A stretch of 64,000 nt of DNA. It comes from Desulfomonilia bacterium. Lineage in GTDB: Bacteria > Desulfobacterota > Desulfomonilia > UBA1062. Positions 1 to 64,000 of the stretch are shown here, piece after piece. Each line of letters opens with the position of its first letter. Within the stretch, counting starts at the first letter, position 1. The notes beneath the pieces are model-generated. The model saw only the letters and a program-made list of their open reading frames with translations, was not told the DNA's origin and ran no database searches. Where the stretch lies: contig JBEKDT010000008.1 in the NCBI GenBank assembly GCA_050014195.1, positions 64,001 through 128,000 of the forward strand, given 5' to 3'. The position numbers and the translations under genes were made by a program.

Positions 1-73
1 AATTTTCTATTAGATTGAAATGAGATTTATGATGGTCAGATGCCATGCTCAGAGTGGCAAGATCGGCACATGA

Positions 74-457
74 TCAATATTGAACCGGCTTGATAGATTG
101 TGCTACTTGGAAACCTTCCTTATTGGTAATATAGTTCACTCTCACCTGCTGCCCAACTGTTAGCTTATCAAGTGGTATTGCTTTCCAATCTGCTCCATAA
201 ATTGTCGTAGTGGTCACTATAATGAAGATGTATCTCTTTCCTTCTTTGCCAGTTAGAAATATCTTTGGCCTTATACCTTTTGAAGGATCAGCGATGTGGA
301 TGTCATCTAACTTCCCAATCACTTCTGATGGGGCGATTACTTTCTTGGATACAGGAGGAGGGGTTCCCCCTTTCTGCTGGGACATGTCTGTATTCTGTCC
401 ATTGCAGGAAAAGAGGAGAACCCCAAGGGTGCAGATCAAAATTGCAACCCTCTTCAC
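74..457 (-). CDS. Lipoprotein with an OB-fold/DUF5666-like domain
   Basis: GTG start with GGAGG RBS; lipobox LFSC; beta-rich C-terminal half ending LTVGQQVRVNY...AQSI, typical of DUF5666-like barrels. Confidence 0.7.
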   Translation of the reverse strand: MKRVAILICTLGVLLFSCNGQNTDMSQQKGGTPPPVSKKVIAPSEVIGKLDDIHIADPSKGIRPKIFLTGKEGKRYIFIIVTTTTIYGADWKAIPLDKLTVGQQVRVNYITNKEGFQVAQSIKPVQY

Positions 458-492
458 CCTCCATTCACTCCTTTATTGTTACCTTGCTTATC

Positions 493-906
493 TTACTCTG
501 CAGGCTTAGCTGCTGGTGTCTCTTCTGCTTTCTTCGCTGCTTCTTTCTTTTCTGCCTTCTTCTCGGCCGCTGCTGCCTTCTTTACTGCCTTCTTTGCCTT
601 AATAACCTCAATCTTGTCTGCGTTCAGGCTGCCGGCTGCTGCTGTAATCTTTACCCACTGACCCTTCTTCACGTTGGCCATATCTTCTGCCTTCAGGGTG
701 AAGGTCTTGCCCTTTACATCGATCGTGTTAGCTGCTGTGTCAACCTTGGTGATCTTGCCCTTGATTACTTGTGTCTTTGCCATCTCAGCCTTTGCCGGTG
801 CTGCGGCTGCGGGTGCTGCTGCCGGTGCTGCTGCATCGGCTGCGAAGACCATTGTGGCGAAGCAAACCAGTGCCAATACTGCGATCATGCTAATAACTTT
901 CTTCAT
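493..906 (-). CDS. Exported Ala/Lys-rich small OB-fold protein (DUF1344/DUF5666-like)
   Basis: Signal peptide MKKVISMIAVLALVCFATMVFA; APA linker; IKGKITKVD...VKKGQWVKI barrel; AK-rich tail; RBS GGAGG. Confidence 0.75.
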   Translation of the reverse strand: MKKVISMIAVLALVCFATMVFAADAAAPAAAPAAAAPAKAEMAKTQVIKGKITKVDTAANTIDVKGKTFTLKAEDMANVKKGQWVKITAAAGSLNADKIEVIKAKKAVKKAAAAEKKAEKKEAAKKAEETPAAKPAE

Positions 907-957
907 GGTACATTCCTCCTGTGGTTTTTTTATTGATGGTACACTCTATACGTAAAG

Positions 958-995
958 AATGATTAAACGATGATTAGAAGAAGATTAAAAGATTT
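958..995 (-). promoter_or_regulatory. Tandem direct repeats (GATTA at 11-bp pitch), putative OmpR-family binding site
   Basis: GATTA at 961, 972 and 983, just upstream of a TAGAGT -10-like hexamer on the minus strand for the gene starting at 906. Confidence 0.5.
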
Positions 996-1166
996 TAATG
1001 TTGCATGGAAGACCAGGGAAAGGCACTGTCCTTACCAAGTAATTATCATCCAGAGTCTCTGTAAACAAATTCCATGCTTTAGACGTCTTATCCAATACTA
1101 CATTTTTTAAGGGTATATATGGAGCCAATCAAGGTAAAACATTACTCAATCGTAATCTTGCATTGC

Positions 1167-1194
1167 TTAAGCAGCTCTGCGGGTTAACCGATAT
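1167..1194 (+). promoter_or_regulatory. Possible sigma28-type promoter
   Basis: TTAAG-N15-ACCGATAT, ~65 nt upstream of the 1261 start. Confidence 0.3.
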
Positions 1195-1260
1195 AGGACC
1201 ATCAATGAATAACCTTAATGGACCAGAAATGAGAATATTCCTTATAAGGAGGATATCAGC

Positions 1261-3150
1261 ATGAAAGAGAGATTATCTGCAGCATGGAAGGGAATTGCTT
1301 TTATCCTGTTTTTGTCCCTGATCCTTGTCATACAGGGGTGCGGAGGCGGTGGTGGAGGATCGAGCTCAGGCGGAAGCGGCTCTTCAAGCTCCGGCCAGGC
1401 ATTGATCGGCCTTACAGATGCCGCAGGGGATTTCGTGACCTATCAGGTGGATATAACCTCTCTCACGCTGACCAAAGCCAATGGTGCCGTGGTCGAGACT
1501 CTGCCCCTGAAAACCAGCGTTGACTTCACCCAGTTGACGGACATGACGGAATTCCTGACCGCAGGTACGGTACCGGTCGGTGACTATACCAGTGCCGTCC
1601 TCACGTTAGACTATTCAAACGCGCTCATTAGTGTGGAGAACTCTTCAGGAGCTGCCGTACAAGTCCCGATTTCCAATATCCTTGACGAAGACGGCAACCC
1701 CATCACACAGCCGGTCCAGGTTACGGTGAATCTGGATGTATCTTCCCTCACCATCGCCCCGGGGGTACCGGCCCATCTCTCTCTCGACTTTGATCTTGGA
1801 GCAACGAACACTGTGACCTTCGCTGCAGATGGAACACCCTCAGTGACGGTAACCCCAATTCTCAAGGCCGATCTTCAGCCAAGCGCAGACAAGATCCAGC
1901 GCCTGAGAGGCCCATTACAGGATGTGAATGTAGCAGGCAGCTCATTCGATATTATCCTTCGTCCTTTTGCCCAGGACCTCACGGTGCATGAAACGAGCTT
2001 TGGGGTAGTGAAGGTCACTGTCGATAGCAACACTGTTTTTGATATCGACGGGGTAACCTACACAACCGGAGGACTCCAAGCGCTTGCAGCAGAGCCTGCA
2101 TACACAGGTGTCATTGCCCACGGTCAGTTCTCAACAACACCGCAGCTCCACTTTGTCGCCACAGAGGTTCTTGCAGGATCGAGTGTACCAGGCGGCACCA
2201 TGGATGTAGCGCAAGGGACCGTGCTCAACCGCGTTGGTGACATGATTACCCTCAAGGGTGCAACCCTCATAAGGGCGGGTGGCAGTATTGTGTATAATGA
2301 TAAGGTACAAGTAACATTAGGCAGTGGCACCAGGGTCAGTAAGCAGTTGTCTAAAGACAAAACCCTCACAAAAGACGATATTTCGGTGGGCCAGCGCGTC
2401 ATGGTGTTCGGGACCCTTACGAATACCGATTCCAGCAACCTCCAGCTTGATGCTTCCAGCGGTTATGCACGCATGCTCCTGACCGTACTCATCGGGAGCG
2501 TAGCGACCCCGGACAGCAGTGCTGAGTTGGGTATGAATCTGCAGGCTATTGACTGGCGGAAGATATCCCTGTTCGATTTCACCGGCACGGGCATCGATGC
2601 GTCCAATGATGCAGTCCCAACCAATTATATTGTGGACACAGGCACCTTGGACACCTCTGCCTTTATCACAGGGACACCCATCAAGGTGAGGGGGTTTGTG
2701 AGCCCGTTCGGAACAGCAAATCCCACAACAGTCCCTGACTTTGAGGCACAGACCATTATTGATGTCTCTGATGTGGTCGGTCTGATGAATGTGGGCTGGG
2801 GACTCGGGAAGAAAGATGCATTCGGAGGCATTACCGGATCAGGCCTCTCATTAAATCTTGTGGATGCCGGGTTCTTCCATCGGATGAACAGGGTGGGGGT
2901 GATAACGGATCTGGATTCACTGTCTGTCACAACCCCGGAGATTGTTCCCACGGGAAACAGCACGGACCGGTTCCGGATAGACCAGGGCAGTGTCTCCCAG
3001 GTTTACTCCTCATTTTCAAGCTTTGAGACCGATCTCCAGAGCAAGATTACAGCAGGAGCTAAGGTGAAGCACATCTATGCCTGGGGCACATTCAATAACA
3101 CCACCGCAACCCTTATCTCAGGGTATGTCATCGTGAAACTCAGCAGTTAG
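1261..3150 (+). CDS. DUF4382-domain lipoprotein with repeated OB-fold/DUF5666-like modules
   Basis: Lipobox IQGC followed by a Gly/Ser linker; IGLTDA...LSLDFDL motifs of DUF4382; RBS AGGAGG. Confidence 0.75.
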   Translation: MKERLSAAWKGIAFILFLSLILVIQGCGGGGGGSSSGGSGSSSSGQALIGLTDAAGDFVTYQVDITSLTLTKANGAVVETLPLKTSVDFTQLTDMTEFLTAGTVPVGDYTSAVLTLDYSNALISVENSSGAAVQVPISNILDEDGNPITQPVQVTVNLDVSSLTIAPGVPAHLSLDFDLGATNTVTFAADGTPSVTVTPILKADLQPSADKIQRLRGPLQDVNVAGSSFDIILRPFAQDLTVHETSFGVVKVTVDSNTVFDIDGVTYTTGGLQALAAEPAYTGVIAHGQFSTTPQLHFVATEVLAGSSVPGGTMDVAQGTVLNRVGDMITLKGATLIRAGGSIVYNDKVQVTLGSGTRVSKQLSKDKTLTKDDISVGQRVMVFGTLTNTDSSNLQLDASSGYARMLLTVLIGSVATPDSSAELGMNLQAIDWRKISLFDFTGTGIDASNDAVPTNYIVDTGTLDTSAFITGTPIKVRGFVSPFGTANPTTVPDFEAQTIIDVSDVVGLMNVGWGLGKKDAFGGITGSGLSLNLVDAGFFHRMNRVGVITDLDSLSVTTPEIVPTGNSTDRFRIDQGSVSQVYSSFSSFETDLQSKITAGAKVKHIYAWGTFNNTTATLISGYVIVKLSS

Positions 3151-3164
3151 TCTGAAAAATGAAC

Positions 3165-3188
3165 GGGCGTGTATTTACATACACGCCC
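3165..3188 (+). terminator. Hairpin terminator after the lipoprotein gene
   Basis: GGGCGTGTAT-ttac-ATACACGCCC 10-bp stem followed by T-rich sequence. Confidence 0.65.
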
Positions 3189-3334
3189 CGTATCTTGTCT
3201 TTATTGGTATCTTTTTTAAACTATCTCGTTAGGTTTCTGTGTCCACTTTTTCTGGGGAAGTCCCGACGACAAATCCAAAGGCAGCAAGATCGAGTCTTGC
3301 TGTGCGCACTTAGTGTTGAATCTTTCAGCGTATT

Positions 3335-5179
3335 CTACCCCCTCCGCTCTATGCCTTCCCAGAATCGGTCCTCGATCTCCTTCTTGCGCATCTTGCCGTC
3401 GATGTGGCGGGGAAGCGTCTCGACGAATTCCACGTACTTCGGGATCTTGTAGCCGATGAGCTTGAGGGCTTTCAGATGGTCGATGATGTCCTCCTCCCTG
3501 ATCATATGTCCGTCTTTGGGCTGGATCACTGCAGCAGGCACCTCGCCGAGTTCCTTATGTGGATAGCGCACCACGGCCACATCCAGAACCTTGTCATGCT
3601 TCTTTATGGCCGCCTCGATCTCGTTGGGAAAGATGTTCACACCGCCGGTGATGATCATCTCCTTCTCCCTGCCGGTGAGGTAGAGGAATCCATCCTCGTC
3701 CAGATGCCCCCTTAAACCGTCGTCGAACCAGAGCTCACCGTCAACAAGCTTGAAGGCACTCTCCAGCTTCTCGGGCGAGCCCACATAATTGAGACTCACC
3801 GTGGTAAGACTCCTGGTCAATATCTTTCCGTCCTTGCCCGGCGGGCACCAGGTAGAGCCCTCCTCATCATAGACCCGTGTTTCTGCACAGCGCACTTTCC
3901 CCACACTCTCGTATCGCTTGGGTTTTTCCTCGTAGTCCTTGGGCAGCAGGACCGTCGCCACCGCGGTCTCGGAGGAGCCGTAGAACTCGGTGAACACGTT
4001 TTTGATGCATCCTTGCTGTTTAAAGAATGCATTGGTCGCTATCTTGAGCTCCGGGGTGGCAGGCGCGGCTGCGCAGATAATCGTATGCATGGAGCTTAAG
4101 TTGTAGCGCTTCTTAACGGACTCCGGCAGGGCAAGAATCCGCTCGAGCATGGCCGGCACGACAAATACCCAGTTGATCCGCTCCTGCTCAATAATCCTTA
4201 AGAAATCTTCAGGATCGAATTTCCTCATGGGCACACCGGTGCCTCCGAGCAGGATGAAGGGTACCCAGCCCGCAATGGAACCTGCATGGTACAGAGGCCC
4301 AGGGATGAGGCAGCGCATGTTTTTTGTGATGGGGTCGGTAATCTCAGTGCCGCCGAACCAGAACATGAAGCTGAACTGGAGGACGAGGAACCTGAGATAT
4401 TCTGCCAGCGGTACTTTGGGTGCCTCGGCCAGGTCGCTGAAGGCATAGCCGATGCTGTCGAAGTAGTTTATGTTTTTAGGCATTCCGGTGGTGCCGCCCG
4501 TGTAGGGATTCAATGCCACGGCAAAGTGGGTCTCCGGCATGGTTCCTGATGCGCCGGAAAGGAGATCCTCATAATTCAATGCGCCTGGAGGGGTGTCCTT
4601 GCCCACCACGATGTAGTGCTCAATGCTCGGCAGCTGGTCTCTGATGGGCATGATCTCGCTTACAAATTCATGGTGGAGGATGAGGACTTTGGGCTTTACG
4701 CGGTTTATGGAATCAACGAGTTCAACACCTTCCATGTGCCAGTTGAGAAACGGCATGGGGCAGCCTATGAGGGAGCATGCAAAGAAGCCCTCGAAGAACT
4801 CATTGCCGTTATAGAGCAGCTCGGCGCACCGGTCCTTTGGTTCGACCCCGAGTGTATGGAGGGCATTGGCAAGCCTGAAGACCCTGTCCTTAAGGTGGTT
4901 ATACGTAAACCTGGAGCCTTCCGAGATAAGGGCATCGCGGTCTCCGAATACCTCCCACATCGACACAAGAAAATTCGGTGTGATCTTCTCCAACCTGAAA
5001 TTTGCAAGTGACTTAATCGTCTTGATGTGTCCGGTCTTGCTGCCTGTCTTCAGGAGGATACGAAGGGTGTTGAGACCCCCCCACTGTGTATAGAATGTCT
5101 TCAGGAGCCCTTTGGTCTGCTCCATGGATGCCAGGATAGGGATGGCCTTGGCAAGATTCCTGAAATTTTTGTCCCCCAC
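3335..5179 (-). CDS. AMP-dependent acyl-CoA synthetase (ANL family), atypical
   Basis: YTGGTTGMPK P-loop, PLYH, FYGSSE, GREKEMIITGGVNIFP and terminal GK motifs; GTG start with GGAGG. Confidence 0.9.
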   Translation of the reverse strand: MGDKNFRNLAKAIPILASMEQTKGLLKTFYTQWGGLNTLRILLKTGSKTGHIKTIKSLANFRLEKITPNFLVSMWEVFGDRDALISEGSRFTYNHLKDRVFRLANALHTLGVEPKDRCAELLYNGNEFFEGFFACSLIGCPMPFLNWHMEGVELVDSINRVKPKVLILHHEFVSEIMPIRDQLPSIEHYIVVGKDTPPGALNYEDLLSGASGTMPETHFAVALNPYTGGTTGMPKNINYFDSIGYAFSDLAEAPKVPLAEYLRFLVLQFSFMFWFGGTEITDPITKNMRCLIPGPLYHAGSIAGWVPFILLGGTGVPMRKFDPEDFLRIIEQERINWVFVVPAMLERILALPESVKKRYNLSSMHTIICAAAPATPELKIATNAFFKQQGCIKNVFTEFYGSSETAVATVLLPKDYEEKPKRYESVGKVRCAETRVYDEEGSTWCPPGKDGKILTRSLTTVSLNYVGSPEKLESAFKLVDGELWFDDGLRGHLDEDGFLYLTGREKEMIITGGVNIFPNEIEAAIKKHDKVLDVAVVRYPHKELGEVPAAVIQPKDGHMIREEDIIDHLKALKLIGYKIPKYVEFVETLPRHIDGKMRKKEIEDRFWEGIERRG

Positions 5180-5251
5180 GTGATACCTCCTTGTGACAAT
5201 TTCACTTACATCGTATCGGACCCATGCGATTGCATGAGCCGATTTTTCACA

Positions 5252-7051
5252 TCACGACAAATGAATACTATCATCCCCGGCAGGAGAAAGGGGCCTGCCG
5301 TGGATCTCTCGCACCTTGTTCCTCAGGACTTTACCCACAGGGCTCATCGGGAAGGCGTCGGTAAACACAACCGACTTCGGCCGCTTGAACCCGGTCATCC
5401 TGTCTTTGCACCAAGTTATGATTTCTTCTTCCGTGGCTGTTTTGCCGGGTTTCAATACCACCACCGCCCTGACAATGTTACCCCATGTCTCATCAGGTAC
5501 GCCGATAACACACACTGCATCAACATTTTCATGTCCTTGAAGTACCTCTTCTATTTCGTGGGGGAAGACCTTCTCCGCACCTGTGGAGATACACTCTCCT
5601 TTGCGGTCAACAATGATGAGCTCACCTTCGGCATCGATGTAGCCGAGATCGCCCGAGTGAAACCACCCGTCCTTGATTACCTCGGAGGTCTTCTGTGAAT
5701 CACCATAATAGCCCTTCATGATCGTGCCGCTCTGATAGAGGATTTCGCCGGTGTCGCCCTGAGGGACATCCTGGCCCTTCTCGTTCACAATGCGCATCTT
5801 GATGCCCGACAGGGGGCGTCCGACCGACTTGTTTTTGATGGTCTCCGGTGAAGCATCGATCCGAAGTGTCGTGTCGGGCGTCATCTCTGTCTGTCCGAAC
5901 ACATCCACCACGAGTGAGTTGGGGAATTTCTCAAGGATCTGTTTCTTGCGGTGTGCAGGATTGGCCCCGGCGCCCGTCATGGCCACGAGCACCGACCTGA
6001 GGTCATACCGGTCGATTTGAGGGTAATCGAGGACCATTTTCCACTGGGTCGGCACGAGGAGCATCACCATGGGCTTTTCCCGCACGATGGTCTTGAGTAC
6101 CTCCTCGGGATCGAAATGGATGCCTTCCCGGAGGATGAAGTGGATAAGCCCGGACATGGGTCCGATAATAAGGAGCTGGTAGTTGGCCATGTGGAAGAGC
6201 GGCATGTTCATGAATATGGACAGACCACCCGTGATCCTGCCGAGAACCGGGCCCAAGGGCTTGCCGGTGGTCTTGGAGAGCAGGGCGGGGACATTCTTGG
6301 AGACAAACGAGCGTACCTTCGGAGATCCCATGAGCCTGTTCAGGGGGCGTTCGAGTGCCGGTACATGGAAGAGGCCGGCGATTATCCTGCCGAAGTTCAC
6401 CTTCTCATCGGATGCGAGTCTCCCGATCAGATCGCTGAAGAGCGACTCCGCGAGGTTCCAGAAGTTGGAGTAGGTGAGCACAACCCCCTTGGGCAACCCT
6501 GTGGTGCCGCCCGTATAGCAGATAGTGCAGACATCCTCCTGACTGGTGCATGCAGGAGGTTCGGTTGCCGGATGTGATGCTATCAATGTTTCATAGTCGA
6601 GCATACGCTCCGGTACCGGACTACCATGCCGGGGTATGCATATGGTGTGTCTGATCTTTTTTGTATTTTGAAGGGCCTTGAGCGCCTCTTTTTCGAACAG
6701 GTCCTCCAGGATGAGGACTTCAGCGTCAGAGTGGGTGAGCTGGTATTCGATCTCCCGGGCCACAAACCTGAAGTTAATCGGTATGGGAACAGCACCAAGC
6801 TTCTGGAGTGCATAATTAGTCTCGATGAATTCCGGGCAGTCATGCAACAGGATTGCAGCGTGATCGCCTTTGGTTATGCCGAGTCCCTTTAGGGCGTTGG
6901 CGAGCCTGTTCACCCGGTTATTGAGGTCTTTCCAGGTGATCTTTGCAGGCCCGCAGGTTATTGCGATGCCGCTACCGTTAAAGCGGGCCATGGAGGCGAT
7001 GAGCTCACCGAAACTTTTCCTGGAAGAAGGTCTCACATCATGCCCTGTCAC
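5252..7051 (-). CDS. AMP-dependent acyl-CoA synthetase (ANL family)
   Basis: YTGGTTGLPKG, PLFH, FGQTE, WFHSGDLG and PMSPVGKV motifs. Confidence 0.92.
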   Translation of the reverse strand: MTGHDVRPSSRKSFGELIASMARFNGSGIAITCGPAKITWKDLNNRVNRLANALKGLGITKGDHAAILLHDCPEFIETNYALQKLGAVPIPINFRFVAREIEYQLTHSDAEVLILEDLFEKEALKALQNTKKIRHTICIPRHGSPVPERMLDYETLIASHPATEPPACTSQEDVCTICYTGGTTGLPKGVVLTYSNFWNLAESLFSDLIGRLASDEKVNFGRIIAGLFHVPALERPLNRLMGSPKVRSFVSKNVPALLSKTTGKPLGPVLGRITGGLSIFMNMPLFHMANYQLLIIGPMSGLIHFILREGIHFDPEEVLKTIVREKPMVMLLVPTQWKMVLDYPQIDRYDLRSVLVAMTGAGANPAHRKKQILEKFPNSLVVDVFGQTEMTPDTTLRIDASPETIKNKSVGRPLSGIKMRIVNEKGQDVPQGDTGEILYQSGTIMKGYYGDSQKTSEVIKDGWFHSGDLGYIDAEGELIIVDRKGECISTGAEKVFPHEIEEVLQGHENVDAVCVIGVPDETWGNIVRAVVVLKPGKTATEEEIITWCKDRMTGFKRPKSVVFTDAFPMSPVGKVLRNKVREIHGRPLSPAGDDSIHLS

Positions 7052-7212
7052 AACGCCACCTCTGTAAGATTGAGAAAATGCGAATTCAAAATAATATCAC
7101 CGGTTATCTCACCCGGGCAAAATACATATGATAGTTATATGATAATACATTAAAACAAGATCGGTTTCAATACGATTAGCAGTCAGGCGCCGCACATCCA
7201 TGTCGGCCCAAG

Positions 7213-7244
7213 AAAAAGGGCGGGCATCTCGAAGAGGCCCGCCC
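7213..7244 (-). terminator. Intrinsic terminator of the 7304-8965 gene
   Basis: GGGCGGGC/GCCCGCCC stem with a T5 run on the minus strand. Confidence 0.75.
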
Positions 7245-7303
7245 CGCGCAACGGAGTTTTTTTACCTGTGTCCTTAAATCGGGTGATGTCTGCTCACCCT
7301 TGA

Positions 7304-8965
7304 TTATGAAGAGAGTTGATCCTTGGCATACATTGTCCTGATAAGCTTTTTGTCGATCTTACCGACGCTCGTCTTGGGTATCTCTTCGGTAATGACATAC
7401 CTCTCAGGAATGGCGTACTTGGGAATCTTGCCCTGAGATGCACAGGTCTTCATGAACTCCTTGAGCACCTCCTCGGTGACACCGTCGCCCCTGAACTGGG
7501 GTTTGAGGATAACCAGCAGCAAGGGCCGTTCGCCCCACTTGGGGTCGGGAACGCCGATGGCCGCCGCCTCCTGGATAGCCTCATGCGTGCTGATGGCATT
7601 CTCCAGGTCCAGCGAGGAGACCCACTCACCGCCCGTCTTGATGACATCCTTGAGCCGGTCGGTGATCTGGATATACCCTTCTGAATCCATGTAGCCCACA
7701 TCCCCGGTATGGAGCCATCCGCCGCTCCAGAGGTCTCCGGTCTTTTCCGAATCTTTGTAATAGCCATGAGTGAACCAGGGTGCACGCACCACAATCTCGC
7801 CGGTGGTTTGGCCGTCGTTCGGCAGGAAATTGCCTTGGGGGTCGGCAATTCTCACATCCACGAGCGAGATAGGCATGCCGGTCTTGATGGCGATCTCACT
7901 CTTGCGCTCGTTGTCGCAACCTTTCATGGATGGTTTTAGGTTTGATACACTGATCACGGGGCAGGTCTCGGACATGCCGTAGCCCGTCATCACCTGGATT
8001 CCAAGGTCGATGGCTGCCTGGGCAAGCCCCTTGGCCAGCCTGGCCCCGCCGATGACGACCTTCCAGAATGAGAGGTCGTACTTCTTGGAGATGGGGCTGT
8101 TCACCAGCATCTGGAGGATGGTGGGCACGCAGTGGGAGAAGGTGACCCTTTCTTCCAGGATGAGCTTTATAAGCATCTCAGGCTCATACTTGCCGGGGTA
8201 GACCTGTTTAATACCCATCATGGTGGCTATGTAGGGGAATCCCCAGGCATGGACGTGGAACATGGGGGTGATGGGCATATAGACATCCGAGGTGGAGAAC
8301 CTCAGCGGGGTGTCATGGCAGCTGACTGCTATGCACACGCTCATGGTGTGGAGGACAAGCTGCCGGTGTGTGAAGAACACGCCCTTGGGCAATCCTGTGG
8401 TGCCGGTTGTATAGAATGTGGTTGCCTTGGTGTTCTCATCGAGATCCGGGAAGTCGTAGTTCGGAGATGCCTCCTTGAGCATCTGCTCATACTCGGCATC
8501 GATCGACAGGTCGGTCTGCGGCATCTCATCCGTATCCTTGAGGACCACAATCTTCTTCACGGTCTTGATCCGGTCCCTGATGGATGCGAGCAGGGGCAGA
8601 AAGTCGGCATTGATGAGCACGACATCGGCCTGGGCATGGTTCATAGTGTACTCGATCTGATCCGGCGAGAGCCGCCAGTTTACCATGAACAGCACTGCCC
8701 CCAGCATGGGGACTGCGAAAAAGCTCTCCAGGTAGCGGTGCGAGTCGTAGTCAAAGACCGCGACCGTATCCCCCTGCTTCACACCCAGCTTGTTAAGGGC
8801 GCTGCCGAGCCTGTCTATCCTCTCGAAGAGGTCGTTGTAGGTGTAGCGCACCTTGTTGCGGTATACGATCTCCTGACTTCCTGCGCTGATCCTTGGGGTG
8901 TTGAGCAGGTCTTTTATCGTGAGCTGGAACCGGTATTGTTGTCCGTTAAGGGATCTTGCCGCCAT
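7304..8965 (-). CDS. Medium/long-chain fatty acid-CoA ligase (AlkK/DmdB-like)
   Basis: YTTGTTGLPKG, PMFHVHAWG, GYGMSET, LHTGDVG, KTGGEWVSS and PKTSVGK motifs. Confidence 0.92.
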   Translation of the reverse strand: MAARSLNGQQYRFQLTIKDLLNTPRISAGSQEIVYRNKVRYTYNDLFERIDRLGSALNKLGVKQGDTVAVFDYDSHRYLESFFAVPMLGAVLFMVNWRLSPDQIEYTMNHAQADVVLINADFLPLLASIRDRIKTVKKIVVLKDTDEMPQTDLSIDAEYEQMLKEASPNYDFPDLDENTKATTFYTTGTTGLPKGVFFTHRQLVLHTMSVCIAVSCHDTPLRFSTSDVYMPITPMFHVHAWGFPYIATMMGIKQVYPGKYEPEMLIKLILEERVTFSHCVPTILQMLVNSPISKKYDLSFWKVVIGGARLAKGLAQAAIDLGIQVMTGYGMSETCPVISVSNLKPSMKGCDNERKSEIAIKTGMPISLVDVRIADPQGNFLPNDGQTTGEIVVRAPWFTHGYYKDSEKTGDLWSGGWLHTGDVGYMDSEGYIQITDRLKDVIKTGGEWVSSLDLENAISTHEAIQEAAAIGVPDPKWGERPLLLVILKPQFRGDGVTEEVLKEFMKTCASQGKIPKYAIPERYVITEEIPKTSVGKIDKKLIRTMYAKDQLSS

Positions 8966-9144
8966 ACTGACCTCCTTACAGTCATTTTAGTATCTGTTCG
9001 AGATAATCGGATGAAATGGGTTTCTTAACAATCAGTTACAGACCGTTTCTTTTGTGCATGAAGGGAGGAAAAATAGATAGGGAGATGACCTACAGAGGCG
9101 TGACCAATCTTGTAGGGGCTGTTCCGAACCGAGATGCAGGGTGT

Positions 9145-9837
9145 TCAGGTGTTGTTCTGATGTTCCTTCTCGAACCAGTTCAGTGCGTATCGCAGGAGCT
9201 CTGTGGCATTCTTCAGGTTCAGCTTTTCCTTTATCCGCTCCCGGTAGGTGCCGATGGTCTTCACGCTCAGGTGGAGCTTATTGCCGATCTCGCTGATGCT
9301 CAAGCCTTCTCCGATGAGCTGGAAAACCTCGATCTCCCGGTCCGTGAGGGCCTGGAGAGGAGATTCTGTAGGTTCTCTTGGGCCTTCGATGAATCTGGTG
9401 AGGATATTTTCCGTAACCTTTTTGCTTGCATAGATACCTCCGGTCAAAACCTGACGGATAGCCTGGACCACAGACTCGGATGCCTCCTGCTTCATGACAT
9501 AGCCGCGTGCACCTGCCCTGAATGCACGCTCGGCATAGAGCGATTCGTCATGCATGGAGATAACCAGCATAGGGATGCCCTTGTTGTACTTGTGGATCTC
9601 CTTGATAAGGTCTATGCCGCTCATGTCCTTCAAGGTTATGTCCACGATGATCATGTCGGGACTGAGTGTATTGACGGCCTTCATGGCGCCGTGGTAGTCC
9701 TCGGCTTCGCCGCATATCATGAGATCGTCCTCCTGGCTGATGAGCTGCATGAGCCCGTGTCTGAAGATGGGGTGGTCGTCCACGATGAGGATTCTGTGTT
9801 TCTGGTCTCTTGGGGGTTTATCCTGCGGCATCATCAC
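9145..9837 (-). CDS. NarL/LuxR-family response regulator
   Basis: REC domain (VDDHP, VDI, K) plus LTDREIEV...LSVKTI helix-turn-helix. Confidence 0.95.
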   Translation of the reverse strand: MMMPQDKPPRDQKHRILIVDDHPIFRHGLMQLISQEDDLMICGEAEDYHGAMKAVNTLSPDMIIVDITLKDMSGIDLIKEIHKYNKGIPMLVISMHDESLYAERAFRAGARGYVMKQEASESVVQAIRQVLTGGIYASKKVTENILTRFIEGPREPTESPLQALTDREIEVFQLIGEGLSISEIGNKLHLSVKTIGTYRERIKEKLNLKNATELLRYALNWFEKEHQNNT

Positions 9838-11398
9838 TTTCCTTTCCCGGTGTGAGGGTGCAGGTAACCAGCGTGCCTCCGAGGGGGTCCGACTCGATCT
9901 TCAAGGAGGCATTGATCATCCTTGCCCGGTAGTTCATGATCCGCAGACCTATGCCGGACACGCCGGCAACATCCTTGATCCCGATGCCGTTGTCCAGGAT
10001 GGACAGGGATACTACCCCGCCGGTGTTCAGCAGGTCGATGGAGATTTTTGTGGCCTTGCCGTGCTCGATCGCATTGTGGATGGACTCCTTGGCGATATAG
10101 TAGAGGTGTGTGGCAAGGGTGTTGTTCCTGACAGGGACATGCCGGGGGCAGTTGAAGGCGCAGGAGATCCCGAAGATGTTCGATGTGCTTGCAGCTAGCT
10201 CCTCCAGTGAAGATTCCAAACCTTGGCTGGTGAGGTGCACCGGGCACAGCCCCCGGGCGAGCCTCCTGGTCTTCACGATGGCCTCCTTCACAAGCTGGTT
10301 GATCTCGCCCGCATAGCGCGTATCCTCCGGGGACAGAGATTCCAGTTTGTTCTTGAGCACCTTGGTCATGACATCGATGCCGATGAGGTGCTGGCCGAGG
10401 TCGTCGTGGAGCTCATAGCCGATCTTCTGGCGCTCCCGCTCGGAGATGTCCAAAACCTCTTTCTCAAGCTGTTTCATGGCAGTGATGTCTGTGATGACTG
10501 CGAAACCACCTGTAAAACGGCCCTGGGAGTCGTGCATGGCCCGCGGGGAGACAATGGTGTAGATGGGAGTTCCGTCGTGTCCCCTCCAGGTGACCTCGTA
10601 AGACTCGGGGGCGTCCTTTCTCCGCATATTGAGCATCCACAGACCCAGATCCCTTTCGCTGATGAACTCCCTGGTGGGGTGTCCGATGATCTCTTCGCGC
10701 GGCCGTTGGAGGATCTTGCAGATCTTGTCGTTTACATAGGTGATGACACCCCGGCGATTCTGGATGCCCAGGCCCTCGTTCATGGTCTCTACGAGCTGGC
10801 GGAACCGCTCTTCGCTGTCGCGAAGGGCCTTCTCGGCCTCGATGCGTTCGGAGATATCCACCATGGATGCGATACTCTGCCTGGTGCCCGGAATTATGGC
10901 GATGGTCATGAAGATATAGAGGGTTCCGCCGTCCTTGTTTATGATCTTGAATTCGTAGTTCCTTGGTGCTGAAGCGGGGTCCTGCCGCCTCATCTTATGG
11001 TACTCCAGCAGACGGTTGATGTCATCCTCCGCCACATATTTTGTCCAGGTCTGGCCTATGATCTCTTCCCGTGAGTATCCGGTGAAATTGGCGAAATCGG
11101 AGTTCATCATGGATATGGTGGTGTCTTCCTCGATGACGATGGTGGCGGTACCGGAATTTTCAAACAGGGTCCGATAAAAATTTTCCGAGTGTGTGAGCTC
11201 TTCCTCGATCTGAAGGTATTTCTGTGCCCGCTTCCTGAGATCCTCGGTTTCCTTTCGCAAGGAGCCGAGTTCATGTATGAGTTGTTGCTTCTTCTTTCTG
11301 TCGTCCCTCACGGGAGATGCTCCGCCATACCGTATTGCAGCGATTGTATCCGAGAACGCTCCGCCTGTCCACGGGATGGTGCTTGAGCGAAATCTCAC
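9818..11398 (-). CDS. Cytoplasmic PAS-PAS HisKA_3 sensor histidine kinase
   Basis: Two PAS domains, ERQKIGYELHDDLGQ H-box, DNGIG and GIGL ATPase motifs; the true start may be the GTG at 11311. Confidence 0.92.
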   Translation of the reverse strand: MRFRSSTIPWTGGAFSDTIAAIRYGGASPVRDDRKKKQQLIHELGSLRKETEDLRKRAQKYLQIEEELTHSENFYRTLFENSGTATIVIEEDTTISMMNSDFANFTGYSREEIIGQTWTKYVAEDDINRLLEYHKMRRQDPASAPRNYEFKIINKDGGTLYIFMTIAIIPGTRQSIASMVDISERIEAEKALRDSEERFRQLVETMNEGLGIQNRRGVITYVNDKICKILQRPREEIIGHPTREFISERDLGLWMLNMRRKDAPESYEVTWRGHDGTPIYTIVSPRAMHDSQGRFTGGFAVITDITAMKQLEKEVLDISERERQKIGYELHDDLGQHLIGIDVMTKVLKNKLESLSPEDTRYAGEINQLVKEAIVKTRRLARGLCPVHLTSQGLESSLEELAASTSNIFGISCAFNCPRHVPVRNNTLATHLYYIAKESIHNAIEHGKATKISIDLLNTGGVVSLSILDNGIGIKDVAGVSGIGLRIMNYRARMINASLKIESDPLGGTLVTCTLTPGKESDDAAG

Positions 11399-11462
11399 GA
11401 GAGAAAAATATGGGAATCCTTCCTAAAACCCGGATGCTGCATTTGAGAGAAATCTAAAGACT

Positions 11463-11484
11463 GTAGGAGCGGGTTTAGCCGCGA
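11463..11484 (+). repeat. GTAG-type REP-like sequence
   Basis: GTAGGAGCGGGTTTAGCCGCGA, a GTAG-led imperfect palindrome in an intergenic region. Confidence 0.5.
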
Positions 11485-11545
11485 CAGGAATAAGGGGTGC
11501 ACGAACTTTTTCGCGCCTGAAGATGCCGGGGTACGTAAAAGAATG

Positions 11546-12325
11546 CTACGATGTCAGTCTCACCGCGATACTACTTTGTTTCAGGAAGTCCTTGATCCCG
11601 GCGATGGTATACTCCTTGTAGTGGACCATGGAAGCTATGAGTGCTGCATCCGCATCGGCTTTTAAAAACACATCCCGGATATGTTCAGGCTTTCCTGCAC
11701 CGCCCGAGGCAATGACCGGGATGGTGACATTCCTTGATATCAGGGCGGTCAGTGTGAGCTCATAGCCTTGTGTCGTGCCGTCGGCATCAATAGAGTTCAG
11801 ACAGATCTCTCCTGCACCGAGGTCCTGGGCCTGTTTGGCCCACTGCAGGGCATCCATGCCCATGGGGGTTCTCCCGCCGTTGATCACTACCTCATAGCCG
11901 CATGGGATCTTATTGCTCGGTGTAACCTTCTTGGCATCCATTCCAAGCACGATACACTGGTTGCCGAAGTGCCGTGCCCCTTGAGAGAGGATCGGGGGGT
12001 TGAGCACGGCGGCGCTGTTGACGCTTATCTTCTCGGCCCCGGCGTCCAGCACCCGGTACATGTCATCGAGCGTGCGGATACCGCCCCCCACCGAGAAGGG
12101 GATGAAGATGTTCTCGGCAACGCCGCGCACCACCTCGATCATGATGTCCCTGCGGTCCGAAGATGCGGTGATATCATAGAATACCAGCTCATCCACGCCC
12201 TGCTCATAGTATTCCTTTGCCATCTCCACCGGGTCGCCGATGTCGATGTTGTTCATGAATTTTATGCCCTTGGTGGTCTTGCCGTCCCTCACGTCAAGGC
12301 AGATAATGATCCGTTTGCTGAGCAT
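11546..12325 (-). CDS. hisF: Imidazole glycerol phosphate synthase cyclase subunit
   Basis: [38 protein letters not shown] and ASGGAG motifs; start moved to ATG 12325. Confidence 0.96.
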
Positions 12326-12462
12326 GTATGCCTCATAAGACAAACCAGTGGATTTTTCCAGCAGAATGTATGTGTGACCTCTTGCCGGGTTGAGAGGTTT
12401 GAAAAGCGCAGCCGAGGCGATGGAAAGACTACCCCCCGGCTGCACCGGGCATGGGTTCAACG

Positions 12463-14328
12463 TTATGAAGCAAAGCTCTCGTCTGCAATCTCCATGATGG
12501 AAAGGTCTTCGCTCTTGATGGCCTTCACCGTGCTGTCTACCTCGGGGAGTACGTTCTTGATAAAGTATTTCGCTGATTTCACCTTGCCGTCGTAGAAGGC
12601 TGCGTCCTTGTTCTCCTTGACAAAGGCGGCAATGGCGAATGGATCATTTGCATTGATACCCTTTTGACTGCAGAGGGCAGCGAGCTCTTTATGGGCTATC
12701 TGGGCCTCCCAGAGAAGGAGCCAGGCGCAGACGATCTTGCCCATCATCATGAGGAAGGGATATGCGTTGCCTACGGGGATGAGGAACTTGCCGGCCTTGC
12801 CGCAGGAGGCAAAGAACATCGCGATCTCCGCCAGGGCATTGACACCTGCCTGAACATCTTCCGCAAGACTTTTTAATGCCTCTATGCCCCGGGTATCGGC
12901 TACTGTTTTGTTCATCTCACCAAGCAGGGTCATAAAGTATGCGCCTTTCTTCATACCCATCTTCCTGCCTACGAGGTCAAGGGCCTGAATGCCATTGGTT
13001 CCCTCGTAAATGGAGGCGATCTTCTCATCGCGCATGAACTGCTCGATGGGGTACTCACTGCAGAAGCCGTATCCGCCGTAGCACTGCATGGCCGTCTCGG
13101 TCACCTTAAAGCCGATGTCCGAGCAGTAGGCTTTAATGATGGGGGTGAGAATCTCCACGATCCCCAGCCACTTTTCCGCATCGAGAGGATCCTTGAAGCT
13201 GGCGGCCCTGTCACCGCAGGTGGTGGCATAGTACATGAGCGCCCTCATGCCTTCCACATTGGACTTCATCCACAAGAGCATACGCCTGATATCCGGGTGC
13301 GAGATGATGGAGACACGTGGGGCCTCGGGGTTTTTAAACTCCAGGAGCGATGAGCCCTGGAGTCTCTCCTTGGTATACTGCAGGGCATGGAGGTAAGCGA
13401 TGGATGCGCTTGTGAGGCCCTGCAGTCCTGTTGCGATCCTCGCCTCGTTCATCATCTGGAACATGATTTTCATGCCTTCGCGCTCGTTGCCAAGGAGTTC
13501 TCCGTAGCAGTTGTTGTCGTCGCCGAAGTTGATGACGCAGGTGGAACTCCCGTGGATGCCCATCTTCTCCTCGATCTTGGCGATCTCGAAGTCGTTGCGC
13601 CTCCCCAGTGAACCGTCTCCATTGACCAGAAACTTGGGCACGATGAATATGGATATGCCCTTGGTGCCTGCAGGGTCGCCCTCGATCCTGGCAAGTACGG
13701 GATGGATGATGTTCTCGGTGAGATCCTGGTCGCCGCCGGTGATGAACATCTTGGTGCCATGGAGTTTGAAGGTGCCGTCGGGCTGTCGTACGGCCTTTGT
13801 GCTTAAGTTCCCCACGTCGGTTCCTGCGCCCGGCTCGGTCAGGCACATGGAGCCTCCCCACTGCCCGCTGACCATCTTGGGAAGGTATTTCTTTTTCTGC
13901 TCTTCAGCGCCATAGTTCTCGATGAGGTGTGCGGCGCCTTCGCCGAGACCAGGGTAGGAGGAAAATGCGAAGTTATGTACGAACCAGTCATGACCGGCAA
14001 TCCTCATGATAAAGGGAAGGCCCTGGCCGCCGTACTCCTGGGGTAACGACATACAGTTCCACCCGGCCCCGCAGAAGAGCTTGTATGGCTTATGGAAACA
14101 TTTCGGTACGTGCACCTGCCCGTTGACCAGCTTGCATCCTTCCTTGTCGGACTCGGCCAGGGTGGGTAGTAGCTCCTCCGCAGCAAACTTCTGGGCCTCG
14201 GTCAGGATCATCTCGAACATGTCCTTGGAGAAATCCGCATATCTCTCTGTCTCGCAGAGCTTTTCAATCTCGAGCATCTCAAACAAAACAAACTTCTGGT
14301 CCCTTTCATCTAAAATCAAATTGGCCAT
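12463..14328 (-). CDS. Acyl-CoA dehydrogenase (long, ~620-aa type)
   Basis: [34 protein letters not shown] and [13 protein letters not shown] motifs. Confidence 0.95.
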
Positions 14329-14566
14329 AGAATCCTCCCTCTCATGATTATCAATAGTTATTTGTTATGCAGTACCTTGGCCCTTAAACGGAATCGTGAG
14401 AGACCGTATACTGAGTTGAGTCCCGAAACAAGGGCCCTGGAGGATATATTGTATTACAATATGAACCTCTTACAGAGATAGAATCATGTTCGTTTGTCGT
14501 TGTCAAGTCGCTAAGCGATTACAAAGATGTGAATGAGAGATTGAGGCGGATGTATGGATACTATTC

Positions 14567-15604
14567 TTATGCGCGCTTATGCGGATTGTCCGGTCCGTTT
14601 TCGTGCATCCGGGGGGGCGATAGGCGTTTGATATGTGCCAGGGCCTTGCGGTTGAGGAGGACCTCCTTTCTTAAAAAATGGATCTGGGAGGCAAGGAATC
14701 CAAAAGATAAGATCTGGATGCCGCCCAGTATGAAAAGGATCATGAGGGTGGTCAGGGGTCGGTTTGGATTGAGGATATGACCGTAGTAGAGAAACAGGAT
14801 GTATCCGCCTATCCCCATACCTATGAGGAAGAGCACAACGCCCACAAAGCCGAAGAGCAGGGCAGGCCGCTCGAAAATAGTGAACAGAAGGTGAGAGACC
14901 GCCGTTGACTTGAAGACGAATTTTGATGCGCCCTTTTTCCGTGAGGTGAGCACGGCAGGGATCTCTCTGACCCGAAACCCCATGGCAAGCAGTTTGGAAA
15001 GGATCTCCAGGTGTATCTCCTTGCCGTTGGATTCCAGGTCGAGGCTGCTGATGACCTCATTACGATAACACCGCACGATACAGGTGAGGGTATGGATCTT
15101 TTCAGGCAGGGCCAACTGGAGAATCTTGTTACCCATCATGGAGACGAAGAGCCTGTCCTTGGGGACACCCTCGGTTCCGCCGCCCTTCATATAAGGACTC
15201 ACGAGCACAACATCGATGTCGCTCTCATTGTCGAGCACTTGTGCCATCTGAAGGATGTAGGCAGGGTCATAGGAAAGGTCGGCGTCGATGGTGGCGATGT
15301 ATCTGCCGCGGGCCGCCTTGAACCCGTATCTGATGGCCTTGCCCCTGCCGCCGTTCTTCCAGTAGGAGACTACATGAACATGTGGGTCTTTTGATGCGAT
15401 CTCATCCAAGATATCAAGGGTGCCGTCCGTGCTGCCGTCATTGACAGGGATGATCTCATAGGGCTCACCTGTTCCCTTCAGGAGGCTTTCCACACGGGCG
15501 ATCGTGTCCGGGGCGTTCTCCTCTTCATTGAACATGGGGATGATCACGCTGATCTTTACCGGGTAATCATCCGGCTCTATACCCACTTCAGCACCCTTGT
15601 GCAT
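14567..15604 (-). CDS. GT2 polyprenol-phosphate glycosyltransferase with two C-terminal TM helices
   Basis: SVIIPMFNEEE, VNDGSTD and IDADL (DxD) motifs; two hydrophobic segments; ATG 15604 lies 6 nt after a TATGAT -10-like box (probably leaderless). Confidence 0.9.
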   Translation of the reverse strand: MHKGAEVGIEPDDYPVKISVIIPMFNEEENAPDTIARVESLLKGTGEPYEIIPVNDGSTDGTLDILDEIASKDPHVHVVSYWKNGGRGKAIRYGFKAARGRYIATIDADLSYDPAYILQMAQVLDNESDIDVVLVSPYMKGGGTEGVPKDRLFVSMMGNKILQLALPEKIHTLTCIVRCYRNEVISSLDLESNGKEIHLEILSKLLAMGFRVREIPAVLTSRKKGASKFVFKSTAVSHLLFTIFERPALLFGFVGVVLFLIGMGIGGYILFLYYGHILNPNRPLTTLMILFILGGIQILSFGFLASQIHFLRKEVLLNRKALAHIKRLSPPRMHENGPDNPHKRA

Positions 15605-15729
15605 GGTTTGATCATATCGAATATTCAAATTGTTGTATAGGAATTCTTTGATCGAAAGTGGAAGCCTGAAGAGATAAAAAGGTGCGAACCGTCTTGATTG
15701 TCCCCTGTTCACTCATGTTGACCCATGTA

Positions 15730-15820
15730 CAGACAAAGATCTCCCCCGATGGGAGATCTTTATAAAACTTTGGAGGAGGAACGAGGCCGGGAAATAATAT
15801 CTTAGTTTTTCGTGAGGCTA
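15730..15820 (-). ncRNA. Candidate sigma54-dependent small RNA (or attenuated leader)
   Basis: Lies between a perfect -24/-12 promoter and an 11-bp hairpin (15735-15761) followed by U-rich sequence; contains UUCCUCCUCC. Confidence 0.45.
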
Positions 15821-15830
15821 CCATATATAA

Positions 15831-15847
15831 TGCAATGGGGGTGCCAA
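15831..15847 (-). promoter_or_regulatory. Sigma54 (RpoN) promoter
   Basis: TTGGCACCCCCATTGCA on the minus strand is an exact TGGCAC-N5-TTGC match; near-IHF site AATCAT-N4-TTG just upstream. Confidence 0.8.
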
Positions 15848-16072
15848 TGACTGAAATTGTCCAACATAATGATTATACTTATAAATAAATCTCAGCTTCG
15901 AATGCGGATCATGGGGTGAGTGAAAAGAAATGCCCATTTTCTCTAAGGGATTTCCAATTCTTCCATGAGGCCCCGGAAGGAGGGGCGATCGACTTTGTCA
16001 GGCATGATAGTCTTCGGTGATCAAGTTCTCACATTACGAATGAATGCACAGTGGTATGAAGAGAGATGCCGA

Positions 16073-16906
16073 CTATGGTTTGAGGCGGTTGATGAATTTT
16101 GTTAAGAGTTCTTCTTCAAGGCCGTAATCGCCGAGTGAGAATGCATTCCTGCCGGGGCCGTGGAAATCGGTGCCGCCTGTGACCAAGAGCCCCAGCCTGG
16201 AGGCCAGACCGGTGTAGAGTGCTGTCTGCTCCGGGGTGTGCTCGGGGTAAAGGACCTCGATCCCGGCAAGGCCGGCCCCCATGAGGTCCTTGATAAATGC
16301 CTCCAATCCCTGTGAGCCCAGACCCAAGGTGTAGGGGTGGGCGAGCACCGGCAGGCCCCCAAAATGTACAATGAGGGAGACGGCCTTCTTCCAGGTCATC
16401 TTTTCCTTGGGCACATAGGCCTTCCTGCCTTTGCCGAGGTACTCATCGAATGCCTCATCGAAGGAACGGACATACCCTTTCTTGAGCAGGGCCTTTGCAA
16501 TGTGGGGCCTGCCGATCTGTGCATCCTTTGCCTCTTTCAGGACATCTGCTTCGGTAAGCATACACCCGAGGGCATTGAGTTTTTTAATGACCTTGGGGAT
16601 CCTTTCCCTGCGGGCTGTCTGCACCTGCTTAAGGGCCTCCTCAAGACCATGAGGGTTGGCGGGGAAATATCCCAGGATGTGAAGCATGCCCGGATCATAT
16701 TCAGCGCTGATCTCTACGCCCGCAATAACCCGGATGCCATGTGTCTTTATGGAATTCAGCACATTTTGAACCCCTGCAAGCGTGTCATGATCGGTCAGGG
16801 CGATAGCCTTAAGGTTCAGGTGCGCTGAGAGTGTAATGAGTTTCTCCGGGCTCAGATCGCCGTCGGATGCGGTTGAGTGGGTGTGAAGATCGGCCTTAAC
16901 AAGCAA
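16073..16906 (-). CDS. PHP-family metal-dependent phosphoesterase (YciV/TrpH-like)
   Basis: DLHTHSTASDG, TDHD, GRPHIA, LAHP and GGTDFHG motifs. Confidence 0.93.
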   Translation of the reverse strand: MLVKADLHTHSTASDGDLSPEKLITLSAHLNLKAIALTDHDTLAGVQNVLNSIKTHGIRVIAGVEISAEYDPGMLHILGYFPANPHGLEEALKQVQTARRERIPKVIKKLNALGCMLTEADVLKEAKDAQIGRPHIAKALLKKGYVRSFDEAFDEYLGKGRKAYVPKEKMTWKKAVSLIVHFGGLPVLAHPYTLGLGSQGLEAFIKDLMGAGLAGIEVLYPEHTPEQTALYTGLASRLGLLVTGGTDFHGPGRNAFSLGDYGLEEELLTKFINRLKP

Positions 16907-16917
16907 AGCTTAATCTT

Positions 16918-17283
16918 TCATATGGGGACCGTGGTTTCCAGGACTTGTGCGATCTTTTTCTTGAGTTCGGTGAGGTCGGAGGATTTTACGACGTATGCAT
17001 CTGCGGCGATGGACTTGATGTCAACCTTATAGCTTCCATAGGCGCTGCAGAGGATCACGGGAAGGTTGTAGAACTTGTTCCTGATCTCCTGAAGGACGTC
17101 CAGGCCGTTACTGGAGACCATCTTGATATCAAGGATGATGACATCGGGTTTTTCCTTCTCGATGCGCTCCAGTATCCCTGAACCGTCTGAGGCAACAGCC
17201 ACCTCATAGCCTTCCTCTTCCAGCTCTTCGGCATAGAGCAGCCTGATGTGCTTCTCGTCATCGACGATCAATACCTTTGGCAT
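16918..17283 (-). CDS. Single-domain response regulator (REC)
   Basis: VDDE, LDIKM phospho-Asp, CSAY and VVKS motifs. Confidence 0.93.
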   Translation of the reverse strand: MPKVLIVDDEKHIRLLYAEELEEEGYEVAVASDGSGILERIEKEKPDVIILDIKMVSSNGLDVLQEIRNKFYNLPVILCSAYGSYKVDIKSIAADAYVVKSSDLTELKKKIAQVLETTVPI

Positions 17284-17298
17284 TGAGAGCTCCTTTCT

Positions 17299-18516
17299 CT
17301 ATTGGCTCCACCGATAGGTGAGATATGGCTTGCTCTGTTCGAATACGAGGCACATATCTTCCAAATACTCCTCTGCCTGTTGATGGGACATTCCCTCGGT
17401 CTTGTTCACGAACGATAAGGTCATGCCGTAGTACAGGGGGACGAGGATATCGATGAGCTTACCCCGATCGAGGGTCTTCTTATGGTAGCCGATGGCGCAA
17501 TCGAAAAGGACACGTGCCCAAACGGGGATGGGCATTTCGAAGTGATCGATGTCGAGCGATGCGATCTCCCTGATCTTTTGGATATTCTCACTGGAAAACA
17601 TGGATCTGTAGACATCCCAGTGATTGTTGAACCCCTCCCTGAATTTTATATAGAGTTTGTCTTTGCTCACCTTGATGGCAGGCGGCGCTTCCACGTCGCC
17701 TATGCCGAATCCGAAGATGGCCGTGGGCTTGCTCCATTTGGTTGTTGCCCATTTGTCATGGAACACGCCCATGAGGTTGAACATGGTGATCACCATCTGG
17801 CGGAACATGGTGCCTACCTCCAGGGTGGGGTCCCTGGGTTTGCTGATCTTGGGCTTGCCCAGAAATGCCTGGCATATGGGAACGCCCTCATTCACGGCAA
17901 TGGTTGTCATCCATATGTCGATGCCGAACTGGCTCACATCCTCATCCCACAGGGGGCTTTTCAGAAAGATGCCCGCCATCTTTCCCGACAAACCGAAGTC
18001 CCCTCCGATCGGTTGCCGCACCCTCCTGCCGTACAGACTCCGGGTGAGAGGGTAGGCGATATTGTTGGTAATGGTGCCGTCATATTTATGCCTGACATAC
18101 AGGGGCGCCACAAATGCGAAGTCTTTGAAGACAGGTTCTGCAAGGTTTTTGATCCACAGCGGTGTTATGCTCTTGAGGCTGGCATCGATGATGACTGCTG
18201 CCTTTGCATCGAGTTCCAGGACTTTTCTCAACAGGTTTTTCACGTTGTTTCCCCTGCCCCTGATGCCCCTGGGTGTGGAGACATACATTTGAGGGATGCC
18301 ATGGGAGTCTGTATCCCTGAAGGCTTTGCCGGTCCCGTCGGTGCTGCTGTTGTCGCAGTTGATGATGACGCTGTCCAGATCTTTGAAGTAATCCTTCAAC
18401 CCCAGGCAAGCCTGCTCGGTGGGATATGCGATGTTGGATGCCTCGTTATAGGACGGAATACCTACGACGAGGTCGGCCTTTGTGATCCCACTGGGGTTGT
18501 CCTCCTGAAACTTCAT
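17299..18516 (-). CDS. Glucosylglycerate-synthase-like glycosyltransferase
   Basis: VVGIPSYNEA, PLYVRHKYDGTITNNIAYPLTRSLYG, RQPIGGDFG and FGIDIWMT motifs, characteristic of Ggs/Mgs-type enzymes. Confidence 0.8.
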   Translation of the reverse strand: MKFQEDNPSGITKADLVVGIPSYNEASNIAYPTEQACLGLKDYFKDLDSVIINCDNSSTDGTGKAFRDTDSHGIPQMYVSTPRGIRGRGNNVKNLLRKVLELDAKAAVIIDASLKSITPLWIKNLAEPVFKDFAFVAPLYVRHKYDGTITNNIAYPLTRSLYGRRVRQPIGGDFGLSGKMAGIFLKSPLWDEDVSQFGIDIWMTTIAVNEGVPICQAFLGKPKISKPRDPTLEVGTMFRQMVITMFNLMGVFHDKWATTKWSKPTAIFGFGIGDVEAPPAIKVSKDKLYIKFREGFNNHWDVYRSMFSSENIQKIREIASLDIDHFEMPIPVWARVLFDCAIGYHKKTLDRGKLIDILVPLYYGMTLSFVNKTEGMSHQQAEEYLEDMCLVFEQSKPYLTYRWSQ

Positions 18517-19061
18517 CCCTTCTCCCTATGATTTTGAGATGATACAGATAGATCTTTATTGTCCGATATTTCGTAAAGGGTGGCAATAGAAAAATATCAC
18601 TTTTTCAAGTGAGGAAGCACGGGATACCATCCTGCCCTTTATATCCGTGCGATTTTGGCCGAGAGTGCCTTTTAGACGATTATCCCTTAAGTTCTATTTT
18701 CAGTGAATATGCAAAGGGTCCACTGTCAGCTCTTGTTTTAGTGTTGGTTTTCTATTTGTAAGATCAAGTTGTAGCTAAGATAGATAATATCTATTACAGG
18801 AAACCCTTTTCTTCTTTATGTGGAAAATATTTTCATACTATCATAATAATTTCACTTTCTAAAAACAATATAACTATTCGAAATTCAGAGTGCTCGATAA
18901 TTAACTACATGTTTATACCTGATGATGCACTAGAATTAGTTTAGTAATTTCCAGACATTTTTTTGGCACATCTTATGTTATCCAAAAGATGTGGACATAT
19001 TACTTTCTCAAAGACAATTCACAAAAGCGAATCCCCAGGAAAAGAAGAAAGGAAAGAAGAC

Positions 19062-20600
19062 ATGAGCATGGATAAAAAATCACTGACGCAGATAGAGCAT
19101 GAATGCGGACGCAGCTCCCATAAGTGCGCTCCGGAAAATGAATGCCAGATATTCTATAGACTGCCATTTTCCTACCTGAAAACGCATGAGGAGAGGGAAA
19201 GGGATGCATGGCTATCCATGCAGACTATCCTTGAACAAGTCCGAGCGTCTTTATGCGAACCTTATTCTCTCATGATGGAAAAAGATGCTCAGGGAAAATC
19301 ATTTCCTCCAAATCATCGGGAATATTCTTTTCACAACGGGCTGATCATGAAAGCCGCATCTGATTGGTCAGATCTATGGATCAGATTCAACCGGGGAGAT
19401 GCGGTTCATGAACAAAGTATTCGAGAAGCCCTTGAGATCCTGGATAAGATCATGGTGTCCCTATCGCGTCCCGTTTATAGGTATGTCAAAACCGGGGCCG
19501 GTTTCAATGCCTGCCCAAACCGGAACCACGAATGGGCGGAACAAACCCGCGCCTTCATCGGCGTGGATGCAGGCTCTATTTCCATCAATACCGCCGTAGT
19601 GGATGAGGACGGGGTCATCCTGGAAACAGACTACACCCTGACCGAGGGCGATGTGCTCAACAATATCAAGAAATCCCTGGCTAATATCTCCACCCGGCTT
19701 CCCAGTAATCTGAAAATACTGGGAGCGGGTGTTACCGGCAGCGGGCATGAGATTGCCATGGCAGTATTGGATGCGGATGTGTATGAGACAGAGCTTGACG
19801 CTCATGCCGAGGCGGCCATCCACATGGTGCCCGGCGCACGAGTGGTGTTTGATATTGGCGGACAGGACTCCAAGGTGATGTTCCTCGAGAATGGGTTTCT
19901 GGACGAGGCCGGTATGAACAAAAAATGTGGGGCCGGCACCGGTGCGTTCCTGGATGCCCAGGCTGCAAGGCTCGGCATTCCTATTGAAAAATTCGGCGAG
20001 GTATCGTTGCGCGCCAAAAAGCCCTACAGCTTTTCCTGCATGTGCACGGTATTCGTGGGCCGCGACCTGATCTCCGAACAGGCCAAAGGCAACACCAAGG
20101 AAAATATCATTGCGGGTTTGCATAAGTCCCTGGCCATGAACTTCTTCTCCACCCTCGGCATTGATAAGAAGAAGCTGAAACCACCCATTGTCTTCCAGGG
20201 CGGGGTAGCCGCCAACATCGGCGTAAAAAGGGCGCTCGAAGAATGCCTGTCCGAGGCAAGGGGAGAAAAATGCGAGATTATCGTGCCCATGCGCCACAAC
20301 GTCATGGGCGCCATAGGCATGGCGCTGATCGCCCGGAAACAAGCAACCCTGGGAACGAAATTCCGGGGCTTTGAACTGTCGGCAAGGATTTTCAGTTTAT
20401 TCGAAGAGTGTGACCTGCATGGGAAAGTCGGTTGCAAAAAAGAGAGGATCTGTGACTTGGTGAAGCTCTTCATCGGCAATGAACGGGTACACACACTTTA
20501 TGCCTGCAAGGAATACTTCCCGATACTAGAGAATACAGAGAGCGAGGAGCAACAGTGGACAGACCGAAGATTGGCTGGTTCTGCACCTATACACCCATAG
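19062..20600 (+). CDS. CoA-dehydratase/reductase activase (HgdC/BadFG ASKHA ATPase) with an N-terminal extension
   Basis: GVDAGS, GVTGSG, DIGGQDSK, MNKKCGAGTG, CTVF and QGGVAAN motifs; start at ATG 19062 preferred over TTG 18963. Confidence 0.88.
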   Translation: MSMDKKSLTQIEHECGRSSHKCAPENECQIFYRLPFSYLKTHEERERDAWLSMQTILEQVRASLCEPYSLMMEKDAQGKSFPPNHREYSFHNGLIMKAASDWSDLWIRFNRGDAVHEQSIREALEILDKIMVSLSRPVYRYVKTGAGFNACPNRNHEWAEQTRAFIGVDAGSISINTAVVDEDGVILETDYTLTEGDVLNNIKKSLANISTRLPSNLKILGAGVTGSGHEIAMAVLDADVYETELDAHAEAAIHMVPGARVVFDIGGQDSKVMFLENGFLDEAGMNKKCGAGTGAFLDAQAARLGIPIEKFGEVSLRAKKPYSFSCMCTVFVGRDLISEQAKGNTKENIIAGLHKSLAMNFFSTLGIDKKKLKPPIVFQGGVAANIGVKRALEECLSEARGEKCEIIVPMRHNVMGAIGMALIARKQATLGTKFRGFELSARIFSLFEECDLHGKVGCKKERICDLVKLFIGNERVHTLYACKEYFPILENTESEEQQWTDRRLAGSAPIHP

Positions 20601-21595
20601 AGATCATCGAGGCCGCTGGGCTTATGCCCTACGGCATCCGTGAAAATTCGGGCAAGGCTTATGAGGACGTCTACCTGGGCGACTCCGTGTGCTCCTATGT
20701 GCGTAGCTGCCTTGGGGGGGCACTCTCCGGCGCCTATGATTTCCTGGACGGCGTGGTGATCGCTCATTCCTGTGAGTGCATGAGAAGACTCTACGACGCA
20801 TGGATGTTCAAGCAAGAAGAGATTAAACCCAAACGCGTCTTTTTCCTTGACGTGCCCAGGGTCAAGAGTGAGCCGGCCATACATTTCTTTGCGAAGCAAA
20901 TCGAGCGGCTCAAAGAAGAAATGGAAGCATGTTACGGGGAGATCAGCCACACATCGCTTATAAATGCCATCAATACGTCCAACCGGACACGGGAACTGAT
21001 CGCTCGCTTGAACGAAACTAGAAAAAAGGATTACCCGCCTATCACCGGCTCAGAGGTGGCACAGCTTATAAAGAAGGGCATGGCCGCGCCGGGGGACAGT
21101 TTCAATCAGGAGCTGGAGGAACTGCTTGCAGGCCTCAACGGCAGGTCCGGAGATATGGATCGTCCACGCGTTCTGGTTTACGCAGGTCCTGCCTATGGCA
21201 GGCTGATTGAGTCCGTGGAAGAGGCGGGGGGAATCGTGGTGTGCGAACACATGTGCAATGGACTGAGACAATTTGGGAAGACCGTGGAGAGGGATGATGA
21301 CCCTATCCTGGAGCTGAGCCGCCGTTATCTCGAAAAGCCGCCCTGCCCTCGCATGATCGGAGAGCATAGCATGGAAGGTCTCTTCGAGCTGAAAAGAATG
21401 GTGGATGAGTTCAAGGTCGACGGCATCATTTACTGCTCTGTTAAGTTCTGCTCCAACATGCAGGCGGGCTGGCCCCTGTTCAAGGAAGAGCTTCAAGCGG
21501 GCGTTCCGATGAAATTTCTCGAAGGGGACATGGAAGCCGGGATTAATGAACGGGAAGTACAGTCATTCATAAAAAAGCTTGCGAGAAGGAGATAG
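20555..21595 (+). CDS. 2-hydroxyacyl-CoA dehydratase/benzoyl-CoA reductase family subunit (HgdB/BcrC-like)
   Basis: IGWFCTYTPIEII, VCSYVRS, AHSCECMRRL, PPCPRM and KFC Fe-S motifs. Confidence 0.88.
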   Translation: MDRPKIGWFCTYTPIEIIEAAGLMPYGIRENSGKAYEDVYLGDSVCSYVRSCLGGALSGAYDFLDGVVIAHSCECMRRLYDAWMFKQEEIKPKRVFFLDVPRVKSEPAIHFFAKQIERLKEEMEACYGEISHTSLINAINTSNRTRELIARLNETRKKDYPPITGSEVAQLIKKGMAAPGDSFNQELEELLAGLNGRSGDMDRPRVLVYAGPAYGRLIESVEEAGGIVVCEHMCNGLRQFGKTVERDDDPILELSRRYLEKPPCPRMIGEHSMEGLFELKRMVDEFKVDGIIYCSVKFCSNMQAGWPLFKEELQAGVPMKFLEGDMEAGINEREVQSFIKKLARRR

Positions 21596-21599
21596 CCAT

Positions 21600-23003
21600 A
21601 TGGCGCACGAGAGAATCATCGAGGAGAATACAAAGCAACGAGAAATCCAATTCAGGAACTTCGCGGCCGCGGCCGGGCTTTCAGAAGAAATTGTGATCGA
21701 GGCCATGAAAACTCGTTTCGCTAAGCCATGGCCTGAGCTTACAGCTTCGCAGAAGCGGGGGAGATTATTGAGCGAGCAGTTCCTTGCCTGCTACAACAAG
21801 ACCTCGGATGGCAAAATGAAGTATCAGCGCGTTGCTTGGAGGAGCCTGTTCATGCCTACCGAGATCCTCTATGCCATGGACCTTATGCCCTTTACCGGGG
21901 AAATGGCTGCAGCCCAACTCGCCATGTCCGGTCTATCCGCAGCAAGACTTGAAACTGCGGAGGGCAACGGTTTTTCTCCGGACCTTTGCTCCTTTATCAA
22001 GACCTGCGCCGGTGCCACACTGGAAGATATATTCCCTTCTCCCGACATCATATTCACCACCTCGCACCTGTGCGACCCTGCGGCTAAGTTCGCCACCTAT
22101 GTCTCTCGGAAGTATGGGCGCCCGGAGTTCGTCCTTGATATTCCCTATGGAGTATGGGGTTGCGGCTCTCAAGACATAGAGATGAAAAAGATTAATGAGG
22201 CCGTGGACTATGTGGCCAGCCAGATCGAGAACATGGTTGAATTCATCACCGCACATACCGGGGTCAAGCTTGAAGAGGCACGATTAAGAGAAGTCATAGA
22301 CTGGACCAACCAGGCCAGAAAGTGGTTCAAGCTCGGCAATGATGTTACGTATAACAAGGGCACCATTGCCACTGTCAAGCGAGGGAGCAAGGACCTGGAC
22401 TACGCTGCAAATCTGATGCAGACCTGGGGCACGAGGGAAATCGTTGATGTATATGAAACAAGGTATCATGAGTTCATGGCATGTGAAAATGCGATGAGGA
22501 GCTCTTCAAAGCCACGGATCGTATGGGGGCATTTACGACCATACTATAAGAACGACATCGTTGATTATATCGAGGAGAAAGCCGACATCGTGGCCTCACA
22601 GGTGAACTTCATTTTCTGGGATGAACTCGACCCCAACGACCCCTTCCGTTCCATAGCACGAAAGACCATCCTCAACCCGGCGTATTGTCCGCTGCAATAC
22701 AGGATCGATCTATACATCCGGGAGATCCAGCGCGGGGACGGAATTATCGCATTTTATCCCAAATCGTGCCGGCATTTTCACAGCGGCGCGCGTATGGAAG
22801 CGGAGGCGCTTAAAAAGGCGGGCATTCCTATGCTCACCATTGACGGCGACTGCATAGACAACCGCGGTGACGATTTTCTCGTCCTCAAAACGAGGATTGA
22901 CCGTTTCCTGAAAAGTTTGAGTGCTGTGCACCCGATTGAAAGGGGAGATGCATTCAAGCCTGCTTCTCCTCCCTCCGGCTGTGAACTAGGGGATGATAAA
23001 TAG
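21600..23003 (+). CDS. 2-hydroxyacyl-CoA dehydratase/benzoyl-CoA reductase family subunit (HgdA/BcrB-like)
   Basis: PTEILYAMD, GFSPDLCSFIK, HLCD, SCR and IDGDCID...TRIDRF motifs. Confidence 0.88.
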   Translation: MAHERIIEENTKQREIQFRNFAAAAGLSEEIVIEAMKTRFAKPWPELTASQKRGRLLSEQFLACYNKTSDGKMKYQRVAWRSLFMPTEILYAMDLMPFTGEMAAAQLAMSGLSAARLETAEGNGFSPDLCSFIKTCAGATLEDIFPSPDIIFTTSHLCDPAAKFATYVSRKYGRPEFVLDIPYGVWGCGSQDIEMKKINEAVDYVASQIENMVEFITAHTGVKLEEARLREVIDWTNQARKWFKLGNDVTYNKGTIATVKRGSKDLDYAANLMQTWGTREIVDVYETRYHEFMACENAMRSSSKPRIVWGHLRPYYKNDIVDYIEEKADIVASQVNFIFWDELDPNDPFRSIARKTILNPAYCPLQYRIDLYIREIQRGDGIIAFYPKSCRHFHSGARMEAEALKKAGIPMLTIDGDCIDNRGDDFLVLKTRIDRFLKSLSAVHPIERGDAFKPASPPSGCELGDDK

Positions 23004-23081
23004 AACAGGGTTATGTATTCTTCTGAAGAAATAAAAGGGGACGTTTCTATTGCAGGGGGAATAACAGGCAATTTATTTTCA

Positions 23082-23115
23082 CAACTTCAAACCTAAAACG
23101 TAAAACTTAAAACAT
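23082..23115. repeat. Short heptamer tandem array (AAAACYT-like)
   Basis: caactt caaacct aaaacgt aaaactt aaaacat; resembles the right arm of the 31836-31940 element. Confidence 0.5.
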
Positions 23116-23214
23116 ACTGCCAGAAACCACTCTCAACTCACCAATGAACGGCTGATATAGGGGGAAATCCGCCCTTGCCTTTTGAGGTGGTATATGTGAT
23201 CCTACACAATTCAC

Positions 23215-24897
23215 ATGCATACGCCCGATAAACCATTGATCGTCCAGAGTGATGGAAGCATCCTGTTGGAGGTGCTCTCCGATACCTATGAGGAGGCACG
23301 GGATGCCATCCTGCCTTTTGCAGAGCTCATCAAGTCGCCCGAATATGTCCACACCTACCGGATAACGCCGCTTTCCCTGTGGAATGCGGCCGCCATGGGC
23401 ATAACACACGACCAGGTCCTGACAAGCCTCAGTCAATATACCCGCTATGATATCCCCCAGACCGTCATGCACCGCATCCGGGAGGCCTTCGATCGCTGGG
23501 ATGCAGTGCGGCTCTTTAAGGCCACGGAGAGCTCACTCCTCGTAGAGGTGAGTTCCGGGCCGCTCCTCGATCAGCTTTGTGCCAAACAGGAGATCTCCAA
23601 GATCATCCTGGAGACGGTTCCTGCGAAAGGCTTCATCATCCCTTCAGGTATCCGCGGCAGGTTCAAGCACATGCTCATCAAGATGGGCTATCCGGTGCAT
23701 GACCTCGTGGGATATGACAAGGGGGATGACCTTGAAATTTCACTGCGCGCTCAGACCCTGACCGGGCAGGACTTCTCTCTGAGGCCCTATCAGGTGGAGG
23801 CCTCAGACAACTACTGGGCCGGCGGGAGCCCGAGGGGCGGGCAGGGCATCGTGGTGCTCCCTTGCGGTGCAGGCAAGACCATCGTCGGCATGGGGGCGAT
23901 GGCAAAGGCAAAGGCCCATACCCTGATCCTGTGCACCAATGTCTCGGCGGTGCACCAGTGGATAAGCGAACTGGCGGACAAGACCACCCTGGCCAGGGAG
24001 GAGATCGGGGAATACACCGGGGCTAAGAAGGAGATCAAACCGGTGACCGTGACCACCTATCAGATGCTCACCTACCGGAAGTCCAAGGACGGACCGTTCG
24101 AGCATATGAATCTCATGATGGCGCGCAACTGGGGGCTCATCATCTACGACGAGGTACACGTGGTCCCGGCGCCTGTTTTCCGGGCTACCGCGGAGCTGCA
24201 GGCAAAAAGGAGGCTCGGGCTCACCGCAACCCTTATCCGGGAGGACGGCCTGGAGCAGGACACCTTTTCACTCGTAGGCCCCAAGTGCTATGACGTTCCG
24301 TGGAAGGAGCTGGAGCACAAAGGCTTCATTGCAGAGGCCCTCTGTTGCGAGGTAAGGGTGCCTTTGCCTCTGGAAAAGGGCCCGGAGTATGTGCATGCCT
24401 CCGATAAGATCCAGTTCAGGATCGCATCCGAAAACTCCTTTAAAGAGCATGTGGTGAAAGATCTCATCAGGAAGCACCCCGACGAGCCGGTCCTCATCAT
24501 CGGCCAGTACCTGAGCCAGTTGAAGAAGATCTCATCGGCCCTGAAGGCGCCGATGATCACCGGTGCCACACCGAATGCACAGAGGGATATACTCTATGAT
24601 TCCTTCCGCAGGGGCGAGATCCCCGTACTCGTGGTCTCCAAGGTGGCCAACTTCGCCATTGACCTGCCCGATGCCTCGGTGGCCATCCAGGTGTCGGGCA
24701 CCTTCGGCTCGAGGCAGGAGGAGGCACAGAGGCTTGGGAGGATTCTGAGGCCCAAGGAGCGGATCTCCACGTTCTATACCCTGGTAACCAGGGAGACATC
24801 CGAAGAGATTTTCGCCCACAAGAGGCAGGTATTTCTGGCAGAGCAGGGGTACCGGTACCGGATTGAGGAGTGGTCCCTTGATGACATCAACGCATGA
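23215..24897 (+). CDS. Bacterial XPB/Rad25-type DNA repair helicase
   Basis: PLIVQSDGSILLEV, KSPEYVHTYRITPLSLWNA, LPCGAGKT, DEVH, LGLTAT and QEEAQRLGRILR motifs. Confidence 0.95.
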   Translation: MHTPDKPLIVQSDGSILLEVLSDTYEEARDAILPFAELIKSPEYVHTYRITPLSLWNAAAMGITHDQVLTSLSQYTRYDIPQTVMHRIREAFDRWDAVRLFKATESSLLVEVSSGPLLDQLCAKQEISKIILETVPAKGFIIPSGIRGRFKHMLIKMGYPVHDLVGYDKGDDLEISLRAQTLTGQDFSLRPYQVEASDNYWAGGSPRGGQGIVVLPCGAGKTIVGMGAMAKAKAHTLILCTNVSAVHQWISELADKTTLAREEIGEYTGAKKEIKPVTVTTYQMLTYRKSKDGPFEHMNLMMARNWGLIIYDEVHVVPAPVFRATAELQAKRRLGLTATLIREDGLEQDTFSLVGPKCYDVPWKELEHKGFIAEALCCEVRVPLPLEKGPEYVHASDKIQFRIASENSFKEHVVKDLIRKHPDEPVLIIGQYLSQLKKISSALKAPMITGATPNAQRDILYDSFRRGEIPVLVVSKVANFAIDLPDASVAIQVSGTFGSRQEEAQRLGRILRPKERISTFYTLVTRETSEEIFAHKRQVFLAEQGYRYRIEEWSLDDINA

Positions 24898-26635
24898 CCT
24901 CATTTCCAGCATCCCCGGATACATGATCCAGATCATTTCAACCAAGATCCTGGGGGTCTCGTCAGACCAGAGGGCCCTGGCCGAGGGGCTTGCCGACACG
25001 GAGTGGCTTAAGAAGGTCCTTGGCGGGCTGACGGAAAGGCAGCGCGATCTGTTGATGGATCTGTATAACCTCGGTGAGCATATTACCTGGGACGTGCTCG
25101 GGAGGATTTATGGGAGCGGCCTCGATGAGCTGAGGTCGGACCTGGAAGAGCTCGGCATACGCGGCCTGGTCTTCCAGGGCGGACTCACCGGCCGGGACCC
25201 GGTGATCCTTTTGCCCTCGTTGGGCTCGATCCTTGAAACCCTCAAGGCAAGACATTTCACGGAAATCAAGGAGAGGATCTGGAAAGACCCCAGCAAGCTG
25301 AGCCTCTGGGGCCATATAACCATGATCAATGCCCTGCGCGTAGGCAAGATCCGGTGCAAGGCAGGCCTTGAGCCCTTCAAGAAGGGTTGGGAGTATCTCG
25401 ATGAGAGGCTCTCGGCCGTGCTCGATGTGAAAAAGATCTACTCGGAGCTTGTGGAACTCGGGTGCCTGAAGGAAAAAAGCGGCACGGCCACCCCTGTCCA
25501 GAGATCCATCACGAGCCTTGCCCTTGAAGGTGACGCCCGTTACAACCTGTGGTGTTTCTGCCAGTCGTGCAAGCCTTTTCCGGGTCTCGACTATCAGGTA
25601 TTTATGACGGTGGGGGAGAAGGGCATCCAGAAAGATTTTCTTAAAAGATCGCTCATGCTGTGGACCGCAAGCAGAGACGATGTCGTGGATGATGCAAGTG
25701 CCGTGGTTGATTTTCTTTTGCACCTCTGGCTTGAACTCGGGGTGCTCCGGGAAGATGTGACAGGGTCGTGGATTCGCATGGCGGATGGGGTGTTCAGGGC
25801 ATTGAAGACAGGCAAGACCGATGCGGCCGTGCACCCGTATTCGGAGGAGGCCATCATCCAGCCCACCATGGAGATCCTTGTCCCGGGGGACTTCGATACG
25901 GTTGACCTGCTCAACATAGGAGAGGTTGCGGACCTCATGCAGGCCGATGTCGTGAGCATCTATCGGATCAGCAGGGAGTCGGTATTCCGGGCCTTGCAGG
26001 AAGGCTGGAACATCGAGAAGATCCTCAATTTCCTCGACAGGATCTCCCGTCATGCCCTGCCGGAGAACGTCCGCATGAACATTATCGGGTGGGCAAAGGC
26101 CCATGCCGAGGCACATATCATCAAAGGAACGTTCCTGGTGTTCGATGGAGAAAAGGCAAGCCTGCCGAAAGGGCTCGAAGAGGTTTTGCCCGGGATCTTC
26201 CGCCTTCCCGAGCGGTGCGAGGAGGAGATTTCATCATTCCTGGAGAAGAAAGGGGTCATGACCAGGAGCGCGGATGGGCCCCGTGAGGGAGACGGCGACA
26301 TCGACTGGGGCAAGCCGCTGCCTTTGAAACCGCCGCAGCGCATCCCTCCAAAGGCCTCCCACAAGGAAGGGGTGTATCCCTTCGGCATGGTCATGCCTTT
26401 GCCGTACGGACCGAGGAGGGAGGTCCTCTTCGAAGAGGCGCTTCATGAGAGCAAGGCCCTGATCATCTTCTATCCCCGGCAAGGCTACGGCGAGATCCAG
26501 GCCAGGAAGATCAGCCCGCTTTCCATCTTCCGGAGGGGCGGCATGCCCTTCATGGAGGCCTTCTGCGATGACACCGGCGAAGGAGAGGTCTTCGACATCA
26601 GCAAGGTGAGGGCCATATTCCGGCAGCAGCTATGA
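24881..26635 (+). CDS. XPB-associated protein (Helicase_C_3 domain plus C-terminal WYL-like domain)
   Basis: IIQPTMEILVP...YRISRESVFRALQEG...LPENV segment of Helicase_C_3 type; C-terminal RKISP...EAFC...FDISKV resembles a WYL domain; overlaps the XPB gene end. Confidence 0.8.
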   Translation: MTSTHDLISSIPGYMIQIISTKILGVSSDQRALAEGLADTEWLKKVLGGLTERQRDLLMDLYNLGEHITWDVLGRIYGSGLDELRSDLEELGIRGLVFQGGLTGRDPVILLPSLGSILETLKARHFTEIKERIWKDPSKLSLWGHITMINALRVGKIRCKAGLEPFKKGWEYLDERLSAVLDVKKIYSELVELGCLKEKSGTATPVQRSITSLALEGDARYNLWCFCQSCKPFPGLDYQVFMTVGEKGIQKDFLKRSLMLWTASRDDVVDDASAVVDFLLHLWLELGVLREDVTGSWIRMADGVFRALKTGKTDAAVHPYSEEAIIQPTMEILVPGDFDTVDLLNIGEVADLMQADVVSIYRISRESVFRALQEGWNIEKILNFLDRISRHALPENVRMNIIGWAKAHAEAHIIKGTFLVFDGEKASLPKGLEEVLPGIFRLPERCEEEISSFLEKKGVMTRSADGPREGDGDIDWGKPLPLKPPQRIPPKASHKEGVYPFGMVMPLPYGPRREVLFEEALHESKALIIFYPRQGYGEIQARKISPLSIFRRGGMPFMEAFCDDTGEGEVFDISKVRAIFRQQL

Positions 26636-26652
26636 ACGTTCCGGGCCGTTCG

Positions 26653-27960
26653 CTACTCCATGTTTTGCGGCCCCTTTTTCATCATGTCCTTCATCATCTT
26701 AAGCTCATCTACCGTATCCTTGGGGAGGTCTTTGGCCTTCAACGCCTCATCGATGTGGTAGATGCAGGCTTTTGAGTTCTCGGTCCGGTAGAAGTATCGG
26801 GCAAATGACACGTGGGCAAGTGCGGGTTTATTCGTCTTCTCGTAAAGGGTTCCCAGTGTGTAATCCACCCGCACGCTCTGGGACTGTAAGGGCAGGAGTG
26901 TCTTGATGGCCTCATCAAGCTGGTTACGGCCTTGGAGGATCTCCGCCAATGCGACCATGCCGATGGGCGATTTTGCATAATCTTTTAAAAAAGCATAGGC
27001 CTCGGCATTTTTTCCGATAGCATAGAGGTTAAGGCCGCGGTATTCATAGGCAAGGGGCAGATCGACACCCTGGAGCAGCTTGAGCGCCTGGGAATTTTTC
27101 CCGATCCGGGTCTGCATCAGGCCCAGCGCAAGCGACTTGTACGGCTCGGGGATGTGGTTCGAACGGGTATTGACCTCGCTCTCGGTCAGGCTCAGGCCCA
27201 CTACGCTTGCATAGAGCATCCAATAATTATTATCAGGGGCAGGCTTCCCCGAGTCTTCCTTCATATTCATAATCCGGTTTTCCGTATACGGGTGGGTGAG
27301 GAGATATTCCGGGATATCGGAAAACCCGTAGAATGTGCGGAGCCTGATGAGAAATCGGGGCATTCCCGATGGGTCCACGCCCGAAGCAATGTTGATCTCC
27401 TTGCTGAAATTATCTGCAGCGTATTCATGCTCTCTGGAATACGCAAGCCTGATATTCTCGCTGCCCCCTACCGACGAGAGAACCATCGCTGCGCCTGCCT
27501 CGGGGTTTTTTGACGACAGGAGGGTACCGGCAAGGACCCCGAGAATCGTTGCGGCGGTGATCTTTTTCGAGGATGCAACATCTTCGGAATAATGCCGCAA
27601 CTGACAGTGACCCATCTCGTGGCCGATAACCGCCGAGAGTTCATCCAGGTCCTGAATGAAGAGCAGCAGGCCCAGGTTTATGAAGATATCCCCGTCAGGG
27701 ATGCTGAAGGCGTTCACCGAGCGGTCTTTGACGACATATACCTTAAATGTATACACCGGTTCCTTGATATGGTTGGCCAGGCGGTCCGTAATCTGCTGGA
27801 CGGTCCAGGTGATTGCCTGGTCGTGGATGATGAGGTTGTTGGCCTCCAGCAGATTGACGAAGTCGCGCGCCGTTTTCTTTTCGTCCCCATAGCCTGTGGC
27901 ATGAGCCATACCCAGCGGGGCCGTCATGAAGATCAGAAGGGCGATCAAGATCCTTTTCAT
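26653..27960 (-). CDS. M48 family metalloprotease with TPRs (BepA/YfgC-like)
   Basis: Signal peptide; NAFSIP, HEMGH zinc motif, YSREHEYAAD and LLTHP motifs. Confidence 0.9.
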   Translation of the reverse strand: MKRILIALLIFMTAPLGMAHATGYGDEKKTARDFVNLLEANNLIIHDQAITWTVQQITDRLANHIKEPVYTFKVYVVKDRSVNAFSIPDGDIFINLGLLLFIQDLDELSAVIGHEMGHCQLRHYSEDVASSKKITAATILGVLAGTLLSSKNPEAGAAMVLSSVGGSENIRLAYSREHEYAADNFSKEINIASGVDPSGMPRFLIRLRTFYGFSDIPEYLLTHPYTENRIMNMKEDSGKPAPDNNYWMLYASVVGLSLTESEVNTRSNHIPEPYKSLALGLMQTRIGKNSQALKLLQGVDLPLAYEYRGLNLYAIGKNAEAYAFLKDYAKSPIGMVALAEILQGRNQLDEAIKTLLPLQSQSVRVDYTLGTLYEKTNKPALAHVSFARYFYRTENSKACIYHIDEALKAKDLPKDTVDELKMMKDMMKKGPQNME

Positions 27961-28133
27961 ATTAGGCTTCTTAGGCTTCCCATATGCCTATGTCGGGAGG
28001 TTTTCAAGGATTTCTTTGAGGTCTTTTTTGCCGAGGTGATGAAGCCCCAAAGGCATATCATCAACCCAAGAATTTTGATTACAATAGAGTAATCTCCCGT
28101 ACGAAACTGTACGTCAGGATTATACCCTAAACT

Positions 28134-28150
28134 TATCAACATATTGATTT
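28134..28150. promoter_or_regulatory. IHF binding site (matches on both strands)
   Basis: TATCAA-CATA-TTG on the plus strand and AATCAA-TATG-TTG on the minus strand both fit WATCAA-N4-TTR. Confidence 0.6.
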
Positions 28151-28166
28151 CAAATAAGAAATTAAC

Positions 28167-28182
28167 TTGGTCTGCATATTGC
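28167..28182 (+). promoter_or_regulatory. Sigma54 promoter
   Basis: TTGGTCTGCATATTGC (GG-N10-GC), 42 nt upstream of ATG 28224 and next to the IHF site. Confidence 0.65.
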
Positions 28183-28223
28183 CTGCAATAGTCCCAGCAA
28201 TGGAACTACTGGAGGTAGCCCCT

Positions 28224-30761
28224 ATGAGAAACATTCGAAACATCTTCTTCCTGATAGTAGTATTTCTAGCCTTCTTCCCGGATACGGGTATTGCTACTTC
28301 CCTGCAGGTTACCTGGAATGCAAATACAACAGATACGGACCTTGCCGGTTACAAGATATATTGGGGTACGGCGTCAAACACCTATGGCACGCCAAGTGTT
28401 ACCAGTGGGACGACTTATGACATTTCAAGCGTGCAGGCCGGGACCACCTACTATGTGGCAGTGAGCGCCTACGATACATCAGGAAATGAATCGGCAAAAT
28501 CCACGGAACAGAGCGTAACTGTCCCAGCATCGGACACCACACCTCCTTCGGGGACCATTGTCATTAATTCTGGTGCCGCTTCCACCACTTCCACTTCCGT
28601 GACGCTGACCCTGAGTGCCACCGATGCAAGCGGTACGGTAACGGGGATGATGTTCAGCAACGATGGAACGACATACTCCAGTGAAGTCACTTATGCCACA
28701 AGCTATTCATGGACCCTCTCCAGCGGCGTGGGTACCAAGACCGTGTACGCAAAATTCAAGGACAACTCGGGAAATTGGATGACTTCTCCGGCAACTGCAA
28801 CGATTCAACTCGTAGCACCTACGGACACCACCCCCCCCACAGGGAGTTTAGTGATCAACGGTGGTGCTTCCACTACTACCTCTACAACAGTTACCCTTAC
28901 CTTGAGCGCCTCCGATTCAAGCGGTACGGTAACAGGCATGAAGTTCAGCAACGATGGAACGACATACTCCAGTGAGGTCACATTCGCCACAAGTTATCCA
29001 TGGACGCTCTCAAGCGGTTACGGCACCAAGACGGTCTATGCCCTTTTCAAGGATAACTCAGGCAACTGGATGACATCCCCTGCCACCGACACCATACAAT
29101 ATGTAAGCTCCTTGCCGGTGGCCAATGCAGGGACCAATCAGACTCTTGATCCGCAGGACGTGATTCTTGACGGCTCTGCCTCATACGACCCGGGTGGTCA
29201 GACCCTTCAGTACCTCTGGACACAGGTGGGCACCTCCCCCACCACGGTCACGATCAATACCCCGACATCGCAAAAGGCGGACTTTGTAGGGATCAAGGAA
29301 GGTACGTACCAGTTCAAACTGACCTGTACCAATTCGGCAGGCTCATCTTCTGCCACGGTAAGTGTGACGATCAATAATGTTGCCCCAAGCGTGAGTGCCG
29401 GCAGCAATATGACCATCGATGCCGGTACCCAGATTACGCTCCATGCAACCGGTGCGGACTCGAACCAGGATCCTCTCACCTACAAATGGAGCGAAGTATC
29501 GGGCCCGAGTGTGTCCATACCGAGCATGGCCCAGCAGAACATCACCTTTACCCCGACAAATGCCGGTTCGTACATATTCTCCGTGCAGTGCTGCGATGGC
29601 GTCAATTACAGTGCTGCATCCCAGGTCACCGTCACGGTCAATAAGGTCAACCATGCACCTACTGCCAATGCAGGAGTAGAACAAGATGTAGACAAGGGCG
29701 TCACCGTGACCCTTGACGGGACCGGCTCCACCGACCCCGACGGCGACACCCTGACCTACTCCTGGACCGAGGCATCATCCGATCCGGTGAAGGTCACACT
29801 CAGCGGAGCCAGCACCGCAAAGCCCACGTTCGTGGCGAGTACGGTCGGCACCTTCAATTTCAATCTCATTGTTAATGACGGTACGGTCAATTCAACGCCT
29901 TCCAGTGTAGTTGTCAAGGTCGTGTATCTGAATCATCCGCCAGTTGCCAATGCAGGTCCGGATATGCACACCGATGTGGGTTTCGACGTTGTGCTCGACG
30001 CCTCCGGCTCTTATGATCCCGATCTCGACGGGCTCACCTTCACCTGGACCCAGGTTTCCGGGGCCCCGGTGGTGATCCAGAACGCGAATACGATGAACCA
30101 GGCGTTCTTTACGCCAACGACCGCCGGCGTCGATGTGTTCATGGTTACCGTTTCAGATGGGCAGCTATCATCTACGGCCACGGTGACCGTGACCGTGAGC
30201 AACCTGCCTGTTGCCAATGCAGGCAGCAGCATCGTAGCCACCCTCGGCAAGACAGTCACCCTTGACGGCAGCGCCAGCTATGACCCGGCTGGGACGGCCA
30301 TCTCCTACATCTGGGCACAGACCAGCGGCACCCAGCTGTCCCAGAGCAATCCCAACACCGTAAAGCCGTCTTTTACGGCAAGCCAGGCAGGCGTGTATGT
30401 GTTCCAACTGAAGGTCTATGACGGCATAGGCACCAGCAGCCCTTCGAGTGTGACCGTGACGGTCCAGTCCGCTGCCAACCAGATCACCCTGGTCTCTCCG
30501 GCCAATGGAACAGTATGCTCCACAAGTCCGAATCTCACCTGGGCAGGCAGCGGGTTCGATAGCTATACCGCCTATATTTCCATCAATGGCGGCAAGAGTT
30601 ACACCAGGGTCTATTCGGGCAGCGGAACCTCGACCACGTTGCATGCGGTCCTGTGGCAATGGTTCATCCCTTCCGGGACCACCATTACCTGGTATGTGCA
30701 GGGAACTACTACGAGCGGCCAGGTTGTTACGAGCACAACCAGTACATTTATCAGAAAATGA
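28224..30761 (+). CDS. Secreted Thr/Ser-rich surface protein: FN3, two tandem Ig-like repeats, five PKD/K319L-like repeats
   Basis: RBS GGAGG; signal peptide; WNAN..DLAGYKIYWG FN3 domain; DTTPPxG repeats; five PxANAG-type repeats. Confidence 0.88.
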   Translation: MRNIRNIFFLIVVFLAFFPDTGIATSLQVTWNANTTDTDLAGYKIYWGTASNTYGTPSVTSGTTYDISSVQAGTTYYVAVSAYDTSGNESAKSTEQSVTVPASDTTPPSGTIVINSGAASTTSTSVTLTLSATDASGTVTGMMFSNDGTTYSSEVTYATSYSWTLSSGVGTKTVYAKFKDNSGNWMTSPATATIQLVAPTDTTPPTGSLVINGGASTTTSTTVTLTLSASDSSGTVTGMKFSNDGTTYSSEVTFATSYPWTLSSGYGTKTVYALFKDNSGNWMTSPATDTIQYVSSLPVANAGTNQTLDPQDVILDGSASYDPGGQTLQYLWTQVGTSPTTVTINTPTSQKADFVGIKEGTYQFKLTCTNSAGSSSATVSVTINNVAPSVSAGSNMTIDAGTQITLHATGADSNQDPLTYKWSEVSGPSVSIPSMAQQNITFTPTNAGSYIFSVQCCDGVNYSAASQVTVTVNKVNHAPTANAGVEQDVDKGVTVTLDGTGSTDPDGDTLTYSWTEASSDPVKVTLSGASTAKPTFVASTVGTFNFNLIVNDGTVNSTPSSVVVKVVYLNHPPVANAGPDMHTDVGFDVVLDASGSYDPDLDGLTFTWTQVSGAPVVIQNANTMNQAFFTPTTAGVDVFMVTVSDGQLSSTATVTVTVSNLPVANAGSSIVATLGKTVTLDGSASYDPAGTAISYIWAQTSGTQLSQSNPNTVKPSFTASQAGVYVFQLKVYDGIGTSSPSSVTVTVQSAANQITLVSPANGTVCSTSPNLTWAGSGFDSYTAYISINGGKSYTRVYSGSGTSTTLHAVLWQWFIPSGTTITWYVQGTTTSGQVVTSTTSTFIRK
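28533..29105 (+). repeat. Intragenic tandem duplication (291-nt period)
   Basis: DTTPP modules start at 28533 and 28824 and share long identical DNA tracts (e.g. TTCAGCAACGATGGAACGACATACTCCAGTGA). Confidence 0.85.
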
Positions 30762-30787
30762 GGATGCCTGTGGCTGACCCCACATGG

Positions 30788-30820
30788 GGGGATGGGCGAA
30801 TGCCCATCCCCTTTTTATTT
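30788..30820 (+). terminator. Intrinsic terminator
   Basis: GGGGATGGGC-gaat-GCCCATCCCC followed by TTTTTATTT. Confidence 0.88.
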
Positions 30821-30905
30821 GGAATGATAAACTTCGGAAGTGATGAGTGTCATGTCATTTCAGGTTTAGTCACTTATTGTGTATTACTTCTTCACGAACG
30901 GATCA

Positions 30906-31808
30906 CTACCCTGCCAACTGGCTCAGCCTGATGAACAGCTCAGTAGCGGCAATCCTTAAATTGATATTTTCGTTCACGCCTCTCCGCATGGCGCTGATGA
31001 GGGCGGTAATGTTCTCGATCTCTTCCATGTCCGCATACCTTATGGGTATCTGCCGCAGAGACTCGTTCATCACTTTATCGCAGCCGAGGCGAAGCGCCAT
31101 GATATCCCTGATGATGGACTCAACAGCCACGAGCACCTCAGGCAGCACATCCCAGCCTTCAGAATCGAAATATTTTTTTGCCAGCAATGCCGGATTGCTG
31201 CCTCCAAGCAGTGCGATGATCTCATGGTGCAAGGCATGGGACTCACCGATTTCCTGATGTCCGTCACCTGTTTGCAGGGCACCACTTCCATCCCGGGAAA
31301 GATCAACATCCTCATCCTCACTGAAACGGATGAGCTGGCAGCGTGAGACGATGGTGGGCAGTAAGAGCTTCGGCCTATGGCTGATAAGGAAGATCACTGT
31401 GCTGGAAGGCGGCTCTTCAAGGGTTTTGAGAAGGGCATTGGCGCTTTCTGTGTTCAGGTGCTCTGCCGGCTCGACAATGATACACTTCATGCGCGCTTCA
31501 AAGGGCTTCAAGCCAACGTCTACAAGGACTTCCCTCACATCATCCACCTTGATCCACCTGGTGAGAGGATTCAACTCGGTAAGGTCAGGATGATAGCCCG
31601 CCATTACCTTAAGGCAGCTCCTGCACTTATCACACGCATCCCCGTTGTCTTCCAGGCAATTCAGGGCCTTGAAGAACTCCTTGGCCATCCGGGTCTTGCC
31701 AAGGCCGAAGGCGCCTGCAAACAGGAATGCATGGGGGACCTTGCCGGATAGGCAGTAGGATCTCATCAAATCGATAATCTTGCTGTGGCCCGTTATGTCT
31801 TTCCACAT
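30906..31808 (-). CDS. holB: DNA polymerase III delta-prime subunit
   Basis: HAFLFAG..GLGKT, C..CDKCRSC zinc site, HPD, ANALLKTLEEPP and TIVSRC motifs. Confidence 0.9.
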   Translation of the reverse strand: MWKDITGHSKIIDLMRSYCLSGKVPHAFLFAGAFGLGKTRMAKEFFKALNCLEDNGDACDKCRSCLKVMAGYHPDLTELNPLTRWIKVDDVREVLVDVGLKPFEARMKCIIVEPAEHLNTESANALLKTLEEPPSSTVIFLISHRPKLLLPTIVSRCQLIRFSEDEDVDLSRDGSGALQTGDGHQEIGESHALHHEIIALLGGSNPALLAKKYFDSEGWDVLPEVLVAVESIIRDIMALRLGCDKVMNESLRQIPIRYADMEEIENITALISAMRRGVNENINLRIAATELFIRLSQLAG

Positions 31809-31835
31809 GAAGCTATTCCACCATAAATTGATGAA

Positions 31836-31940
31836 AGTTTTAAGTGGTAAGTTTTAAGTTGCAGGATCTAATGCAAAAGACCAGTGTGAGTACCTTGATT
31901 CAGAATCAATTTTAACACTTAAAACCTCAAACTTAAAACC
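31836..31940. repeat. Inverted pair of heptamer tandem arrays (hairpin element)
   Basis: Left arm AGTTTTA AGTGGTA AGTTTTA AGTT; right arm CACTT AAAACCT CAAACTT AAAACC; the arms are imperfect reverse complements about 55 nt apart. Confidence 0.65.
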
Positions 31941-32090
31941 TCCTAACTTATACGCCATGAGATCCCTTTGCATATTCATTTATTCTCCCTCTTGATAACC
32001 ACCCGTAAGTGCAAAAGCCGCACCTTGACTTGAAGGGTCCTTTTCAGTTAAAAAACCTAAGCTTAATGATTCGGGTTAATAGGAGGATCG

Positions 32091-34175
32091 ATGAGGAAGT
32101 TTCGCACGGAAAACTTAAGAGATGTGATCATCATGTCACAATCCGGCGCTGGAAAGACATCGCTCGGCGAGGCCTTTTTGTTTAATGCCAAAGCCACCAC
32201 TAGGCTCGGTAAGGTGCTTGACGGGAATACCGTTCTCGACTTCGAGCCGGAGGAAGTCAAGCGCCAGTCTTCCATCTTCAGCGCCCTGCACAACTTCAAA
32301 TGGAAGAACACCGGGGTTATCATGCTGGACACCCCCGGTGATACCAACTTTACCTCTGAGGTCATCCTCGGCCTGAAATCGTGCGACAATGCATTGTTCG
32401 TCATCGATGCCATTGACTCGATCAAACCCTATTCTGAGAACCTTTGGAGAATGGCGAGCGCAGAAGGCCTGACCAGGACCTGTTTCGTCAGCAAGATGGA
32501 CAGGGAGCGCGCCAATTTTGAACAGGTACTCACTGATATTGCAGAAGTCTTTGAGATCAAGCCATTGCCCATGACATTGCCCATCGGCGCTGAAGACAGC
32601 TTTGCGGGTGTGGTGGACGTGCTCAAGAAGAAGGCCTTCCTCTTTGAGAAAGACGGTTCAGGCTCCTTTAAAGAGGCCCCTGTCCCCGCAAACATGCAGG
32701 ATCAGCTTGAGGAAATCTATGGGAAGGTCATCGAGGACCTGGCCGAGGTAGATGACGCCTTAATGGAAAAGTACCTTGAGGGCGGCGAACTCTCTCAGGC
32801 AGAACTCGACAATGCGCTGGCAGCAGGGCTTGCCAAAGGCCTGTTTCTCCCGGTCTTCTGCGGATCGGCGTTGCTGAACATGGGCATACATCCCCTCATG
32901 GATTTTATCAGTTCCTCATTCATCACACCTGAAAAGAGGGCAATACCCCTTTTGAAAAACAGTAAAGGGGAAACGAAAGAATACAAACCTTTCGAAGACC
33001 AGCCGTTCTGCGGCTATGTATTCAAGACCATGAGCGACCCGTATACGGGGACACTCAGCATCATACGGTGCCTCTCGGGCAGCTTAAGCCCCGATTCAAA
33101 TGTCTATAACGCCAAACGTGAGATAAAAGAGCGGGTGGGCACAATCCTCATGCTCGAAGGCAAGGCCCAGAAGCCCCTCGAAACGGTAGGCCCGGGCGAC
33201 ATCTTCGCGGTAGCAAAGCTGAAAGAGACAAAGACGGGCGACACGCTGCTTTCAGAGTCTCTCGCCTTTACGCTTCCAAGCCCGACATTCCCCGAGCCCA
33301 TCATGAACATGGCGGTAACCCCCAAGACCAAGGCCGATGTGGAGAAGATTATGCCTGCGTTCCATAAGATCATGGATGAAGACCCGGTTCTCAAGGTGTT
33401 CCGCGACGAGCAGACCGGCGAATTCATCCTGTCGGGCCTTGGCCAGCTCCACATCGAGATCGCGGTGGACAGGCTCAAGAGAAGGTACGGTGTTGAAGTG
33501 GATCTCAAGACACCGAAGGTTCCCTACAAAGAGACCATCACCGCCAGCGCCGAGGTGCAGGGTAAACACAAGAAGCAGACCGGAGGCCATGGCCAATTCG
33601 GTGACTGCTGGCTCAGAGTGGAACCTCAGGAACGCGGCAAGGGCTTTGAGTTCATTAACGGCATCGTGGGCGGCGTCATTCCAAGGCAGTATATCCCGGC
33701 AGTGGAAAAGGGCGTGATCGAGGCCATGCAGGCAGGCCCCCTTGCAGGAAACCCTGTGGTGGATATAAAGGTCACTGTGTATTTCGGCTCATACCACGAG
33801 GTGGATTCATCTGAAATGGCCTTCAAGATAGCAGGCTCTCTGGCCTTTAAGAAGGCCATGGAACAGTGCAAGCCGATCCTGCTTGAACCGATCATGAATA
33901 TCACCGTGACAGTGCCTGAGGAATGCATGGGTGATGTCATGGGCGACCTCAACAGTCGCAGGGCAAAGATAGAGGGTATGAACTCCCGGGGCAAGTACCA
34001 GGAACTCAAGGCCCAGATACCCCTGGCCGAGGTTCTCACCTATGCTGCCAGCCTTACATCCATAACTTCGGGAAGGGGTACGTTCACCATGGGCTTCTCA
34101 CACCTGGACCCGGTGCCGTTCAATCTCCAGGAGAAGATCGTCGAGGAGGCGAAGGCGGCAAAAGATGGAAAATAA
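32091..34175 (+). CDS. fusA: Elongation factor G paralog (EF-G II)
   Basis: GAGKTS, DTPG, SKMD, KKQTGGHGQFG and VDSSEMAFK motifs; the divergent G-domain indicates a paralog. Confidence 0.9.
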   Translation: MRKFRTENLRDVIIMSQSGAGKTSLGEAFLFNAKATTRLGKVLDGNTVLDFEPEEVKRQSSIFSALHNFKWKNTGVIMLDTPGDTNFTSEVILGLKSCDNALFVIDAIDSIKPYSENLWRMASAEGLTRTCFVSKMDRERANFEQVLTDIAEVFEIKPLPMTLPIGAEDSFAGVVDVLKKKAFLFEKDGSGSFKEAPVPANMQDQLEEIYGKVIEDLAEVDDALMEKYLEGGELSQAELDNALAAGLAKGLFLPVFCGSALLNMGIHPLMDFISSSFITPEKRAIPLLKNSKGETKEYKPFEDQPFCGYVFKTMSDPYTGTLSIIRCLSGSLSPDSNVYNAKREIKERVGTILMLEGKAQKPLETVGPGDIFAVAKLKETKTGDTLLSESLAFTLPSPTFPEPIMNMAVTPKTKADVEKIMPAFHKIMDEDPVLKVFRDEQTGEFILSGLGQLHIEIAVDRLKRRYGVEVDLKTPKVPYKETITASAEVQGKHKKQTGGHGQFGDCWLRVEPQERGKGFEFINGIVGGVIPRQYIPAVEKGVIEAMQAGPLAGNPVVDIKVTVYFGSYHEVDSSEMAFKIAGSLAFKKAMEQCKPILLEPIMNITVTVPEECMGDVMGDLNSRRAKIEGMNSRGKYQELKAQIPLAEVLTYAASLTSITSGRGTFTMGFSHLDPVPFNLQEKIVEEAKAAKDGK

Positions 34176-34599
34176 CGGGTCGGATTCCATCAGGAGTCTG
34201 TTCCAGAAAATCCAGACAATGACTGTCTCGGAAAAGCTCGACCTCGCGCGCAGGGCATCCAAGGAGGCCCGGTCGATCCTTATTCGCGATTCCAACAAGC
34301 TCGTCCAGCTTGCGGTGGTTAACTCCCCGAAGATCACCGAGAGCGAGATAATAGGCCTTGCCAGTAATAGGCAGGTGAGCGAAGACGTCCTCAAAGAAAT
34401 CGCCATGAACAGGGAGTGGCTGAGAAACTACCAGGTAAGGCTCGCACTGGCGAACAACCCCAAGACCCCGCTCTCCGTCGCCATGGCACAGGTAACCTAC
34501 CTCAACCAGCGTGATCTTGGGCTGCTGGCAAAGAGCAAGGGCGTGCCCAGGCCCATAGTTATAGCAGCCCAGGGCAGGCTCAAGGAAGTGAAGCGGTGA
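34165..34599 (+). CDS. Conserved hypothetical helical-repeat protein
   Basis: RSILIRDSNKLV...NPKTP motifs; overlaps both neighbours in an operon. Confidence 0.75.
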   Translation: MENNGSDSIRSLFQKIQTMTVSEKLDLARRASKEARSILIRDSNKLVQLAVVNSPKITESEIIGLASNRQVSEDVLKEIAMNREWLRNYQVRLALANNPKTPLSVAMAQVTYLNQRDLGLLAKSKGVPRPIVIAAQGRLKEVKR

Positions 34600-35084
34600 A
34601 GAGGGCAGGGGTCATCACCCTGAGCGACAAGGGTTCTCAAGGGCTGCGTCAGGACTTAAGCGGCCCCATCATCAAGGAGATCCTCACAGCCTTAAACATA
34701 TCAGTGGAGATGGCCGAAATCATCCCCGACGACTATGACCTCATCAGAAACCGTCTCATCTCCTGGTGTGATGAGCACCGCCTCGACCTCATCGTCACTA
34801 CCGGCGGTACCGGGCTATCCTTAAGGGATGTGACACCTGATGCCACACTTTCAGTCATCGACAAGCGCGTCCCCGGCATGGAAGAGGTGATGCGTGCAGA
34901 GAGCCTCAAAAAGACCCCCCATGCCATGATCTCCAGGGCCGTAGCTGGTGTCAGGAAGCATACCCTCATTGTCAATGTACCCGGCAGCCCCAAGGGGGCG
35001 AGGGAGTGCCTCGAAAGTATCGCACATGCCTTGCCCCACGCCTTGGACAAGCTTGGCGGGGACATGAGCGACTGCGCGCAGTAA
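34596..35084 (+). CDS. mog: Molybdopterin adenylyltransferase (MogA/MoaB family)
   Basis: ITLSDKG, DLSGP, TTGGTG..RDVTPDAT, SRAVAG and NVPGSPKG motifs. Confidence 0.92.
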   Translation: MKRAGVITLSDKGSQGLRQDLSGPIIKEILTALNISVEMAEIIPDDYDLIRNRLISWCDEHRLDLIVTTGGTGLSLRDVTPDATLSVIDKRVPGMEEVMRAESLKKTPHAMISRAVAGVRKHTLIVNVPGSPKGARECLESIAHALPHALDKLGGDMSDCAQ

Positions 35085-35109
35085 AGTTTTTTTGTGCTGA
35101 TGCCGTAAC
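35082..35109 (+). promoter_or_regulatory. Putative sigma28 (FliA) promoter of the PhcB-like gene
   Basis: TAAAGTTT-N12-GCCGTAAC versus the consensus TAAAGTTT-N11-GCCGATAA. Confidence 0.45.
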
Positions 35110-35171
35110 AGTAAACGTAATGTGGCTGAATTATTATGCGGGCATTTCCATATCTGATGAGGTGAGAAGGA

Positions 35172-36632
35172 TTGAGGCTCAAGCGTGATCTGAGATACAC
35201 CGTGGAGGCCGGTGACACCAGTAAAACCATCCACTTCCACGACTTCCAGAAGACCGAGCATATCTGCCCGGTCAAGGATTACTCCCGTACCGGGGCATCC
35301 TTCTATCTTGAAGACGGCAGCCTCCTTCTGAAGATCGGAGACATCATCCCTGACCTTAAGTTCTACTCTTTCAACCAGGAAGTTCATGCCTCCGGGGCAA
35401 CCATCATCCATATCCAGGATGAGGAGCAGGGCGGTCAGGCGGTATCCTGCATCGGCTGTTCATACAATGACAAGTCCATGGATGTCTATTCCATCATAAG
35501 GACCGACAAGATCACCAAGCTCCAGAATGATTTTTTGGACTTTGTCCAGTCCATGGCCATTGAGGAGAACCTCGACCCGGAGTTCGTCAACATCACCTCC
35601 CACCTCCACTACATCCTAGACGGGTTTCAGGAGAGGCTAGTCCAGGACTTCCAAACCATACACAGCGAAGACGAGTCCCTTCAAGGCGCATTGGTGGAGA
35701 CCCTGCGGGAACTTGCCTTTGATGCATTGTTCGATGAGTTGAATCGCTATTATGACGATTTTACCAGGATCATCAGCCGTTTCGCCGACTCCAAACAGCA
35801 TTACATACATAGAGAATTCTTCCAGAAACGCCTTCATTCTTACCTGTCAAAGTCCAGGCTGTTCAACCGGAGCATCACCAAGCCTTTGGGGTATGCAGGC
35901 GATTACGAGATGATGAATATCATCTACCGCAACGCCTTCGAGGGCGAAGACCTTTTCTCTCAGGTGCTGAATAAAGTCGATTGCGAGGGCACTGCTTCGA
36001 GGGCCGTGAGAAACCGTCGGTCGTACTTATACAAGAAGCTTAAGGGTCTTGTAACAAACAATACTTCAAGCAATGACCTCAAGATCATGAGCGTGGCCTG
36101 CGGCCCGGCCCTTGAACTCGCCGACCTGCTCAAAAGTTTTGAAGGAAAGACCTTGCCGTTTCATGTTGAATTCATTGCCATGGACCAGGACAACCTTGCC
36201 CTTGAAGATGCCAAGGCCCGGACCAAACCGCTGGTGAAGGATATCCCTCAGATGAGGTTCCACTTTGAGCAGGACAACATCAAGCGGCTCATCGTAGAAA
36301 AAGGTAACAACAAAGGTATTTATGGCGAAGCGGATTTCGTCTATTCTGCGGGGCTGTTCGACTATCTCTCCGACAGGGCGTCCAACAGGCTCATCAAAAA
36401 ACTTTACAGCTTCCTCAAACCCGGCGGCCTCCTGGTGATAGGAAATTTCGGCCCATATAACCCACAGAGATTCATCATGGAATTCGGTGCAGAATGGTTC
36501 CTGATCCATCGGAACGAATTCGAGCTCAAGGCGCTTGCCGGCGATCTGCCGGGAAATCCCACCCTAATCGTAGAAAAGGAACCGGAGGGAGTAAATCTCT
36601 TTCTCAATATACTAAAGCCCGTAGATGCTTAA
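35172..36632 (+). CDS. PhcB-like class I SAM-dependent methyltransferase with a PilZ-like N-terminal domain
   Basis: KPLGYAGDYEM, RAVRNR, SVACGPA, YSAGLFDYLSD, NP...ME...EW.LIHR and GVNLF motifs recalled from Ralstonia PhcB; N-terminal KRDLR and DYSRTG; TTG start (in-frame stop upstream). Confidence 0.8.
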   Translation: MRLKRDLRYTVEAGDTSKTIHFHDFQKTEHICPVKDYSRTGASFYLEDGSLLLKIGDIIPDLKFYSFNQEVHASGATIIHIQDEEQGGQAVSCIGCSYNDKSMDVYSIIRTDKITKLQNDFLDFVQSMAIEENLDPEFVNITSHLHYILDGFQERLVQDFQTIHSEDESLQGALVETLRELAFDALFDELNRYYDDFTRIISRFADSKQHYIHREFFQKRLHSYLSKSRLFNRSITKPLGYAGDYEMMNIIYRNAFEGEDLFSQVLNKVDCEGTASRAVRNRRSYLYKKLKGLVTNNTSSNDLKIMSVACGPALELADLLKSFEGKTLPFHVEFIAMDQDNLALEDAKARTKPLVKDIPQMRFHFEQDNIKRLIVEKGNNKGIYGEADFVYSAGLFDYLSDRASNRLIKKLYSFLKPGGLLVIGNFGPYNPQRFIMEFGAEWFLIHRNEFELKALAGDLPGNPTLIVEKEPEGVNLFLNILKPVDA

Positions 36633-36639
36633 GACCTAA

Positions 36640-37661
36640 CAAGTCTTGCCTCTCAGAAATGTGCGAACGATGACAATACCTGTTAACCTTGTCCATAAGC
36701 CAACTTATAGCACCTTTCTCGTACTAAAGTTGTCATGAACCATAAAATAATATCCAATATTATTTGTTATTCCATCTAGCTATTAAATATTCATTGCCCC
36801 TAAAAACAACCGATAAGCCCTTAGATTGGTATATTTTTTCAAGAGTCGCAAGTTGCTGCAATGATAAAACATCATCGTGATAAATATATATTCTTCCTGA
36901 AAAGGAAAGGTCTTTTGAAGATGTTTGCTGTGAATCACCCACAAATCCACCAGTTATTATAGTGGATGATTCAATATTATCCATTGTTTTTTTATACTCT
37001 TCAGATATCAATCCACAGGCGATATAAGAACTATTGGATATTGGCCCGGATGCTGGAATATAGAAGCCAATGAATTTTGATTTACCCTGAAAATCAAAAT
37101 ATTCTGTCGCATATAACGTGATAGTTTTTCCATTAGATAGATTGGCCTTCATTTCGATTGATTGTCTTAATAATGTATTAAAATCAGTTTTAAAAAGCTC
37201 ATGAAGACTTGGGGATGCTTGGTTTGGTACTATCTTAGAAGAGGATTGTTTTTGAGCCATTTGTTTATTCCATGAATGTTCTCTGTCGCTTACCCATCTT
37301 ATCGAACATAGCCACAAAGAACCAATAATACCAAAAATTATAAAAGCAAAGATTGTTAACTGATATTTACTTGCGGATTGTTCGAACGATAGCCACCAAC
37401 CAATGCGGGCCAATAGAATAGCGGCAGCAAATGAAAAGGAAACGTGGGCGATTGTGAATGATGGGGGATTCATACTTAACACCCCTACTCCGACGCCAAT
37501 GAGCACAGGGCATATACATAATACAGTAGTCCAACTAAACAGCCACCCCCACATATAATAATTTTAACACTAATTCTGCTTAGATTAAATATATAATATG
37601 GCGTTGCTGGAATTGTGGTCGGTTTTGGAATTAACCAAACTGACCCACTACCCAAGTCTTG
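36640..37661. mobile_element. Small AT-rich insert bounded by the 9-bp direct repeat CAAGTCTTG
   Basis: Visibly AT-rich; CAAGTCTTG at 36640-36648 and 37653-37661; no transposase. Confidence 0.35.
36760..37554 (-). CDS. Hypothetical membrane protein (about 3 TM plus a soluble domain)
   Basis: 264-aa ORF in AT-rich DNA, with hydrophobic N-terminal segments. Confidence 0.65.
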   Translation of the reverse strand: MWGWLFSWTTVLCICPVLIGVGVGVLSMNPPSFTIAHVSFSFAAAILLARIGWWLSFEQSASKYQLTIFAFIIFGIIGSLWLCSIRWVSDREHSWNKQMAQKQSSSKIVPNQASPSLHELFKTDFNTLLRQSIEMKANLSNGKTITLYATEYFDFQGKSKFIGFYIPASGPISNSSYIACGLISEEYKKTMDNIESSTIITGGFVGDSQQTSSKDLSFSGRIYIYHDDVLSLQQLATLEKIYQSKGLSVVFRGNEYLIARWNNK

Positions 37662-37690
37662 GGATATCTTGACTGTTCCTTTTGAAAACC

Positions 37691-38194
37691 TCAGGTAACC
37701 CCAAAGACCTCCTCGAACTGTGTGATGTCCGGCAATTCCGACAAAGAGGTGAGCCCAAAGACCTCCAGGAACTTTTCTGTTATGTAATACAACATGGGTT
37801 TACCAGGCTTGATGTCAATGAGCTGGTGTTTTATGAGCTGTTTGAGGCTTGAGGTGGAATCCACACCCCTGATGCCGTCGATGGTCTGCTTAGAGCAGGG
37901 TCCTTTATACGCTATAACCGCAAGGACCTCAATCGAAGCACTTGTGAGCTTCACCGGGGTCACGAGCTGTCTGAGATAGGGTGCATACTCCGGAAGCGTC
38001 ACAAACATATACCCGGTGGCAACGAGATGAATCCTGAAACTCCGGTTAGAAGCCTCATAGATACCGTTGAGTTCCTCAATGTATCGCTCGATCTCTTCTC
38101 GCGAAGATCCCGGCAGAATCCTTATGATATCCTTCACAGTAAGTGCGCTGCCGGATGAAAAGATAAGCGCCTCAATGATCTCCCGCTTTCCCAT
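37691..38194 (-). CDS. scpB: SMC-Scp complex subunit ScpB
   Basis: IEALIF, EVLAVIAYKGP, IRGVDS and FLEVFGL..L.ELP motifs. Confidence 0.92.
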   Translation of the reverse strand: MGKREIIEALIFSSGSALTVKDIIRILPGSSREEIERYIEELNGIYEASNRSFRIHLVATGYMFVTLPEYAPYLRQLVTPVKLTSASIEVLAVIAYKGPCSKQTIDGIRGVDSTSSLKQLIKHQLIDIKPGKPMLYYITEKFLEVFGLTSLSELPDITQFEEVFGVT

Positions 38195-38234
38195 ACTTAC
38201 TCAACCTCTCCATTCTTCACAGGCATGCTCCACC

Positions 38235-38963
38235 TCATTTGTTCTCCGTCCTCTTTATCAGGTAGATGGTGGAGAACAGGCCTCTCTGGATGAGTCTCAC
38301 AATGCTCAGCTTCGACATCTCCAGGGCTGCCATAAACGCGCCGATGATCTCGGTCTTTTCACCGGTCGGGGCAGCTTCCTTGAGTGTAATCTTCTTTTTC
38401 CCGGAAAAGAGTGCCTGTATGCGGGCCATGATGTCCTGGATGGAAAACCGCATGGGAGTGATATTCATGATAAGCTGCTTGGTACGGGCCCTGATAGCCT
38501 GAATCGCCTCCATCAAAGGGCCGAGGCTCGTCTTTGTGATATCTCTCTCTTCCGATGTTGCACCCTTGGGAAAGGTATCCCAGTAAAGTATGGGCCTCAT
38601 GCCGAGTTCACGGGAAGCCGCCTTGATGGCCTGGTAGGCAAGCAGCATCTCCTTGAGCTCATCGGCCGGGTTCTTCCCCTCCTCATCGGTATAGGTAAGC
38701 TCCTCGGGCAACAGGAGGCGGGACTTCAACCAGATAAGGTATGAGGCCATTTCGAGAAACTCACCGGCCAATGAGATATCAAGAGATCTTACCCGCTCGA
38801 TATAAGACAGGTACTGGTCAATAATGGGGCATACCTCGAGGTCATGCAGGGTGAAGCGATTTTTCTCGATGAGGTAGAGCAAGAGGTCGAGCGGGCCCTC
38901 GAACATGGGAAGGTGCAGCACGAAATCATCATACACTGTCTCGGTGCTCCCAAGATACCCCAT
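38235..38963 (-). CDS. scpA: Segregation and condensation protein ScpA
   Basis: FEGPLDLLLYLI, EFLEMAS.LIWLKSRLLLP and FMAALEM motifs. Confidence 0.93.
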   Translation of the reverse strand: MGYLGSTETVYDDFVLHLPMFEGPLDLLLYLIEKNRFTLHDLEVCPIIDQYLSYIERVRSLDISLAGEFLEMASYLIWLKSRLLLPEELTYTDEEGKNPADELKEMLLAYQAIKAASRELGMRPILYWDTFPKGATSEERDITKTSLGPLMEAIQAIRARTKQLIMNITPMRFSIQDIMARIQALFSGKKKITLKEAAPTGEKTEIIGAFMAALEMSKLSIVRLIQRGLFSTIYLIKRTENK

Positions 38964-38976
38964 GGTTTCCCCCGTA

Positions 38977-39963
38977 TTAGAGATTCATGGCCTTCCTCAC
39001 CTGCACAATGGTGAGTTCAGATTCCCTTGTAGCCTTGAGGCACCCGGTATTCAGAATTTCATCCACCAGTTTCTCATGGCCCCTATAGTAAGCAATCTTC
39101 TCCCAGACGGGTTCAAACTCTCTGAGCAGACTCTTGATAAGTATGCGCTTGCAATCCACACATCCGATACCTGCAGTCCTGCACCCAACCTGTATTTCCG
39201 CCTTTGTGGATTCATCGGTAAAGTACTCGTGGAAAGGGTACAGGTTGCAATCATTCGGTTCCCCAGGGTCTTTTCTCGTCTTACGCTTCGGGTCAGTGAG
39301 CATCTCCATCACCTTGGCCGAAAGGCTCTCTTTGCTCTCGGCGATAAAGATGGCATTACCGTAAGACTTCGACATCTTCCTGCCGTCAAGACCAGGTACC
39401 TTGGGGGCCTCGGTCAGAATCTCCTGAGGCTCTTTCAGGATAGCATCGCCATACATAAAGTTGAACCGACGCACGATCTCACGGGTCAGCTCCAGGTGGG
39501 GGAGTTGGTCTGCACCGATAGGAACCCTGTCCGCATGGTAAATCACGATATCTGCAGCCTGGAGTACCGGGTACCCCAGGAAGCCGAAGGTGCTCAGGTC
39601 TTTTTCTTTCAGCTCCTCCTTCATCTCCTTATATGTGGGGTTTCTTTCGAGCCATGATAAAGGGGTGATCATGGACAGGAGCAGGAACAACTCGGCGTGC
39701 GACTTGATGTCCGACTGCCGGAAAATAACTGATTTCTCAGGGTCGAGACCCACGCTCAGTAAGACAACAACCATGTCCCGGGTGCTTTGTGGGATGATTG
39801 CAGGATCTTTATACTCGCTGGTCAGGGCGTGCCAATCGGCAATAAAGTAGAAGCATTGATATTCGTCCTGAAGACCCACCCAATTCTTAAGGACCCCGAG
39901 GTAATGCCCCAAATGAAGATCTCCCGTGGGTCTGATGCCTGATACGATGCGCTTCTTGTCCAT
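38977..39963 (-). CDS. trpS: Tryptophan-tRNA ligase
   Basis: SGIRPTGDLHLGH, YPVLQAADI, DQLPHLE and KMSKS motifs. Confidence 0.97.
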   Translation of the reverse strand: MDKKRIVSGIRPTGDLHLGHYLGVLKNWVGLQDEYQCFYFIADWHALTSEYKDPAIIPQSTRDMVVVLLSVGLDPEKSVIFRQSDIKSHAELFLLLSMITPLSWLERNPTYKEMKEELKEKDLSTFGFLGYPVLQAADIVIYHADRVPIGADQLPHLELTREIVRRFNFMYGDAILKEPQEILTEAPKVPGLDGRKMSKSYGNAIFIAESKESLSAKVMEMLTDPKRKTRKDPGEPNDCNLYPFHEYFTDESTKAEIQVGCRTAGIGCVDCKRILIKSLLREFEPVWEKIAYYRGHEKLVDEILNTGCLKATRESELTIVQVRKAMNL

Positions 39964-39975
39964 ATAGTTCCTTTT

Positions 39976-40599
39976 CTATTTCATGAGAATAGAGAGAATG
40001 GCACTGATGATCGGAAAGATCACCACATTCACCGCCCGTGTGAATATAAGCACGAGGAGAATCATGAAACCGTAAGGCTGCAGTTTGGAATAGGCGTATG
40101 CAGCCTTCAAGGGGAGCAGTCCTTCCATGATATGGCTCCCGTCCAGAGGATGGATGGGTATGAGATTGAAGACCGCAAGCCCCACATTGATCATGATCAT
40201 ATATTCAGCCATAATAACAAGGGGATAAAAAAAAGTTTGCGAGAGAGCACCGCCGAATTGTTTGTACACGAAGGCAGTTACGACAGCCAATGCAAGATTC
40301 GACAAGGGGCCTGCCAGTGAGACCCACATCATATCCATGCGCGGTTTCTTGAAATATCTCGGATCCACCGGCACCGGCTTGGCCCACCCGATCGCCATGC
40401 CGGCTATCCCGGTAATAAAAAGCACGAGGAGACCTACGGGATCGATGTGTTTTACGGGGTTCAGGGTGAGCCTGCCTGCCATCTTCGCAGTGGGGTCACC
40501 GAAAAAAAAGGCGGCATAGCCGTGACATACTTCATGGACGGTGATGGACAGCAGCACCGGTACAATCAACAAAGCGATCTGGCTGATGATCTGGTTCAT
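39976..40599 (-). CDS. Site-2 protease family (M50) membrane peptidase
   Basis: HEVCH, GWAKPVP, AGPLSN and FNLIPIHPLDG motifs. Confidence 0.93.
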   Translation of the reverse strand: MNQIISQIALLIVPVLLSITVHEVCHGYAAFFFGDPTAKMAGRLTLNPVKHIDPVGLLVLFITGIAGMAIGWAKPVPVDPRYFKKPRMDMMWVSLAGPLSNLALAVVTAFVYKQFGGALSQTFFYPLVIMAEYMIMINVGLAVFNLIPIHPLDGSHIMEGLLPLKAAYAYSKLQPYGFMILLVLIFTRAVNVVIFPIISAILSILMK

Positions 40600-40845
40600 T
40601 GATCAGGCCTTATACCTTATGGGTGACAAGGTGTCAAAAAGTTAGCTGTCCCTTGTATATGCAACGAAGATCGACCATAAAGGTATAGCCTTGGGTGCAA
40701 GATTACCATGTGTTATCCAGCCAAGATGAAGCTTGCCCATTATATTTTTTTTAAGGATGTGTTGAAAAAGAATCGGCTCGTCCCTACACAAGCATCAAAC
40801 TTGACATCAGGCTCTTCAGTGAAGACATAGTAAAGGAGAGTGGAC

Positions 40846-41325
40846 ATGAAAAAGGAAAATGAGCTGACTATGGCAAATAAAGAGAACGACAAAGGGGCAC
40901 CCCGAGCTAATATTAATAAATCATCCGAGAACTCCTTCGCAAAAAAGGCGTCTTCAAACGATAACATATATACGGACACGATAAGGGCACTGCTGGAAAA
41001 AAACAGGGGCAGGGTTGCACAATACTATTGCGCAAACAGAAAATGCTCTACCACGTTCTGGGACGCGGATCTTGGTTACCAGTGTCCCGGGTGCGGCTCT
41101 TTCGGCCTCATAAGCACATTCAAGGCCGATACAGCCTATGAGCCGGACATGTATAAGCCCGTAGTCGGATATCTCGACAGTATCGGCAGGCTGTTCTGCC
41201 CAAAGTGTACGGAACGCTTCGGCATGGGTGATGATGTGGGCCTGGTGATCTACAATGACAGCACACCTTACTGTAATGAAGCCTGCGAGGCATGCAGAAC
41301 CCGCCTCGACTCTCTGCCTGCCTAG
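40846..41325 (+). CDS. Cys-rich hypothetical protein, probably zinc-binding
   Basis: AAGGAG RBS 7 nt before ATG 40846; CxxxxC, CPGC, CPKC and CNEACEAC motifs. Confidence 0.7.
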   Translation: MKKENELTMANKENDKGAPRANINKSSENSFAKKASSNDNIYTDTIRALLEKNRGRVAQYYCANRKCSTTFWDADLGYQCPGCGSFGLISTFKADTAYEPDMYKPVVGYLDSIGRLFCPKCTERFGMGDDVGLVIYNDSTPYCNEACEACRTRLDSLPA

Positions 41326-41485
41326 GGAGGCAGAGGGCGGGCTTTGGAATTAGGTTGTAAGGGATGCGTCGGCTTATAGACGATAACACTACAATCCACA
41401 TGCCAACATGATATTAAGTGAGGTCACTATTACACGTAAGACACACCTCCCCTGATGATTTTTTTTACGGTATAATAGAGGCCTC

Positions 41486-42217
41486 ATGAGCAAGGTGCGC
41501 ATCAACAGATTCCTCGCCTCGACAGGGGCAATATCACGGAGAAAGGCCGACGAGCTTATCGAGCACGGCCGCGTGAGTATCAACAATGAAAAGGCACTCC
41601 TTGGTGACACCTTGGACCCGGATAAAGATGTAGTTGCCTTAGACGGCAAGACCGTATCCCGTCAGAACACCCTTCTTGTAGCCATGTACAAGCCCAAGTA
41701 TGTGATGACAACCATGAATGACCCTCAAGGCAGACCCTGTATTAAGGATCTCCTTCCCGAGCAGCTTCAGGGCGTGTTCCCGGTGGGCAGACTGGATTTT
41801 GACGCAGAAGGACTCCTCATCCTGACCAATGACGGGGAATTGTCGCATTCACTCCACCACCCCTCCTTCCATGTACCCAAGGTCTATCTCGTGAAGGTAA
41901 TACCCAGGGCCACGCTAGAGGCCATTCATCGCATGGAAGCAGGTATCATCCTTGATGGGAAAAAGACGCTGCCGGCAAAGGTCTTGGAGGAACACTACGT
42001 TTCTGAGGGTTCATATTTACAAATAACCCTTGTGCAGGGGCTGAAAAATCAGATTAAGCGCATGGCCGCATCCGTGGGATTACGGGTCGAGTCCATCAAA
42101 CGAATCAGTGTAGGACCGGTCGTTCTGAAAAGGATGTACCCCGGTCAAATCCGCGAACTGAGCCCTTCGGAAGAGAGATCTCTTTATAAGATACTAAAAA
42201 AACATAAAAAAACTTGA
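41486..42217 (+). CDS. rluB: 23S rRNA pseudouridine synthase (RluB/RsuA family)
   Basis: S4 domain SRRKADELI; catalytic GRLD; GLLILTNDG. Confidence 0.85.
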   Translation: MSKVRINRFLASTGAISRRKADELIEHGRVSINNEKALLGDTLDPDKDVVALDGKTVSRQNTLLVAMYKPKYVMTTMNDPQGRPCIKDLLPEQLQGVFPVGRLDFDAEGLLILTNDGELSHSLHHPSFHVPKVYLVKVIPRATLEAIHRMEAGIILDGKKTLPAKVLEEHYVSEGSYLQITLVQGLKNQIKRMAASVGLRVESIKRISVGPVVLKRMYPGQIRELSPSEERSLYKILKKHKKT

Positions 42218-42241
42218 CATGTGCATGGAGCACTTTATAAT
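42214..42241 (+). promoter_or_regulatory. Consensus sigma70 promoter of the IHF/HU gene
   Basis: TTGACA-N16-TATAAT. Confidence 0.8.
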
Positions 42242-42275
42242 CTATGAATAATTAGACCATGGTAGGAGGAGATAC

Positions 42276-42560
42276 ATGAACAAATCTGAACTGATTGAAG
42301 AACTCTCCATGCGCATGGCTCTCCACCCGAAGAAGGCAGAGGCCCTGGTGAACTCCATCCTCAGCTCCATGATTGTTGCCATGAAGGGCAAACGGCGTGT
42401 AGAGATTCGCGGGTTCGGCAGCTTTGTCATGAGGGATTATAAGCCCTACATCGGGAGGAATCCCAAGAGTGGTGAGAAAATCCAGGTCAAATCCAAAACC
42501 CTGCCCTTCTTTAAATCCGGGAAAGACATGAGAGACCGGGTGAACGGCAAGGCCCAGTAG
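42276..42560 (+). CDS. ihfB: Integration host factor beta / HU family protein
   Basis: MNKSELI, RVEIRGFGSF, GRNPKSGE and PFFKSGK motifs. Confidence 0.85.
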   Translation: MNKSELIEELSMRMALHPKKAEALVNSILSSMIVAMKGKRRVEIRGFGSFVMRDYKPYIGRNPKSGEKIQVKSKTLPFFKSGKDMRDRVNGKAQ

Positions 42561-42656
42561 ACCTCGATAAATTCTGCCTAAGAATCTTTTTTGCAGATCA
42601 GAGCGTCTATATATTGACGCATGTGAATACTTGCGGTATATGTACCCTACAAATTT

Positions 42657-44060
42657 ATGGGTAACCATTCTATACTTATTGTTGACGATGAAATCCAAAA
42701 TCGGGAATACCTTTCCGAGATCCTCTCAGATGAAGGGTATTCCATTACTACGGCTGCAAACGGAAAGGATGCCATCTCCAGACTTACCCAGGATACTTTC
42801 CAGGTAGTACTTACCGATCTCCAGATGCCGGAACTCGATGGACTCGGCGTCATAGAGTATCTAATCGAGAATAAGCTGAACACCATCGGCATTCTCTATA
42901 CGGGCTATGGCTCGGTAAAAACCGCGGTGGATGCCATGAAGCTTGGGGCCTTTGATTATATCACCAAGCCCTTCAAGGCCGACGAAATCAAAGTCGTGGT
43001 GAAAAAGGCCCTTGACCACCTCGCCTTGCAGGAGGAAAACACTTACCTGAAACAGCAGCTCAAGGCCCGCTATAAGTTCGAGAACATCGTGGGGACTTCC
43101 GAGAAGATGCAGAAGATCTTCGGTCTCATCGACAAGGTAGCCTCAACGGACTCCACGGTCCTGATCCTCGGTGAATCAGGTACCGGCAAGGAGCTCGTTG
43201 CCCGGGCTCTGCATTATAATTCCATGAGATCTGCAAACGCATTTATCCCCGTAAACTGCGGGGCTATCCCCGAAGAGCTGCTTGAGAGCGAGCTCTTTGG
43301 CCATGAAAAAGGCGCTTTCACCGGTGCGTTCAGGACCAGGATCGGCAGGTTCGAGCTTGCCTGCGGCGGCAGCATATTCTTGGATGAAATTTCTGAGATG
43401 AGCCCAAACCTCCAGGTAAAGCTGCTTCGCGTCATCCAGGAGAGGGAATTCGAACGTGTCGGCGGGATCAAGACCATCAGGGCTGATGTGCGGATAATCG
43501 CCGCAACAAACAAGAACCTCGAGGAAGAGGTCGCTGAAGGCAGATTCCGGGAAGATCTCTACTACAGGCTTAATGTCATACCCATCCACCTTCCTCCCTT
43601 GCGCGAGAAGACCGATGACATACCGTTGCTCATCAAGCATTTTCTGGAGAAGTACAGCGAAGGCAAGTCACCCAAGAAAGTTGAATTCAGCAAAAAGGCC
43701 ACAACTTCACTCATGCGCTATCGCTGGCCCGGCAATGTACGCGAGCTGGAAAACCTGGTGGAACGCATGGTGGTTTTGAGCGATTCCCCCATTATTGATG
43801 TTGCAGATCTACCGGAAAAGGTCCTCACCGGTGCCACGGTGATATCTTCCGCCATCCCGCAACTCGATCTGCCCGAGACAGGAATTGATCTGTCTACCGC
43901 AGTGAATGAATTCGAGCGGAGTATTATCGTCCAGGCCCTCAATAAGAGCAATTGGGTCAAAAACCGTGCCGCTAAGCTCCTGCACGTGAATAGAACGACA
44001 CTGGTGGAGAAGATCAAGAAACAGAAACTCCAAAAACCCACTGAATCGAATATTTCCTAA
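42657..44060 (+). CDS. Sigma54-dependent response regulator (REC-AAA-HTH), likely flagellar regulator
   Basis: Intact TDLQMP receiver; [23 protein letters not shown] and [10 protein letters not shown] motifs; Fis-type HTH. Confidence 0.93.
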
Positions 44061-44138
44061 TACAACATAAATTTTATATCATCTAACGAGATCCTGATAC
44101 CGATTGCATGGCCCCTTGATCCTTAAGCCTTATGGATG

Positions 44139-44154
44139 TGGCATGGAAGTTGTA
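44139..44154 (+). promoter_or_regulatory. Probable sigma54 promoter (GT variant at -12)
   Basis: TGGCATGGAAGTTGTA upstream of the TPR gene. Confidence 0.45.
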
Positions 44155-44194
44155 TTTTCATGCTGCGGTGAAGAACAACAGCTCTATTAAAATT

Positions 44195-46825
44195 ATGCTG
44201 AAGGAGATTTTCTCCTGCGCTATGATGCTCACATGCGTGGTCCTTGTCGATGCAGGGCCGGTGCACGCTGCAAGCGTACATGTGGGGGGCTCGGGTAATG
44301 CCACCAGGATTATTTTTATCCTGAACGAGAGGGAGGCCATTGCACCCGAGGTATCGGTACAAAAACAGACACTCATCGTCAATTTTCCCCACACTGTTGC
44401 TGACCCTTATACACTCCAGGATCAATTCATGATCCATGGGCTCACCTTTGACGGCACGAAGGCAACCATCGACATTAAGGTGCCGTTTGCCTACCAAGTC
44501 TCCACCAGACAGAGCCCACCCAGCGTCGTCATCGATATTACTACGAAGAAAGATCAAATGCTGCTGTGTCCCATCAAACGGATCGATGTCATACCCGGTA
44601 AAGCTCAAATGAGTGTGTCCATACAGATCGTGCCGGGCATGCTCCCCGAGATACGCACCTTAAAGACCGGCAGGATCTACCTTTATTTTCCAACAGATTT
44701 CCCCGGTAACTCAATCGAAAATCTTCTCACACCTGTACCACAGCTCAAGTTCATCAATACCATGAAGATGGCATCCGGCACCGTGCTCACCCTGACTGTG
44801 GCTGAGCCGTACTCGCTCATGAAAACCAGGACGGATAGGGATAAAAGCCTGGTCATTCTTGAACTGAGGACATCGAGCACTGCATCTCCCGATGTCAGAT
44901 ATCAGGCAGCAAAAAATCTGTTCGCTGCAGGTAATATCGCAGGTGTAATCACCCTTCTAGAACCTGCCGTTCAGGCACTTGATGCCCGGGAGAAGGTGAT
45001 TCTTGCCCGGTCCTACTGGGCCCTGGCATTTCCGTATCAGACGGAAAGTCGCTCCTCCAAGGCGCTTACCATGATGGATTCCGCCCTCCAAAATTTCTCT
45101 GCCGGCCTCGATCGTGAGAGGATCATGCTCGAATACTGCTCCATGCTCATCCGGTCCGGCAGGTCCAGTGAAGCACTCGATCTGGTAAAAACACTTCATG
45201 GATCTCAATGGGATGACATTAAGACCGAGGCAGGCATCAGGGAAATGGATATCCTGAACCATAATAGTGCATATGAGGATGCCTATGCCGCCAACAAGCG
45301 CTTGATTCGAGACCTTGGGCCCAAAGGCGTCCCTGAAGGTCTGAAGGCCGATTACTCATCGGTCCTGGGTGATACCTATCTCGGATTGAACGACCATGAA
45401 AAGGCGTTCACGATGTATAAAGAAGCCCTTGCAACGGATCAAGCGATCATCAGGCAGAATCCCTCAATATATGCACACATAGGCGAAGCTGCATTCAAGA
45501 TGAACGACTTTGCACAAGCAAAGGACTACCTCATACAGGCATTCAATCTGGGTGATCCCTCAAGCAGGCAGAAGCACCTCATAATGCTTGGGGATTGCCT
45601 CTATCAGATCGGTGAAAAGGACAAGGCCCTTGTGGTATTCTCTCAAGTTGAAACCCTGACGTCCAAGGGTGAGAATTTCGTGATCGCAAAGCTCAAGTCA
45701 GCGCGGATCATCATTGAGAAAAACACAGACGAACACGGCAAATTATCCGACAGGGCGTTCAACGATGTAATGGATATCTATGAAAACCTTAAAACCACAG
45801 AGGAATATAAAGATAAATCTTTGGCCTCACTTGTGAAGGTCAGGATAGCCCAGGCTTATGCCAAGCATGGCCAGTGGGACAAGGCATTGGATACCTACTA
45901 TGAAGTATGGTTGGGAACGCGGCAGAGCGACACGGTCCACCATTATGCCCAGGTAGAGGCCGTAAGAAGCATTATTGAGAGGGTGCGCATCCTGCATCGG
46001 GACTCTCAATATGACCAGATCTACGAAATTTATACCCGATACCAAGGCGGTTTTATAAAGGAACTTCAAGACAGCGCCACCTTGTGCATTATCGGAGAAG
46101 CATTAAACCGGCTCGGTCAGCTCGATAAAGCCAGGATCGTACTCGAATTGTCCACCAGGGAAGAATCAACATACAAGGAATTGGCTCTCTATCTTTTGTT
46201 TACTATCGACATCAAGCAGGGCAGATACCAGGAGGCCCTTATCTGGAACACGCTCTATCTGAATACCTATCCGAGAGGCAAAGATATTCAGATTATGAGG
46301 GACAGGCGGGGCGAGGTGCTCTATAAACTGGGCAGCCTCAAGGATTCATTGACCTATCTCGAGGCCTCTGCCAATAGCGATAGCCCTCTGGCATTGAACT
46401 CACTTTCATATCTTACAGATGCATATCGCAGACTGTCAATGAACCAGCAGGAACAGCAGGTATTGGACAGGATCATCTCTTATAACGGCCAAAGGATCTC
46501 GCCCATCATCGAGAACGCCCTTTACCTGAGGGCAACTCAGTTCAAGGATATGAGGGAACTTGCCAAGGCAAAGTCCCTTTATCAGATGCTGCTTGATACC
46601 TATCCAAAGTCTTCGCATGCCTACTGGGCTATGTACCATCTCGCTTCAATCTCGTATGCCCTCGGAGATCAGGCCGGGGCCAAGGATCTGCTCACAAACG
46701 TCATCAGGCTTAGCAAGGACCCGCTCCTTCTCTCTGCTGCAAGGGTTGCTTCCAATGACATGGATCTCCAGCAAGAACTGAAAATGTACAATTCCGCTAA
46801 AAGCCAGCCGGGGGGAAAAAAGTGA
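44195..46825 (+). CDS. Large exported TPR-repeat protein
   Basis: Signal-like N-terminus ending PVHA; beta-rich N-terminal region followed by many TPR helices; start 44195 preferred. Confidence 0.8.
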   Translation: MLKEIFSCAMMLTCVVLVDAGPVHAASVHVGGSGNATRIIFILNEREAIAPEVSVQKQTLIVNFPHTVADPYTLQDQFMIHGLTFDGTKATIDIKVPFAYQVSTRQSPPSVVIDITTKKDQMLLCPIKRIDVIPGKAQMSVSIQIVPGMLPEIRTLKTGRIYLYFPTDFPGNSIENLLTPVPQLKFINTMKMASGTVLTLTVAEPYSLMKTRTDRDKSLVILELRTSSTASPDVRYQAAKNLFAAGNIAGVITLLEPAVQALDAREKVILARSYWALAFPYQTESRSSKALTMMDSALQNFSAGLDRERIMLEYCSMLIRSGRSSEALDLVKTLHGSQWDDIKTEAGIREMDILNHNSAYEDAYAANKRLIRDLGPKGVPEGLKADYSSVLGDTYLGLNDHEKAFTMYKEALATDQAIIRQNPSIYAHIGEAAFKMNDFAQAKDYLIQAFNLGDPSSRQKHLIMLGDCLYQIGEKDKALVVFSQVETLTSKGENFVIAKLKSARIIIEKNTDEHGKLSDRAFNDVMDIYENLKTTEEYKDKSLASLVKVRIAQAYAKHGQWDKALDTYYEVWLGTRQSDTVHHYAQVEAVRSIIERVRILHRDSQYDQIYEIYTRYQGGFIKELQDSATLCIIGEALNRLGQLDKARIVLELSTREESTYKELALYLLFTIDIKQGRYQEALIWNTLYLNTYPRGKDIQIMRDRRGEVLYKLGSLKDSLTYLEASANSDSPLALNSLSYLTDAYRRLSMNQQEQQVLDRIISYNGQRISPIIENALYLRATQFKDMRELAKAKSLYQMLLDTYPKSSHAYWAMYHLASISYALGDQAGAKDLLTNVIRLSKDPLLLSAARVASNDMDLQQELKMYNSAKSQPGGKK

Positions 46826-48171
46826 GCATGGGGATCGCCATCTTGGATGAAGACAAAGAGACCGTTAACATACTTGCCGAGCTCATTGCAGAGCTGGGCG
46901 AGTCTCCCTTTCCCTTTGTCGACAAGGATAAATTCTTAGAAGCGATCAACCCAAAGCAACATGGCCTGGCAATCATCTCGGATGACTTCCTCGATGTGAT
47001 CGAAGGGACCAAACAAGTCTATGATTCAATCGAGATTGTGGCTATCGGTATAAAAGATGGTTCCACATGCCTCAAGGCCGGTGCTGCATATTTCCTGAAA
47101 AAACCCTTCCGGGCCGATGAGATGGTGAGCGTGCTTGAGGCCCTCATGACCCCAAAGGGTGGGCGGTCTGACGGCAAAGATTCAAGCTTTATCGTTGCCG
47201 ACCCTTCCATGAGGGGTATCGTGGAGATCATCCGGAAGGTCGCCCCAACCCAGGCCCCTGTGTTTATCCAGGGGGAATCCGGCACCGGCAAGGAGGTTAT
47301 TGCGAGAAACATCCATGCCTTAAGCAAGCGTAAAAGCGGGCCCTACGTGGGGATAAACCTCGCCGCCATCCCTGAGACGTTGATTGAAAGCGAGCTCTTC
47401 GGCTACGAGAAAGGTGCATTTACCGGGGCTTATGCCACTCGGATCGGCAAATTCGAGCAGGCCGACGGCGGAACCATCCTGCTGGATGAGATAACCGAGA
47501 TTAGTTCGGCCTTACAGGCAAAGCTGCTCAGAGTCTTGCAGGAAAGGCAGATCGACCGCGTGGGCGGTAAGTCTCCCATAAAGGTGGACTTCCGTGTCAT
47601 CTCCACAACCAACCGGGATATTGAAGAAGAGATTAAGACCTCAAGGTTCAGACACGACCTCTTCTTCCGCTTGAATGTGATCCCTATCAAGGTCCCGCCT
47701 TTACGAGTACGCAGAGAAGACATTATTCCCCTTTCCGCACACTTTATCAAGAAGATCGCTGAGAGGGAGGATATGCAGGAAAAAGTTCTCAGTAAGGAGG
47801 CAAAAGATTCCCTGTTGAAGTATCCCTGGCCCGGCAATGTCCGCGAACTTGAGAACGTTATCGAGCGTGCCATGATCCTCACCGATGGCGATGTGATCTC
47901 AATGGAACATATTACAACGAGCTGTGATGTTCCTGACATATTGGCCTCTATGCCCGTCATGGGTGCAACAATCCACGAGATGGAAAAAAATCTTATACTA
48001 TCAACGTTAAAAAGGGTTGACGGCAACAGGACCAAGGCTGCAACACTGCTGGGCATCAGTATACGGACCTTGCGGAATAAACTCAATGAATACACCAAAG
48101 GTGGTCAAATTTCTGACGTTGGGAATACTGAGTGCGGCGACCCTGACCCTGAAGAACCCTTGGAAACATGA
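46822..48171 (+). CDS. Sigma54-dependent activator with a degenerate receiver (flagellar FlrC/FlgR-like position)
   Basis: [14 protein letters not shown] and [10 protein letters not shown] motifs plus HTH; immediately upstream of the flgB promoter. Confidence 0.9.
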   Translation: MSMGIAILDEDKETVNILAELIAELGESPFPFVDKDKFLEAINPKQHGLAIISDDFLDVIEGTKQVYDSIEIVAIGIKDGSTCLKAGAAYFLKKPFRADEMVSVLEALMTPKGGRSDGKDSSFIVADPSMRGIVEIIRKVAPTQAPVFIQGESGTGKEVIARNIHALSKRKSGPYVGINLAAIPETLIESELFGYEKGAFTGAYATRIGKFEQADGGTILLDEITEISSALQAKLLRVLQERQIDRVGGKSPIKVDFRVISTTNRDIEEEIKTSRFRHDLFFRLNVIPIKVPPLRVRREDIIPLSAHFIKKIAEREDMQEKVLSKEAKDSLLKYPWPGNVRELENVIERAMILTDGDVISMEHITTSCDVPDILASMPVMGATIHEMEKNLILSTLKRVDGNRTKAATLLGISIRTLRNKLNEYTKGGQISDVGNTECGDPDPEEPLET

Positions 48172-48183
48172 GACATCGGCCCC

Positions 48184-48200
48184 TTGGTACGACAATTGCT
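48184..48200 (+). promoter_or_regulatory. Sigma54 promoter of the flgB operon
   Basis: TTGGTACGACAATTGCT (GG-N10-GC), 25 nt before the flgB ATG. Confidence 0.8.
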
Positions 48201-48224
48201 TTATGATACCTCAGGAGAGTGCTT

Positions 48225-48608
48225 ATGGCCAATATCTTCGGCAAAATCATCTCGGAAGTGACGGAGCACATGAACTACCGTACCTATCGCCAGGAGGTCA
48301 TATCCGGCAACATCGCCAATGTGGACACACCCGGCTACAGAGCCAAGGAGGCCCTGTTTGAAAGCGAGCTCGACTCCAAGCTCAAGCTTGCCACAACAAG
48401 CCCGCAACATTTGAAGAAATCGCCCGGGGAAAGTATGTTCAAAACCGTAGACGACCCATTTTCAAGGATCGGGAACGACTCCAACACCGTGGACATCGAC
48501 CGGGAAATGATGAAGCTCAACGAGAACCAGATCCTCTACAGCGCCTCGGCCGAGATCATCCAGACCAAACTCCAAGAGCTGAAAAACACCATAGGAGGCA
48601 TCCAATAA
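48225..48608 (+). CDS. flgB: Flagellar basal-body rod protein FlgB
   Basis: RQEVISGNIANVDTPGY and NTVDIDREM motifs. Confidence 0.95.
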   Translation: MANIFGKIISEVTEHMNYRTYRQEVISGNIANVDTPGYRAKEALFESELDSKLKLATTSPQHLKKSPGESMFKTVDDPFSRIGNDSNTVDIDREMMKLNENQILYSASAEIIQTKLQELKNTIGGIQ

Positions 48609-49012
48609 TGGACCTTTTCACAGCCATGGATATTAGTGCAAGCGGGCTTAGGGCTCAGCGGACCAGGATGAACGTCATCTCAAGCAATATCGCCAATGCC
48701 CACACCACGCATACCGATGAAGGCGGACCCTATAAGCGCAGGGATGTGATCCTGAAAGAGAGCTCCTTCGAAGGCCAGCTTGCAAGCGTCGATGTAGAGG
48801 GGATTAAGGCCGATTCCACCACGGGTGAACATATTTATGACCCGGGCAACCCCGATGCGGACGAGAAAGGTTACGTGACTATGCCCAATGTGAATCTCAT
48901 GGAGGAGATGGTGAATATGATGAATGCCACCAGGGCCTTTGAAGCCAACACCATTGCCGTGAAGGCGCAGAAAGACATGGCCCTGAAGGCACTGCAGATA
49001 GGAGGGAAGTAA
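48608..49012 (+). CDS. flgC: Flagellar basal-body rod protein FlgC
   Basis: SASGLRAQRTRMNVISSNIANA, GGPYKR and PNVN..EEM motifs. Confidence 0.96.
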   Translation: MDLFTAMDISASGLRAQRTRMNVISSNIANAHTTHTDEGGPYKRRDVILKESSFEGQLASVDVEGIKADSTTGEHIYDPGNPDADEKGYVTMPNVNLMEEMVNMMNATRAFEANTIAVKAQKDMALKALQIGGK

Positions 49013-49299
49013 TGCGTATCGACAAGTCTGATTTTACCCTTACAGGGCCCCTTACATCCAATGAGAAACCGAAAGGAAAGGGTCTGGATTTCGTTGATAC
49101 CCTCACCGATGCCATCAATTCAACGAACAGCCTGGTCAAGGAATCCGAGAAAGCGGCCACAGACCTATCTTCGGGCAAATCTCCCAATATTCATGAGGCC
49201 ATGATTGCCATGGAGAAAGCGGACATCTCCCTCCAGCTCCTCGTGAAGATGACCAGCAAGCTCATCGATGGCTACAACACGTTAAGTAGGTTGACATAG
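49012..49299 (+). CDS. fliE: Flagellar hook-basal body protein FliE
   Basis: IHEAMIAMEKA motif; position in the operon. Confidence 0.92.
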   Translation: MRIDKSDFTLTGPLTSNEKPKGKGLDFVDTLTDAINSTNSLVKESEKAATDLSSGKSPNIHEAMIAMEKADISLQLLVKMTSKLIDGYNTLSRLT

Positions 49300-49301
49300 C
49301 C

Positions 49302-50915
49302 ATGATAAACTTACTCAAACAGCTTCCGGCTAAGTTCGGCGCCATGAGTATGGGCCAGAGGTTCGGCCTTCTGGCCGTGGTCGGCCTTGCTGCTGCGGTC
49401 TTGGTAGTGAGCCTCATGTGGGCAACAGCCCCGAAATATCAGTACCTCTTTACCGACCTGAACGAGCAGGATGCCTCGCTGATCGTCCAGAACCTGAAGG
49501 AGAATCGCATCCCCTACCAGCTTACCAAGGGTGGTACCGCAATCATGATCCCGGAGGCCAACGTATACGAGACGCGCTTGTCGCTCGCAGGAAAGGGCCT
49601 GCCCAAGGGCGGTGTTGGAAAAGGGTTTGCGCTGTTCGATGAATCGGACTTCTCCCAGTCCGAGTTCGTACAGAAAATCAATTACCAAAGGGCGTTGCAG
49701 AACGAGCTTGCCAATACCATTATGTCCCTTGAAGCGGTCTCTTTTGCTCGAGTCCACATCGCCATGCCCAAGGAAAGCATCTTCATCGAGGATGAGAAGC
49801 CGGCCAAGGCCTCTATCGTCATCAAGATCAAGCCCGGCATGCAGATGAACCCTTCCCAGGTCCAGGGCATAGTATACCTTGTTGAAAAAAGTGTGCGGGG
49901 ACTGGACCCGGAGAATATCAGCATCGTAGACATCAAGGGAAAAGTCCTTTATGAGGGCAAAAAGAACAATGATTCGGTGGCCCTTGCCAGCGACCGTCTT
50001 GAATTCAAGCGGGCCATTGAAAACCAACTGCAGGAAAGGGCCCAGAGTCTCCTTGAGAAGATTGTAGGACCCCAGGCAGCCGTAGTGAAGGTAAGTGCGG
50101 ACGTGAACATGGACATGGTCAAGAGTGTCCAGGATAATTACGATCCCGAGATCCATGTGGTGCGCTCCGAAGAGGTCAAGAACCAGTATGCAGGCAAGGA
50201 AAAGAATACGCAGGGCGTTGCCGGAACGCCATCCAATCTGCCCACGGGAAAGGGAGGGCCTGAGGCAATCCCGCCGAACGGGGGATCGGGTGGAGAAAGC
50301 ATAGTCAGGAATTACGAGATCGGCAGAAACCAGACGGAACACGTCTTCTCTCCCGGGGATGTCAAACGGCTGACGGTATCTGTTGTAGTTGATGGGACAT
50401 ACAAGTCCGACAAGGGGGGTAACAAGCTGTTTGTCCCACGCCAGGCATCCGAACTCAAAGAGATCGAGAATGCGGTGAAGCAGACGGTCGGGTTCAATGC
50501 AGACCGTGAAGACATCATCTCGGTGTCCTGCATGCCCTTTGCCCAGGAGGACACCGACCTGGCAGCGCTTTCCGAAAAGGAAAAGAAGAAAGAATTCATC
50601 CTTACCCTGCTCAAACCGGCCGTGTTCCTCGTCGTAGTGATCCTTGTCCTGCTCTTCATAATCCGGCCAATGCTCAAATGGCTTAAGTCGGTGAGGGTGG
50701 TGGATCGGGTACATGCGCACGAAAGGGGTATCCCCATGGAGGACCGCGAGCTCCTTGAGGGCGGAGAGGAAGTGCCCCAGCTCGAAGTTGCTCCCAAGAG
50801 CGAGGAGATGAAACGGGCGGTCCATGGAAAGCGCAAGGCCATCGAACAAACGGCACGAAATGATATGAACACCGCCTCAGCGGTAGTGAAGTCCTGGCTT
50901 CAGGAGAATGTATAA
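49302..50915 (+). CDS. fliF: Flagellar M-ring protein FliF
   Basis: Two TM helices; GFALFD, NYQRALQNEL, ARVHIAMP and RLTVSVVVDG motifs. Confidence 0.96.
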   Translation: MINLLKQLPAKFGAMSMGQRFGLLAVVGLAAAVLVVSLMWATAPKYQYLFTDLNEQDASLIVQNLKENRIPYQLTKGGTAIMIPEANVYETRLSLAGKGLPKGGVGKGFALFDESDFSQSEFVQKINYQRALQNELANTIMSLEAVSFARVHIAMPKESIFIEDEKPAKASIVIKIKPGMQMNPSQVQGIVYLVEKSVRGLDPENISIVDIKGKVLYEGKKNNDSVALASDRLEFKRAIENQLQERAQSLLEKIVGPQAAVVKVSADVNMDMVKSVQDNYDPEIHVVRSEEVKNQYAGKEKNTQGVAGTPSNLPTGKGGPEAIPPNGGSGGESIVRNYEIGRNQTEHVFSPGDVKRLTVSVVVDGTYKSDKGGNKLFVPRQASELKEIENAVKQTVGFNADREDIISVSCMPFAQEDTDLAALSEKEKKKEFILTLLKPAVFLVVVILVLLFIIRPMLKWLKSVRVVDRVHAHERGIPMEDRELLEGGEEVPQLEVAPKSEEMKRAVHGKRKAIEQTARNDMNTASAVVKSWLQENV

Positions 50916-51931
50916 TGGGCAAGCTCAAGAAGGTTGACGGCCCCCAGAAGGCCGCTATCTTTCTCATGGCAATGGGTGACGAATTCACCCGGGCCATATT
51001 CAAGGGATTGACCGAACACGAAATGAAACTTCTCGGCAAACGCATGGCAGCCCTCGAAGATGTGACCATCCCGGTCGACACGGTCCAGAATATCATGGAC
51101 GAGTTCTTACAGTTGAGCTCCGAGGTGAGCGGTGTCACTGGCAAAGGCATCGAGTACCTGCGTGATGCCCTCGTCTCGTCATTAGGCGCTGATAAGGCAA
51201 AGCCTATCATGGATTCCATATCCCAGGCCATGGACACCGCTGCGTTCTCATCGCTGAGGGCCGTCGACGCATCGATTCTCGTTGACTATCTTAAGGGAGA
51301 GCATCCCCAGACCATAGCGCTGGTGCTGGCCCACCTGGATTATATGAAGGTCGCCCAGATCATAAAGGAGATGCCTGAGAAGCTCCAGCCGGAGATCGTC
51401 TTTCGTATCGCCAACCTCGGCATGGTGCCTGCAGGCGTCATCGAGGATGTGGATGACGTACTCAAGAAGGAGATCGAGGCCATGGGGAGCGTGGAAAGCA
51501 AGAAGCTCGGAGGCATCGAGACCGTGGCCGAAATCATGAACCAGCTTGACCATAACACCGAGAACAACATCTTCGCTTCATTGGAAGAGATAGATGCCGA
51601 TATGGCCGAAAACATCCGTCAGAAGATGTTTGTCTTCGAAGACCTCATCAACATCGACAACCGCGGCATCCAGACCATCCTCAAGGAGATCACGAACGAA
51701 GATCTGTCCCTGGCTCTCAAGACCTCCAGCGAGACGCTCAAGGCCCATATTCTCAAGAATATGTCTTCACGCGCCTCAGAGATGCTCCTGGAAGACATGG
51801 AGACCATGGGCCCGGTGAAGCTCTCGGATGTGGAGAACGCCCAGCAGAACATCGTACGCGTGGCAAGGAAGCTGGAGGCTGCCGGCAAGATCGTGATCAG
51901 CGGAAAGGGCGGAGAGGATGTCCTCATCTAG
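50915..51931 (+). CDS. fliG: Flagellar motor switch protein FliG
   Basis: KAAIFL, EHPQTIALVL, MFVFEDL and NMSSRA motifs. Confidence 0.97.
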   Translation: MGKLKKVDGPQKAAIFLMAMGDEFTRAIFKGLTEHEMKLLGKRMAALEDVTIPVDTVQNIMDEFLQLSSEVSGVTGKGIEYLRDALVSSLGADKAKPIMDSISQAMDTAAFSSLRAVDASILVDYLKGEHPQTIALVLAHLDYMKVAQIIKEMPEKLQPEIVFRIANLGMVPAGVIEDVDDVLKKEIEAMGSVESKKLGGIETVAEIMNQLDHNTENNIFASLEEIDADMAENIRQKMFVFEDLINIDNRGIQTILKEITNEDLSLALKTSSETLKAHILKNMSSRASEMLLEDMETMGPVKLSDVENAQQNIVRVARKLEAAGKIVISGKGGEDVLI

Positions 51932-52562
51932 AATCATCCGCAACAACGACAAAAAAGATTGTACGGTTACCCCCTATTGTATCAAGGAAATGCAGGACAA
52001 GGGCGGACTCAAGGATGTGCAGATGCAGGCCGACGCTATCCTGAAGAAGGCCGGCGCAGAAAAAGAGGCCATTGAGATGGAGGCCTATCGCAAAGGCCTT
52101 GAACAGGGCCAAGCCCAGGGACAGAAGATGGCGGCCAAGAAGATCGAACCCCTCATCCAGGCGGTTTCAAATGCCATTGAAGAGCTCAAAAAGATGAGGC
52201 AGCTTATCATCGAGAAGCACCAGGACCAGCTTCTTGAGATACTCATACTGATGGCGGAGAAGGTTATCCATCGGGAAATCCACCTCTCTCCGGACATCAT
52301 CTTGGATACTATCAGACAAGCCTGCACTCATCTCACCGAGACCGAAGAGATCCGCATGAGGATCCACCCTTCCGACTTTGAATATATCCGCGACATCGAG
52401 CGGATACTCTCGACACATCTCACAGGCAAGAAAAATGTCCACTTTGTCGAGGACGGAGCCATTGATCGCGGTGGAATCATTATCGACACGGAATTCGGCG
52501 AGATCGACGCGAGTATCCGGTCGCAGATTGATCATATGAGAGAGGTCCTGCTGGAAAAATGA
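51918..52562 (+). CDS. fliH: Flagellar assembly protein FliH
   Basis: AxxxG repeats; GGIIIDTEFGEIDAS. Confidence 0.9.
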   Translation: MSSSRIIRNNDKKDCTVTPYCIKEMQDKGGLKDVQMQADAILKKAGAEKEAIEMEAYRKGLEQGQAQGQKMAAKKIEPLIQAVSNAIEELKKMRQLIIEKHQDQLLEILILMAEKVIHREIHLSPDIILDTIRQACTHLTETEEIRMRIHPSDFEYIRDIERILSTHLTGKKNVHFVEDGAIDRGGIIIDTEFGEIDASIRSQIDHMREVLLEK

Positions 52563-53890
52563 CGGGGCTTAAGAGACATATCCTTGCCTTACGTGAGACT
52601 GATCCCATCCAGGTCAGAGGCAAGGTGACCAACATCGTGGGCCTTGTAGTGGAGGGTCACGGCCCGGGCAGCGCCATGGGCGGGATGTGCGAGATCTACT
52701 CCAAGGCCAGGAAAAACTCCATCATGGCAGAGGTGGTGGGCTTTCGTGACAAACGTGTGCTTTTAATGCCGCTGGGCGACCTGAGCGGGATAGGCCCGGG
52801 CAGCGTAATTATTGCCAGAAAATCGCAACCAGTAGTCAAGGTCGGCAATGACTTGCTCGGCAGGGTCATCGACGGCATGGGTGAGCCGTTGGATAGCAAG
52901 GGCCCACTCGTCCTCGATCATGAGATGCCTTTGTATGGAAACCCTTATAATCCCCTGAGGAAGAGGAGAATCAAGGAGTCGCTCGATCTTGGAATCAAGG
53001 CTATCAACGGCATCCTGACCGTAGGAAAGGGCCAGCGCATGGCCATTATGGCAGGCTCCGGCGTAGGTAAGAGCGTCCTCTTGGGCATGATTGCCCGCCA
53101 CACCAAGGCGGATGTGAACGTGATCGCACTCATCGGTGAAAGGGGAAGAGAAGTAAAGGAGTTCTTGGAAAGGGATTTGGGCGAAGAAGGGCTCAAGCGC
53201 TCCATAGTGGTAACCGCCATCTCGGACCAGCCTTCGCTCATCCGTATCAGGGGGGCTTATCTCGCCACTACCATTGCCGAATTCTTCAGGGACCAGGGCC
53301 TGGACGTTCTCCTTATGATGGACTCCATTACACGCTTCGCCATGTCCATGAGGGAGATCGGCCTGGCCGTCGGCGAGCCGCCCACTACCAAGGGATATAC
53401 CCCTTCCTGCTTCGCCAAGATGCCCAAGCTCTTGGAGCGGGTCGGGAACACCTCGTCCAAAGGGAGTATAACCGGATTATACACGGTGCTCGTCGAGGGT
53501 GATGACCTCACGGAGCCCGTAGCCGATGCCGTCCGCTCCATTGTGGACGGGCACATCGTACTCTCCCGCGATCTTGCAACCAGAGGCCACTACCCCGCCG
53601 TCGATATCCTCCGCAGCGTGAGCAGGGTCATGAGCGACATTGTAGCAGAAAAACACCTGAAGACGGCCCGAACCATCCAGTCCATTGCTGCAGTGTATGA
53701 AGAGGCAAAAGACCTCATCAATATTGGGGCCTATGTTGCAGGGAACAATCCTGAGATCGACAATGCGATCCACCACATCGATACCATCAATAATTTTCTA
53801 AAGCAGGACATCAATGAAAAGGCCACCATCGAACAGGCTGTAACCCAGATGAGTGCCATCGTGGACTCAAGGCATAAAGGGAATGCATAA
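52559..53890 (+). CDS. fliI: Flagellar export ATPase FliI
   Basis: AGSGVGKS, IGERGREV, MDSITRFA and DGHIVLSR motifs. Confidence 0.96.
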   Translation: MTGLKRHILALRETDPIQVRGKVTNIVGLVVEGHGPGSAMGGMCEIYSKARKNSIMAEVVGFRDKRVLLMPLGDLSGIGPGSVIIARKSQPVVKVGNDLLGRVIDGMGEPLDSKGPLVLDHEMPLYGNPYNPLRKRRIKESLDLGIKAINGILTVGKGQRMAIMAGSGVGKSVLLGMIARHTKADVNVIALIGERGREVKEFLERDLGEEGLKRSIVVTAISDQPSLIRIRGAYLATTIAEFFRDQGLDVLLMMDSITRFAMSMREIGLAVGEPPTTKGYTPSCFAKMPKLLERVGNTSSKGSITGLYTVLVEGDDLTEPVADAVRSIVDGHIVLSRDLATRGHYPAVDILRSVSRVMSDIVAEKHLKTARTIQSIAAVYEEAKDLINIGAYVAGNNPEIDNAIHHIDTINNFLKQDINEKATIEQAVTQMSAIVDSRHKGNA

Positions 53891-54331
53891 ATGGCCTTCA
53901 AGTTTAAGTTCGCAACATTGCTGAATGTGAGGAAGATACAGGAGAACATAGCCCTGCAGGCTTTCTCCCAGGCTCAGAGGTACTTAAGTTCGCTTAAGGC
54001 CATGAGGGAGCAGGTCTTAGCCAGAAGAGACATCCTCAGGGTAGAGCTCATGACCAGGATGAAACAGGGCTTAAGTGCCACGGAAGTCAAGATCTACTAT
54101 GACTACATTTCCCATCTGGAGCAAACCATAGAGCGTATTAATGAGAATATTAAGATCGCAGGGCAGCAGGTGGAAGAGAAGAGAAAAGAGCTATTAAAGG
54201 CCAAACGGGCCTCTACGGTCATCACAAGACTCAAGGAGATCCATCAGGCCAGGTTCGATGAGTCCGAGAGGAAGAAAGATATGGTCTTCCTCGATGAAAT
54301 CGCGATCCTTAAGGCTGGAGGTGAGAGATGA
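53891..54331 (+). CDS. fliJ: Flagellar export protein FliJ
   Basis: FKFKFATLL N-terminus, coiled coil and terminal LDE; follows fliI. Confidence 0.88.
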   Translation: MAFKFKFATLLNVRKIQENIALQAFSQAQRYLSSLKAMREQVLARRDILRVELMTRMKQGLSATEVKIYYDYISHLEQTIERINENIKIAGQQVEEKRKELLKAKRASTVITRLKEIHQARFDESERKKDMVFLDEIAILKAGGER

Positions 54332-54900
54332 AGGCAAAGATACTGCTGGGATTGGTGTTCATCAATCTTGTATTTATAGGCATCTACCTGGCGGTAAAAC
54401 CCACGCCGGTACAGGCAGGGAACCCTACAGCGAATAACCAGACGACCGTCAAAACCGAGCAGCAGCAACCGGCCCCTTCTCCCATAAGCCTTTCGCCTAC
54501 GGATCAGCTTGAGATCCTCAGGCAGAAGGAAGAGAGGCTCAAGGCCCGTGAAATGGAGCTCAAGGAGCTTGAGACGGAGGTCGAGGAGAAGATCAAGAAG
54601 CTGGAGACGATTGAATCCTCCATTAAAAATGACCTTGCCTCTTATAAAGTGGAGAGTAACGATCGAATCAAGCAACTCGTCAAGATCTATTCCTCCATGA
54701 AGCCGAATGCTGCAGCGAACCTGATGAATAACATCGATACGGATGTGGCTGTCCAGGTATTTATCGGAATGAAAGGAGACATTGCGGGCAGCATACTGTC
54801 CTACATGGAACCCGTAAAGGCCGCCGGTATCACACAGAGACTGGTTTACTACCGTGGAAGTAATACCACATCGACCGAGACGGCACCTGCCGAGAAATAA
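54328..54900 (+). CDS. MotE/MgtE_N-like flagellar-associated protein
   Basis: N-terminal TM, coiled coil, LVKIYSSMKPNAAA...ILSYMEP repeats. Confidence 0.8.
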   Translation: MKAKILLGLVFINLVFIGIYLAVKPTPVQAGNPTANNQTTVKTEQQQPAPSPISLSPTDQLEILRQKEERLKAREMELKELETEVEEKIKKLETIESSIKNDLASYKVESNDRIKQLVKIYSSMKPNAAANLMNNIDTDVAVQVFIGMKGDIAGSILSYMEPVKAAGITQRLVYYRGSNTTSTETAPAEK

Positions 54901-54996
54901 GCAGAGGATGCAGTGAAACAAACTGTGTACCGGATAAGGAGAAAAGTTGCATGCAGGAGCGGTTTTTCGTCGTGTCCGGAGATGACGAATACTACC

Positions 54997-56730
54997 TTAC
55001 TGTGATGCTCGGGCAACCGAATGGAGTGTCGTCCTGTTTTCCTGGTCACGGAAGAGCTCTTCCCTGATCCTGCGGAATTCATCCTCATTCTTGAGAAATG
55101 CATCCACGATATCAGGGGCGAAGTGGGTGCCACTGCTTTCCACGATAATCTCTTTGGCAGCCTGATGTGAATACGCTTCTTTATAGACTCTCTTGGAGGT
55201 CAAGGCGTCATACACATCCGCCAAAGCCACAATCCGGGCGGACAGAGGGATCTGATCTCCCTTGAGACCTCGAGGATATCCTGTTCCATCCCACTTCTCA
55301 TGGTGGTAATAGGCGATTTCCTTTCCCAAGGTAAGGAAGGACTGTCCTTCGATCTTGGTTTCCACCTCTCTGAGGGCATCACCTCCCAGGGCAGAGTGGC
55401 GTTTGATGATATCGAACTCATCGGGGGTGAGCTTACCCGGCTTCAGGAGAATTGCGTCGGGGACTCCGACCTTCCCGATATCGTGGAGAATGGATGAATT
55501 ATAGATGTCGTCAATGTATTCAGGGGTAATATACCCGGCATAATCAGATCCTTTAGCAAGATCTTCAGCTAATATTTTACTATACTCACGGATCCTCTCA
55601 AGATGCGCCCCGGTGTCTGCATCTCGATACTCGGCGAGTTTTGCAAGCCCAAGGATCGTGGCATTGCGGGCGCTTTGGACCTTTTTATAGGATTCAAACA
55701 GGTCATGTTCGAGCTTCTTCCGGACCGTAATATCCCGGATCACGAGTTGGAAGCCAACGATCTGGTAATCCTTCATGATGCACTTGGCATTGCACTCCAC
55801 CTCATAGACCTTACCCCTCTTGTTGACGATCTTGAACTGGATATCCTTGACCATCTGCTCCACAGGCAGCCTGATGATCATCCGCTCCACAAGGGTCACG
55901 TCCGAAGGATGAACAAGGTTCAAGAATCTGATGTCGGCATTCTCTTCTGGGGCACCTACGATCTCATAATATTTAGGATTGCCCATGAGAATCTTGGAAT
56001 CTCTGTCTACTAAAAGTACAATGTCAATGATGTTCTCATAAAGTTCACGGTATCTGAGTTCGGATTCCTTGAGTTGATTCATCCTCTTTTCAACCTCTGA
56101 TTCGAGGTTGTGGGCATAGAAGGAAAGTTTTTCTGCTAAGGAATCCATTTCCGACTTGAGCTTGACTCCCCGTATACGTGACCGGGTATCCTCAAAGCAT
56201 TTAAGGATCACTATCACGATGAAAAAGGCGAAGAAGAAGCTGTTGCTGAAGAATATATTGGTGTTTTCAGGGGTCGCATGAGATAAAAGCACAATAGGCA
56301 CTGCATAAACGATATAGAGTACTACCCCCATAATGGCTGCCTGCATGGCATCAAGGGGTAGAATGACCGTCACCGCCACCAGTACCATCACCACGCCTAC
56401 ATAATAGAAGGAATCATATCCGCCCATGTGCACGCACATGAGGGTGATGGTCAGCCCCGATACAAGATAGGCTATTATTGATATAGGATAAGCGAATTTC
56501 CTCCCATAATTGGAGAAATAAATCCCAAGAAAAACACTTAAGATAGCTGCACATCCGATTCTATATAAGAAGAACCGGGCGAGGTGCTGGCGTACCACTA
56601 CATAGTCGAGAATGGAAAACAGAGGGATCAGAACTATCCCAATGAGGAGGATGGCAAGCACCCTCTGATAGTACAATTCCCGCGTCTCTTCAAGGAATCG
56701 CCCGTACCATGGTTCTTTTATTGAAGACAT
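54997..56730 (-). CDS. Membrane sensor-PAS-HD-GYP c-di-GMP phosphodiesterase
   Basis: About 6 TM N-terminal domain, coiled coil and PAS, then AEYRD..TGAH, HDIGK, HHEKWDGTGYP and ADVYDAL motifs. Confidence 0.92.
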   Translation of the reverse strand: MSSIKEPWYGRFLEETRELYYQRVLAILLIGIVLIPLFSILDYVVVRQHLARFFLYRIGCAAILSVFLGIYFSNYGRKFAYPISIIAYLVSGLTITLMCVHMGGYDSFYYVGVVMVLVAVTVILPLDAMQAAIMGVVLYIVYAVPIVLLSHATPENTNIFFSNSFFFAFFIVIVILKCFEDTRSRIRGVKLKSEMDSLAEKLSFYAHNLESEVEKRMNQLKESELRYRELYENIIDIVLLVDRDSKILMGNPKYYEIVGAPEENADIRFLNLVHPSDVTLVERMIIRLPVEQMVKDIQFKIVNKRGKVYEVECNAKCIMKDYQIVGFQLVIRDITVRKKLEHDLFESYKKVQSARNATILGLAKLAEYRDADTGAHLERIREYSKILAEDLAKGSDYAGYITPEYIDDIYNSSILHDIGKVGVPDAILLKPGKLTPDEFDIIKRHSALGGDALREVETKIEGQSFLTLGKEIAYYHHEKWDGTGYPRGLKGDQIPLSARIVALADVYDALTSKRVYKEAYSHQAAKEIIVESSGTHFAPDIVDAFLKNEDEFRRIREELFRDQENRTTLHSVARASQ

Positions 56731-56741
56731 ATCATTTCATT

Positions 56742-56768
56742 CTATCGGCAAATGATTGAGAAAATTAA
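56742..56768 (-). promoter_or_regulatory. Putative sigma28 (FliA) promoter of the HD-GYP gene
   Basis: TTAA-N15-GCCGATAG on the minus strand, 11 nt before the ATG. Confidence 0.55.
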
Positions 56769-56792
56769 AATGAAATACCCGTTTATTTCATA

Positions 56793-57695
56793 TTAGAAAA
56801 GCTTAAGCACGTCATCAAAGGGCCTGGGTGAATCAAAATCAGGGTTATAGAGGGAAGGTGCCTCCATATCCTGGGCATAGATAGTCTCAAATCCCAGCGT
56901 GAAGGCCCTCTCAATCACCACCTGGTATTCGTCGGGGGTGATATGACGTTTCATCTCCTCAATATTCCCGATATAATATTGGGGATTATACTGTGACATG
57001 ATGCTCAGCGGTATCTCCAATGAGAGCTCTGCGAGGAACTCGATCACGGAAAACGGATTGGAGAGCATCGACGGCAGAACGAGATGCCGCACAATAAGGC
57101 CGCATATCGCCTTGCCTTCACAGTCGAGCTCGAGGGGACCTGTTGTTTCCCAGATATAGGTTATGGCCTGTCTTGCCATGTCCCAGTAGTCGTCAACCCC
57201 GCTTAAGGTCTTACCTATTGCATTATCCCCGTATTTGAGGTCCATGAGATAGATCTGTGCATTGCCTTTCCAGCGCTCCAGGCATTCTCGCGATTCATAG
57301 CCGCTTGAATTCATGAGGATAGGTATATTCAATCCCAATATGCGGGCTGATTCGATAGCAGCAAGCACAGAAGGTGTATAGTGGGTGGGGCTTACCAGAT
57401 TGATATTGGTGCATCCGGCATCCTCCAATTTAAGCATGGCATCTGCAAGCCTGTCGGGAGTGATGGGCCTACCCTTTAAGAACCGGCTTATCTGTTTGTT
57501 CTGGCAATAGCTGCACCGCAAAGGGCAACCGCAGAAGAATATGGCACCCGAACCTGAGCCCGTCACGAGAGGAGGCTCTTCACCTCTGTGAACGACCACG
57601 GCACCGACAAGAATCTCCTCACCTACCCTGCAGGCGCCTACACCCTTTGAACGGTCTATCCCGCACTGCCTGGGGCAGAGGGTACAATCCCTCAT
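56793..57695 (-). CDS. PflX-like radical SAM protein
   Basis: CTLCPRQC, GEEPP, CPLRCSYC, NINLVSPTHY, RHLVLP and MSQY motifs. Confidence 0.88.
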   Translation of the reverse strand: MRDCTLCPRQCGIDRSKGVGACRVGEEILVGAVVVHRGEEPPLVTGSGSGAIFFCGCPLRCSYCQNKQISRFLKGRPITPDRLADAMLKLEDAGCTNINLVSPTHYTPSVLAAIESARILGLNIPILMNSSGYESRECLERWKGNAQIYLMDLKYGDNAIGKTLSGVDDYWDMARQAITYIWETTGPLELDCEGKAICGLIVRHLVLPSMLSNPFSVIEFLAELSLEIPLSIMSQYNPQYYIGNIEEMKRHITPDEYQVVIERAFTLGFETIYAQDMEAPSLYNPDFDSPRPFDDVLKLF

Positions 57696-59182
57696 GATGC
57701 CCCTTTGAGATTCTCCAAGACAACCTTACCCTTTTCATCTCTTAAGATCTCGGGTACGAATTCCACCTTTCTGGGTGTTTTAAAAGGGGCAAGTTGTTTG
57801 CGTGCAAACTTCTTTATTTCGTCTTCTGTCAGATTCTCATCATCGCGTACCACGAAGGCCTTGATGATGGCACCTCTCATGAGGTCCGGTTCTCCGATGA
57901 TGGCGGAATCGCGTATACCGTCCATGGAATTGAGTACATTTACTACCTCACGGGAATAGACATTGAACCCTGAGGTGATCACCATGTCTTTCTTATATCC
58001 GGTGATGTAGATGAAGCCGTCTTCATCCATATATCCGAGGTCTCCGGTGTGGAGCCACCCGTCCGTGATGATGTCTTTTGTCTCCTGTTCATGATTGTAG
58101 TAGCCCTTCATGATGTTGGGCCCCTTAAAAAGGAGCTCCCCAGTCTCACCTGGTTTCAGGATATTCCCTGCATCGCCTTCAACCCTGCACGAAACGCCGG
58201 GCACGGTGGTGCCGATTGATGAAGGCTTTATGGGGAGGTGCTTCTGATTCACCGCGCAGACCGGAGATGCTTCGGTGATGCCGTAGCCCTGACGTATATC
58301 CGCATGAAACCGTTCCTTAAAGGAATTGTAGACCTCAATGGGCAGGGCTGATCCCCCGGCAATGAGCGTCTTCATGTGCGTATAGTCGATATCCGCCAGA
58401 TCAGGGTGATGTACCAGACCATAGAACAACGTAGGTACCGCACAAACCGCAGTGATGCCGCAATCGGTAAGGGCGTGGTGAAGCTCCCTGAAATCGAGTT
58501 TCTTCATCAGATAGATGGTGCCGCCGCATCGAAGCATGGAGAGCATGTTCACACTGGCGCTGAAGGAATGGAAACAGGGTATGACGGTAAGCGTGCTGTC
58601 GGTGTGGTCGATTTCCATGCATTTGGGCATCAACCCGGAGTTATGGTCGAGATTACCCTGGGTGAGCATGGCTCCCATGGGGTAGCCGGTGAGTCCTGAG
58701 GAGTAGATCATAACCGCTACGTCGTCTCTGTCCCTGTCCTCGATAATGCCGCTGCCGGTTCCTGAAACCCACTGGGAGAAGGTGCCGTCCTTGCCTACCG
58801 TTATGACGAATTCCTGCGGGCATTCCTGGGCGATTGTCTCATAGGTATCCCTGCTGTCGTGCTCGATGACTAGTGCCCTTGAGCCTGAATCGGTAAGGAT
58901 ATGCTTGAGCTCCCGTGAGGTGTAGGAAGGATTTACCGGTGTTACCACGGCGCCGATGCCGATGACGGCCATATAAGTGATGATAAATTCAGGCATATTG
59001 GGTAACATGAGGGTGACATGGTCGTCCCTTTTGATGCCGGCCTTCTTAAGCGAACTCCCAAGGGAATCGGTAAGTCTGTAGAGATCCGAAAAGGTGATCT
59101 CTCTGTCCCTAGACCTGATGGCCGTTTTAGCTGGCCTTTCCTGTGCATGAGTTTGCAGCCACGAATAGAGATTCATACCCAT
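57692..59182 (-). CDS. Long-chain fatty acid-CoA ligase-like ANL enzyme with a variant P-loop
   Basis: YSSGLTGYPMG, QGYGITEASP, LHTGDLG and KKDMVITSGFNVYSRE motifs; overlaps the pflX-like gene (ATGA). Confidence 0.88.
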   Translation of the reverse strand: MGMNLYSWLQTHAQERPAKTAIRSRDREITFSDLYRLTDSLGSSLKKAGIKRDDHVTLMLPNMPEFIITYMAVIGIGAVVTPVNPSYTSRELKHILTDSGSRALVIEHDSRDTYETIAQECPQEFVITVGKDGTFSQWVSGTGSGIIEDRDRDDVAVMIYSSGLTGYPMGAMLTQGNLDHNSGLMPKCMEIDHTDSTLTVIPCFHSFSASVNMLSMLRCGGTIYLMKKLDFRELHHALTDCGITAVCAVPTLFYGLVHHPDLADIDYTHMKTLIAGGSALPIEVYNSFKERFHADIRQGYGITEASPVCAVNQKHLPIKPSSIGTTVPGVSCRVEGDAGNILKPGETGELLFKGPNIMKGYYNHEQETKDIITDGWLHTGDLGYMDEDGFIYITGYKKDMVITSGFNVYSREVVNVLNSMDGIRDSAIIGEPDLMRGAIIKAFVVRDDENLTEDEIKKFARKQLAPFKTPRKVEFVPEILRDEKGKVVLENLKGAS

Positions 59183-59291
59183 CCGTATAACGTAAATATA
59201 CAGAATTTGGAATATTGAAGTATGATGAAAGATTCTCTCTTCAACACCCTTAAGTTTAATTCCAATGTACAGGATTCGTCAGTACATTTTA

Positions 59292-59900
59292 TCAAGTCAT
59301 TTTGACGATGATATCGCTGATGATGTTGGCCGCCTCATCACCTCTGTCGGCGGCGTTGCTCAAATGCCGGTAGATCTCACGCATCTTGAGCATATAGACC
59401 GGGTCGTTCCCTTCAAAAAGGTCACCCAGTGCCGAGCGGTACTCCTTTTCCATCTTATTCTCGCATGCCTTGGCCTCTTTGGCATGATCCATGGCGACAT
59501 TCGGATAGTACTGAAGATTTTTCAGTGCTGCAATCAATTCCTTGCATTCTTTTTTAAGAATCTCCGTCATGGCCCTGATATGATCATCAGCCTTGACCTT
59601 GTAGATCTGCATCTCATATACCGTGGTGCAGGCATAGTCCATGACATCGTCAATGGCCCTGGATAATGAGAAGATGTCTTCCCTGTCAATGGGGGTGATG
59701 AAGGTCTGATTGAGGTGATCAATAATGATCCTCCTCAAGTCATCAGCCTCCATCTCGACGTCTTTGACATGCTCGGCATTTTCCTTGGTGCTGTCCGATA
59801 CGAACACGCACAGTGCGCCCAAGCCCTCCAGGGTCTTTCTGCCCTGATCGTGGAGAAGCTCAAAGAAGTTTTCATTCGGTTTGTTTTTTCTCCACCACAT
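59292..59900 (-). CDS. DUF47 (PhoU-like phosphate transport regulator)
   Basis: EMEADDLRR, TFITPIDREDI and REIYRHLSNAAD motifs. Confidence 0.9.
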   Translation of the reverse strand: MWWRKNKPNENFFELLHDQGRKTLEGLGALCVFVSDSTKENAEHVKDVEMEADDLRRIIIDHLNQTFITPIDREDIFSLSRAIDDVMDYACTTVYEMQIYKVKADDHIRAMTEILKKECKELIAALKNLQYYPNVAMDHAKEAKACENKMEKEYRSALGDLFEGNDPVYMLKMREIYRHLSNAADRGDEAANIISDIIVKMT

Positions 59901-60021
59901 GCACGGATCCTCTCATGTCATCCTATCATATATTCTCTCGGGTAATTTCGGAAAATAAATTAATTGAGGTTCATCACAGCAAAGCATACTCGATCATTGA
60001 GGAGCACGAAGATGGATACCA

Positions 60022-60133
60022 CACCACGAAGAGCACGAAGAAATGAATCCTCTTGAATCTCTGACTAGGGGGAGAGTAATCCAAAAAATGTCCATTCTGA
60101 TTTTCTATTGTTTTCTTCGTGTCCTTCATGGTG
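60022..60133. repeat. 22-bp imperfect inverted repeat built from 9-nt CACGAAG units
   Basis: CACCACGAAGAGCACGAAGAAA (60022-60043) versus TTTCTTCGTGTCCTTCATGGTG (60112-60133). Confidence 0.7.
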
Positions 60134-60209
60134 AGAACAATGGAGTTGTAAAATGATGCAAACCGTAAAAGTATGCTTCACAGAGAAGAACCTTGCTTCA
60201 ACAACATCA

Positions 60210-60515
60210 TCAGCCAGGCGTGCGGACATTCATGCAGAATCTATAACAGTCAAAGTCTTCCCCGCTGTCCTCCTGGAAAAAACGGTTTGTCCTGCAATAT
60301 ACTTCGAGTTCATGAATATCCTGGTTGATGCAGATGCTGCAGAATGACTCCATGGTGAGCACAGGATCGATTTTAAGCTCATACTTACGATACTTGGGGC
60401 ATGGCATACAGTCTTCAATCCGGCCCGTCCTGAGTCTGCACCAGTTGCAGTGTATTTTCCGGAAATCCATACAAGACTTAAATACCTTGTTGGTTACAGA
60501 AAGGGCAAGGGGCAT
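60210..60515 (-). CDS. Small Cys-rich hypothetical protein
   Basis: CNWC, CMPC, CSIC and CYRFC motifs; follows the CoA ligase on the same strand; alternative start at 60470. Confidence 0.45.
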   Translation of the reverse strand: MPLALSVTNKVFKSCMDFRKIHCNWCRLRTGRIEDCMPCPKYRKYELKIDPVLTMESFCSICINQDIHELEVYCRTNRFFQEDSGEDFDCYRFCMNVRTPG

Positions 60516-60533
60516 ACGTGAATAAATGATAAG

Positions 60534-61931
60534 TCACTCGTCGTCACTTCTTTTCCATTTCGCATAATTCACTAAATAGCCAAGGGCCTTAATCGCCTTG
60601 CGAGTAGTGGGGTAGAAAGGGATGCCGTGCATCTCGGTGAGGGCACCAAGCTGCCTGACCGCCTCGGATGATGGGCCGTAAGACCATGACGTAACCGGTT
60701 TTCTTAAGTTGGCACCCATATGGGAGAGTGTGCAATCGTAGATCTCCGGTGTGAGGTAGCTGCTGATGTAGGTGTTTAAATAAACACAATCGATGCCCTC
60801 ATCGGCCATGAGGATATCAAAACACTGTTCGTAATAGGAGAAGAGGTTGGGTCCGCCTGTGGCCGATGCTGGCCCAAGGTCGATGGGATGGCCGGACAAG
60901 GTGTGACTAATCTGCAGGAGATCTTCCCTGCTGTTCCGGCTCAGCTCGCCGGGTACAAGTCCGCATTGTGCCGCTATATCGATGCACTGGATGCCGATGG
61001 CTCCGGTGAGGCTGATGATGCCGATGCGGTTCCCCACAGGAAGAGGCTGCGAGAGAAAGACCTTCGCAACCTCCAGCAGGTCTTCGTAATCTTCCACCCT
61101 GATGATTCCCGCCTGTCGAAAAAGTGCATCATAGAGACCGTCCCGGCCGGCAATACTCCCGGTATGAGAGGCCATGGCCCGGGCCGCCTCGCTGCTCCTG
61201 CCGCCCTTGAGACAGAGGATGGGCTTGCTCTTCGAGACCCTTCGAGCTGTTTCTCGGAGAGCCTTTGCGCGCCATGTATGTTCCAGGTAGAGGCCGATCA
61301 CCTTTGTATCCGGGTCAGCCTCGAGGTATTCGAGGCTGTCGACCTCATCTATGTCGCACATATTGCCCAGGTCGATGATGGTATTGATACCGAACGCATA
61401 CTCATTCAGCGCCGTTGCCTGCGGGCCGTACATGCCAGTCTGGGTGATAATGGACAGGCCGCCCTTGGGAGGAAGGATGCAGCCTTTCTCGTAGGGGATG
61501 GTGCTGACGCCTGAATGAGGCTTATATATCCCGAGTGTGTTGGGCCCGATGATGCGGATGCCCATTGCACGGGCTATTTCAACGATCTCGTCCTGGCGGG
61601 CCCTGCCGTCGTCCCCGTTCTCGGCAAAACCATCGGATATCACCACAACCGCCTTGACCCCCTTGCTGCCGCAGGCCTTAAGAATCCCCGGCACGGAGCG
61701 ATACGAAGTGGCAATCACTGCAAGGTCCACTCTCCCTTCCACCTGGGAAATGTCAGGGTAGACCTTCAAACCATAGACTGATTGAGCGGTTGGGTGGATA
61801 GGGTGGATGGAGCCGGTATACCCAAGCCCCTTAAGCTCTTTTACCACGACACCGGCGCCGAAAAACCAGTCTTCCTTCATACTCCCGAATACTGCAATAC
61901 CTTGGGGCTGGAAAAAATATGTGAGCTTCAT
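60534..61931 (-). CDS. Acyl-CoA synthetase (ADP-forming) alpha-type subunit
   Basis: CoA-binding domain, GPNTLG, DLGN, phospho-His motif ASHTGSIAG and HPIDL. Confidence 0.88.
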   Translation of the reverse strand: MKLTYFFQPQGIAVFGSMKEDWFFGAGVVVKELKGLGYTGSIHPIHPTAQSVYGLKVYPDISQVEGRVDLAVIATSYRSVPGILKACGSKGVKAVVVISDGFAENGDDGRARQDEIVEIARAMGIRIIGPNTLGIYKPHSGVSTIPYEKGCILPPKGGLSIITQTGMYGPQATALNEYAFGINTIIDLGNMCDIDEVDSLEYLEADPDTKVIGLYLEHTWRAKALRETARRVSKSKPILCLKGGRSSEAARAMASHTGSIAGRDGLYDALFRQAGIIRVEDYEDLLEVAKVFLSQPLPVGNRIGIISLTGAIGIQCIDIAAQCGLVPGELSRNSREDLLQISHTLSGHPIDLGPASATGGPNLFSYYEQCFDILMADEGIDCVYLNTYISSYLTPEIYDCTLSHMGANLRKPVTSWSYGPSSEAVRQLGALTEMHGIPFYPTTRKAIKALGYLVNYAKWKRSDDE

Positions 61932-61963
61932 AAGGATATTCCATTTGATGAATTCAATAATGC

Positions 61964-63085
61964 TTATGCGGCCTCGGGGCTGTGTTCGGAATACATCCTC
62001 GGGACCCGTCTGCTCATGTCGCAGGTGACCTCATAGGCTATGGTGCCGCACCATGATGCAACAGTGGCTGCCGTAATGGTGTCCGGGCCGAACATGATCA
62101 CCTCCTGGCCCACAGGGTATGTGTCATCGCCTAGGTCGATGAGGGTCTGGTCCATACAGATCCTCCCTACTACGGGATAAGTCTTGCTTGCGATGAGAAC
62201 TTTTGCGGTGTTGGACAGTGCCCTGGGATACCCGTCCGCATAACCGATGGGTATGGTGGCGATGGTAGTGTCCCGTTCGGGCCGGTAGGTAAGGCCGTAG
62301 GAGAGCCCGGTGCCTTTTTTCACCCTCTTGATGAACATGATGCCTGTCTTCAGGGTCATGGCAGGCCGCACATCGAGCTCTTTTAGCATATCTTCTGAAG
62401 GGTAGAGACCGTAGCACAGGATCCCCGGCCGGACCATATCCATGAAGGACTCCCGATGATTGATTACGGCGCCTGAGTTTGCGCAGTGGCGCAGCCCCAC
62501 ATTGATCTTCATGATGGCCAGCCTGTTGGAAAGATCGATAAATTGCCTAATTTGTGTGGCGGTGAACTCGCTTCCGATGACATCGGATAGCGGAAAGTGT
62601 GTATAGAGCCCCGAGATGGTGATCTCACGCAAGGAGGCAAGGTGTTCTATAACGGGAATGGTCTTCTCCGGCGGCAACCCGAGCCTGCCCATGCCCGTAT
62701 CGGTCTTGATATGCACGGCTATGGAACGGTTCCATCTGTGTGCACCCTGGACTAAAGCCTCTACCGGAGACATATCCACGAGTGTTGGTGTCAGGTCATA
62801 TGAGAATACCGAGTCGACATCATCCTGAGAAGAGGTGATCAGGCCGAAATTGAGAATGGGAAGCACAACGCCCGCCTTCCTGAGCTGTAAGCCCTCTTCG
62901 ATGCAGCTTACGCCCAGCATGTCCACGAGGGCCTTTTCCTGGACGAACCGGCCCACGGTCTCGGCGCCGTGTCCGTACGCATCGGCCTTGATGGCCATCA
63001 TGACACGGCCTTTGGTGCGGGACCTGATGAGCTCGATGTTGTGCTTGATGGCCGAGAGGTCGATCTCAACCCGTGTGGGCCGCAT
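61964..63085 (-). CDS. alr: Alanine racemase
   Basis: IKADAYGHG PLP lysine; DTGMGRLG, ANSG, VRPG, GYADG and GRICMDQ motifs. Confidence 0.96.
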   Translation of the reverse strand: MRPTRVEIDLSAIKHNIELIRSRTKGRVMMAIKADAYGHGAETVGRFVQEKALVDMLGVSCIEEGLQLRKAGVVLPILNFGLITSSQDDVDSVFSYDLTPTLVDMSPVEALVQGAHRWNRSIAVHIKTDTGMGRLGLPPEKTIPVIEHLASLREITISGLYTHFPLSDVIGSEFTATQIRQFIDLSNRLAIMKINVGLRHCANSGAVINHRESFMDMVRPGILCYGLYPSEDMLKELDVRPAMTLKTGIMFIKRVKKGTGLSYGLTYRPERDTTIATIPIGYADGYPRALSNTAKVLIASKTYPVVGRICMDQTLIDLGDDTYPVGQEVIMFGPDTITAATVASWCGTIAYEVTCDMSRRVPRMYSEHSPEAA

Positions 63086-63094
63086 GCGCCTCCT

Positions 63095-64000
63095 TTAGTC
63101 AGCCTTCTTGCGCAGGAATGTCGGTACGTTGTACAGATCCTGGTCCAGCACGCTCTCATCCACCACCATGCCGAGTTTGATGACCTCCTTCTCTTTCTCT
63201 TCCTTCTGCTCTCTTCTTCTCATGAATGCGGGTTTGGTGTAGTCGATGACCGATGCATTTTGCTGGTCTCTTGTTGTTTGATTTTGCTGATGGACCCTGC
63301 CCTTGTCCATGCCGGAAGAGAGCACGATGGGCTTGCCGGCGAATCCTGTAGCCACGACGGTGATGGATATCTGGTCGGTCATTGTTTCGTCGATGACCAC
63401 GCCCCAGATGATGTTTGCATCGTCATGGGCTGCGGCTTGTATGAGCGAGGAGGCCTCGTGGATCTCGTTCATGGTGATGCTGGGGCCGCCGGTGATATTG
63501 ATGAGCAGGCCCTTGGCACCATGGATGTCCATGTCCTCGAGCAGCGGGGAAGAGATGGCCGCCTGGGCTGCATTGGCCGCCCGGTTCTCTCCGCTGCCGC
63601 AACCGATGCCCATAAGGGCCTTGCCTTTTTCGATCATGACTGCCTTGACATCGTTGAAGTCTACATTTACCAGCCCGGTGTTGTTGATGAGGTCGGAGAT
63701 GCCCTTGACCGCGTTGATGAGGATATCGTCCGCCATCTTGAAGGCATCGAGAAGGGGCACATTCTTGCCCGCCATGCTCAGCAGGCGGTTGTTGGGGATG
63801 ACGATGAGGGCGTCAACATTCTCGGCAAGCTCTTTTTCACCGATTTCGGCCTGGTTCATCTTGCGCTTGCCCTCGAAGGGGAAGGGCTTGGTAACCACTG
63901 CAACAGTGAGTATACCCAGGTCCTTGGCTATCTGTGCCACAACCGGGGAGGCGCCGGTCCCGGTACCTCCGCCCATGCCTGCGGTGATGAAGACCATATC
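63095..64000 (-). CDS. ftsZ: Cell division protein FtsZ (5' part outside the window)
   Basis: [17 protein letters not shown] and VVATG motifs; C-terminal [10 protein letters not shown]. Confidence 0.97.

Follow-up and report, generated by a model that had tools for sequence, protein, structure and literature searches.

Upstream of a GT2 glycosyltransferase gene in a Desulfomonilia genome, a sigma54 promoter is followed on the minus strand by a CU-rich tract and a hairpin. Do these elements form a small RNA gene in its own right, or are they a regulated leader of the glycosyltransferase gene? A preliminary description of the window (the whole 64-kb stretch of DNA that was analysed, to which all coordinates refer) had proposed a trans-acting translational repressor of ~90 nt or, alternatively, an attenuator. 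To our knowledge, almost nothing is known about post-transcriptional control in the Desulfomonilia and in related uncultured anaerobes of peat and sediment.

Elements of the locus

The features discussed below are, in the direction of transcription:

15920..15943, minus strand: A/T-rich motif GAGAAAATGGGCATTTCTTTTCAC (family pattern GAAAA..GG.AATTTATTTCC), ~90 nt upstream of TGGCAC
15862..15874, minus strand: IHF-like site AATCATTATGTTG with an A/T-rich tract before it; pattern conserved at fixed spacing
15831..15847, minus strand: predicted sigma54 promoter TTGGCAC-N5-TTGCA, with GG at -24 and GC at -12; exact match and conservation
15791..15820, minus strand: predicted transcription start at ~15820 (+/-2 nt) and variable 5' part of the RNA; from the distance to the -12 GC
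15772..15790, minus strand: conserved single-stranded tract CCGGCCUCGUUCCUCCUCC, with the putative seed CCUCCUCC at 15779-15772; conserved columns and fold
15735..15761, minus strand: hairpin AAAGAUCUCCC-AUCGG-GGGAGAUCUUU, probable 3' end or terminator; MFE fold and covariation
15727..15734, minus strand: tail GUCUGUAC after the stem, a weak U-tract; read from the sequence
15611..15639, minus strand: sigma70-type GT2 promoter TATACA-N17-TATGAT; promoter scan, both hexamers conserved
14567..15604, minus strand: GT2 glycosyltransferase gene (345 aa, ATG at 15604-15602), a neighbour and not part of the RNA; Pfam PF00535, E 3e-34

The sigma54 promoter that had been reported is indeed exact: TTGGCAC-CCCCA-TTGCA lies at 15847-15831 on the minus strand, the -24/-12 element proper running from TGGCAC onward (15846-15831). 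It is the single exact match to TGGCAC-N5-TTGCW across the window, for which dinucleotide shuffles average 0.07 matches, with at least one in 7 of 100 shuffles. Once a mismatch is allowed, the window holds three sites where 2.28 are expected, which is chance level. Over the whole genome, the pattern TGGCA[CT]-N5-TTGC[AT] has 28 matches, and ~2 would arise by chance as estimated from base frequencies. The -12 GC lies at 15833-15832, and the usual distance from it places the predicted transcription start at ~15820. The near-IHF site mentioned in the preliminary description is also present, at 15874-15862; we call AATCATTATGTTG an IHF-like, putative site by comparison with the IHF consensus WATCAANNNNTTR.

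Use of a sigma54 promoter needs both sigma54 and enhancer-binding activators. The host genome (4.2 Mb, 29 contigs, 50% G+C) encodes rpoN (211 bits) and contains 27 matches to the sigma54 activator family PF00158, among which 25 are strong (E below 1e-60). No activator gene adjoins the sigma54 unit, and the nearest two are ~27 kb away, both in the window. The genome also carries hfq and 11 genes of the HU/IHF family. Where a genome carries so many sigma54 activators (25 strong ones here), a conserved small RNA under sigma54 control would be a concrete and testable regulatory node.

A perfect 11-bp hairpin with a U-rich end had been described about 60 nt past the start. The hairpin was found as claimed, beginning 59 nt past the predicted start, with DNA arms AAAGATCTCCC (15761-15751) and GGGAGATCTTT (15745-15735) around the loop ATCGG; RNAfold lengthens the stem to 13 bp and leaves the CU tract unpaired. 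The U-rich end was overstated: the three U's at the end of the stem (CUUU) belong to the stem itself, and what comes after them, GUCUGU, is a poor U-tract. The whole 93-nt RNA folds at -21.3 kcal/mol, which is not unusual relative to shuffled sequences (z = -1.5). A terminator-pattern scan of 20 kb returned 16 sites where 16.4 were expected, and is uninformative on terminator usage.

Before the hairpin lies the CU tract CCTCCTCC (15779-15772, minus strand), contained within UUCCUCCUCC, which ends at 15772. The core of the tract has a mean unpaired probability of 0.98 here and of 0.76-1.00 in the 10 orthologues for which it was computed.

Other readings of this stretch were discarded. The plus strand reads GGAGGAGG and then AACGAGGCCGGGAAAT, and, as stated earlier, no ATG, GTG or TTG lies at RBS distance. 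No plus-strand ORF of at least 40 aa is found between 15395 and 15964, and a plus-strand gene or terminator was ruled out because there is neither a plus-strand ORF nor a convergent gene. A 70-aa ORF at 15612-15824 has no Pfam match, and the region is not conserved as coding sequence. A small ORF past the hairpin (NUG 4-6 nt after GGGAG) was likewise dismissed, as its frames and lengths, compared by eye, are not conserved.

Conservation of the unit in three genera

We compared the locus with Desulfomonilia MAGs from this genus (g1), its sister genus (g11) and a third genus (g5). The unit of promoter, tract and hairpin stands upstream of the orthologous GT2 gene in 13 of 15 genomes of g1, in all five of g11, and in two syntenic cases among the 12 genomes of g5. 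A DNA search with 15600-15960 matched 12 of the 14 other g1 genomes; conservation was highest in two pieces, the tract plus hairpin and the last 50 nt ahead of the GT2 start. A covariance model (R1) found one copy per genome in 12 of the 14 other g1 genomes, and the unit is single-copy in the host genome too. A second model (R2), made from 16 sequences, was searched against 122 genomes of the class. It matched 22 of 51 genomes of the family (g1, 12/14; g11, 5/5; g5, 3/12) and none of the 70 genomes of the neighbouring family.

Inspection of the R2 matches combined with tblastn synteny identified as true members the five g11 matches and two in g5 (G067, and contig 21 of G073), where the gene order is cysK-like or PHP gene, RNA, GT2. 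A further match in G073 (L261) is a partial paralogue in a different gene context. Weak matches were obtained in genera g10 and g4; those designated L257-L260 are not syntenic and look unrelated. GT2 relatives were also taken from species-representative genomes; four of these loci, in genera other than g1, have a sigma54 promoter 270-350 nt upstream of GT2, followed by CGGCCUAAAUCCUACC. We also scanned metagenomes with the 17-nt hairpin core, which gave at least 120 stretches. Model R1 produced core-sized matches and no new homologues in the 80 loci fetched, and the full-length alignments (L054, L112, L059) proved on inspection to be unrelated terminators or coding sequence.

The promoter is retained together with its surroundings. 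The pattern TGGCA(C/T)-N5-TTGC(A/T) is kept in 13 genomes of g1, five of g11 and two of g5; when these promoters are aligned on TGGCA, the -24/-12 boxes are preserved in 20 of 20 and the flanks vary. Among the distinct orthologous g1 loci fetched, 12 of 13 have sigma54 boxes (own locus counted), and so does the divergent orthologue of G001, in which the loop is GACA and the tail UUUUG. Of the 20 promoters, 18 have the IHF-like pattern (W)TC-N7-(G/A)TT(A/G) at exactly 27 nt before TGGCA; in the remaining two it is displaced by a single base. Farther upstream, the A/T-rich motif is found at a similar position in most of 19 orthologous upstream regions. It recurs whichever gene precedes it, PHP or cysK-like, and is included in the duplicated promoter copy of G003. 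The motif may be a site to which the activator binds (UAS), the tail of the terminator of the preceding PHP gene, or both.

In alignments of 11-16 sequences, the tract holds invariant and near-invariant columns, and no other unpaired part of the RNA is as well conserved. Most g1 tracts read CCGGCCUC(A/G)UUCCUCCUCC; those of g5 read CUAAACUCCUCCCUU or CUAACUCCCGCCUC, and that of g11 is CGGCCUAAAUCCUACC in 5/5 genomes. The core shared by the g1 and g11 tracts is GGCCU-N3-UCCU-N-CC, and the two tracts have nothing else in common. CCUCC occurs in g1 and g5, but g11 has CCUACC instead and contains no CCUCC. The tract is degenerate in two g1 genomes (CCUUAUUCAUCC in G008 and CCUCAUCC in G013).

Covariation among related genomes, a check suggested at the outset, supports the stem. 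With 11 sequences, compensatory changes were seen in 4 of 11 pairs, and with 16 sequences, double changes in 7 of 12. In the latter set, 91% of stem cells pair; with the partners displaced by 1-3 columns, the share drops to 31-71%. None of 500 shuffles reached the observed covariation values, although these counts, being drawn from related sequences, should not be read as probabilities. Across genera, the stem also keeps its sequence, GGAUCUCC, beyond what a terminator needs.

In g11 and g5, the hairpin takes the form (A)n-GGGAUCUCC-loop-GGAGAUCC-U5-8 (U7-8 in the first four loci of other genera), which by its sequence is a canonical intrinsic terminator; with such a textbook terminator, the product there would be a discrete short RNA. 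The g1 tails range from UUUUG in G001 to AUCCAUCC in G006 and are U-poor in several genomes (UUUGUCUGU here, UUGCGCAC in G012). As the U-run has decayed in this genus, termination may be leaky and read-through possible. The RNAs predicted for g11 measure about 70-80 nt and those for g1 73-104 nt, while those for g5 come to 105-111 nt. Each predicted RNA has three parts: a clade-specific 5' part, an unpaired pyrimidine tract and a terminal hairpin. The 5' part is not conserved between clades and often contains a small hairpin of the clade's own. Small RNAs that act by base pairing typically have this three-part layout.

Three g1 genomes depart from the complete arrangement. G013 has lost the PHP gene together with the promoter, and a response-regulator gene stops 15 nt before the tract. 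The survival of the hairpin right behind this gene, without a promoter, indicates that the hairpin can act as a plain terminator. In G004 the contig ends within the tract. In G005 the whole sigma54 unit is absent, and the GT2 promoter is kept as TGTACA-N17-TATGAT-N6-ATG.

By comparison of these genomes, promoter, tract and hairpin are conserved, there is one copy per genome, and the unit is independent of the GT2 promoter; such a conserved, single-copy unit in three genera is beyond chance. In each of the three genera, the unit is always found immediately before GT2 and oriented as GT2 is, an arrangement that a cis element would show likewise.

The predicted RNA and competing readings

We consider it probable, on sequence grounds, that the locus is a stand-alone sigma54-dependent small RNA gene. 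From the conserved elements we infer the production of the RNA, its end point, its sigma54 dependence and its targets. The RNA would be ~85-95 nt long, running roughly from 15820 to 15730 on the minus strand, and would be transcribed by sigma54-RNA polymerase with the help of IHF and an enhancer-binding activator. The GC-rich 3' hairpin would end the transcript, efficiently in the sister genera and probably partially in g1. Its most likely mode of action would be pairing of the exposed CU tract in trans with purine-rich, SD-like sequences of one or more mRNAs, which would lower their translation, possibly with Hfq. Action of the tract through SD-like sites is the more tentative part of this reading, a real possibility to which we give somewhat less than an even chance.

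The tract variants bear on this point. Complementarity to GGAGG-type sites is found in three of the four seed variants, one from g1 and two from g5. The anti-SD seed proposed in the preliminary description fits the tracts of g1 and of g5 (where it reads CUCCUCCC or CUCCCGCC) but not that of g11, with its invariant AAAUCCUACC; the g11 variant retains UCCU. An anti-SD function is plausible for the g1 and g5 tracts and would not be constant across the family.

The target scans were crude, with duplex energies computed without accessibility, home-made start calls and one genome for the duplex scan. Over 3649 crude start regions, the top five energies were -37.3 to -31.7 kcal/mol; the best energies of 10 flank-shuffled seed controls were -35.2 to -42.3, and the real seed is no better than these. 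The second-best match (C15:108776), a two-block pairing over the SD and the AUG, was set aside as the translation of its ORF looks spurious. The genome-wide duplex scan in G000 returned thousands of strong, unspecific GGAGG sites. In the five g11 genomes, the complement of the g11 seed, at three mismatches or fewer, had no more matches than when reversed as a control. One site that recurs, within codons 6-10 of a coaBC-like gene, was rejected, there being no matching compensating changes in G000. A search for pairing in cis, between the seed and either the spacer downstream or the 5' region of GT2, brought up no consistent site; seed matches to GAGGAGGA of NEEEN codons are confined to g1. The proposal of a ~90-nt trans-acting repressor is supported in part, by the conserved promoter-tract-hairpin unit; no target rose above the controls.

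The protein encoded by the neighbouring GT2 gene is of the polyprenyl-phosphate glycosyltransferase type, with ArnC- and PgfS-like best NCBIfam matches, all below the cut-offs. As reported earlier, the gene appears to have its own promoter: TATGAT (15616-15611) lies 6 nt before the ATG, and no Shine-Dalgarno motif lies in between. In g1 and g5 the arrangement CTATACA-N17-TATGAT-N6/7-ATG, without SD, is conserved, and its spacing would suit a leaderless mRNA. In g11 it is TATACA-N17-TAGTAT, followed by a ~25-nt leader with AAGGAG and a TTG start. The hexamers are conserved, and the spacer between them differs by clade. Because the ATG follows the -10 box by 6 nt without an SD, the GT2 mRNA is presumably leaderless here. 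The sigma54 transcript is unlikely to be the GT2 5' UTR, since GT2 keeps its own promoter, also in G005 where the unit is missing, and since the distance from the hairpin to this promoter varies from ~10 to ~270 nt.

The same observations weigh on the reading of the unit as a conditional second GT2 promoter with a leader or attenuator, in which the hairpin would be a regulated terminator and read-through, perhaps protein-mediated via the CU tract, would bring GT2 under the control of sigma54. We regard this as unlikely, and the attenuator of the preliminary description loses ground accordingly. In its favour stands the strict place and orientation upstream of GT2 in three genera despite the switch between PHP and cysK-like neighbours, and the weak U-tract of g1 would suit it as well. 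Yet a conserved GT2 promoter stands between hairpin and start codon, the spacer ranges from 10 to 270 nt, G005 has GT2 without the sigma54 unit, and the terminators of g11 and g5 end in U5-8. Moreover, in the aligned loci as we read them, no sequence farther upstream could act as an antiterminator by binding the terminator's 5' arm. Given the requirements of leaderless mRNAs, a read-through RNA would allow only poor translation from an internal AUG that lacks an SD, and the ATG of g1 and g5 would fall in this class, having no SD and lying 6-7 nt past the -10 box. It is a little less probable again that the product is a real small RNA that acts otherwise than by anti-SD pairing, through binding or sequestration of a protein via GGCCU..UCCU.CC or the GGAUCUCC stem, or through pairing outside the RBS. 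This would agree with the GGCCU-N3-UCCU-N-CC common to g1 and g11, with a g11 tract lacking CCUCC, with a stem more conserved than a terminator requires and with the failure of any RBS target to stand out. It has to account, however, for the complementarity of most seed variants to GGAGG-type sites and for the UCCU still kept in g11, and there is no candidate protein partner.

Transcription itself might also be what matters, with a functionless RNA: sigma54 transcription would occlude the GT2 sigma70 promoter lying 10-100 nt past the leaky hairpin in g1, and GT2 expression would fall. The eroded U-tract of g1 and the closeness of the hairpin to the GT2 -35 box (~10-15 nt apart in G002) fit this idea, but we hold it to be improbable; it leaves unexplained why the best-conserved part is an unpaired tract inside the RNA, and why a strong terminator, 170-250 nt ahead of the GT2 promoter, is retained in the sister genera. 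We give still less credit to the idea of the small RNA and a leaderless GT2 gene as a functional pair, in which, upon activation of sigma54, the RNA would imitate the anti-SD tail of the ribosome and damp the translation of SD-led mRNAs, and the GT2 mRNA would escape for want of a leader and an SD. Its sole hint is the match, over three genera, of tract type with GT2 leader type: the genera with CCUCC-like tracts (g1 and g5) have a GT2 gene that looks leaderless, and the genus with CCUACC (g11) has a GT2 leader with AAGGAG. Least credible of all is a chance arrangement of motifs or a decaying remnant with no present function. The degenerate tracts of G008 and G013, the promoter deletion in G013 and the missing unit in G005 could be taken as signs of decay, but boxes, IHF-like spacing, tract and covarying hairpin are all kept in three genera while the intergenic flanks diverge.

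Comparison with known small RNAs

The search of Rfam that had been suggested gave no match to a known RNA family: Rfam 15 yielded no relevant family for 15300-16300 at E up to 10 or for four sister loci at E up to 1. We regard the predicted RNA as a new family within a class of regulators that is already well known, close in kind to the RNAs compared below but a member of none of their groups; it does not alter current ideas on how these regulators act. The classical sigma54-dependent small RNAs are Qrr1-5 (LuxO/sigma54, in Vibrio), GlmY/GlmZ, CrcZ and NrsZ. The predicted elements of the locus follow their architecture of activator site(s), IHF site, -24/-12 promoter, exposed seed and terminator hairpin, the activator site here being a candidate; taxon, sequence and gene neighbourhood all differ, and none of these RNAs was matched through Rfam.

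Closer in taxonomy is the sulfate reducer Desulfovibrio vulgaris, for which sigma54 activators are described as targeting small RNA genes (PMC3333781). One of these, Dv_sRNA2, is the target of the response regulator DVU0679 and has a predicted sigma54 promoter (Rajeev et al., 2011; PMC3333781). By this description, the two loci have in common a small RNA product, predicted in the present case, a sigma54 promoter identified by prediction, and an origin in the former Deltaproteobacteria. The two differ in that the activator gene adjoins Dv_sRNA2 and its binding was shown by DAP-chip (PMC3333781), whereas here no activator gene adjoins and the RNA is predicted from sequence.

Comparable in its seed is NfeR1, a member of the Alpha-r14 ('cuckoo'-type) RNAs of alpha-rhizobia, whose CCUCCUCCC anti-SD seeds are described as acting on ribosome-binding sites (PMC10746234). 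This motif is nearly the same as CCUCCUCC here, which would likewise pair with ribosome-binding sites. NfeR1 is described as having three copies of the motif in hairpin loops and as being activated by LsrB and repressed by NtrC (PMC10746234), whereas the present RNA carries the motif a single time, in a linker predicted to be unstructured, and its predicted promoter is of the sigma54 type. Membership in the Alpha-r14/cuckoo family was ruled out, given the single motif in a linker rather than a loop and no Rfam match.

A third RNA, CJnc230 (FlmE) of Campylobacter jejuni, is described as RpoN-dependent and as having a single-stranded, anti-SD-like stretch between two stem-loops (PMC11187230). 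Like the present RNA, it is always encoded beside the same gene (PMC11187230). The Campylobacter RNA arises by processing of the flgE mRNA at its 3' end (PMC11187230), whereas the RNA predicted here would have its own promoter and lies upstream of its neighbour.

Gene neighborhood of the predicted RNA

The predicted minus-strand RNA gene lies in a conserved gene order: a receiver-only response regulator, a PHP-family phosphoesterase, a cysK-like gene in some clades, the RNA, the GT2 glycosyltransferase gene and an acyl-CoA dehydrogenase. Window coordinates for this neighborhood and for one ORF:

16073-18516, minus strand, gene neighborhood as above
17299-18516, minus strand, 405-aa ORF

In NCBIfam, the PHP-family phosphoesterase scored best against 3',5'-nucleoside bisphosphate phosphatase and RNase RNM, with neither match reaching its cut-off. 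The 405-aa ORF gave no match in NCBIfam and only a weak one in Pfam (MGS_GT). Elsewhere in the window (42276-43589, corresponding to C8:106276-107589), one of its two sigma54-activator genes is immediately preceded by an HU/IHF-family gene.

GT2 start and tract type

In the source genus and in g5, the third genus carrying the RNA, the GT2 ATG lies 6-7 nt past the -10 box and is not preceded by a Shine-Dalgarno sequence (window 15604-15639; loci L037, L256, L262), so that the mRNA looks leaderless. In the sister genus g11, GT2 starts with TTG behind a leader of about 25 nt that contains AAGGAG (comparison loci L249-L255). A CCUCC-type tract in the adjoining RNA coincides with a leaderless-looking GT2, a correspondence based on three genera only.

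Variants of the locus and further copies

In one genome of the source genus, G013 (contig C339; L006/L018/L027), neither the PHP gene nor the sigma54 promoter is present: the end of the response-regulator gene is followed after 15 nt by a mutated tract, and the hairpin is kept. Because the gene ends so close to the tract and the hairpin is retained, the latter would serve there as the terminator of the response-regulator gene. This assembly is 76% complete and in 410 contigs, and the missing gene and promoter could also be an assembly artefact.

G073, an assembly with 6% contamination, contains an incomplete paralogue of the g5 RNA (L261, contig C3:142261-142347). This paralogue includes the tract, the hairpin in a weakened form and about 60 nt of downstream sequence, in a gene context different from that of the g5 RNA; the sigma54 boxes were not found in the 150 nt upstream.

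In G008 (L007), about 270 nt are inserted between the hairpin and the promoter of GT2. The insertion contains a long, near-perfect inverted repeat (TTAAAATCAGTGATCTCTTTAGC ... GCTAAAGAGATCACTGATTTTAA) and may be a miniature mobile element. The CU tract of G008 is also the most degenerate one.

In G003, the promoter module alone is duplicated (L016, contig C9:69096-69235; 88% identity to window 15820-15958). The duplicated stretch has the A/T-rich motif at its upstream end, then the IHF-like site and TGGCAC-N5-TTGCG, and reaches as far as the predicted start. Since this promoter-only copy occurs elsewhere in the genome, the module of about 140 bp looks like a regulatory unit that is portable. 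The extra copy follows an acyl-CoA dehydrogenase gene; about 240 nt downstream of it begins an ORF of 420 aa whose N-terminus resembles a signal peptide.

Follow-up and report, generated by a model that had tools for sequence, protein, structure and literature searches.

Organization of the locus

The window analysed here, a stretch of 64,000 nucleotides from contig JBEKDT010000008.1 of a Desulfomonilia bacterium, contains the gene of a putative signal synthase (P0001) and that of a membrane receptor (P0002), which are separated by 18 kb, lie on opposite strands and share no operon. The host is an anaerobe from peat soil. Both open reading frames named in the earlier note were recovered, and the features of the locus are the following.

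35082..35109, + strand: sigma-28 (FliA)-type promoter motif of the P0001 gene, TAAAGTTT-N12-GCCGTAAC, 63 nt upstream of the TTG start
35172..36632, + strand: P0001, putative signal synthase, PhcB-family SAM-dependent methyltransferase with an N-terminal PilZ domain (TTG start, 486 aa)
35196..35570, + strand: PilZ beta-barrel and C-terminal helix, residues about 9-133 of P0001
36057..36629, + strand: Rossmann-fold methyltransferase domain, residues about 296-486 of P0001
42657..54900, + strand: flagellar context, assigned by Pfam
54997..56730, - strand: P0002, membrane receptor composed of a PhcS-type six-helix sensor, a PAS domain and an HD-GYP c-di-GMP phosphodiesterase (577 aa)
55060..55692, - strand: HD-GYP domain, residues 347-557 of P0002, with intact HD and HHEKWDGTGYP motifs
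55729..56055, - strand: cytoplasmic PAS domain, residues 226-334 of P0002 (Pfam PAS, E 4.5e-9; TIGR00229, E 1.2e-16)
56146..56730, - strand: PhcS-type (MASE8-like) transmembrane sensor domain, residues 1-195 of P0002
56742..56768, - strand: sigma-28-type promoter motif of the P0002 gene, TTAA-N15-GCCGATAG, exact match

Based on Pfam, the flagellar region opens with genes for a sigma-54 response regulator, a TPR protein of 897 aa and a sigma-54 activator, in this order, and continues with flgB, flgC, fliE, fliF, fliG, fliH, fliI, fliJ and an MgtE_N-like gene. The receptor gene adjoins this cluster in convergent orientation to the flgB-to-fliJ operon, whose end it faces. For the P0001 gene the distance is 6 kb to the first gene of a flagellar regulator and 11.6 kb to flgB, and housekeeping genes on the opposite strand (scpB, scpA, trpS, and genes for an M50 peptidase and a pseudouridine synthase) lie in between. 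The earlier description of two genes flanking the flagellar cluster is therefore accurate for P0002, which abuts it, and not for P0001.

Putative signal synthase

The C-terminal half of P0001, which is encoded by a single-copy gene, is a class I SAM methyltransferase, and its Rossmann domain is preceded by a helical bundle (residues 136-295). As a stand-in for Ralstonia PhcB/PhcS we used a phcBSRQ-like operon on a Paraburkholderia graminis plasmid (methyltransferase, kinase, regulator, regulator), the enzyme of which is known here from sequence alone. P0001 displays 32% identity (E 5e-45) with this methyltransferase in an alignment that excludes the P0001 N-terminus, and shares with it every invariant family residue. 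The invariant motif KPxGYAGD, carried by the helical bundle, reads KPLGYAGDYEMMN in P0001; further invariant motifs of the family are GP..E (CGPA.E in most rows), W.L..R, and Y..L..YL (AGLFDYLS in most rows). The names that JGI gives to many of the homologues follow the KEGG phcB entry. The alignment and the family motifs agree with the PhcB-like methyltransferase that had been proposed; judged from about 32% identity only, its product would be a fatty-acid methyl ester.

The Pfam PilZ model matched P0001 itself weakly (residues 26-106, E 2.6e-3, below cut-off); 14 of the 19 family members match it, the best of them at E 3e-14. When the AF2 model of this domain (pLDDT 86.5) was compared with the PDB, all 12 matches with E <= 1e-3 were PilZ proteins; the matches comprise MrkH, YcgR, PP4397, PlzA and a Pseudomonas aeruginosa PilZ domain (4xrn), and the next one was Alg44 (E 2.3e-3). 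The fold hits also contain 5y4r (MapZ). The DxSxxG motif is intact, and RxxxR reads KxxxR, the first Arg being replaced by Lys in this genus. The PilZ-like N-terminus suspected earlier thus has a PilZ fold according to the family matches and the fold search, and P0001 is, on this comparison, a PhcB-family enzyme with a PilZ-fold N-terminus.

Membrane receptor

The HD-GYP domain of P0002 matches HD_5 (E 4e-31) and, among PDB entries, PA4781 (4r8z, E 1.3e-50) and PmGH (4mcw, E 6.6e-41). The sensor lies entirely within the membrane and has short loops. An alignment of P0002 (residues 32-225) with the kinase of the phcBSRQ-like operon (residues 32-221) gives an E of 3e-11, and an HMM of the HD-GYP orthologues matches this Paraburkholderia kinase with an E of 1.5e-18. 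An alignment of 20 sensor rows displays the signature residues that they have in common: R57, Y110 and G112 are invariant, and conservation reaches 90% of the rows or more at D42, S107, Y109, F160, N163 and F166. As the earlier note had postulated, the six-helix membrane domain of P0002 is, by these alignments, homologous to the sensor of the PhcS-type kinase.

In the reciprocal search, an HMM of 47 methyltransferase-adjacent sensors (see next section) was run against the 15953 ORFs of the genome, and P0002 was the sole match to the transmembrane part (6.8e-26). The profile search of these ORFs found neither a PhcS-type kinase, which according to the earlier note would have accounted for the synthase in another way, nor a second copy of the sensor. 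Precomputed Pfam lists assign MASE8 (PF20968) to most P0002 orthologues, and the PhcS-type kinase (E 4.4e-3) and one methyltransferase-adjacent sensor (1.8e-5, 25.4 bits vs a cut-off of 26.2) are weak matches; P0002 has no match at E <= 0.1, and the family search of the genome also found none. Every MASE8 match falls below the curated cut-off. The P0002-type sensor represents at best a divergent branch of this family.

Synthase and sensor genes across phyla

An HMM built solely from 56 HD-GYP orthologues was run on 55 distant loci (8557 ORFs) from Myxococcota, Nitrospirota, Acidobacteriota, Bdellovibrionales and gamma-proteobacteria. In 47 of these loci the match was the ORF directly 3' of the PhcB-homologue methyltransferase and on the same strand, while the other eight have the methyltransferase without such a sensor downstream; the only other match among the 8557 ORFs, a weaker one, was to a sensor kinase that L055 encodes on the opposite strand. 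Output domains were scanned in 22 of the 47 adjacent sensors: fifteen possess a kinase-receiver-kinase-like arrangement (PhcS and PhcR fused), two a kinase and a receiver, one SpoIIE, one a kinase only, and three are nucleotide cyclases. This variety beside the methyltransferase indicates that the sensor remains coupled to the synthase gene and that it is the output which is exchanged. HD-GYP outputs next to a synthase also occur: in another Desulfobacterota genome (G184) two TM-PAS-HD-GYP genes come after the methyltransferase gene, and the one nearer to it shows 37% identity to P0002 (residues 11-565, E 5e-126), and in G164 the methyltransferase gene is followed by a TM-HD-GYP gene. In G114 a TM-PAS-GGDEF gene adjoins that of a short methyltransferase.

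Of the 151 genomes of a phylum sample, 11 have both genes, two have the synthase alone, 11 have the sensor alone, and 127 lack both; in all eight genomes with both genes outside the host's family, the two are located at most 2 kb apart. The presence of the sensor in 11 of the 138 synthase-negative genomes indicates that it can function in cells that make no such signal themselves, or can respond to different ligands. The co-occurrence that the earlier note had proposed to look for was found, as PhcB homologues and the sensor form a conserved gene pair across phyla, in some cases with HD-GYP outputs.

Distribution in close relatives

Of 20 synthase-positive relatives 14 have a P0002 orthologue, and of 21 synthase-negative ones none has; the genomes counted are related to each other, and the counts are thus not independent. 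In G002 both genes have been deleted, at separate sites, where promoter and gene remnants persist, and a remnant of the P0001-gene promoter is kept although the gene itself is gone. No sensor of the P0002 family was detectable in five synthase-positive relatives (G010, G016, G019, G020 and G021), three of which are 96-99% complete, and its absence from G010 was confirmed at the syntenic site. G014 has kept the synthase, its sole sensor being a paralogous one of 664 aa, and the sensor domain also occurs without the synthase in G012, G030, G032 and G040. The pairing of synthase and receptor is not obligatory in all relatives.

Sigma-28 promoter motifs

The two sigma-28-type motifs are present exactly as they had been quoted. 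A single site of either kind carries little weight (the genome contains 97 and 251 sites with the same class of mismatches), and it is the conservation of the two motifs in orthologues that makes them more than chance. TAAA-N15/16-GCCG is located upstream of 11 of 19 P0001 orthologues (14 of 19 with a looser pattern), where the flanks diverge, compared with a background of 16 of 4482 upstream windows in the host genome. For P0002, the CCGATA core is found at the same offset in nine of 12 orthologues and with a 1-nt shift in the other three, and the complete pattern in seven of 12, against a background of 15 of 4482 windows, or 3 of 4482 when the same distance is required. The -10 element of the P0002 promoter ends 11 nt before the ATG, so that the mRNA would have almost no leader. 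The host genome encodes fliA, and a flagellin gene possesses a perfect TAAA-N15-GCCGATAA.

A candidate signalling circuit acting on c-di-GMP

We consider it probable, at roughly 0.6, that P0001 and P0002 constitute an unlinked Phc-type synthase-receptor pair which feeds a signal into c-di-GMP. With both genes behind conserved sigma-28 motifs, this points to swimming cells that produce and perceive a lipid-like signal acting directly on the motility messenger c-di-GMP. The overall reading of the earlier note is supported, and none of the contrary findings it had named, all of which were looked for as far as they can be sought in silico, spoke against it.

It is rather unlikely, although to be taken seriously, that the two proteins are functionally independent members of the flagellar regulon, with P0002 as an orphan sensor of another lipid or envelope cue or of another species' signal, and with a P0001 product that is read by something else or is no signal at all. 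Such independence would fit the 18 kb between the genes, the five synthase-positive relatives without a sensor of the P0002 family, the loss of the HD-GYP gene with retention of the methyltransferase in G010 and G014, and the sensor domains without methyltransferase in 11 of 138 genomes; it is opposed by the position of the sensor domain behind PhcB homologues in 47 of 55 loci, by the full-length, 37%-identical homologue of P0002 that is operonic with a PhcB-like gene, by the lack of P0002 orthologues in all 21 synthase-negative relatives, by the loss of both genes from G002, and by the presence of exactly one of each in the host genome.

As a synthase-receptor pair, the P0001 and P0002 genes would be turned on by FliA (sigma-28) late in flagellar assembly. 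The PilZ-methyltransferase P0001 would then use SAM to methylate a small hydrophobic acid, yielding a membrane-permeant ester that, by analogy with PhcB, may be a 3-hydroxy fatty acid methyl ester, and its PilZ domain, if it binds c-di-GMP, would make ester output depend on the cellular level of this messenger. The six-helix domain of P0002 is predicted to sense the ester inside the membrane and, via PAS, to alter the activity of the fused HD-GYP phosphodiesterase, so that the signal would act directly on c-di-GMP; the phosphodiesterase may be activated and not inhibited, and the sign of the loop is equally tentative. The change in c-di-GMP would act on motility and on P0001 itself, which would close the feedback loop.

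The same two proteins could also form a cell-autonomous circuit, a private PilZ-to-HD-GYP relay and not quorum sensing, in which the ester stays in the membrane of its producer and reports lipid or c-di-GMP state to the phosphodiesterase. We regard this as quite improbable: it is compatible with the predicted co-expression of both proteins in the same cells by the same sigma factor, with a sensor wholly embedded in the membrane, and with a sequence that gives no sign of export or accumulation of the product, but synthase-less sensors in 11 genomes fit listening to others, and the experimentally studied relative is, according to excerpts of PMC10653808, a diffusible quorum signal.

Comparison with known systems

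No published description of a Phc-like, c-di-GMP-linked cassette of this kind was found in the literature. In the phcBSRQ system of Ralstonia and Cupriavidus, as described in excerpts of PMC10653808, PhcB makes methyl 3-hydroxypalmitate or methyl 3-hydroxymyristate, PhcS is a sensor kinase, and PhcR combines a receiver with a kinase-like protein. The proposed pair has in common with it the methyltransferase family and its signature motifs, a homologous six-helix sensor and the logic of a synthase with a membrane receptor, and homologues in other phyla keep the phcB-phcS order, often with PhcS fused to a PhcR-like part. It differs in that the output of P0002 is PAS-HD-GYP and not a histidine kinase, in that the genes are unlinked and both have sigma-28 promoter motifs, and in that P0001 has a PilZ domain with DxSxxG, while the compared Burkholderiaceae-type enzyme lacks both PilZ motifs.

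In the BDSF system of Burkholderia, RpfF is the synthase and the receptor RpfR (PAS-GGDEF-EAL) binds the fatty acid and degrades c-di-GMP. Similar to the circuit proposed here, a fatty-acid-type signal is read by the c-di-GMP phosphodiesterase itself and no phosphorelay intervenes; however, the proteins are unrelated, RpfR is soluble and carries EAL, and the BDSF synthase belongs to the crotonase family and is not a methyltransferase. In the DSF system of Xanthomonas, the sensor kinase RpfC phosphorylates RpfG (receiver-HD-GYP). Here too a lipid signal ends in c-di-GMP hydrolysis by HD-GYP and in the control of motility versus biofilm, but a two-component step is placed between sensor and HD-GYP, which P0002 unites in one polypeptide, and the P0002 sensor and the P0001 synthase are unrelated to RpfC and RpfF.

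The Pseudomonas aeruginosa pair MapZ-CheR1, in which a c-di-GMP-binding PilZ protein regulates a methyltransferase (10.1101/814665, in excerpt), resembles P0001 in that a PilZ domain and a class I SAM methyltransferase come together in a setting related to motility, control by the P0001 PilZ domain being putative; the former consists of two separate proteins and has a chemoreceptor substrate, whereas P0001 is a fusion within a PhcB-family enzyme. It is very improbable that P0001 is no signal synthase and instead a protein methyltransferase of the CheR type gated by c-di-GMP, a MapZ-CheR arrangement in fused form with chemoreceptors or flagellar proteins as targets. In favour of this reading, P0001 reaches 27.6 bits with Pfam CheR (cut-off 27), a model that 10 of 19 family members match; the family profile has a CheR as its best sequence match in the PDB (5ftw, E 1.1e-5); a sigma-28 promoter motif accompanies the PilZ domain; and MapZ is reported to bind CheR (10.1101/814665, in excerpt). 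Against it, P0001 is without CheR_N in a genome with seven CheR_N genes, shares the family motifs and helical domain with the methyltransferase of the phcBSRQ-like operon, has as its cross-phylum partner a membrane sensor and not chemotaxis genes, and in a whole-model fold search matches small-molecule methyltransferases and an uncharacterised protein (3ocj) before any CheR.

Gene order and the proposed circuit

The candidate signal synthase P0001, a PilZ-methyltransferase, and the candidate receptor P0002, a membrane sensor-PAS-HD-GYP protein, are best read, on sequence evidence, as a synthase-receptor pair of the Phc type whose genes are separated and both belong to the FliA regulon. FliA would control both genes, the output of the receptor would be the hydrolysis of c-di-GMP, and the activity of the synthase may itself be gated by c-di-GMP. 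The window (G000:C8:64001-128000) is part of a genome of 4.2 Mb in 29 contigs, which the database names of its nearest protein relatives assign to Desulfomonilia. The sequencing runs containing DNA of this stretch are peat and wetland metagenomes, and no RNA run is among those listed.

Gene order in the window, annotated with Pfam
First block: EF-G-like gene, unknown gene, MogA-like gene, methyltransferase gene P0001 (35172-36632, plus strand)
After P0001, minus strand: unknown ORF of 264 aa (36760-37554), scpB, scpA, trpS, M50 peptidase gene
Next block: unknown gene, pseudouridine synthase, sigma-54 response regulator, 897-aa TPR protein, sigma-54 activator
Flagellar block: flgB, flgC, fliE, fliF, fliG, fliH, fliI, fliJ, MgtE_N-like gene
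Past the flagellar block, minus strand: HD-GYP gene P0002 (54997-56730), radical SAM gene, AMP-binding enzyme gene

The earlier note had both genes flanking the flagellar cluster. From the gene order, this holds for the HD-GYP gene, which adjoins the flagellar operon, but not for the methyltransferase gene, which stands apart from it with housekeeping genes in between. Directly upstream of flgB (42657-48171), two sigma-54 activators, one with and one without a receiver domain, surround the 897-aa TPR protein; such an insert is unusual for a block of flagellar regulators of the FleQ/FleR-like kind.

A PhcB-family methyltransferase with a predicted PilZ domain

P0001 (TTG start, 486 aa) matches class I SAM methyltransferase models at residues 286-430 (Pfam Methyltransf_25, Methyltransf_12, Methyltransf_31 and CheR), and a word-indexed search returned 1353 homologues, many of them carrying the JGI name that is the KEGG name of phcB. 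The family reference for P0001 and P0002 was, rather than the Ralstonia sequences, a phcBSRQ-like operon on a Paraburkholderia graminis megaplasmid, which was found by tblastn of plasmids and is composed of four genes encoding a methyltransferase (468 aa), a histidine kinase (445 aa) and two response regulators. Methyltransferase-kinase-two regulators is also the phcBSRQ order of Ralstonia (PMC10653808).

P0001 aligns with the Paraburkholderia methyltransferase over residues 177-477 (pairwise E 5e-45, 32% identity). Seventeen positions that include K237, P238, G240, Y241, A242, G243, D244, G311, P312, E315 and D338, and further Y391, L395, N425, N430, W442 and R447, are invariant in an alignment of 20 sequences including the Paraburkholderia enzyme, and P0001 has every invariant residue. 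The invariant family motifs KPxGYAGD, GP..E, Y..L..YL and W.L..R are spelled KPLGYAGDYEMMN, CGPA.E, AGLFDYLS and EW.LI.R in P0001 and most rows. The AF2 model (pLDDT 88.7) displays a beta-barrel (18-98), a helix (105-131), a helical bundle (136-295) and a Rossmann domain (303-481), so that the SAM methyltransferase fold and the helical domain and motifs of the family are both present (Pfam, AF2, alignment). Fold matches of the whole model are SAM methyltransferases of the generic small-molecule type and an uncharacterised Bordetella protein, 3ocj, which is the best match; this search returned no solved structure of a close relative and no hint of the substrate. By its similarity to the enzyme of the phcBSRQ-like operon and the shared invariant residues, P0001 is assigned to the PhcB family, as had been proposed, and its product, by homology to PhcB, would be a fatty-acid methyl ester.

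The Pfam PilZ model covers residues 26-106 of P0001 at E 2.6e-3, below threshold, and matches 14 of 19 family members (best E 3.2e-14). In the AF2 model of residues 1-135 (pLDDT 86.5), strands lie between 18 and 98, followed by a helix at 105-133. A fold search with this domain model gave 12 PDB matches with E <= 1e-3, all of them PilZ proteins and most of them solved with c-di-GMP; the matches comprise MrkH, YcgR, PP4397, PlzA and a Pseudomonas aeruginosa PilZ domain (4xrn), with Alg44 next (E 2.3e-3). PDB sequence searches with the family profile A2 and the N-terminal profile A4 found PilZ proteins at E 0.45-1.2, which is not significant; the fold search settles the identity of the predicted domain as PilZ, in line with the PilZ-like N-terminus suspected in the earlier note. 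The DxSxxG motif is intact (DYSRTG). The RxxxR motif is KxxxR in this genus (K4-R-D-L-R8) and RRDxR in sister Desulfomonilia-type clades. Homologues from Myxococcota read RLRAR, and neither motif is present in the Burkholderiaceae-type enzyme. Since DxSxxG is intact, though RxxxR reads KxxxR, binding of c-di-GMP by the PilZ domain of P0001 is plausible.

A PhcS-type sensor on an HD-GYP protein

P0002 (577 aa) is composed of a hydrophobic N-terminal part of 195 residues, a PAS domain (226-334) and an HD-GYP domain (Pfam HD_5, E 4e-31). Its residues 32-225 align with residues 32-221 of the Paraburkholderia operon kinase (E 3e-11, 23% identity, 4 gaps), and an HMM of the sensors of HD-GYP orthologues matches the same kinase at 1.5e-18. 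In a 20-row sensor alignment R57, Y110 and G112 are invariant, and D42, S107, Y109, F160, N163 and F166 are kept in at least 90% of the rows; these common signature residues, together with the pairwise and HMM matches, confirm the proposed homology to the PhcS-type sensor. With a reciprocal HMM, built from 47 methyltransferase-adjacent sensors alone, P0002 (6.8e-26) was the only membrane-part match among the 15953 ORFs of G000, the genome of the window; the next match covers linker columns only, and a dedicated PhcS-type kinase elsewhere in these ORFs was thus not found. The domain scan of P0002 shows PAS and HD-GYP and no HisKA/HATPase_c kinase output, and P0002 was therefore rejected as a PhcS kinase: the sensor is present and the kinase domains are absent. 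Pfam MASE8, also considered, gave no match to P0002 at E <= 0.1, and a family search of the genome found none.

The HD-GYP domain contains the HD metal-binding residues (LHDIGK) and the HHExxDGxGYP motif (HHEKWDGTGYP), and aligns with PA4781 (E 1.3e-50) and PmGH (6.6e-41). P0002 is accordingly annotated as a predicted HD-GYP c-di-GMP phosphodiesterase with its catalytic motifs.

Candidate sigma-28 promoters

The genome encodes fliA (276 bits, over the cut-off), and the sigma-28-like motifs that the earlier note had quoted before each gene were both found as given. The -10 element of the methyltransferase gene is GCCGTAAC (5/8 to consensus). As single sites they are unremarkable: the genome contains 97 and 251 sites of equal quality, and single-site statistics were for this reason rejected as evidence. 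TAAA-N15/16-GCCG precedes the methyltransferase start by 37-75 nt in 11 of 19 orthologous loci; relaxing one base raises this to 14 of 19, and loci with a different upstream gene are among them. For the receptor gene, 9 of 12 orthologues share a CCGATA core at an identical upstream distance, and the remaining three have it 1 nt nearer to the start. T(T/A)AA-N15/16-NCCGATA is complete in 7 of the 12, including receptors with as little as 50% protein identity. By comparison, of 4482 upstream windows of G000, 16 contain the methyltransferase pattern and 15 the receptor pattern, about 0.35%. With conserved motifs of the TAAA-N15/16-GCCGATAA type before both genes and fliA in the genome, both are best read as members of the FliA regulon with conserved candidate sigma-28 promoters.

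One flagellin gene of G000 has a perfect TAAA-N15-GCCGATAA. In a second, bona fide flagellin gene (G000:C9:23047-23066) the -10 element lies 9 nt before the ATG, and in the receptor gene (window 56730-56768) 10-11 nt before it, a distance kept in 12 orthologues. Given the usual spacing of sigma-28 transcription starts behind the -10 element, this fixed distance would leave the receptor mRNA with almost no leader, which suggests near-leaderless mRNAs in the FliA regulon of this lineage.

Several strong sigma-28-like sites elsewhere in the genome, inside genes or upstream of unrelated ones (topoisomerase, RACo, a PLP enzyme), were set aside as chance. Good sites were also seen before five other genes.

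Other genes of G000 preceded by good sigma-28-like sites
C9:138584-140316, T2SSE/MshEN ATPase
C10:47813-48358, GspH-type pseudopilin
C1:171991-172813, HDOD protein
C5:168549-170267, chemoreceptor
C6:58783-59728, NlpC/P60 hydrolase

MshEN is a c-di-GMP-binding domain, and the sites before the pilus-type and MshEN genes suggest that the FliA regulon may extend to pilus and c-di-GMP genes.

Synthase-sensor pairing in other lineages

Loci around PhcB-family genes (79 in total, 55 distant and 24 Desulfomonilia-type) were taken from species-representative genomes, and a sensor HMM built from residues 1-215 of 56 HD-GYP orthologues only was run on the 8557 ORFs of all loci analysed. In 47 of the 55 distant loci it matches the same-strand ORF that immediately follows the methyltransferase gene (E 2.6e-5 to 7.6e-34), compared with an adjacent sensor gene in 0 of the 24 Desulfomonilia-type loci; the other matches are the orthologues, the Paraburkholderia kinase and one weaker opposite-strand sensor kinase in locus L055. 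A combined HMM still found no sensor in the remaining 8 distant loci; downstream ORFs in two of these encode multi-pass membrane proteins of another kind. The two genes of the window lie 18 kb apart on opposite strands, without the gene adjacency of the PhcB type.

Outputs were scanned for 22 of the 47 adjacent sensors. In 15 the output is kinase-receiver-second-kinase-like, which corresponds to PhcS joined with a PhcR-like part; kinase-receiver occurs twice, kinase alone once, a form with an added SpoIIE phosphatase once, and adenylate/guanylate cyclase three times. A sensor kept beside the synthase while outputs change is expected if the sensor reads the synthase product. Among loci L076-L128, the sensor gene of those from Myxococcota encodes a single polypeptide of 850-950 aa that unites TM-HisKA-HATPase-REC with another kinase-like ATPase. 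The cyclase fusions are in L116, L125 and L126 (Acidobacteriota, Bdellovibrionales; about 10817-12563 in each), and the adjacent sensor of L117 is fused to kinase-receiver-SpoIIE phosphatase.

In a phylum sample of 151 genomes (completeness of 90% or more and contamination of no more than 5% in 147), synthase and sensor are both present in 11, the synthase only in 2 (both short forms), the sensor only in 11 and neither in 127. All eight both-positive genomes outside the window's family have the two genes less than 2 kb apart. In G184 a cNMP-binding methyltransferase is directly followed by two TM-PAS-HD-GYP genes, in G164 another is followed by TM-HD-GYP, and in G114 TM-PAS-GGDEF lies beside a short methyltransferase; the other five pairs have kinase outputs and synthases with a PilZ or cNMP-binding domain. 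The co-occurrence of PhcB homologues with PhcS-sensor-HD-GYP proteins that the earlier note proposed to look for is seen as adjacency of synthase and sensor, with HD-GYP outputs in G184 and G164. The first G184 receptor is homologous to P0002 over its full length (residues 11-565, 37% identity, 5 gaps, E 5e-126), which places P0002 in a family of receptors whose genes form operons with those of PhcB-like synthases in other genomes. A cNMP-binding domain in place of PilZ was observed on the PhcB-family enzymes of three Desulfobacterota genomes (L162 5430-7022, L166 3771-5357, L167 3495-5021), two of which are those paired with HD-GYP receptors.

Distribution among relatives and alternative readings

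The window's family was represented by 24 genomes plus G000 and its sister family by 16. The synthase was found in 20 genomes of the family sample and the receptor orthologue in 14, every one synthase-positive, counts which, like all those for the two families, rest on related, non-independent genomes. No receptor orthologue was found in the 5 synthase-negative family genomes or in the 16 sister-family genomes. Six synthase-positive genomes are without the orthologue; among them G014 has a paralogous 664-aa sensor, and G010, G016, G019, G020 and G021 have no sensor of this family even by profile. The synthase is present in 18 of 21 fliF-positive family genomes (G000 counted) versus 0 of 16 in the fliF-negative sister family.

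At the methyltransferase site, the mogA-scpB gap is 45-115 bp in G001, G002 and G024; the receptor site is 146 bp in G001, 304 bp in G010 and 1.6 kb of unrelated DNA in G014. This synteny at both sites indicates that the absences are real gains or losses. The receptor site of G002 (about 400 bp) has remnants of the 3' end and middle of the receptor gene and of its promoter with the ATG, and at the methyltransferase site part of the promoter and 28 bp of the gene survive. The G002 lineage has therefore lost both genes.

The imperfect co-occurrence favours the main alternative, an orphan sensor whose gene has only its regulation in common with the synthase gene; the synthase-sensor gene pairing in other lineages, the full-length operonic homologue of the receptor and the loss of both genes in G002 argue against it. 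A CheR-like role of the methyltransferase P0001 is unlikely, because the genome has 7 genes with a CheR_N domain and P0001 has none. The seven CheR_N proteins are spread over seven contigs, and two are about 900 aa long.

Relation to known systems

The closest known system to the split synthase-receptor pair is phcBSRQ. Phc quorum sensing of Ralstonia and Cupriavidus is a virulence switch acting through a kinase cascade; the same synthase and sensor families are found here in an uncultured peat anaerobe with a different wiring, in which the receptor itself is a predicted c-di-GMP phosphodiesterase, the synthase carries a domain of the c-di-GMP-reader type, and both genes lie behind candidate flagellar late promoters. 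In its working the circuit would most resemble BDSF-RpfR (Burkholderia) and DSF-RpfC/RpfG (Xanthomonas), where a lipid signal ends in c-di-GMP hydrolysis. A literature search found neither PilZ-bearing PhcB relatives nor HD-GYP proteins with a PhcS-type sensor described in print. Three features are new here: the two genes are separated, both have predicted and conserved sigma-28 control, and one relative has lost both.

With a probability of roughly 0.45, slightly short of even, we propose that Phc-type signalling is not a Ralstonia peculiarity, and is an old family of many phyla, in which a PhcB-family ester synthase gated by a second messenger (through a PilZ or cNMP-binding domain) is tied to one intramembrane sensor family with freely swapped outputs (kinase, nucleotide cyclase, PP2C phosphatase, GGDEF, HD-GYP). 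The Desulfomonilia lineage of the window would have split the pair and placed it under FliA, which would restrict both signalling and sensing to flagellated cells; acting on c-di-GMP directly, the signal would serve as a density-dependent switch from the motile to the sessile state without phosphorelay. If true, one protein would directly link a self-made lipid-type signal to the motility messenger, and feedback between quorum sensing and c-di-GMP could be tested on this example; the signal family would be widespread with interchangeable outputs, and the same assays could be applied to many gene pairs of Myxococcota, Acidobacteriota, Nitrospirota and Desulfobacterota that are so far uncharacterised.

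A putative insertion downstream of the methyltransferase gene

The 264-aa ORF has no Pfam match and lies within a low-GC stretch (42.7% at 36001-38000 versus about 50-54% in the surroundings). It is missing from G014, where the methyltransferase is kept, and from G001, G002 and G024. The region 36633-37690 looks like a small insertion or repeat-bearing element; a 93-bp piece of it (36649-36741) is found again, with 90% identity, on another contig of G002.

Follow-up and report, generated by a model that had tools for sequence, protein, structure and literature searches.

A predicted PhcS-clade membrane receptor joined to an HD-GYP phosphodiesterase domain at the end of a flagellar operon in a Desulfomonilia bacterium

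The window, a stretch of 64,000 nucleotides from the metagenome-assembled genome (MAG) of an uncultured peat bacterium of the Desulfomonilia, carries on its reverse strand an open reading frame that the ORF list and its translation identify as a real gene of 577 aa (Table 1). DNA of this stretch is carried by five peat or wetland metagenomes, a count from which possible source metagenomes were left out. The ATG at 56730 is taken as the start because residues 1–18 are conserved in the alignment of 32 orthologues. The 65 homologues of the protein are mostly 573–577 aa long and alike in architecture. The PAS domain scores 36.8 bits with Pfam PF00989 (cut-off 22.6, E 4.5e-9) and 61 bits with NCBIfam TIGR00229 (sensory_box; cut-off 22.9, E 1.2e-16) and is well conserved among the orthologues. 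Pfam and NCBIfam searches of the 577-aa protein revealed no HisKA or HATPase domain, and its output consists of PAS and HD-GYP. The helical linker that leads into the PAS domain contains the stretch LS(F/Y)YAHNLE.EVEKR...ESELRYRELYENI, nearly invariant across orthologues, and in the AlphaFold2 (AF2) model the membrane helix 154–199 extends beyond the membrane.

Table 1 Features of the sensor-PAS-HD-GYP locus, with positions in the window
Feature	Position	Strand	Basis
Whole gene: PhcS-clade 6TM sensor, PAS and HD-GYP	54997..56730	-	ORF list, translation, homologues
Sensor domain, six membrane helices, residues 1–200	56131..56730	-	Hydropathy, AF2 model, hhalign
Helical linker, residues 201–225, from membrane helix 6 to PAS	56056..56130	-	AF2 model, orthologue alignment
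PAS domain, residues 226–334	55729..56055	-	Pfam, NCBIfam
HD-GYP phosphodiesterase domain, residues 349–556	55063..55686	-	PDB sequence matches, conserved residues
Sigma-28-type promoter, TTAA(T)-15 nt-GCCGATAG	56742..56768	-	Sequence, orthologue loci, flagellin genes
PhcB-type SAM methyltransferase with PilZ-like N-terminus, candidate signal synthase	35172..36632	+	Reciprocal single matches
Flagellar operon flgB, flgC, fliF, fliG, fliH, fliI, fliJ and MgtE_N-like ORF	48219..54900	+	Pfam

Hydropathy analysis of the N-terminal domain showed six hydrophobic segments at approximately residues 24–42, 53–71, 82–100, 109–127, 131–149 and 158–176, with every loop at most 10 aa long, and the AF2 model (pLDDT 78.7 for the sensor domain) places helices at 7–45, 50–72, 80–102, 108–123, 128–149 and 154–199. 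The translated domain displays, in order, L41-D42-Y43, F53...R57, Y75-G76-R77, G104..S107.Y109-Y110.G112, L124-P125, Y139..Y142, N163-S164.F166 and R185.R187...L191-K192.E194. The initial annotation had described this motif order in a ~6-TM domain and matched it to the ligand-sensing membrane domain of Ralstonia PhcS-like kinases. Every motif that it listed is present, and across the 32 aligned orthologues the majority show little or no variation, so that they are not chance features. The polar or aromatic residues D42, R57, Y109, G112 and F166, all located within membrane helices, do not vary anywhere in the sensor family. With 5186 representatives at E <= 1e-3 this is a very large family, and the sensor protein is the sole match to the family profile in its entire genome at E <= 10.

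The resemblance to PhcS was borne out by profile searches, pairwise alignment and clade-specific residues. A profile built only from Desulfomonilia proteins (A2) was searched against the genus that holds Ralstonia syzygii, where it matched one ORF of 442–490 aa in 17 of the 29 scored genomes, 16 of these matches having E <= 4e-18 (down to ~1e-21) over profile positions 4–199. One such match, L081, is a kinase of 442 aa with a histidine at position 230, the position reported for the phospho-His of PhcS; its gene is flanked by one for a methyltransferase and one for a REC-HisKA protein, in the order phcB-S-R. Throughout, the PhcS reference consists of orthologues from other genomes of the Ralstonia genus, recognized by operon order, 442 aa length and His230, and not of the wilt pathogens' own PhcS. 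The profile–profile alignment suggested with the initial annotation, run by hhalign with A2 against seven PhcS N-termini, gave 98.6% (E 6.3e-16, 181 columns), and BLASTP of sensor residues 1–200 against PhcS gave 26% identity end to end (E 1e-13). No match to the family profile was found in the wilt-complex genome G413, with two of six candidates scored, and the phcS start primer had no exact occurrence in the genome contigs searched.

The phylogenetic analysis of 79 rows, a quick LG+G4 search, divided the sensor family in two along a branch with SH-aLRT 100 and a length of 1.83. The sensor protein groups with PhcS, and the PhcS side of this split includes 17 HD-GYP/GGDEF-type rows, the seven PhcS rows and 16 of the 19 sensors encoded next to a PhcB-like gene, the latter rows having been selected for being adjacent. 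An earlier tree comprised three groups only, speaks to the main split only and carries a long-branch warning. All eight signature residues of the PhcS clade are found in the sensor protein, namely F53 (40/40 in the clade), M98 (39/40), P125 (39/40), G104 (36/40), F160 (35/40), R185 (33/40), Y43 (32/40) and Y139 (31/40), each of which occurs in 0–5% of the 39 rows of the other clade. Judged from sequence, the sensor domain is homologous to the N-terminal six-helix sensor of PhcS.

A closer kinship with an unrelated generic sensor family of the MASE/5TM kind, accompanied by loss of the residues conserved in PhcS, had been named at the outset as the finding that would speak against this assignment. 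The signature residues are all retained, and the Pfam MASE8 model (PF20968) reaches neither the sensor protein (no match at E <= 10, gathering score not reached) nor the PhcS loci of the Ralstonia genus (0/27 scored genomes over the cut-off). The same model matched none of eight homologues of the sensor protein at E <= 1 and produced no match over its cut-off in the sensor's own genome; it exceeded the cut-off in one of 301 genomes of the phylum. Alignment by hhalign of the sensor-family profile with one threshold-passing MASE8 member gave 96.9% (E 1.8e-10, 151 columns), the ESM-Atlas cluster nearest to the sensor is labeled 'MASE8 domain-containing' (score 0.96), and many homologues of the sensor protein bear precomputed PF20968 marks. 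MASE8 thus shows kinship with the sensor domain at the profile level; by these comparisons it is a distant relative rather than an unrelated family, and the sensor protein, which stays below the PF20968 threshold, is not a member of it. With the N-terminus alone as query, Pfam and NCBIfam returned nothing meaningful, and no Pfam model reached its threshold on the membrane domains of PhcS or the sensor protein. Pfam AC_N gave weak matches in 8 of 70 sensor-family members, and the NCBIfam RegB/PrrB redox-kinase model aligns on the PhcS orthologue from residue 12, under its cut-off. PF24820, matched by 12 of the 70 members, was rejected as a model of the membrane part; it represents a soluble PAS-like domain with many copies per genome.

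Comparison of the AF2 model of the sensor with solved structures placed it closest to ImcA (PA1851) of Pseudomonas aeruginosa (PDB 8wcn; Z 17.6, 2.8 A, 196 of 200 residues aligned), which the sensor-family profile also matches at E 2.5e-5 over positions 4–197; ImcA lies outside what the tests of PhcS-clade membership covered. The six-helix membrane halves of the mammalian adenylyl cyclases AC9, AC5 and AC8 followed with Z 17.1 (7pd4), 15.9 (6r3q), 15.7 (8sl4) and 13.2 (8buz), and Cya of Mycobacterium tuberculosis with Z 9.7 (7yzk), the first unrelated row standing at Z 7.7. Identity between the adenylyl-cyclase halves and the sensor is 7–12% and the Foldseek E values are weak (0.65–1.8). As far as the predicted model indicates, what is shared with the cyclase halves is the fold and only the fold, homology not being established.

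The HD and GYP motifs, first annotated as intact, are complete. Pfam HD_5/HD covers residues 375–540 (E 4e-31), and the HD dyad H416-D417 is followed by H476-H477-E478-K-W-D481-G-T-G484-Y485-P486, in keeping with the HHExh(D/N)GxGYP definition in the accessible text of 10.1101/2021.11.05.467447. The best-matching solved enzymes are PA4781 (4r8z, E 1.6e-51) and PmGH (4mcw, E 1e-41). Across orthologues and in the alignments to these two structures, D372, H376, H416-D417, K420, K430-P-G432, H445, H476-H477-E478, D481, G482, G484-Y485-P486 and D505 are conserved, and all metal and substrate ligands of solved HD-GYP enzymes are present, including the KPG motif. D372 aligns with the glutamate of the PmGH stretch DPETQNH, the trinuclear-type acidic residue, this glutamate being taken as E185 from the paper's own numbering, shifted relative to the index of the chain. 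The domain is most likely catalytically complete and of the trinuclear type, and is predicted to be a c-di-GMP phosphodiesterase.

The sensor gene is convergent with fliH, fliI, fliJ and the MgtE_N-like ORF that ends at 54900, and so closes the fliF-fliJ operon head-on. Along one contig, fliG is found 4.4–7.8 kb from the sensor gene in 19 of the 31 genomes with an orthologue; in the other 12, the two genes are on separate contigs or fliG was not found. Upstream on the minus strand, TTAA(T) at 56768–56764, a 15-nt spacer and GCCGATAG at 56749–56742 are followed after 11 nt by the ATG. The sigma-28 consensus is TAAA-N15-GCCGATAA, of which the −10 element matches 7/8 bases and the −35 element 3/4 (TTAA at 15 nt or TAAT at 14 nt). 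In 25 of 28 orthologue loci, whose flanks diverge, CCGATA ends 11–12 nt ahead of the start codon; two more loci, with unresolved starts, were not counted. The same −10 element, with TAAA at 15 nt, precedes the two flagellin (Flagellin_N/C) genes of the genome, which also encodes FliA (TIGR02479, 276 bits). The genus-wide −35 before the sensor gene is TTAA/TAAT rather than TAAA, which counts against the sigma-28 reading. A consensus scan for sigma-70 promoters and terminators near the sensor gene gave nothing above shuffled expectation. Both the convergent position and the sigma28-like promoter of the initial annotation thus recur in the orthologue genomes, and the sensor gene most likely belongs to the late flagellar (FliA) regulon, with a predicted dependence on FliA. 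The AMP-binding and radical-SAM genes upstream (56793–59182) were considered as candidates for signal synthesis and dropped, because the radical-SAM-like upstream coding end occurs only among loci of this genus.

The PhcB-type methyltransferase of the window is present once per genome and forms reciprocal single matches with the PhcB-like gene of the Ralstonia genus (E 6.6e-37 and 1.6e-36), with 31% identity over 267 aa. Orthologues bear the JGI name 'extracellular factor (EF) 3-hydroxypalmitic acid methyl ester biosynthesis protein'. Its N-terminus scores 21.8 bits with PilZ, just below the Pfam cut-off of 22.5, and four of five orthologues score 25.9–31.4 bits. The gene lies 18 kb from the sensor gene, among housekeeping genes and not in an operon with it, which counts against pairing of the two; the conserved distance between them may only reflect conserved chromosome order. 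Within the family to which the genome belongs (f1, 52 genomes), 40 genomes carry the PhcB-like gene and 31 the sensor orthologue, all 31 falling within those 40, a co-occurrence that overstates the case because kin are not independent. None of the 12 f1 genomes lacking the PhcB-like gene has the orthologue, and nine of the 12 still have fliG. Nine f1 genomes, four of them under 90% complete, possess the PhcB-like gene and no HD-GYP orthologue, which again counts against pairing.

Outside f1, among Desulfobacterota, the sensor domain is encoded at most 1.5 kb from a PhcB-like gene at 20 of 24 loci. The outputs of these 20 PhcB-adjacent sensors were HD-GYP in five, a kinase in 12 and of no assigned class in three, as classed by queries from the same phylum, the PhcS-transmitter query having too little power where ORFs were truncated. 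A gap of 3 nt separates the PhcB-like gene from a sensor-HD-GYP gene in G160. In G220 the PhcB-adjacent sensor protein is 52% identical to the 577-aa protein over 558 aa, its full length, and the synthase carries a cNMP-binding domain.

On balance, the gene probably belongs to the late flagellar regulon and encodes a c-di-GMP phosphodiesterase gated by a signal, with a PhcS-clade receptor whose signal would come from a PhcB-type enzyme. The protein would be a dimeric one-component receptor of the inner membrane, in which the six-helix sensor, having almost no periplasmic loops, would detect a hydrophobic signal inside the membrane. [quoted passage not shown] The gene would have its own sigma-28 (FliA) promoter; because this lies very near the ATG, a nearly leaderless mRNA is expected, and with such a promoter the receptor would be made at the same late stage of flagellar assembly as flagellin. 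The best candidate for the signal would be the product of the single PhcB-type methyltransferase of the genome, by analogy with PhcB the methyl ester of a 3-hydroxy fatty acid or of a comparable compound. Since this synthase has a PilZ-like domain, c-di-GMP may feed back on signal production.

Another reading, considered unlikely, is that the six-helix domain serves mainly as an anchor for dimerization and partner docking, the PAS domain being the real sensor (of redox state, oxygen or a metabolite) of a flagellar-regulon phosphodiesterase that receives no PhcB-made signal. The example of ImcA, the closest solved relative, speaks for it: in the accessible text of PMC10904736, ImcA homodimerizes by way of the 6TM domain and responds to iron under the control of its partner protein IsmP, the 6TM domain binds the TM region of IsmP and matters for activity as well as for partner binding, and no membrane ligand is reported. 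The conservation of the PAS domain and the distance of the PhcB-like gene in this genome point the same way. An anchor would however leave unexplained the family-wide invariance of D42, R57, Y109, G112 and F166 within the membrane helices, the PhcS-clade-specific residues of the sensor protein and the adjacency of PhcB-like genes at most loci outside f1. Two complete PhcB-adjacent ORFs of 460 and 427 aa (L117 and L120), moreover, matched the HD-GYP query and not the PAS query.

Small odds are likewise given to the sensor detecting something else borne by the membrane, be it a quinone, the overall lipid composition or a fatty-acid signal of foreign origin, with shared ancestry alone behind the co-occurrence with PhcB. 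The size of the family is in accord with this, as are its many members in genomes without a PhcB-like gene (for example, kinase-type members are found in 7/8 genomes of genus g213 and 8/14 of genus g7, where PhcB-like genes stand at 0/8 and 0/14) and the sub-threshold alignment of the RegB/PrrB model on the PhcS orthologue. The PhcB-less members nevertheless fall on the opposite side of the SH-aLRT-100 branch, and the orthologue is missing from every PhcB-less f1 genome, flagellated ones included. That the HD-GYP domain hydrolyzes 3'3'-cGAMP instead of c-di-GMP is highly improbable. Some HD-GYPs do hydrolyze cGAMP, according to the accessible text of 10.1101/2021.11.05.467447, and the cGAMP phosphodiesterase 5z7c matches the domain at E 1.7e-33, but the c-di-GMP enzymes 4r8z and 4mcw match better, relatives fuse the same sensor to GGDEF cyclases, and the synthase has a PilZ-like domain.

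Beyond the single gene, a tentative proposal, possible rather than probable, is that Phc-type signaling is a widespread Desulfobacterota module of a PhcB-type methyltransferase and a PhcS-clade receptor. One branch would have dropped the phosphorelay, so that the receptor drives HD-GYP directly; in the present lineage this receptor would have come to lie behind the flagellar operon and under sigma-28 control, and the heads of the synthases (PilZ, cNMP-binding) would close a feedback loop. If true, a self-made lipid-like signal would set c-di-GMP in one step. The gene ties the PhcS-type domain to a second predicted output, c-di-GMP hydrolysis; in the literature searched, PhcS and HD-GYP come together only in two general reviews. 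Should the link hold, a single protein would connect a quorum-type lipid signal with the control of motility in peat and wetland anaerobes. PhcS was, in the same literature, the only member of the sensor family with a known ligand class, and one genome here offers one synthase and one receptor as a concrete, testable pair. Because the receptor model has the fold of the orphan adenylyl-cyclase halves, a ligand-defined member could be a tractable model for lipid sensing there; the shared fold bears on what these membrane domains sense, a question raised in the accessible parts of PMC12414865 and PMC4821796.

PhcS shares with the sensor protein the N-terminal six-helix sensor and the clade residues, with a PhcB-type methyltransferase encoded in the same genome. 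However, PhcS carries a histidine-kinase transmitter, which phosphorylates PhcR/PhcQ and is replaced here by PAS and HD-GYP, and phcB sits beside phcS in the Phc system, whereas here the sensor gene is located away from the methyltransferase, at a flagellar operon and behind a sigma-28-type promoter. Having no histidine kinase, the sensor protein falls outside the two-component Phc system, although the signal on which it works may be of the same kind. According to the accessible text of PMC10653808, the phc cluster is restricted to Betaproteobacteria among Pseudomonadota; the host here belongs to the Desulfomonilia, and the range of Phc signaling would extend beyond the one stated there if the link holds. 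PA4781 and PmGH have a homologous catalytic domain, attached to REC or GAF-type N-terminal modules instead of a membrane sensor. ImcA combines the same six-helix domain with another c-di-GMP enzyme, its output being a GGDEF cyclase rather than PAS and HD-GYP, while the adenylyl cyclases and Cya end in a cyclase homology domain, unlike the HD-GYP of the sensor protein. In the RpfC/RpfG and RpfR systems, the fatty-acid-type diffusible signal DSF controls c-di-GMP hydrolysis. The logic is alike, but RpfC/RpfG is made of two components, of which RpfG is described in published excerpts as REC-HD-GYP, RpfR is a cytoplasmic PAS-GGDEF-EAL protein, and their sensor domains differ from the six-helix sensor; the likeness is one of analogy. 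PdeH (YhjH) of Escherichia coli likewise resembles the sensor-HD-GYP protein by analogy: it is a c-di-GMP phosphodiesterase whose expression accompanies that of the late flagellar genes under FliA, but it consists of a soluble EAL domain on its own and lacks a sensor.

On the best-supported reading, the sensor-PAS-HD-GYP protein belongs to the late flagellar regulon and hydrolyses c-di-GMP under the control of a signal, with a sensor that is part of a PhcB-associated clade. NCBIfam models detected a PAS S-box and, partially, an HD-GYP phosphodiesterase family in the 577-aa protein, and Pfam found nothing in the sensor domain (residues 1-200), even at E <= 10. Hydropathy divides this domain into six membrane segments with loops of at most 10 aa, and the same six helices appear in an AF2 model built from 24 aligned domains (mean pLDDT 78.7, pTM 0.70), in which helix 6 extends into the cytoplasm. 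All ordered sensor motifs listed in the initial annotation were found in the sequence, and an orthologue alignment of 32 of 66 sequences (homologues: 65 matches among 2277 candidates) shows little or no variation in most of them. In this alignment conservation reaches back through residues 1-18. The true start codon is therefore the ATG at 56730, and the downstream TTG (codon 19) from which some database entries begin is ruled out.

Residues 340-577 match solved HD-GYP enzymes (4r8z, E 1.6e-51; 4mcw, E 1e-41). The catalytic motifs, previously described as intact, are indeed all there, namely the HD dyad and the HHEKWDGTGYP stretch, and a KPG motif and the trinuclear-type acidic residue D372 are also found. 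The catalytic residues are kept across the 32 aligned sequences and agree with the motif definitions given in 10.1101/2021.11.05.467447; judged from these residues, catalytic activity is to be expected. A minor alternative, to which a match of the HD-GYP region with 5z7c (E 1.7e-33) would point, is that cGAMP is the preferred substrate.

The initial annotation took the sensor to be PhcS-like, and comparison with Ralstonia proved this right. Ralstonia sequences were reached with two primers listed in PMC11960443 (Tables 3 and 4): an exact match to the phcS primer was absent, the rpoD primer matched a Ralstonia syzygii record (L048, genome G413), and its genus was then searched with a 24-row sensor-domain profile of Desulfomonilia proteins only. 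One match each, in ORFs of 442-490 aa, was obtained in 17 of 29 scored genomes (30 searched); 16 of the matches span profile positions 4-199 with E <= 4e-18. One such locus, L081, encodes a kinase of 442 aa in which the histidine of LHEINNP stands at position 230, the same as the phospho-histidine reported for PhcS, and the gene order (470-aa methyltransferase, kinase, REC-HisKA protein) agrees with the phcB-phcS-phcR order given in PMC7694676 and PMC10653808. Genus orthologues recognised by operon order, 442-aa length and His230 served as PhcS stand-ins. Profile-profile alignment of the Desulfomonilia profile with seven PhcS-type N-termini gave 98.6% in hhalign (E 6.3e-16, 181 columns). By BLASTP, residues 1-200 share 26% identity with PhcS residues 1-215 (4 gaps, E 1e-13), above the 18-22% found with kinase paralogues of the sensor's own class. 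The NCBIfam RegB/PrrB redox-kinase model also aligns with PhcS orthologues, from residue 12 (L081:1480-2805) or 64 (L079:1453-2793); the alignment takes in the membrane part and scores 61-67 bits, far under the cut-off of 350.

Many homologues of the sensor protein bear a precomputed mark of PF20968 (MASE8), and in the ESM-Atlas the cluster closest to the sensor domain is a MASE8 cluster. The MASE8 model itself gave no match to the sensor protein, none to eight homologues at E <= 1, and none above cut-off at the PhcS loci of 27 genomes; in the phylum it exceeded the cut-off in just 1 of 301 genomes, and this single member aligned with the Desulfomonilia profile at 96.9% (hhalign, E 1.8e-10). 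Together these results make MASE8 a distant relative and not a rival family.

Several different outputs are attached to the sensor domain, a promiscuous module. When the class (122 genomes) was searched with residues 1-227, 51 genomes had matches: orthologues of about 575-590 aa and paralogues of 18-30% identity in ORFs of 465-1362 aa. The outputs of 11 paralogues (from 14 stretches, excluding one truncated and two near-duplicates) were PAS/GAF-HisKA-HATPase-REC, HisKA-HATPase-REC, PAS alone, or GGDEF. Among 1.84 billion representatives, the profile gave 5186 matches with E <= 1e-3, of which 2948 reach 1e-10 and 647 reach 1e-30, N-terminally almost throughout; the first 70 listed matches carry HisKA (45), PAS (34), REC (30) and GGDEF (9), and more rarely EAL, SpoIIE and HD_5 (2 each). 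In relatives, PhcS-clade sensors are also joined to GGDEF, directly in 377-aa proteins of 38-39% identity (L039 in G386:C23; G387:C34) and via PAS in the 529-aa protein P0063 (48% identity). Genomes G386 and G387 also contain the HD-GYP form, and in them a single signal may be read by two enzymes of opposite action.

Among solved structures the profile matched only P. aeruginosa ImcA (8wcn; E 2.5e-5, positions 4-197), which was also the top Foldseek match of the sensor model (E 6.9e-3, TMq 0.73). ImcA is a 6TM-GGDEF homodimer joined through its membrane domain, which is required for activity and IsmP binding; the excerpted text of that study reports no membrane ligand (PMC10904736). Superposition on the sensor model gave Z 17.6 for ImcA (2.8 Å, 196 residues aligned), 17.1 for AC9 (7pd4, chain 97-321), 15.9 for 6r3q, 15.7 for AC5 (8sl4), 13.2 for AC8 (8buz), 9.7 for M. 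tuberculosis Cya (7yzk) and 7.7 for the first unrelated helical bundle; the first membrane half of the mammalian AC9, AC5 and AC8 thus superposes nearly as well as ImcA. The modelled sensor has a fold in common with the solved ImcA and adenylyl-cyclase membrane domains, in agreement with weak Pfam AC_N matches in 8 of the first 70 listed family members, with homology unproven. The adenylyl-cyclase membrane-domain question is treated in PMC4821796, PMC12414865 and PMC9433096.

The window's genome has exactly one sensor-profile match (six frames, E <= 10) and one PhcB-like gene, the candidate signal synthase, which is surrounded by housekeeping genes. Its alignment with the L081 PhcB-like protein (E 6.6e-37; 31% identity over 267 aa) includes a KPLGYAGDYEM stretch before the methyltransferase fold, and the reverse search into L081's Ralstonia-genus genome returned the phcB locus alone (E 1.6e-36). 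Orthologues (1391 proteins at E <= 1e-10 among 7998 candidates scored) often carry the JGI name 'extracellular factor (EF) 3-hydroxypalmitic acid methyl ester biosynthesis protein'. Of five orthologues, four have PilZ-like heads that score 25.9-31.4 bits, and the PhcB-like protein of G220, a Desulfobacterota genome outside the window's family, has a CRP-type cyclic-nucleotide-binding head (L140:5748-6167 (-); PDB 6dt4, E 8.8e-6); PhcB-like methyltransferases thus bear differing second-messenger-binding heads. The N-terminus of the Ralstonia-genus protein had no Pfam match.

Within the window's family (52 genomes, its own included), the PhcB-like gene was found in 40 genomes and a sensor orthologue (E <= 1e-50) in 31, all of which also have the PhcB-like gene; 9 genomes have the PhcB-like gene alone, and the 12 without it include no sensor orthologue (fliG in 9 of these). 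This co-occurrence is no more than suggestive, because kin are not independent. One PhcB-like gene of the comparison set (G369:C59:18525-19979) has an in-frame TGA, and its genome is also without a sensor orthologue. In a phylum sample of 401 genomes, the PhcB-like gene occurred in 37 (25 of 254 genera), and outside the family the sensor profile matched beside it at 20 of 24 loci (1.5 kb flanks), chiefly immediately downstream on the same strand. With the window's HD-GYP domain and a kinase core of the same phylum as phmmer queries, the outputs of these 20 sensors were kinase (12), HD-GYP (5, in three genera) or unassigned (3). In G160 a 3-nt gap separates the PhcB-like gene from the gene for a 570-aa sensor-HD-GYP protein; in G220 the PhcB-like gene is followed by a 589-aa sensor-PAS-HD-GYP protein (52% identity to the window protein over 558 aa, two gaps), and in G299 by a hybrid kinase. 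Downstream of the G220 pair lies a sigma-54 activator (L140:655-2724 (-); PDB 1ojl, E 9.4e-78), and downstream of the G160 pair another HD-GYP protein (609 aa; L141:973-2799 (-); 4r8z, E 3.8e-38).

A domain tree of 79 rows (quick IQ-TREE, LG+G4) was divided by a main branch of length 1.83 (SH-aLRT 100), and an earlier 105-row tree showed the same split, with a long-branch warning. The PhcS side holds 17 HD-GYP/GGDEF-type rows, 7 PhcS rows and 16 of 19 PhcB-adjacent sensors; because the latter were picked for adjacency, the tree gives their position but no measure of how many clade members have such a neighbour. The other side comprises kinase paralogues of the class, 24 representatives and 3 adjacent sensors, presumably L102 (G380), L135 and L136, the best-scoring kinase-type adjacent rows. 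The window protein has all eight PhcS-side marker residues (F53, M98, P125, G104, F160, R185, Y43 and Y139), each present in 31-40 of the 40 rows on that side versus 0-5% of the 39 rows opposite. In three class genomes (G377, G380 and G356), the PhcB-like gene adjoins a kinase-clade hybrid kinase.

The initial annotation placed the sensor gene convergent with the flagellar operon under a sigma28-like promoter, and both points hold. The gene lies head-on, 96 nt from the end of the operon, which is preceded by two sigma-54 activators; fliG is on the same contig 4.4-7.8 kb from the orthologue in 19 of 31 orthologue genomes (three genera), and in the other 12 it is on a separate contig or not found. 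FliA is encoded in the genome (276 bits; cut-off 189.6), and two flagellin-family genes have the sensor gene's -10 upstream, paired with TAAA at a distance of 15 nt. Among 28 of 30 orthologue loci anchored on the start codon (two excluded), CCGATA occurs in 25, its end invariably 11 or 12 nt ahead of the start codon and its flanking sequence variable between genera; TAAA at 15-16 nt was found in 11 loci, and TTAA or TAAT variants in most of the rest. The general sigma-28 consensus was used; such promoters start transcription about 7-9 nt after the -10, and if this rule holds the sensor-gene transcript would be nearly leaderless. At orthologue locus L010 (G392:C19), an AGGAGG sits between GCCGATAG and the ATG and would lie outside any transcript begun at that promoter. 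Genome-wide, the motif has 25 sites against roughly 16 expected, by rough estimate a modest enrichment. TAAAG...GCCGATAG also stands 18 and 47 nt before two T2SSE ATPase genes with MshEN, a c-di-GMP-binding domain, and an NlpC/P60 gene (L108) has a comparable motif upstream. Directly upstream of the sensor gene, 62 nt away on the same strand, are radical-SAM and AMP-binding genes; a radical-SAM-like coding end is upstream of the orthologue solely in loci of the window's genus.

Coordinates of the features discussed (window positions unless residues or a comparison genome are given)
Feature	Position	Strand or orientation	Remark
PhcB-like methyltransferase	35172-36632	+	sole match of L081 PhcB-like protein in the window's genome (E <= 0.01)
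PilZ-like head of PhcB-like protein	35172-35561	+	21.8 bits, cut-off 22.5; D36-x-S-x-x-G41 present
Flagellar operon flgB, flgC, fliF, fliG, fliH, fliI, fliJ, MgtE_N-like ORF	48219-54900	+	
Sensor-PAS-HD-GYP gene	54997..56730	-	ORF, 577 aa
PAS domain	residues 226-334	-	Pfam, E 4.5e-9
HD_5/HD domain	residues 375-540	-	Pfam, E 4e-31
Sigma-28-type -10 GCCGATAG	56749-56742	-	11 nt before ATG; TTAA 15 nt upstream
Radical-SAM (300 aa) and AMP-binding acyl-activating enzyme (496 aa)	56793-59182	-	4-nt overlap
MshEN T2SSE locus with motif (L105)	G000:C9:138550-140350		
MshEN T2SSE locus with motif (L106)	G000:C14:76800-78500		
PhcB-like and kinase-clade pair	G377:C5:20665-24551	divergent	class genome
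PhcB-like and kinase-clade pair	G380:C28:2727-5360	divergent	class genome
PhcB-like and kinase-clade pair	G356:C18:297617-300800	convergent	class genome

The architecture, homology and context of the sensor protein can be stated with considerable confidence. For the ligand, a slight preference is given to whatever the PilZ-headed PhcB-like enzyme of this genome makes; that it is a 3-hydroxy fatty acid methyl ester in particular is rather doubtful. In general terms the protein can be likened to PdeH, RpfR and RpfC/RpfG. A literature search for PhcS together with HD-GYP returned just two general reviews, and PMC10653808 describes the phc cluster as restricted to Betaproteobacteria among 6,937 Pseudomonadota genomes. 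The Phc two-component system has a kinase, whereas the window's sensor protein has none; because the kinase is absent, the protein stands outside that system and is a new variant of such systems.
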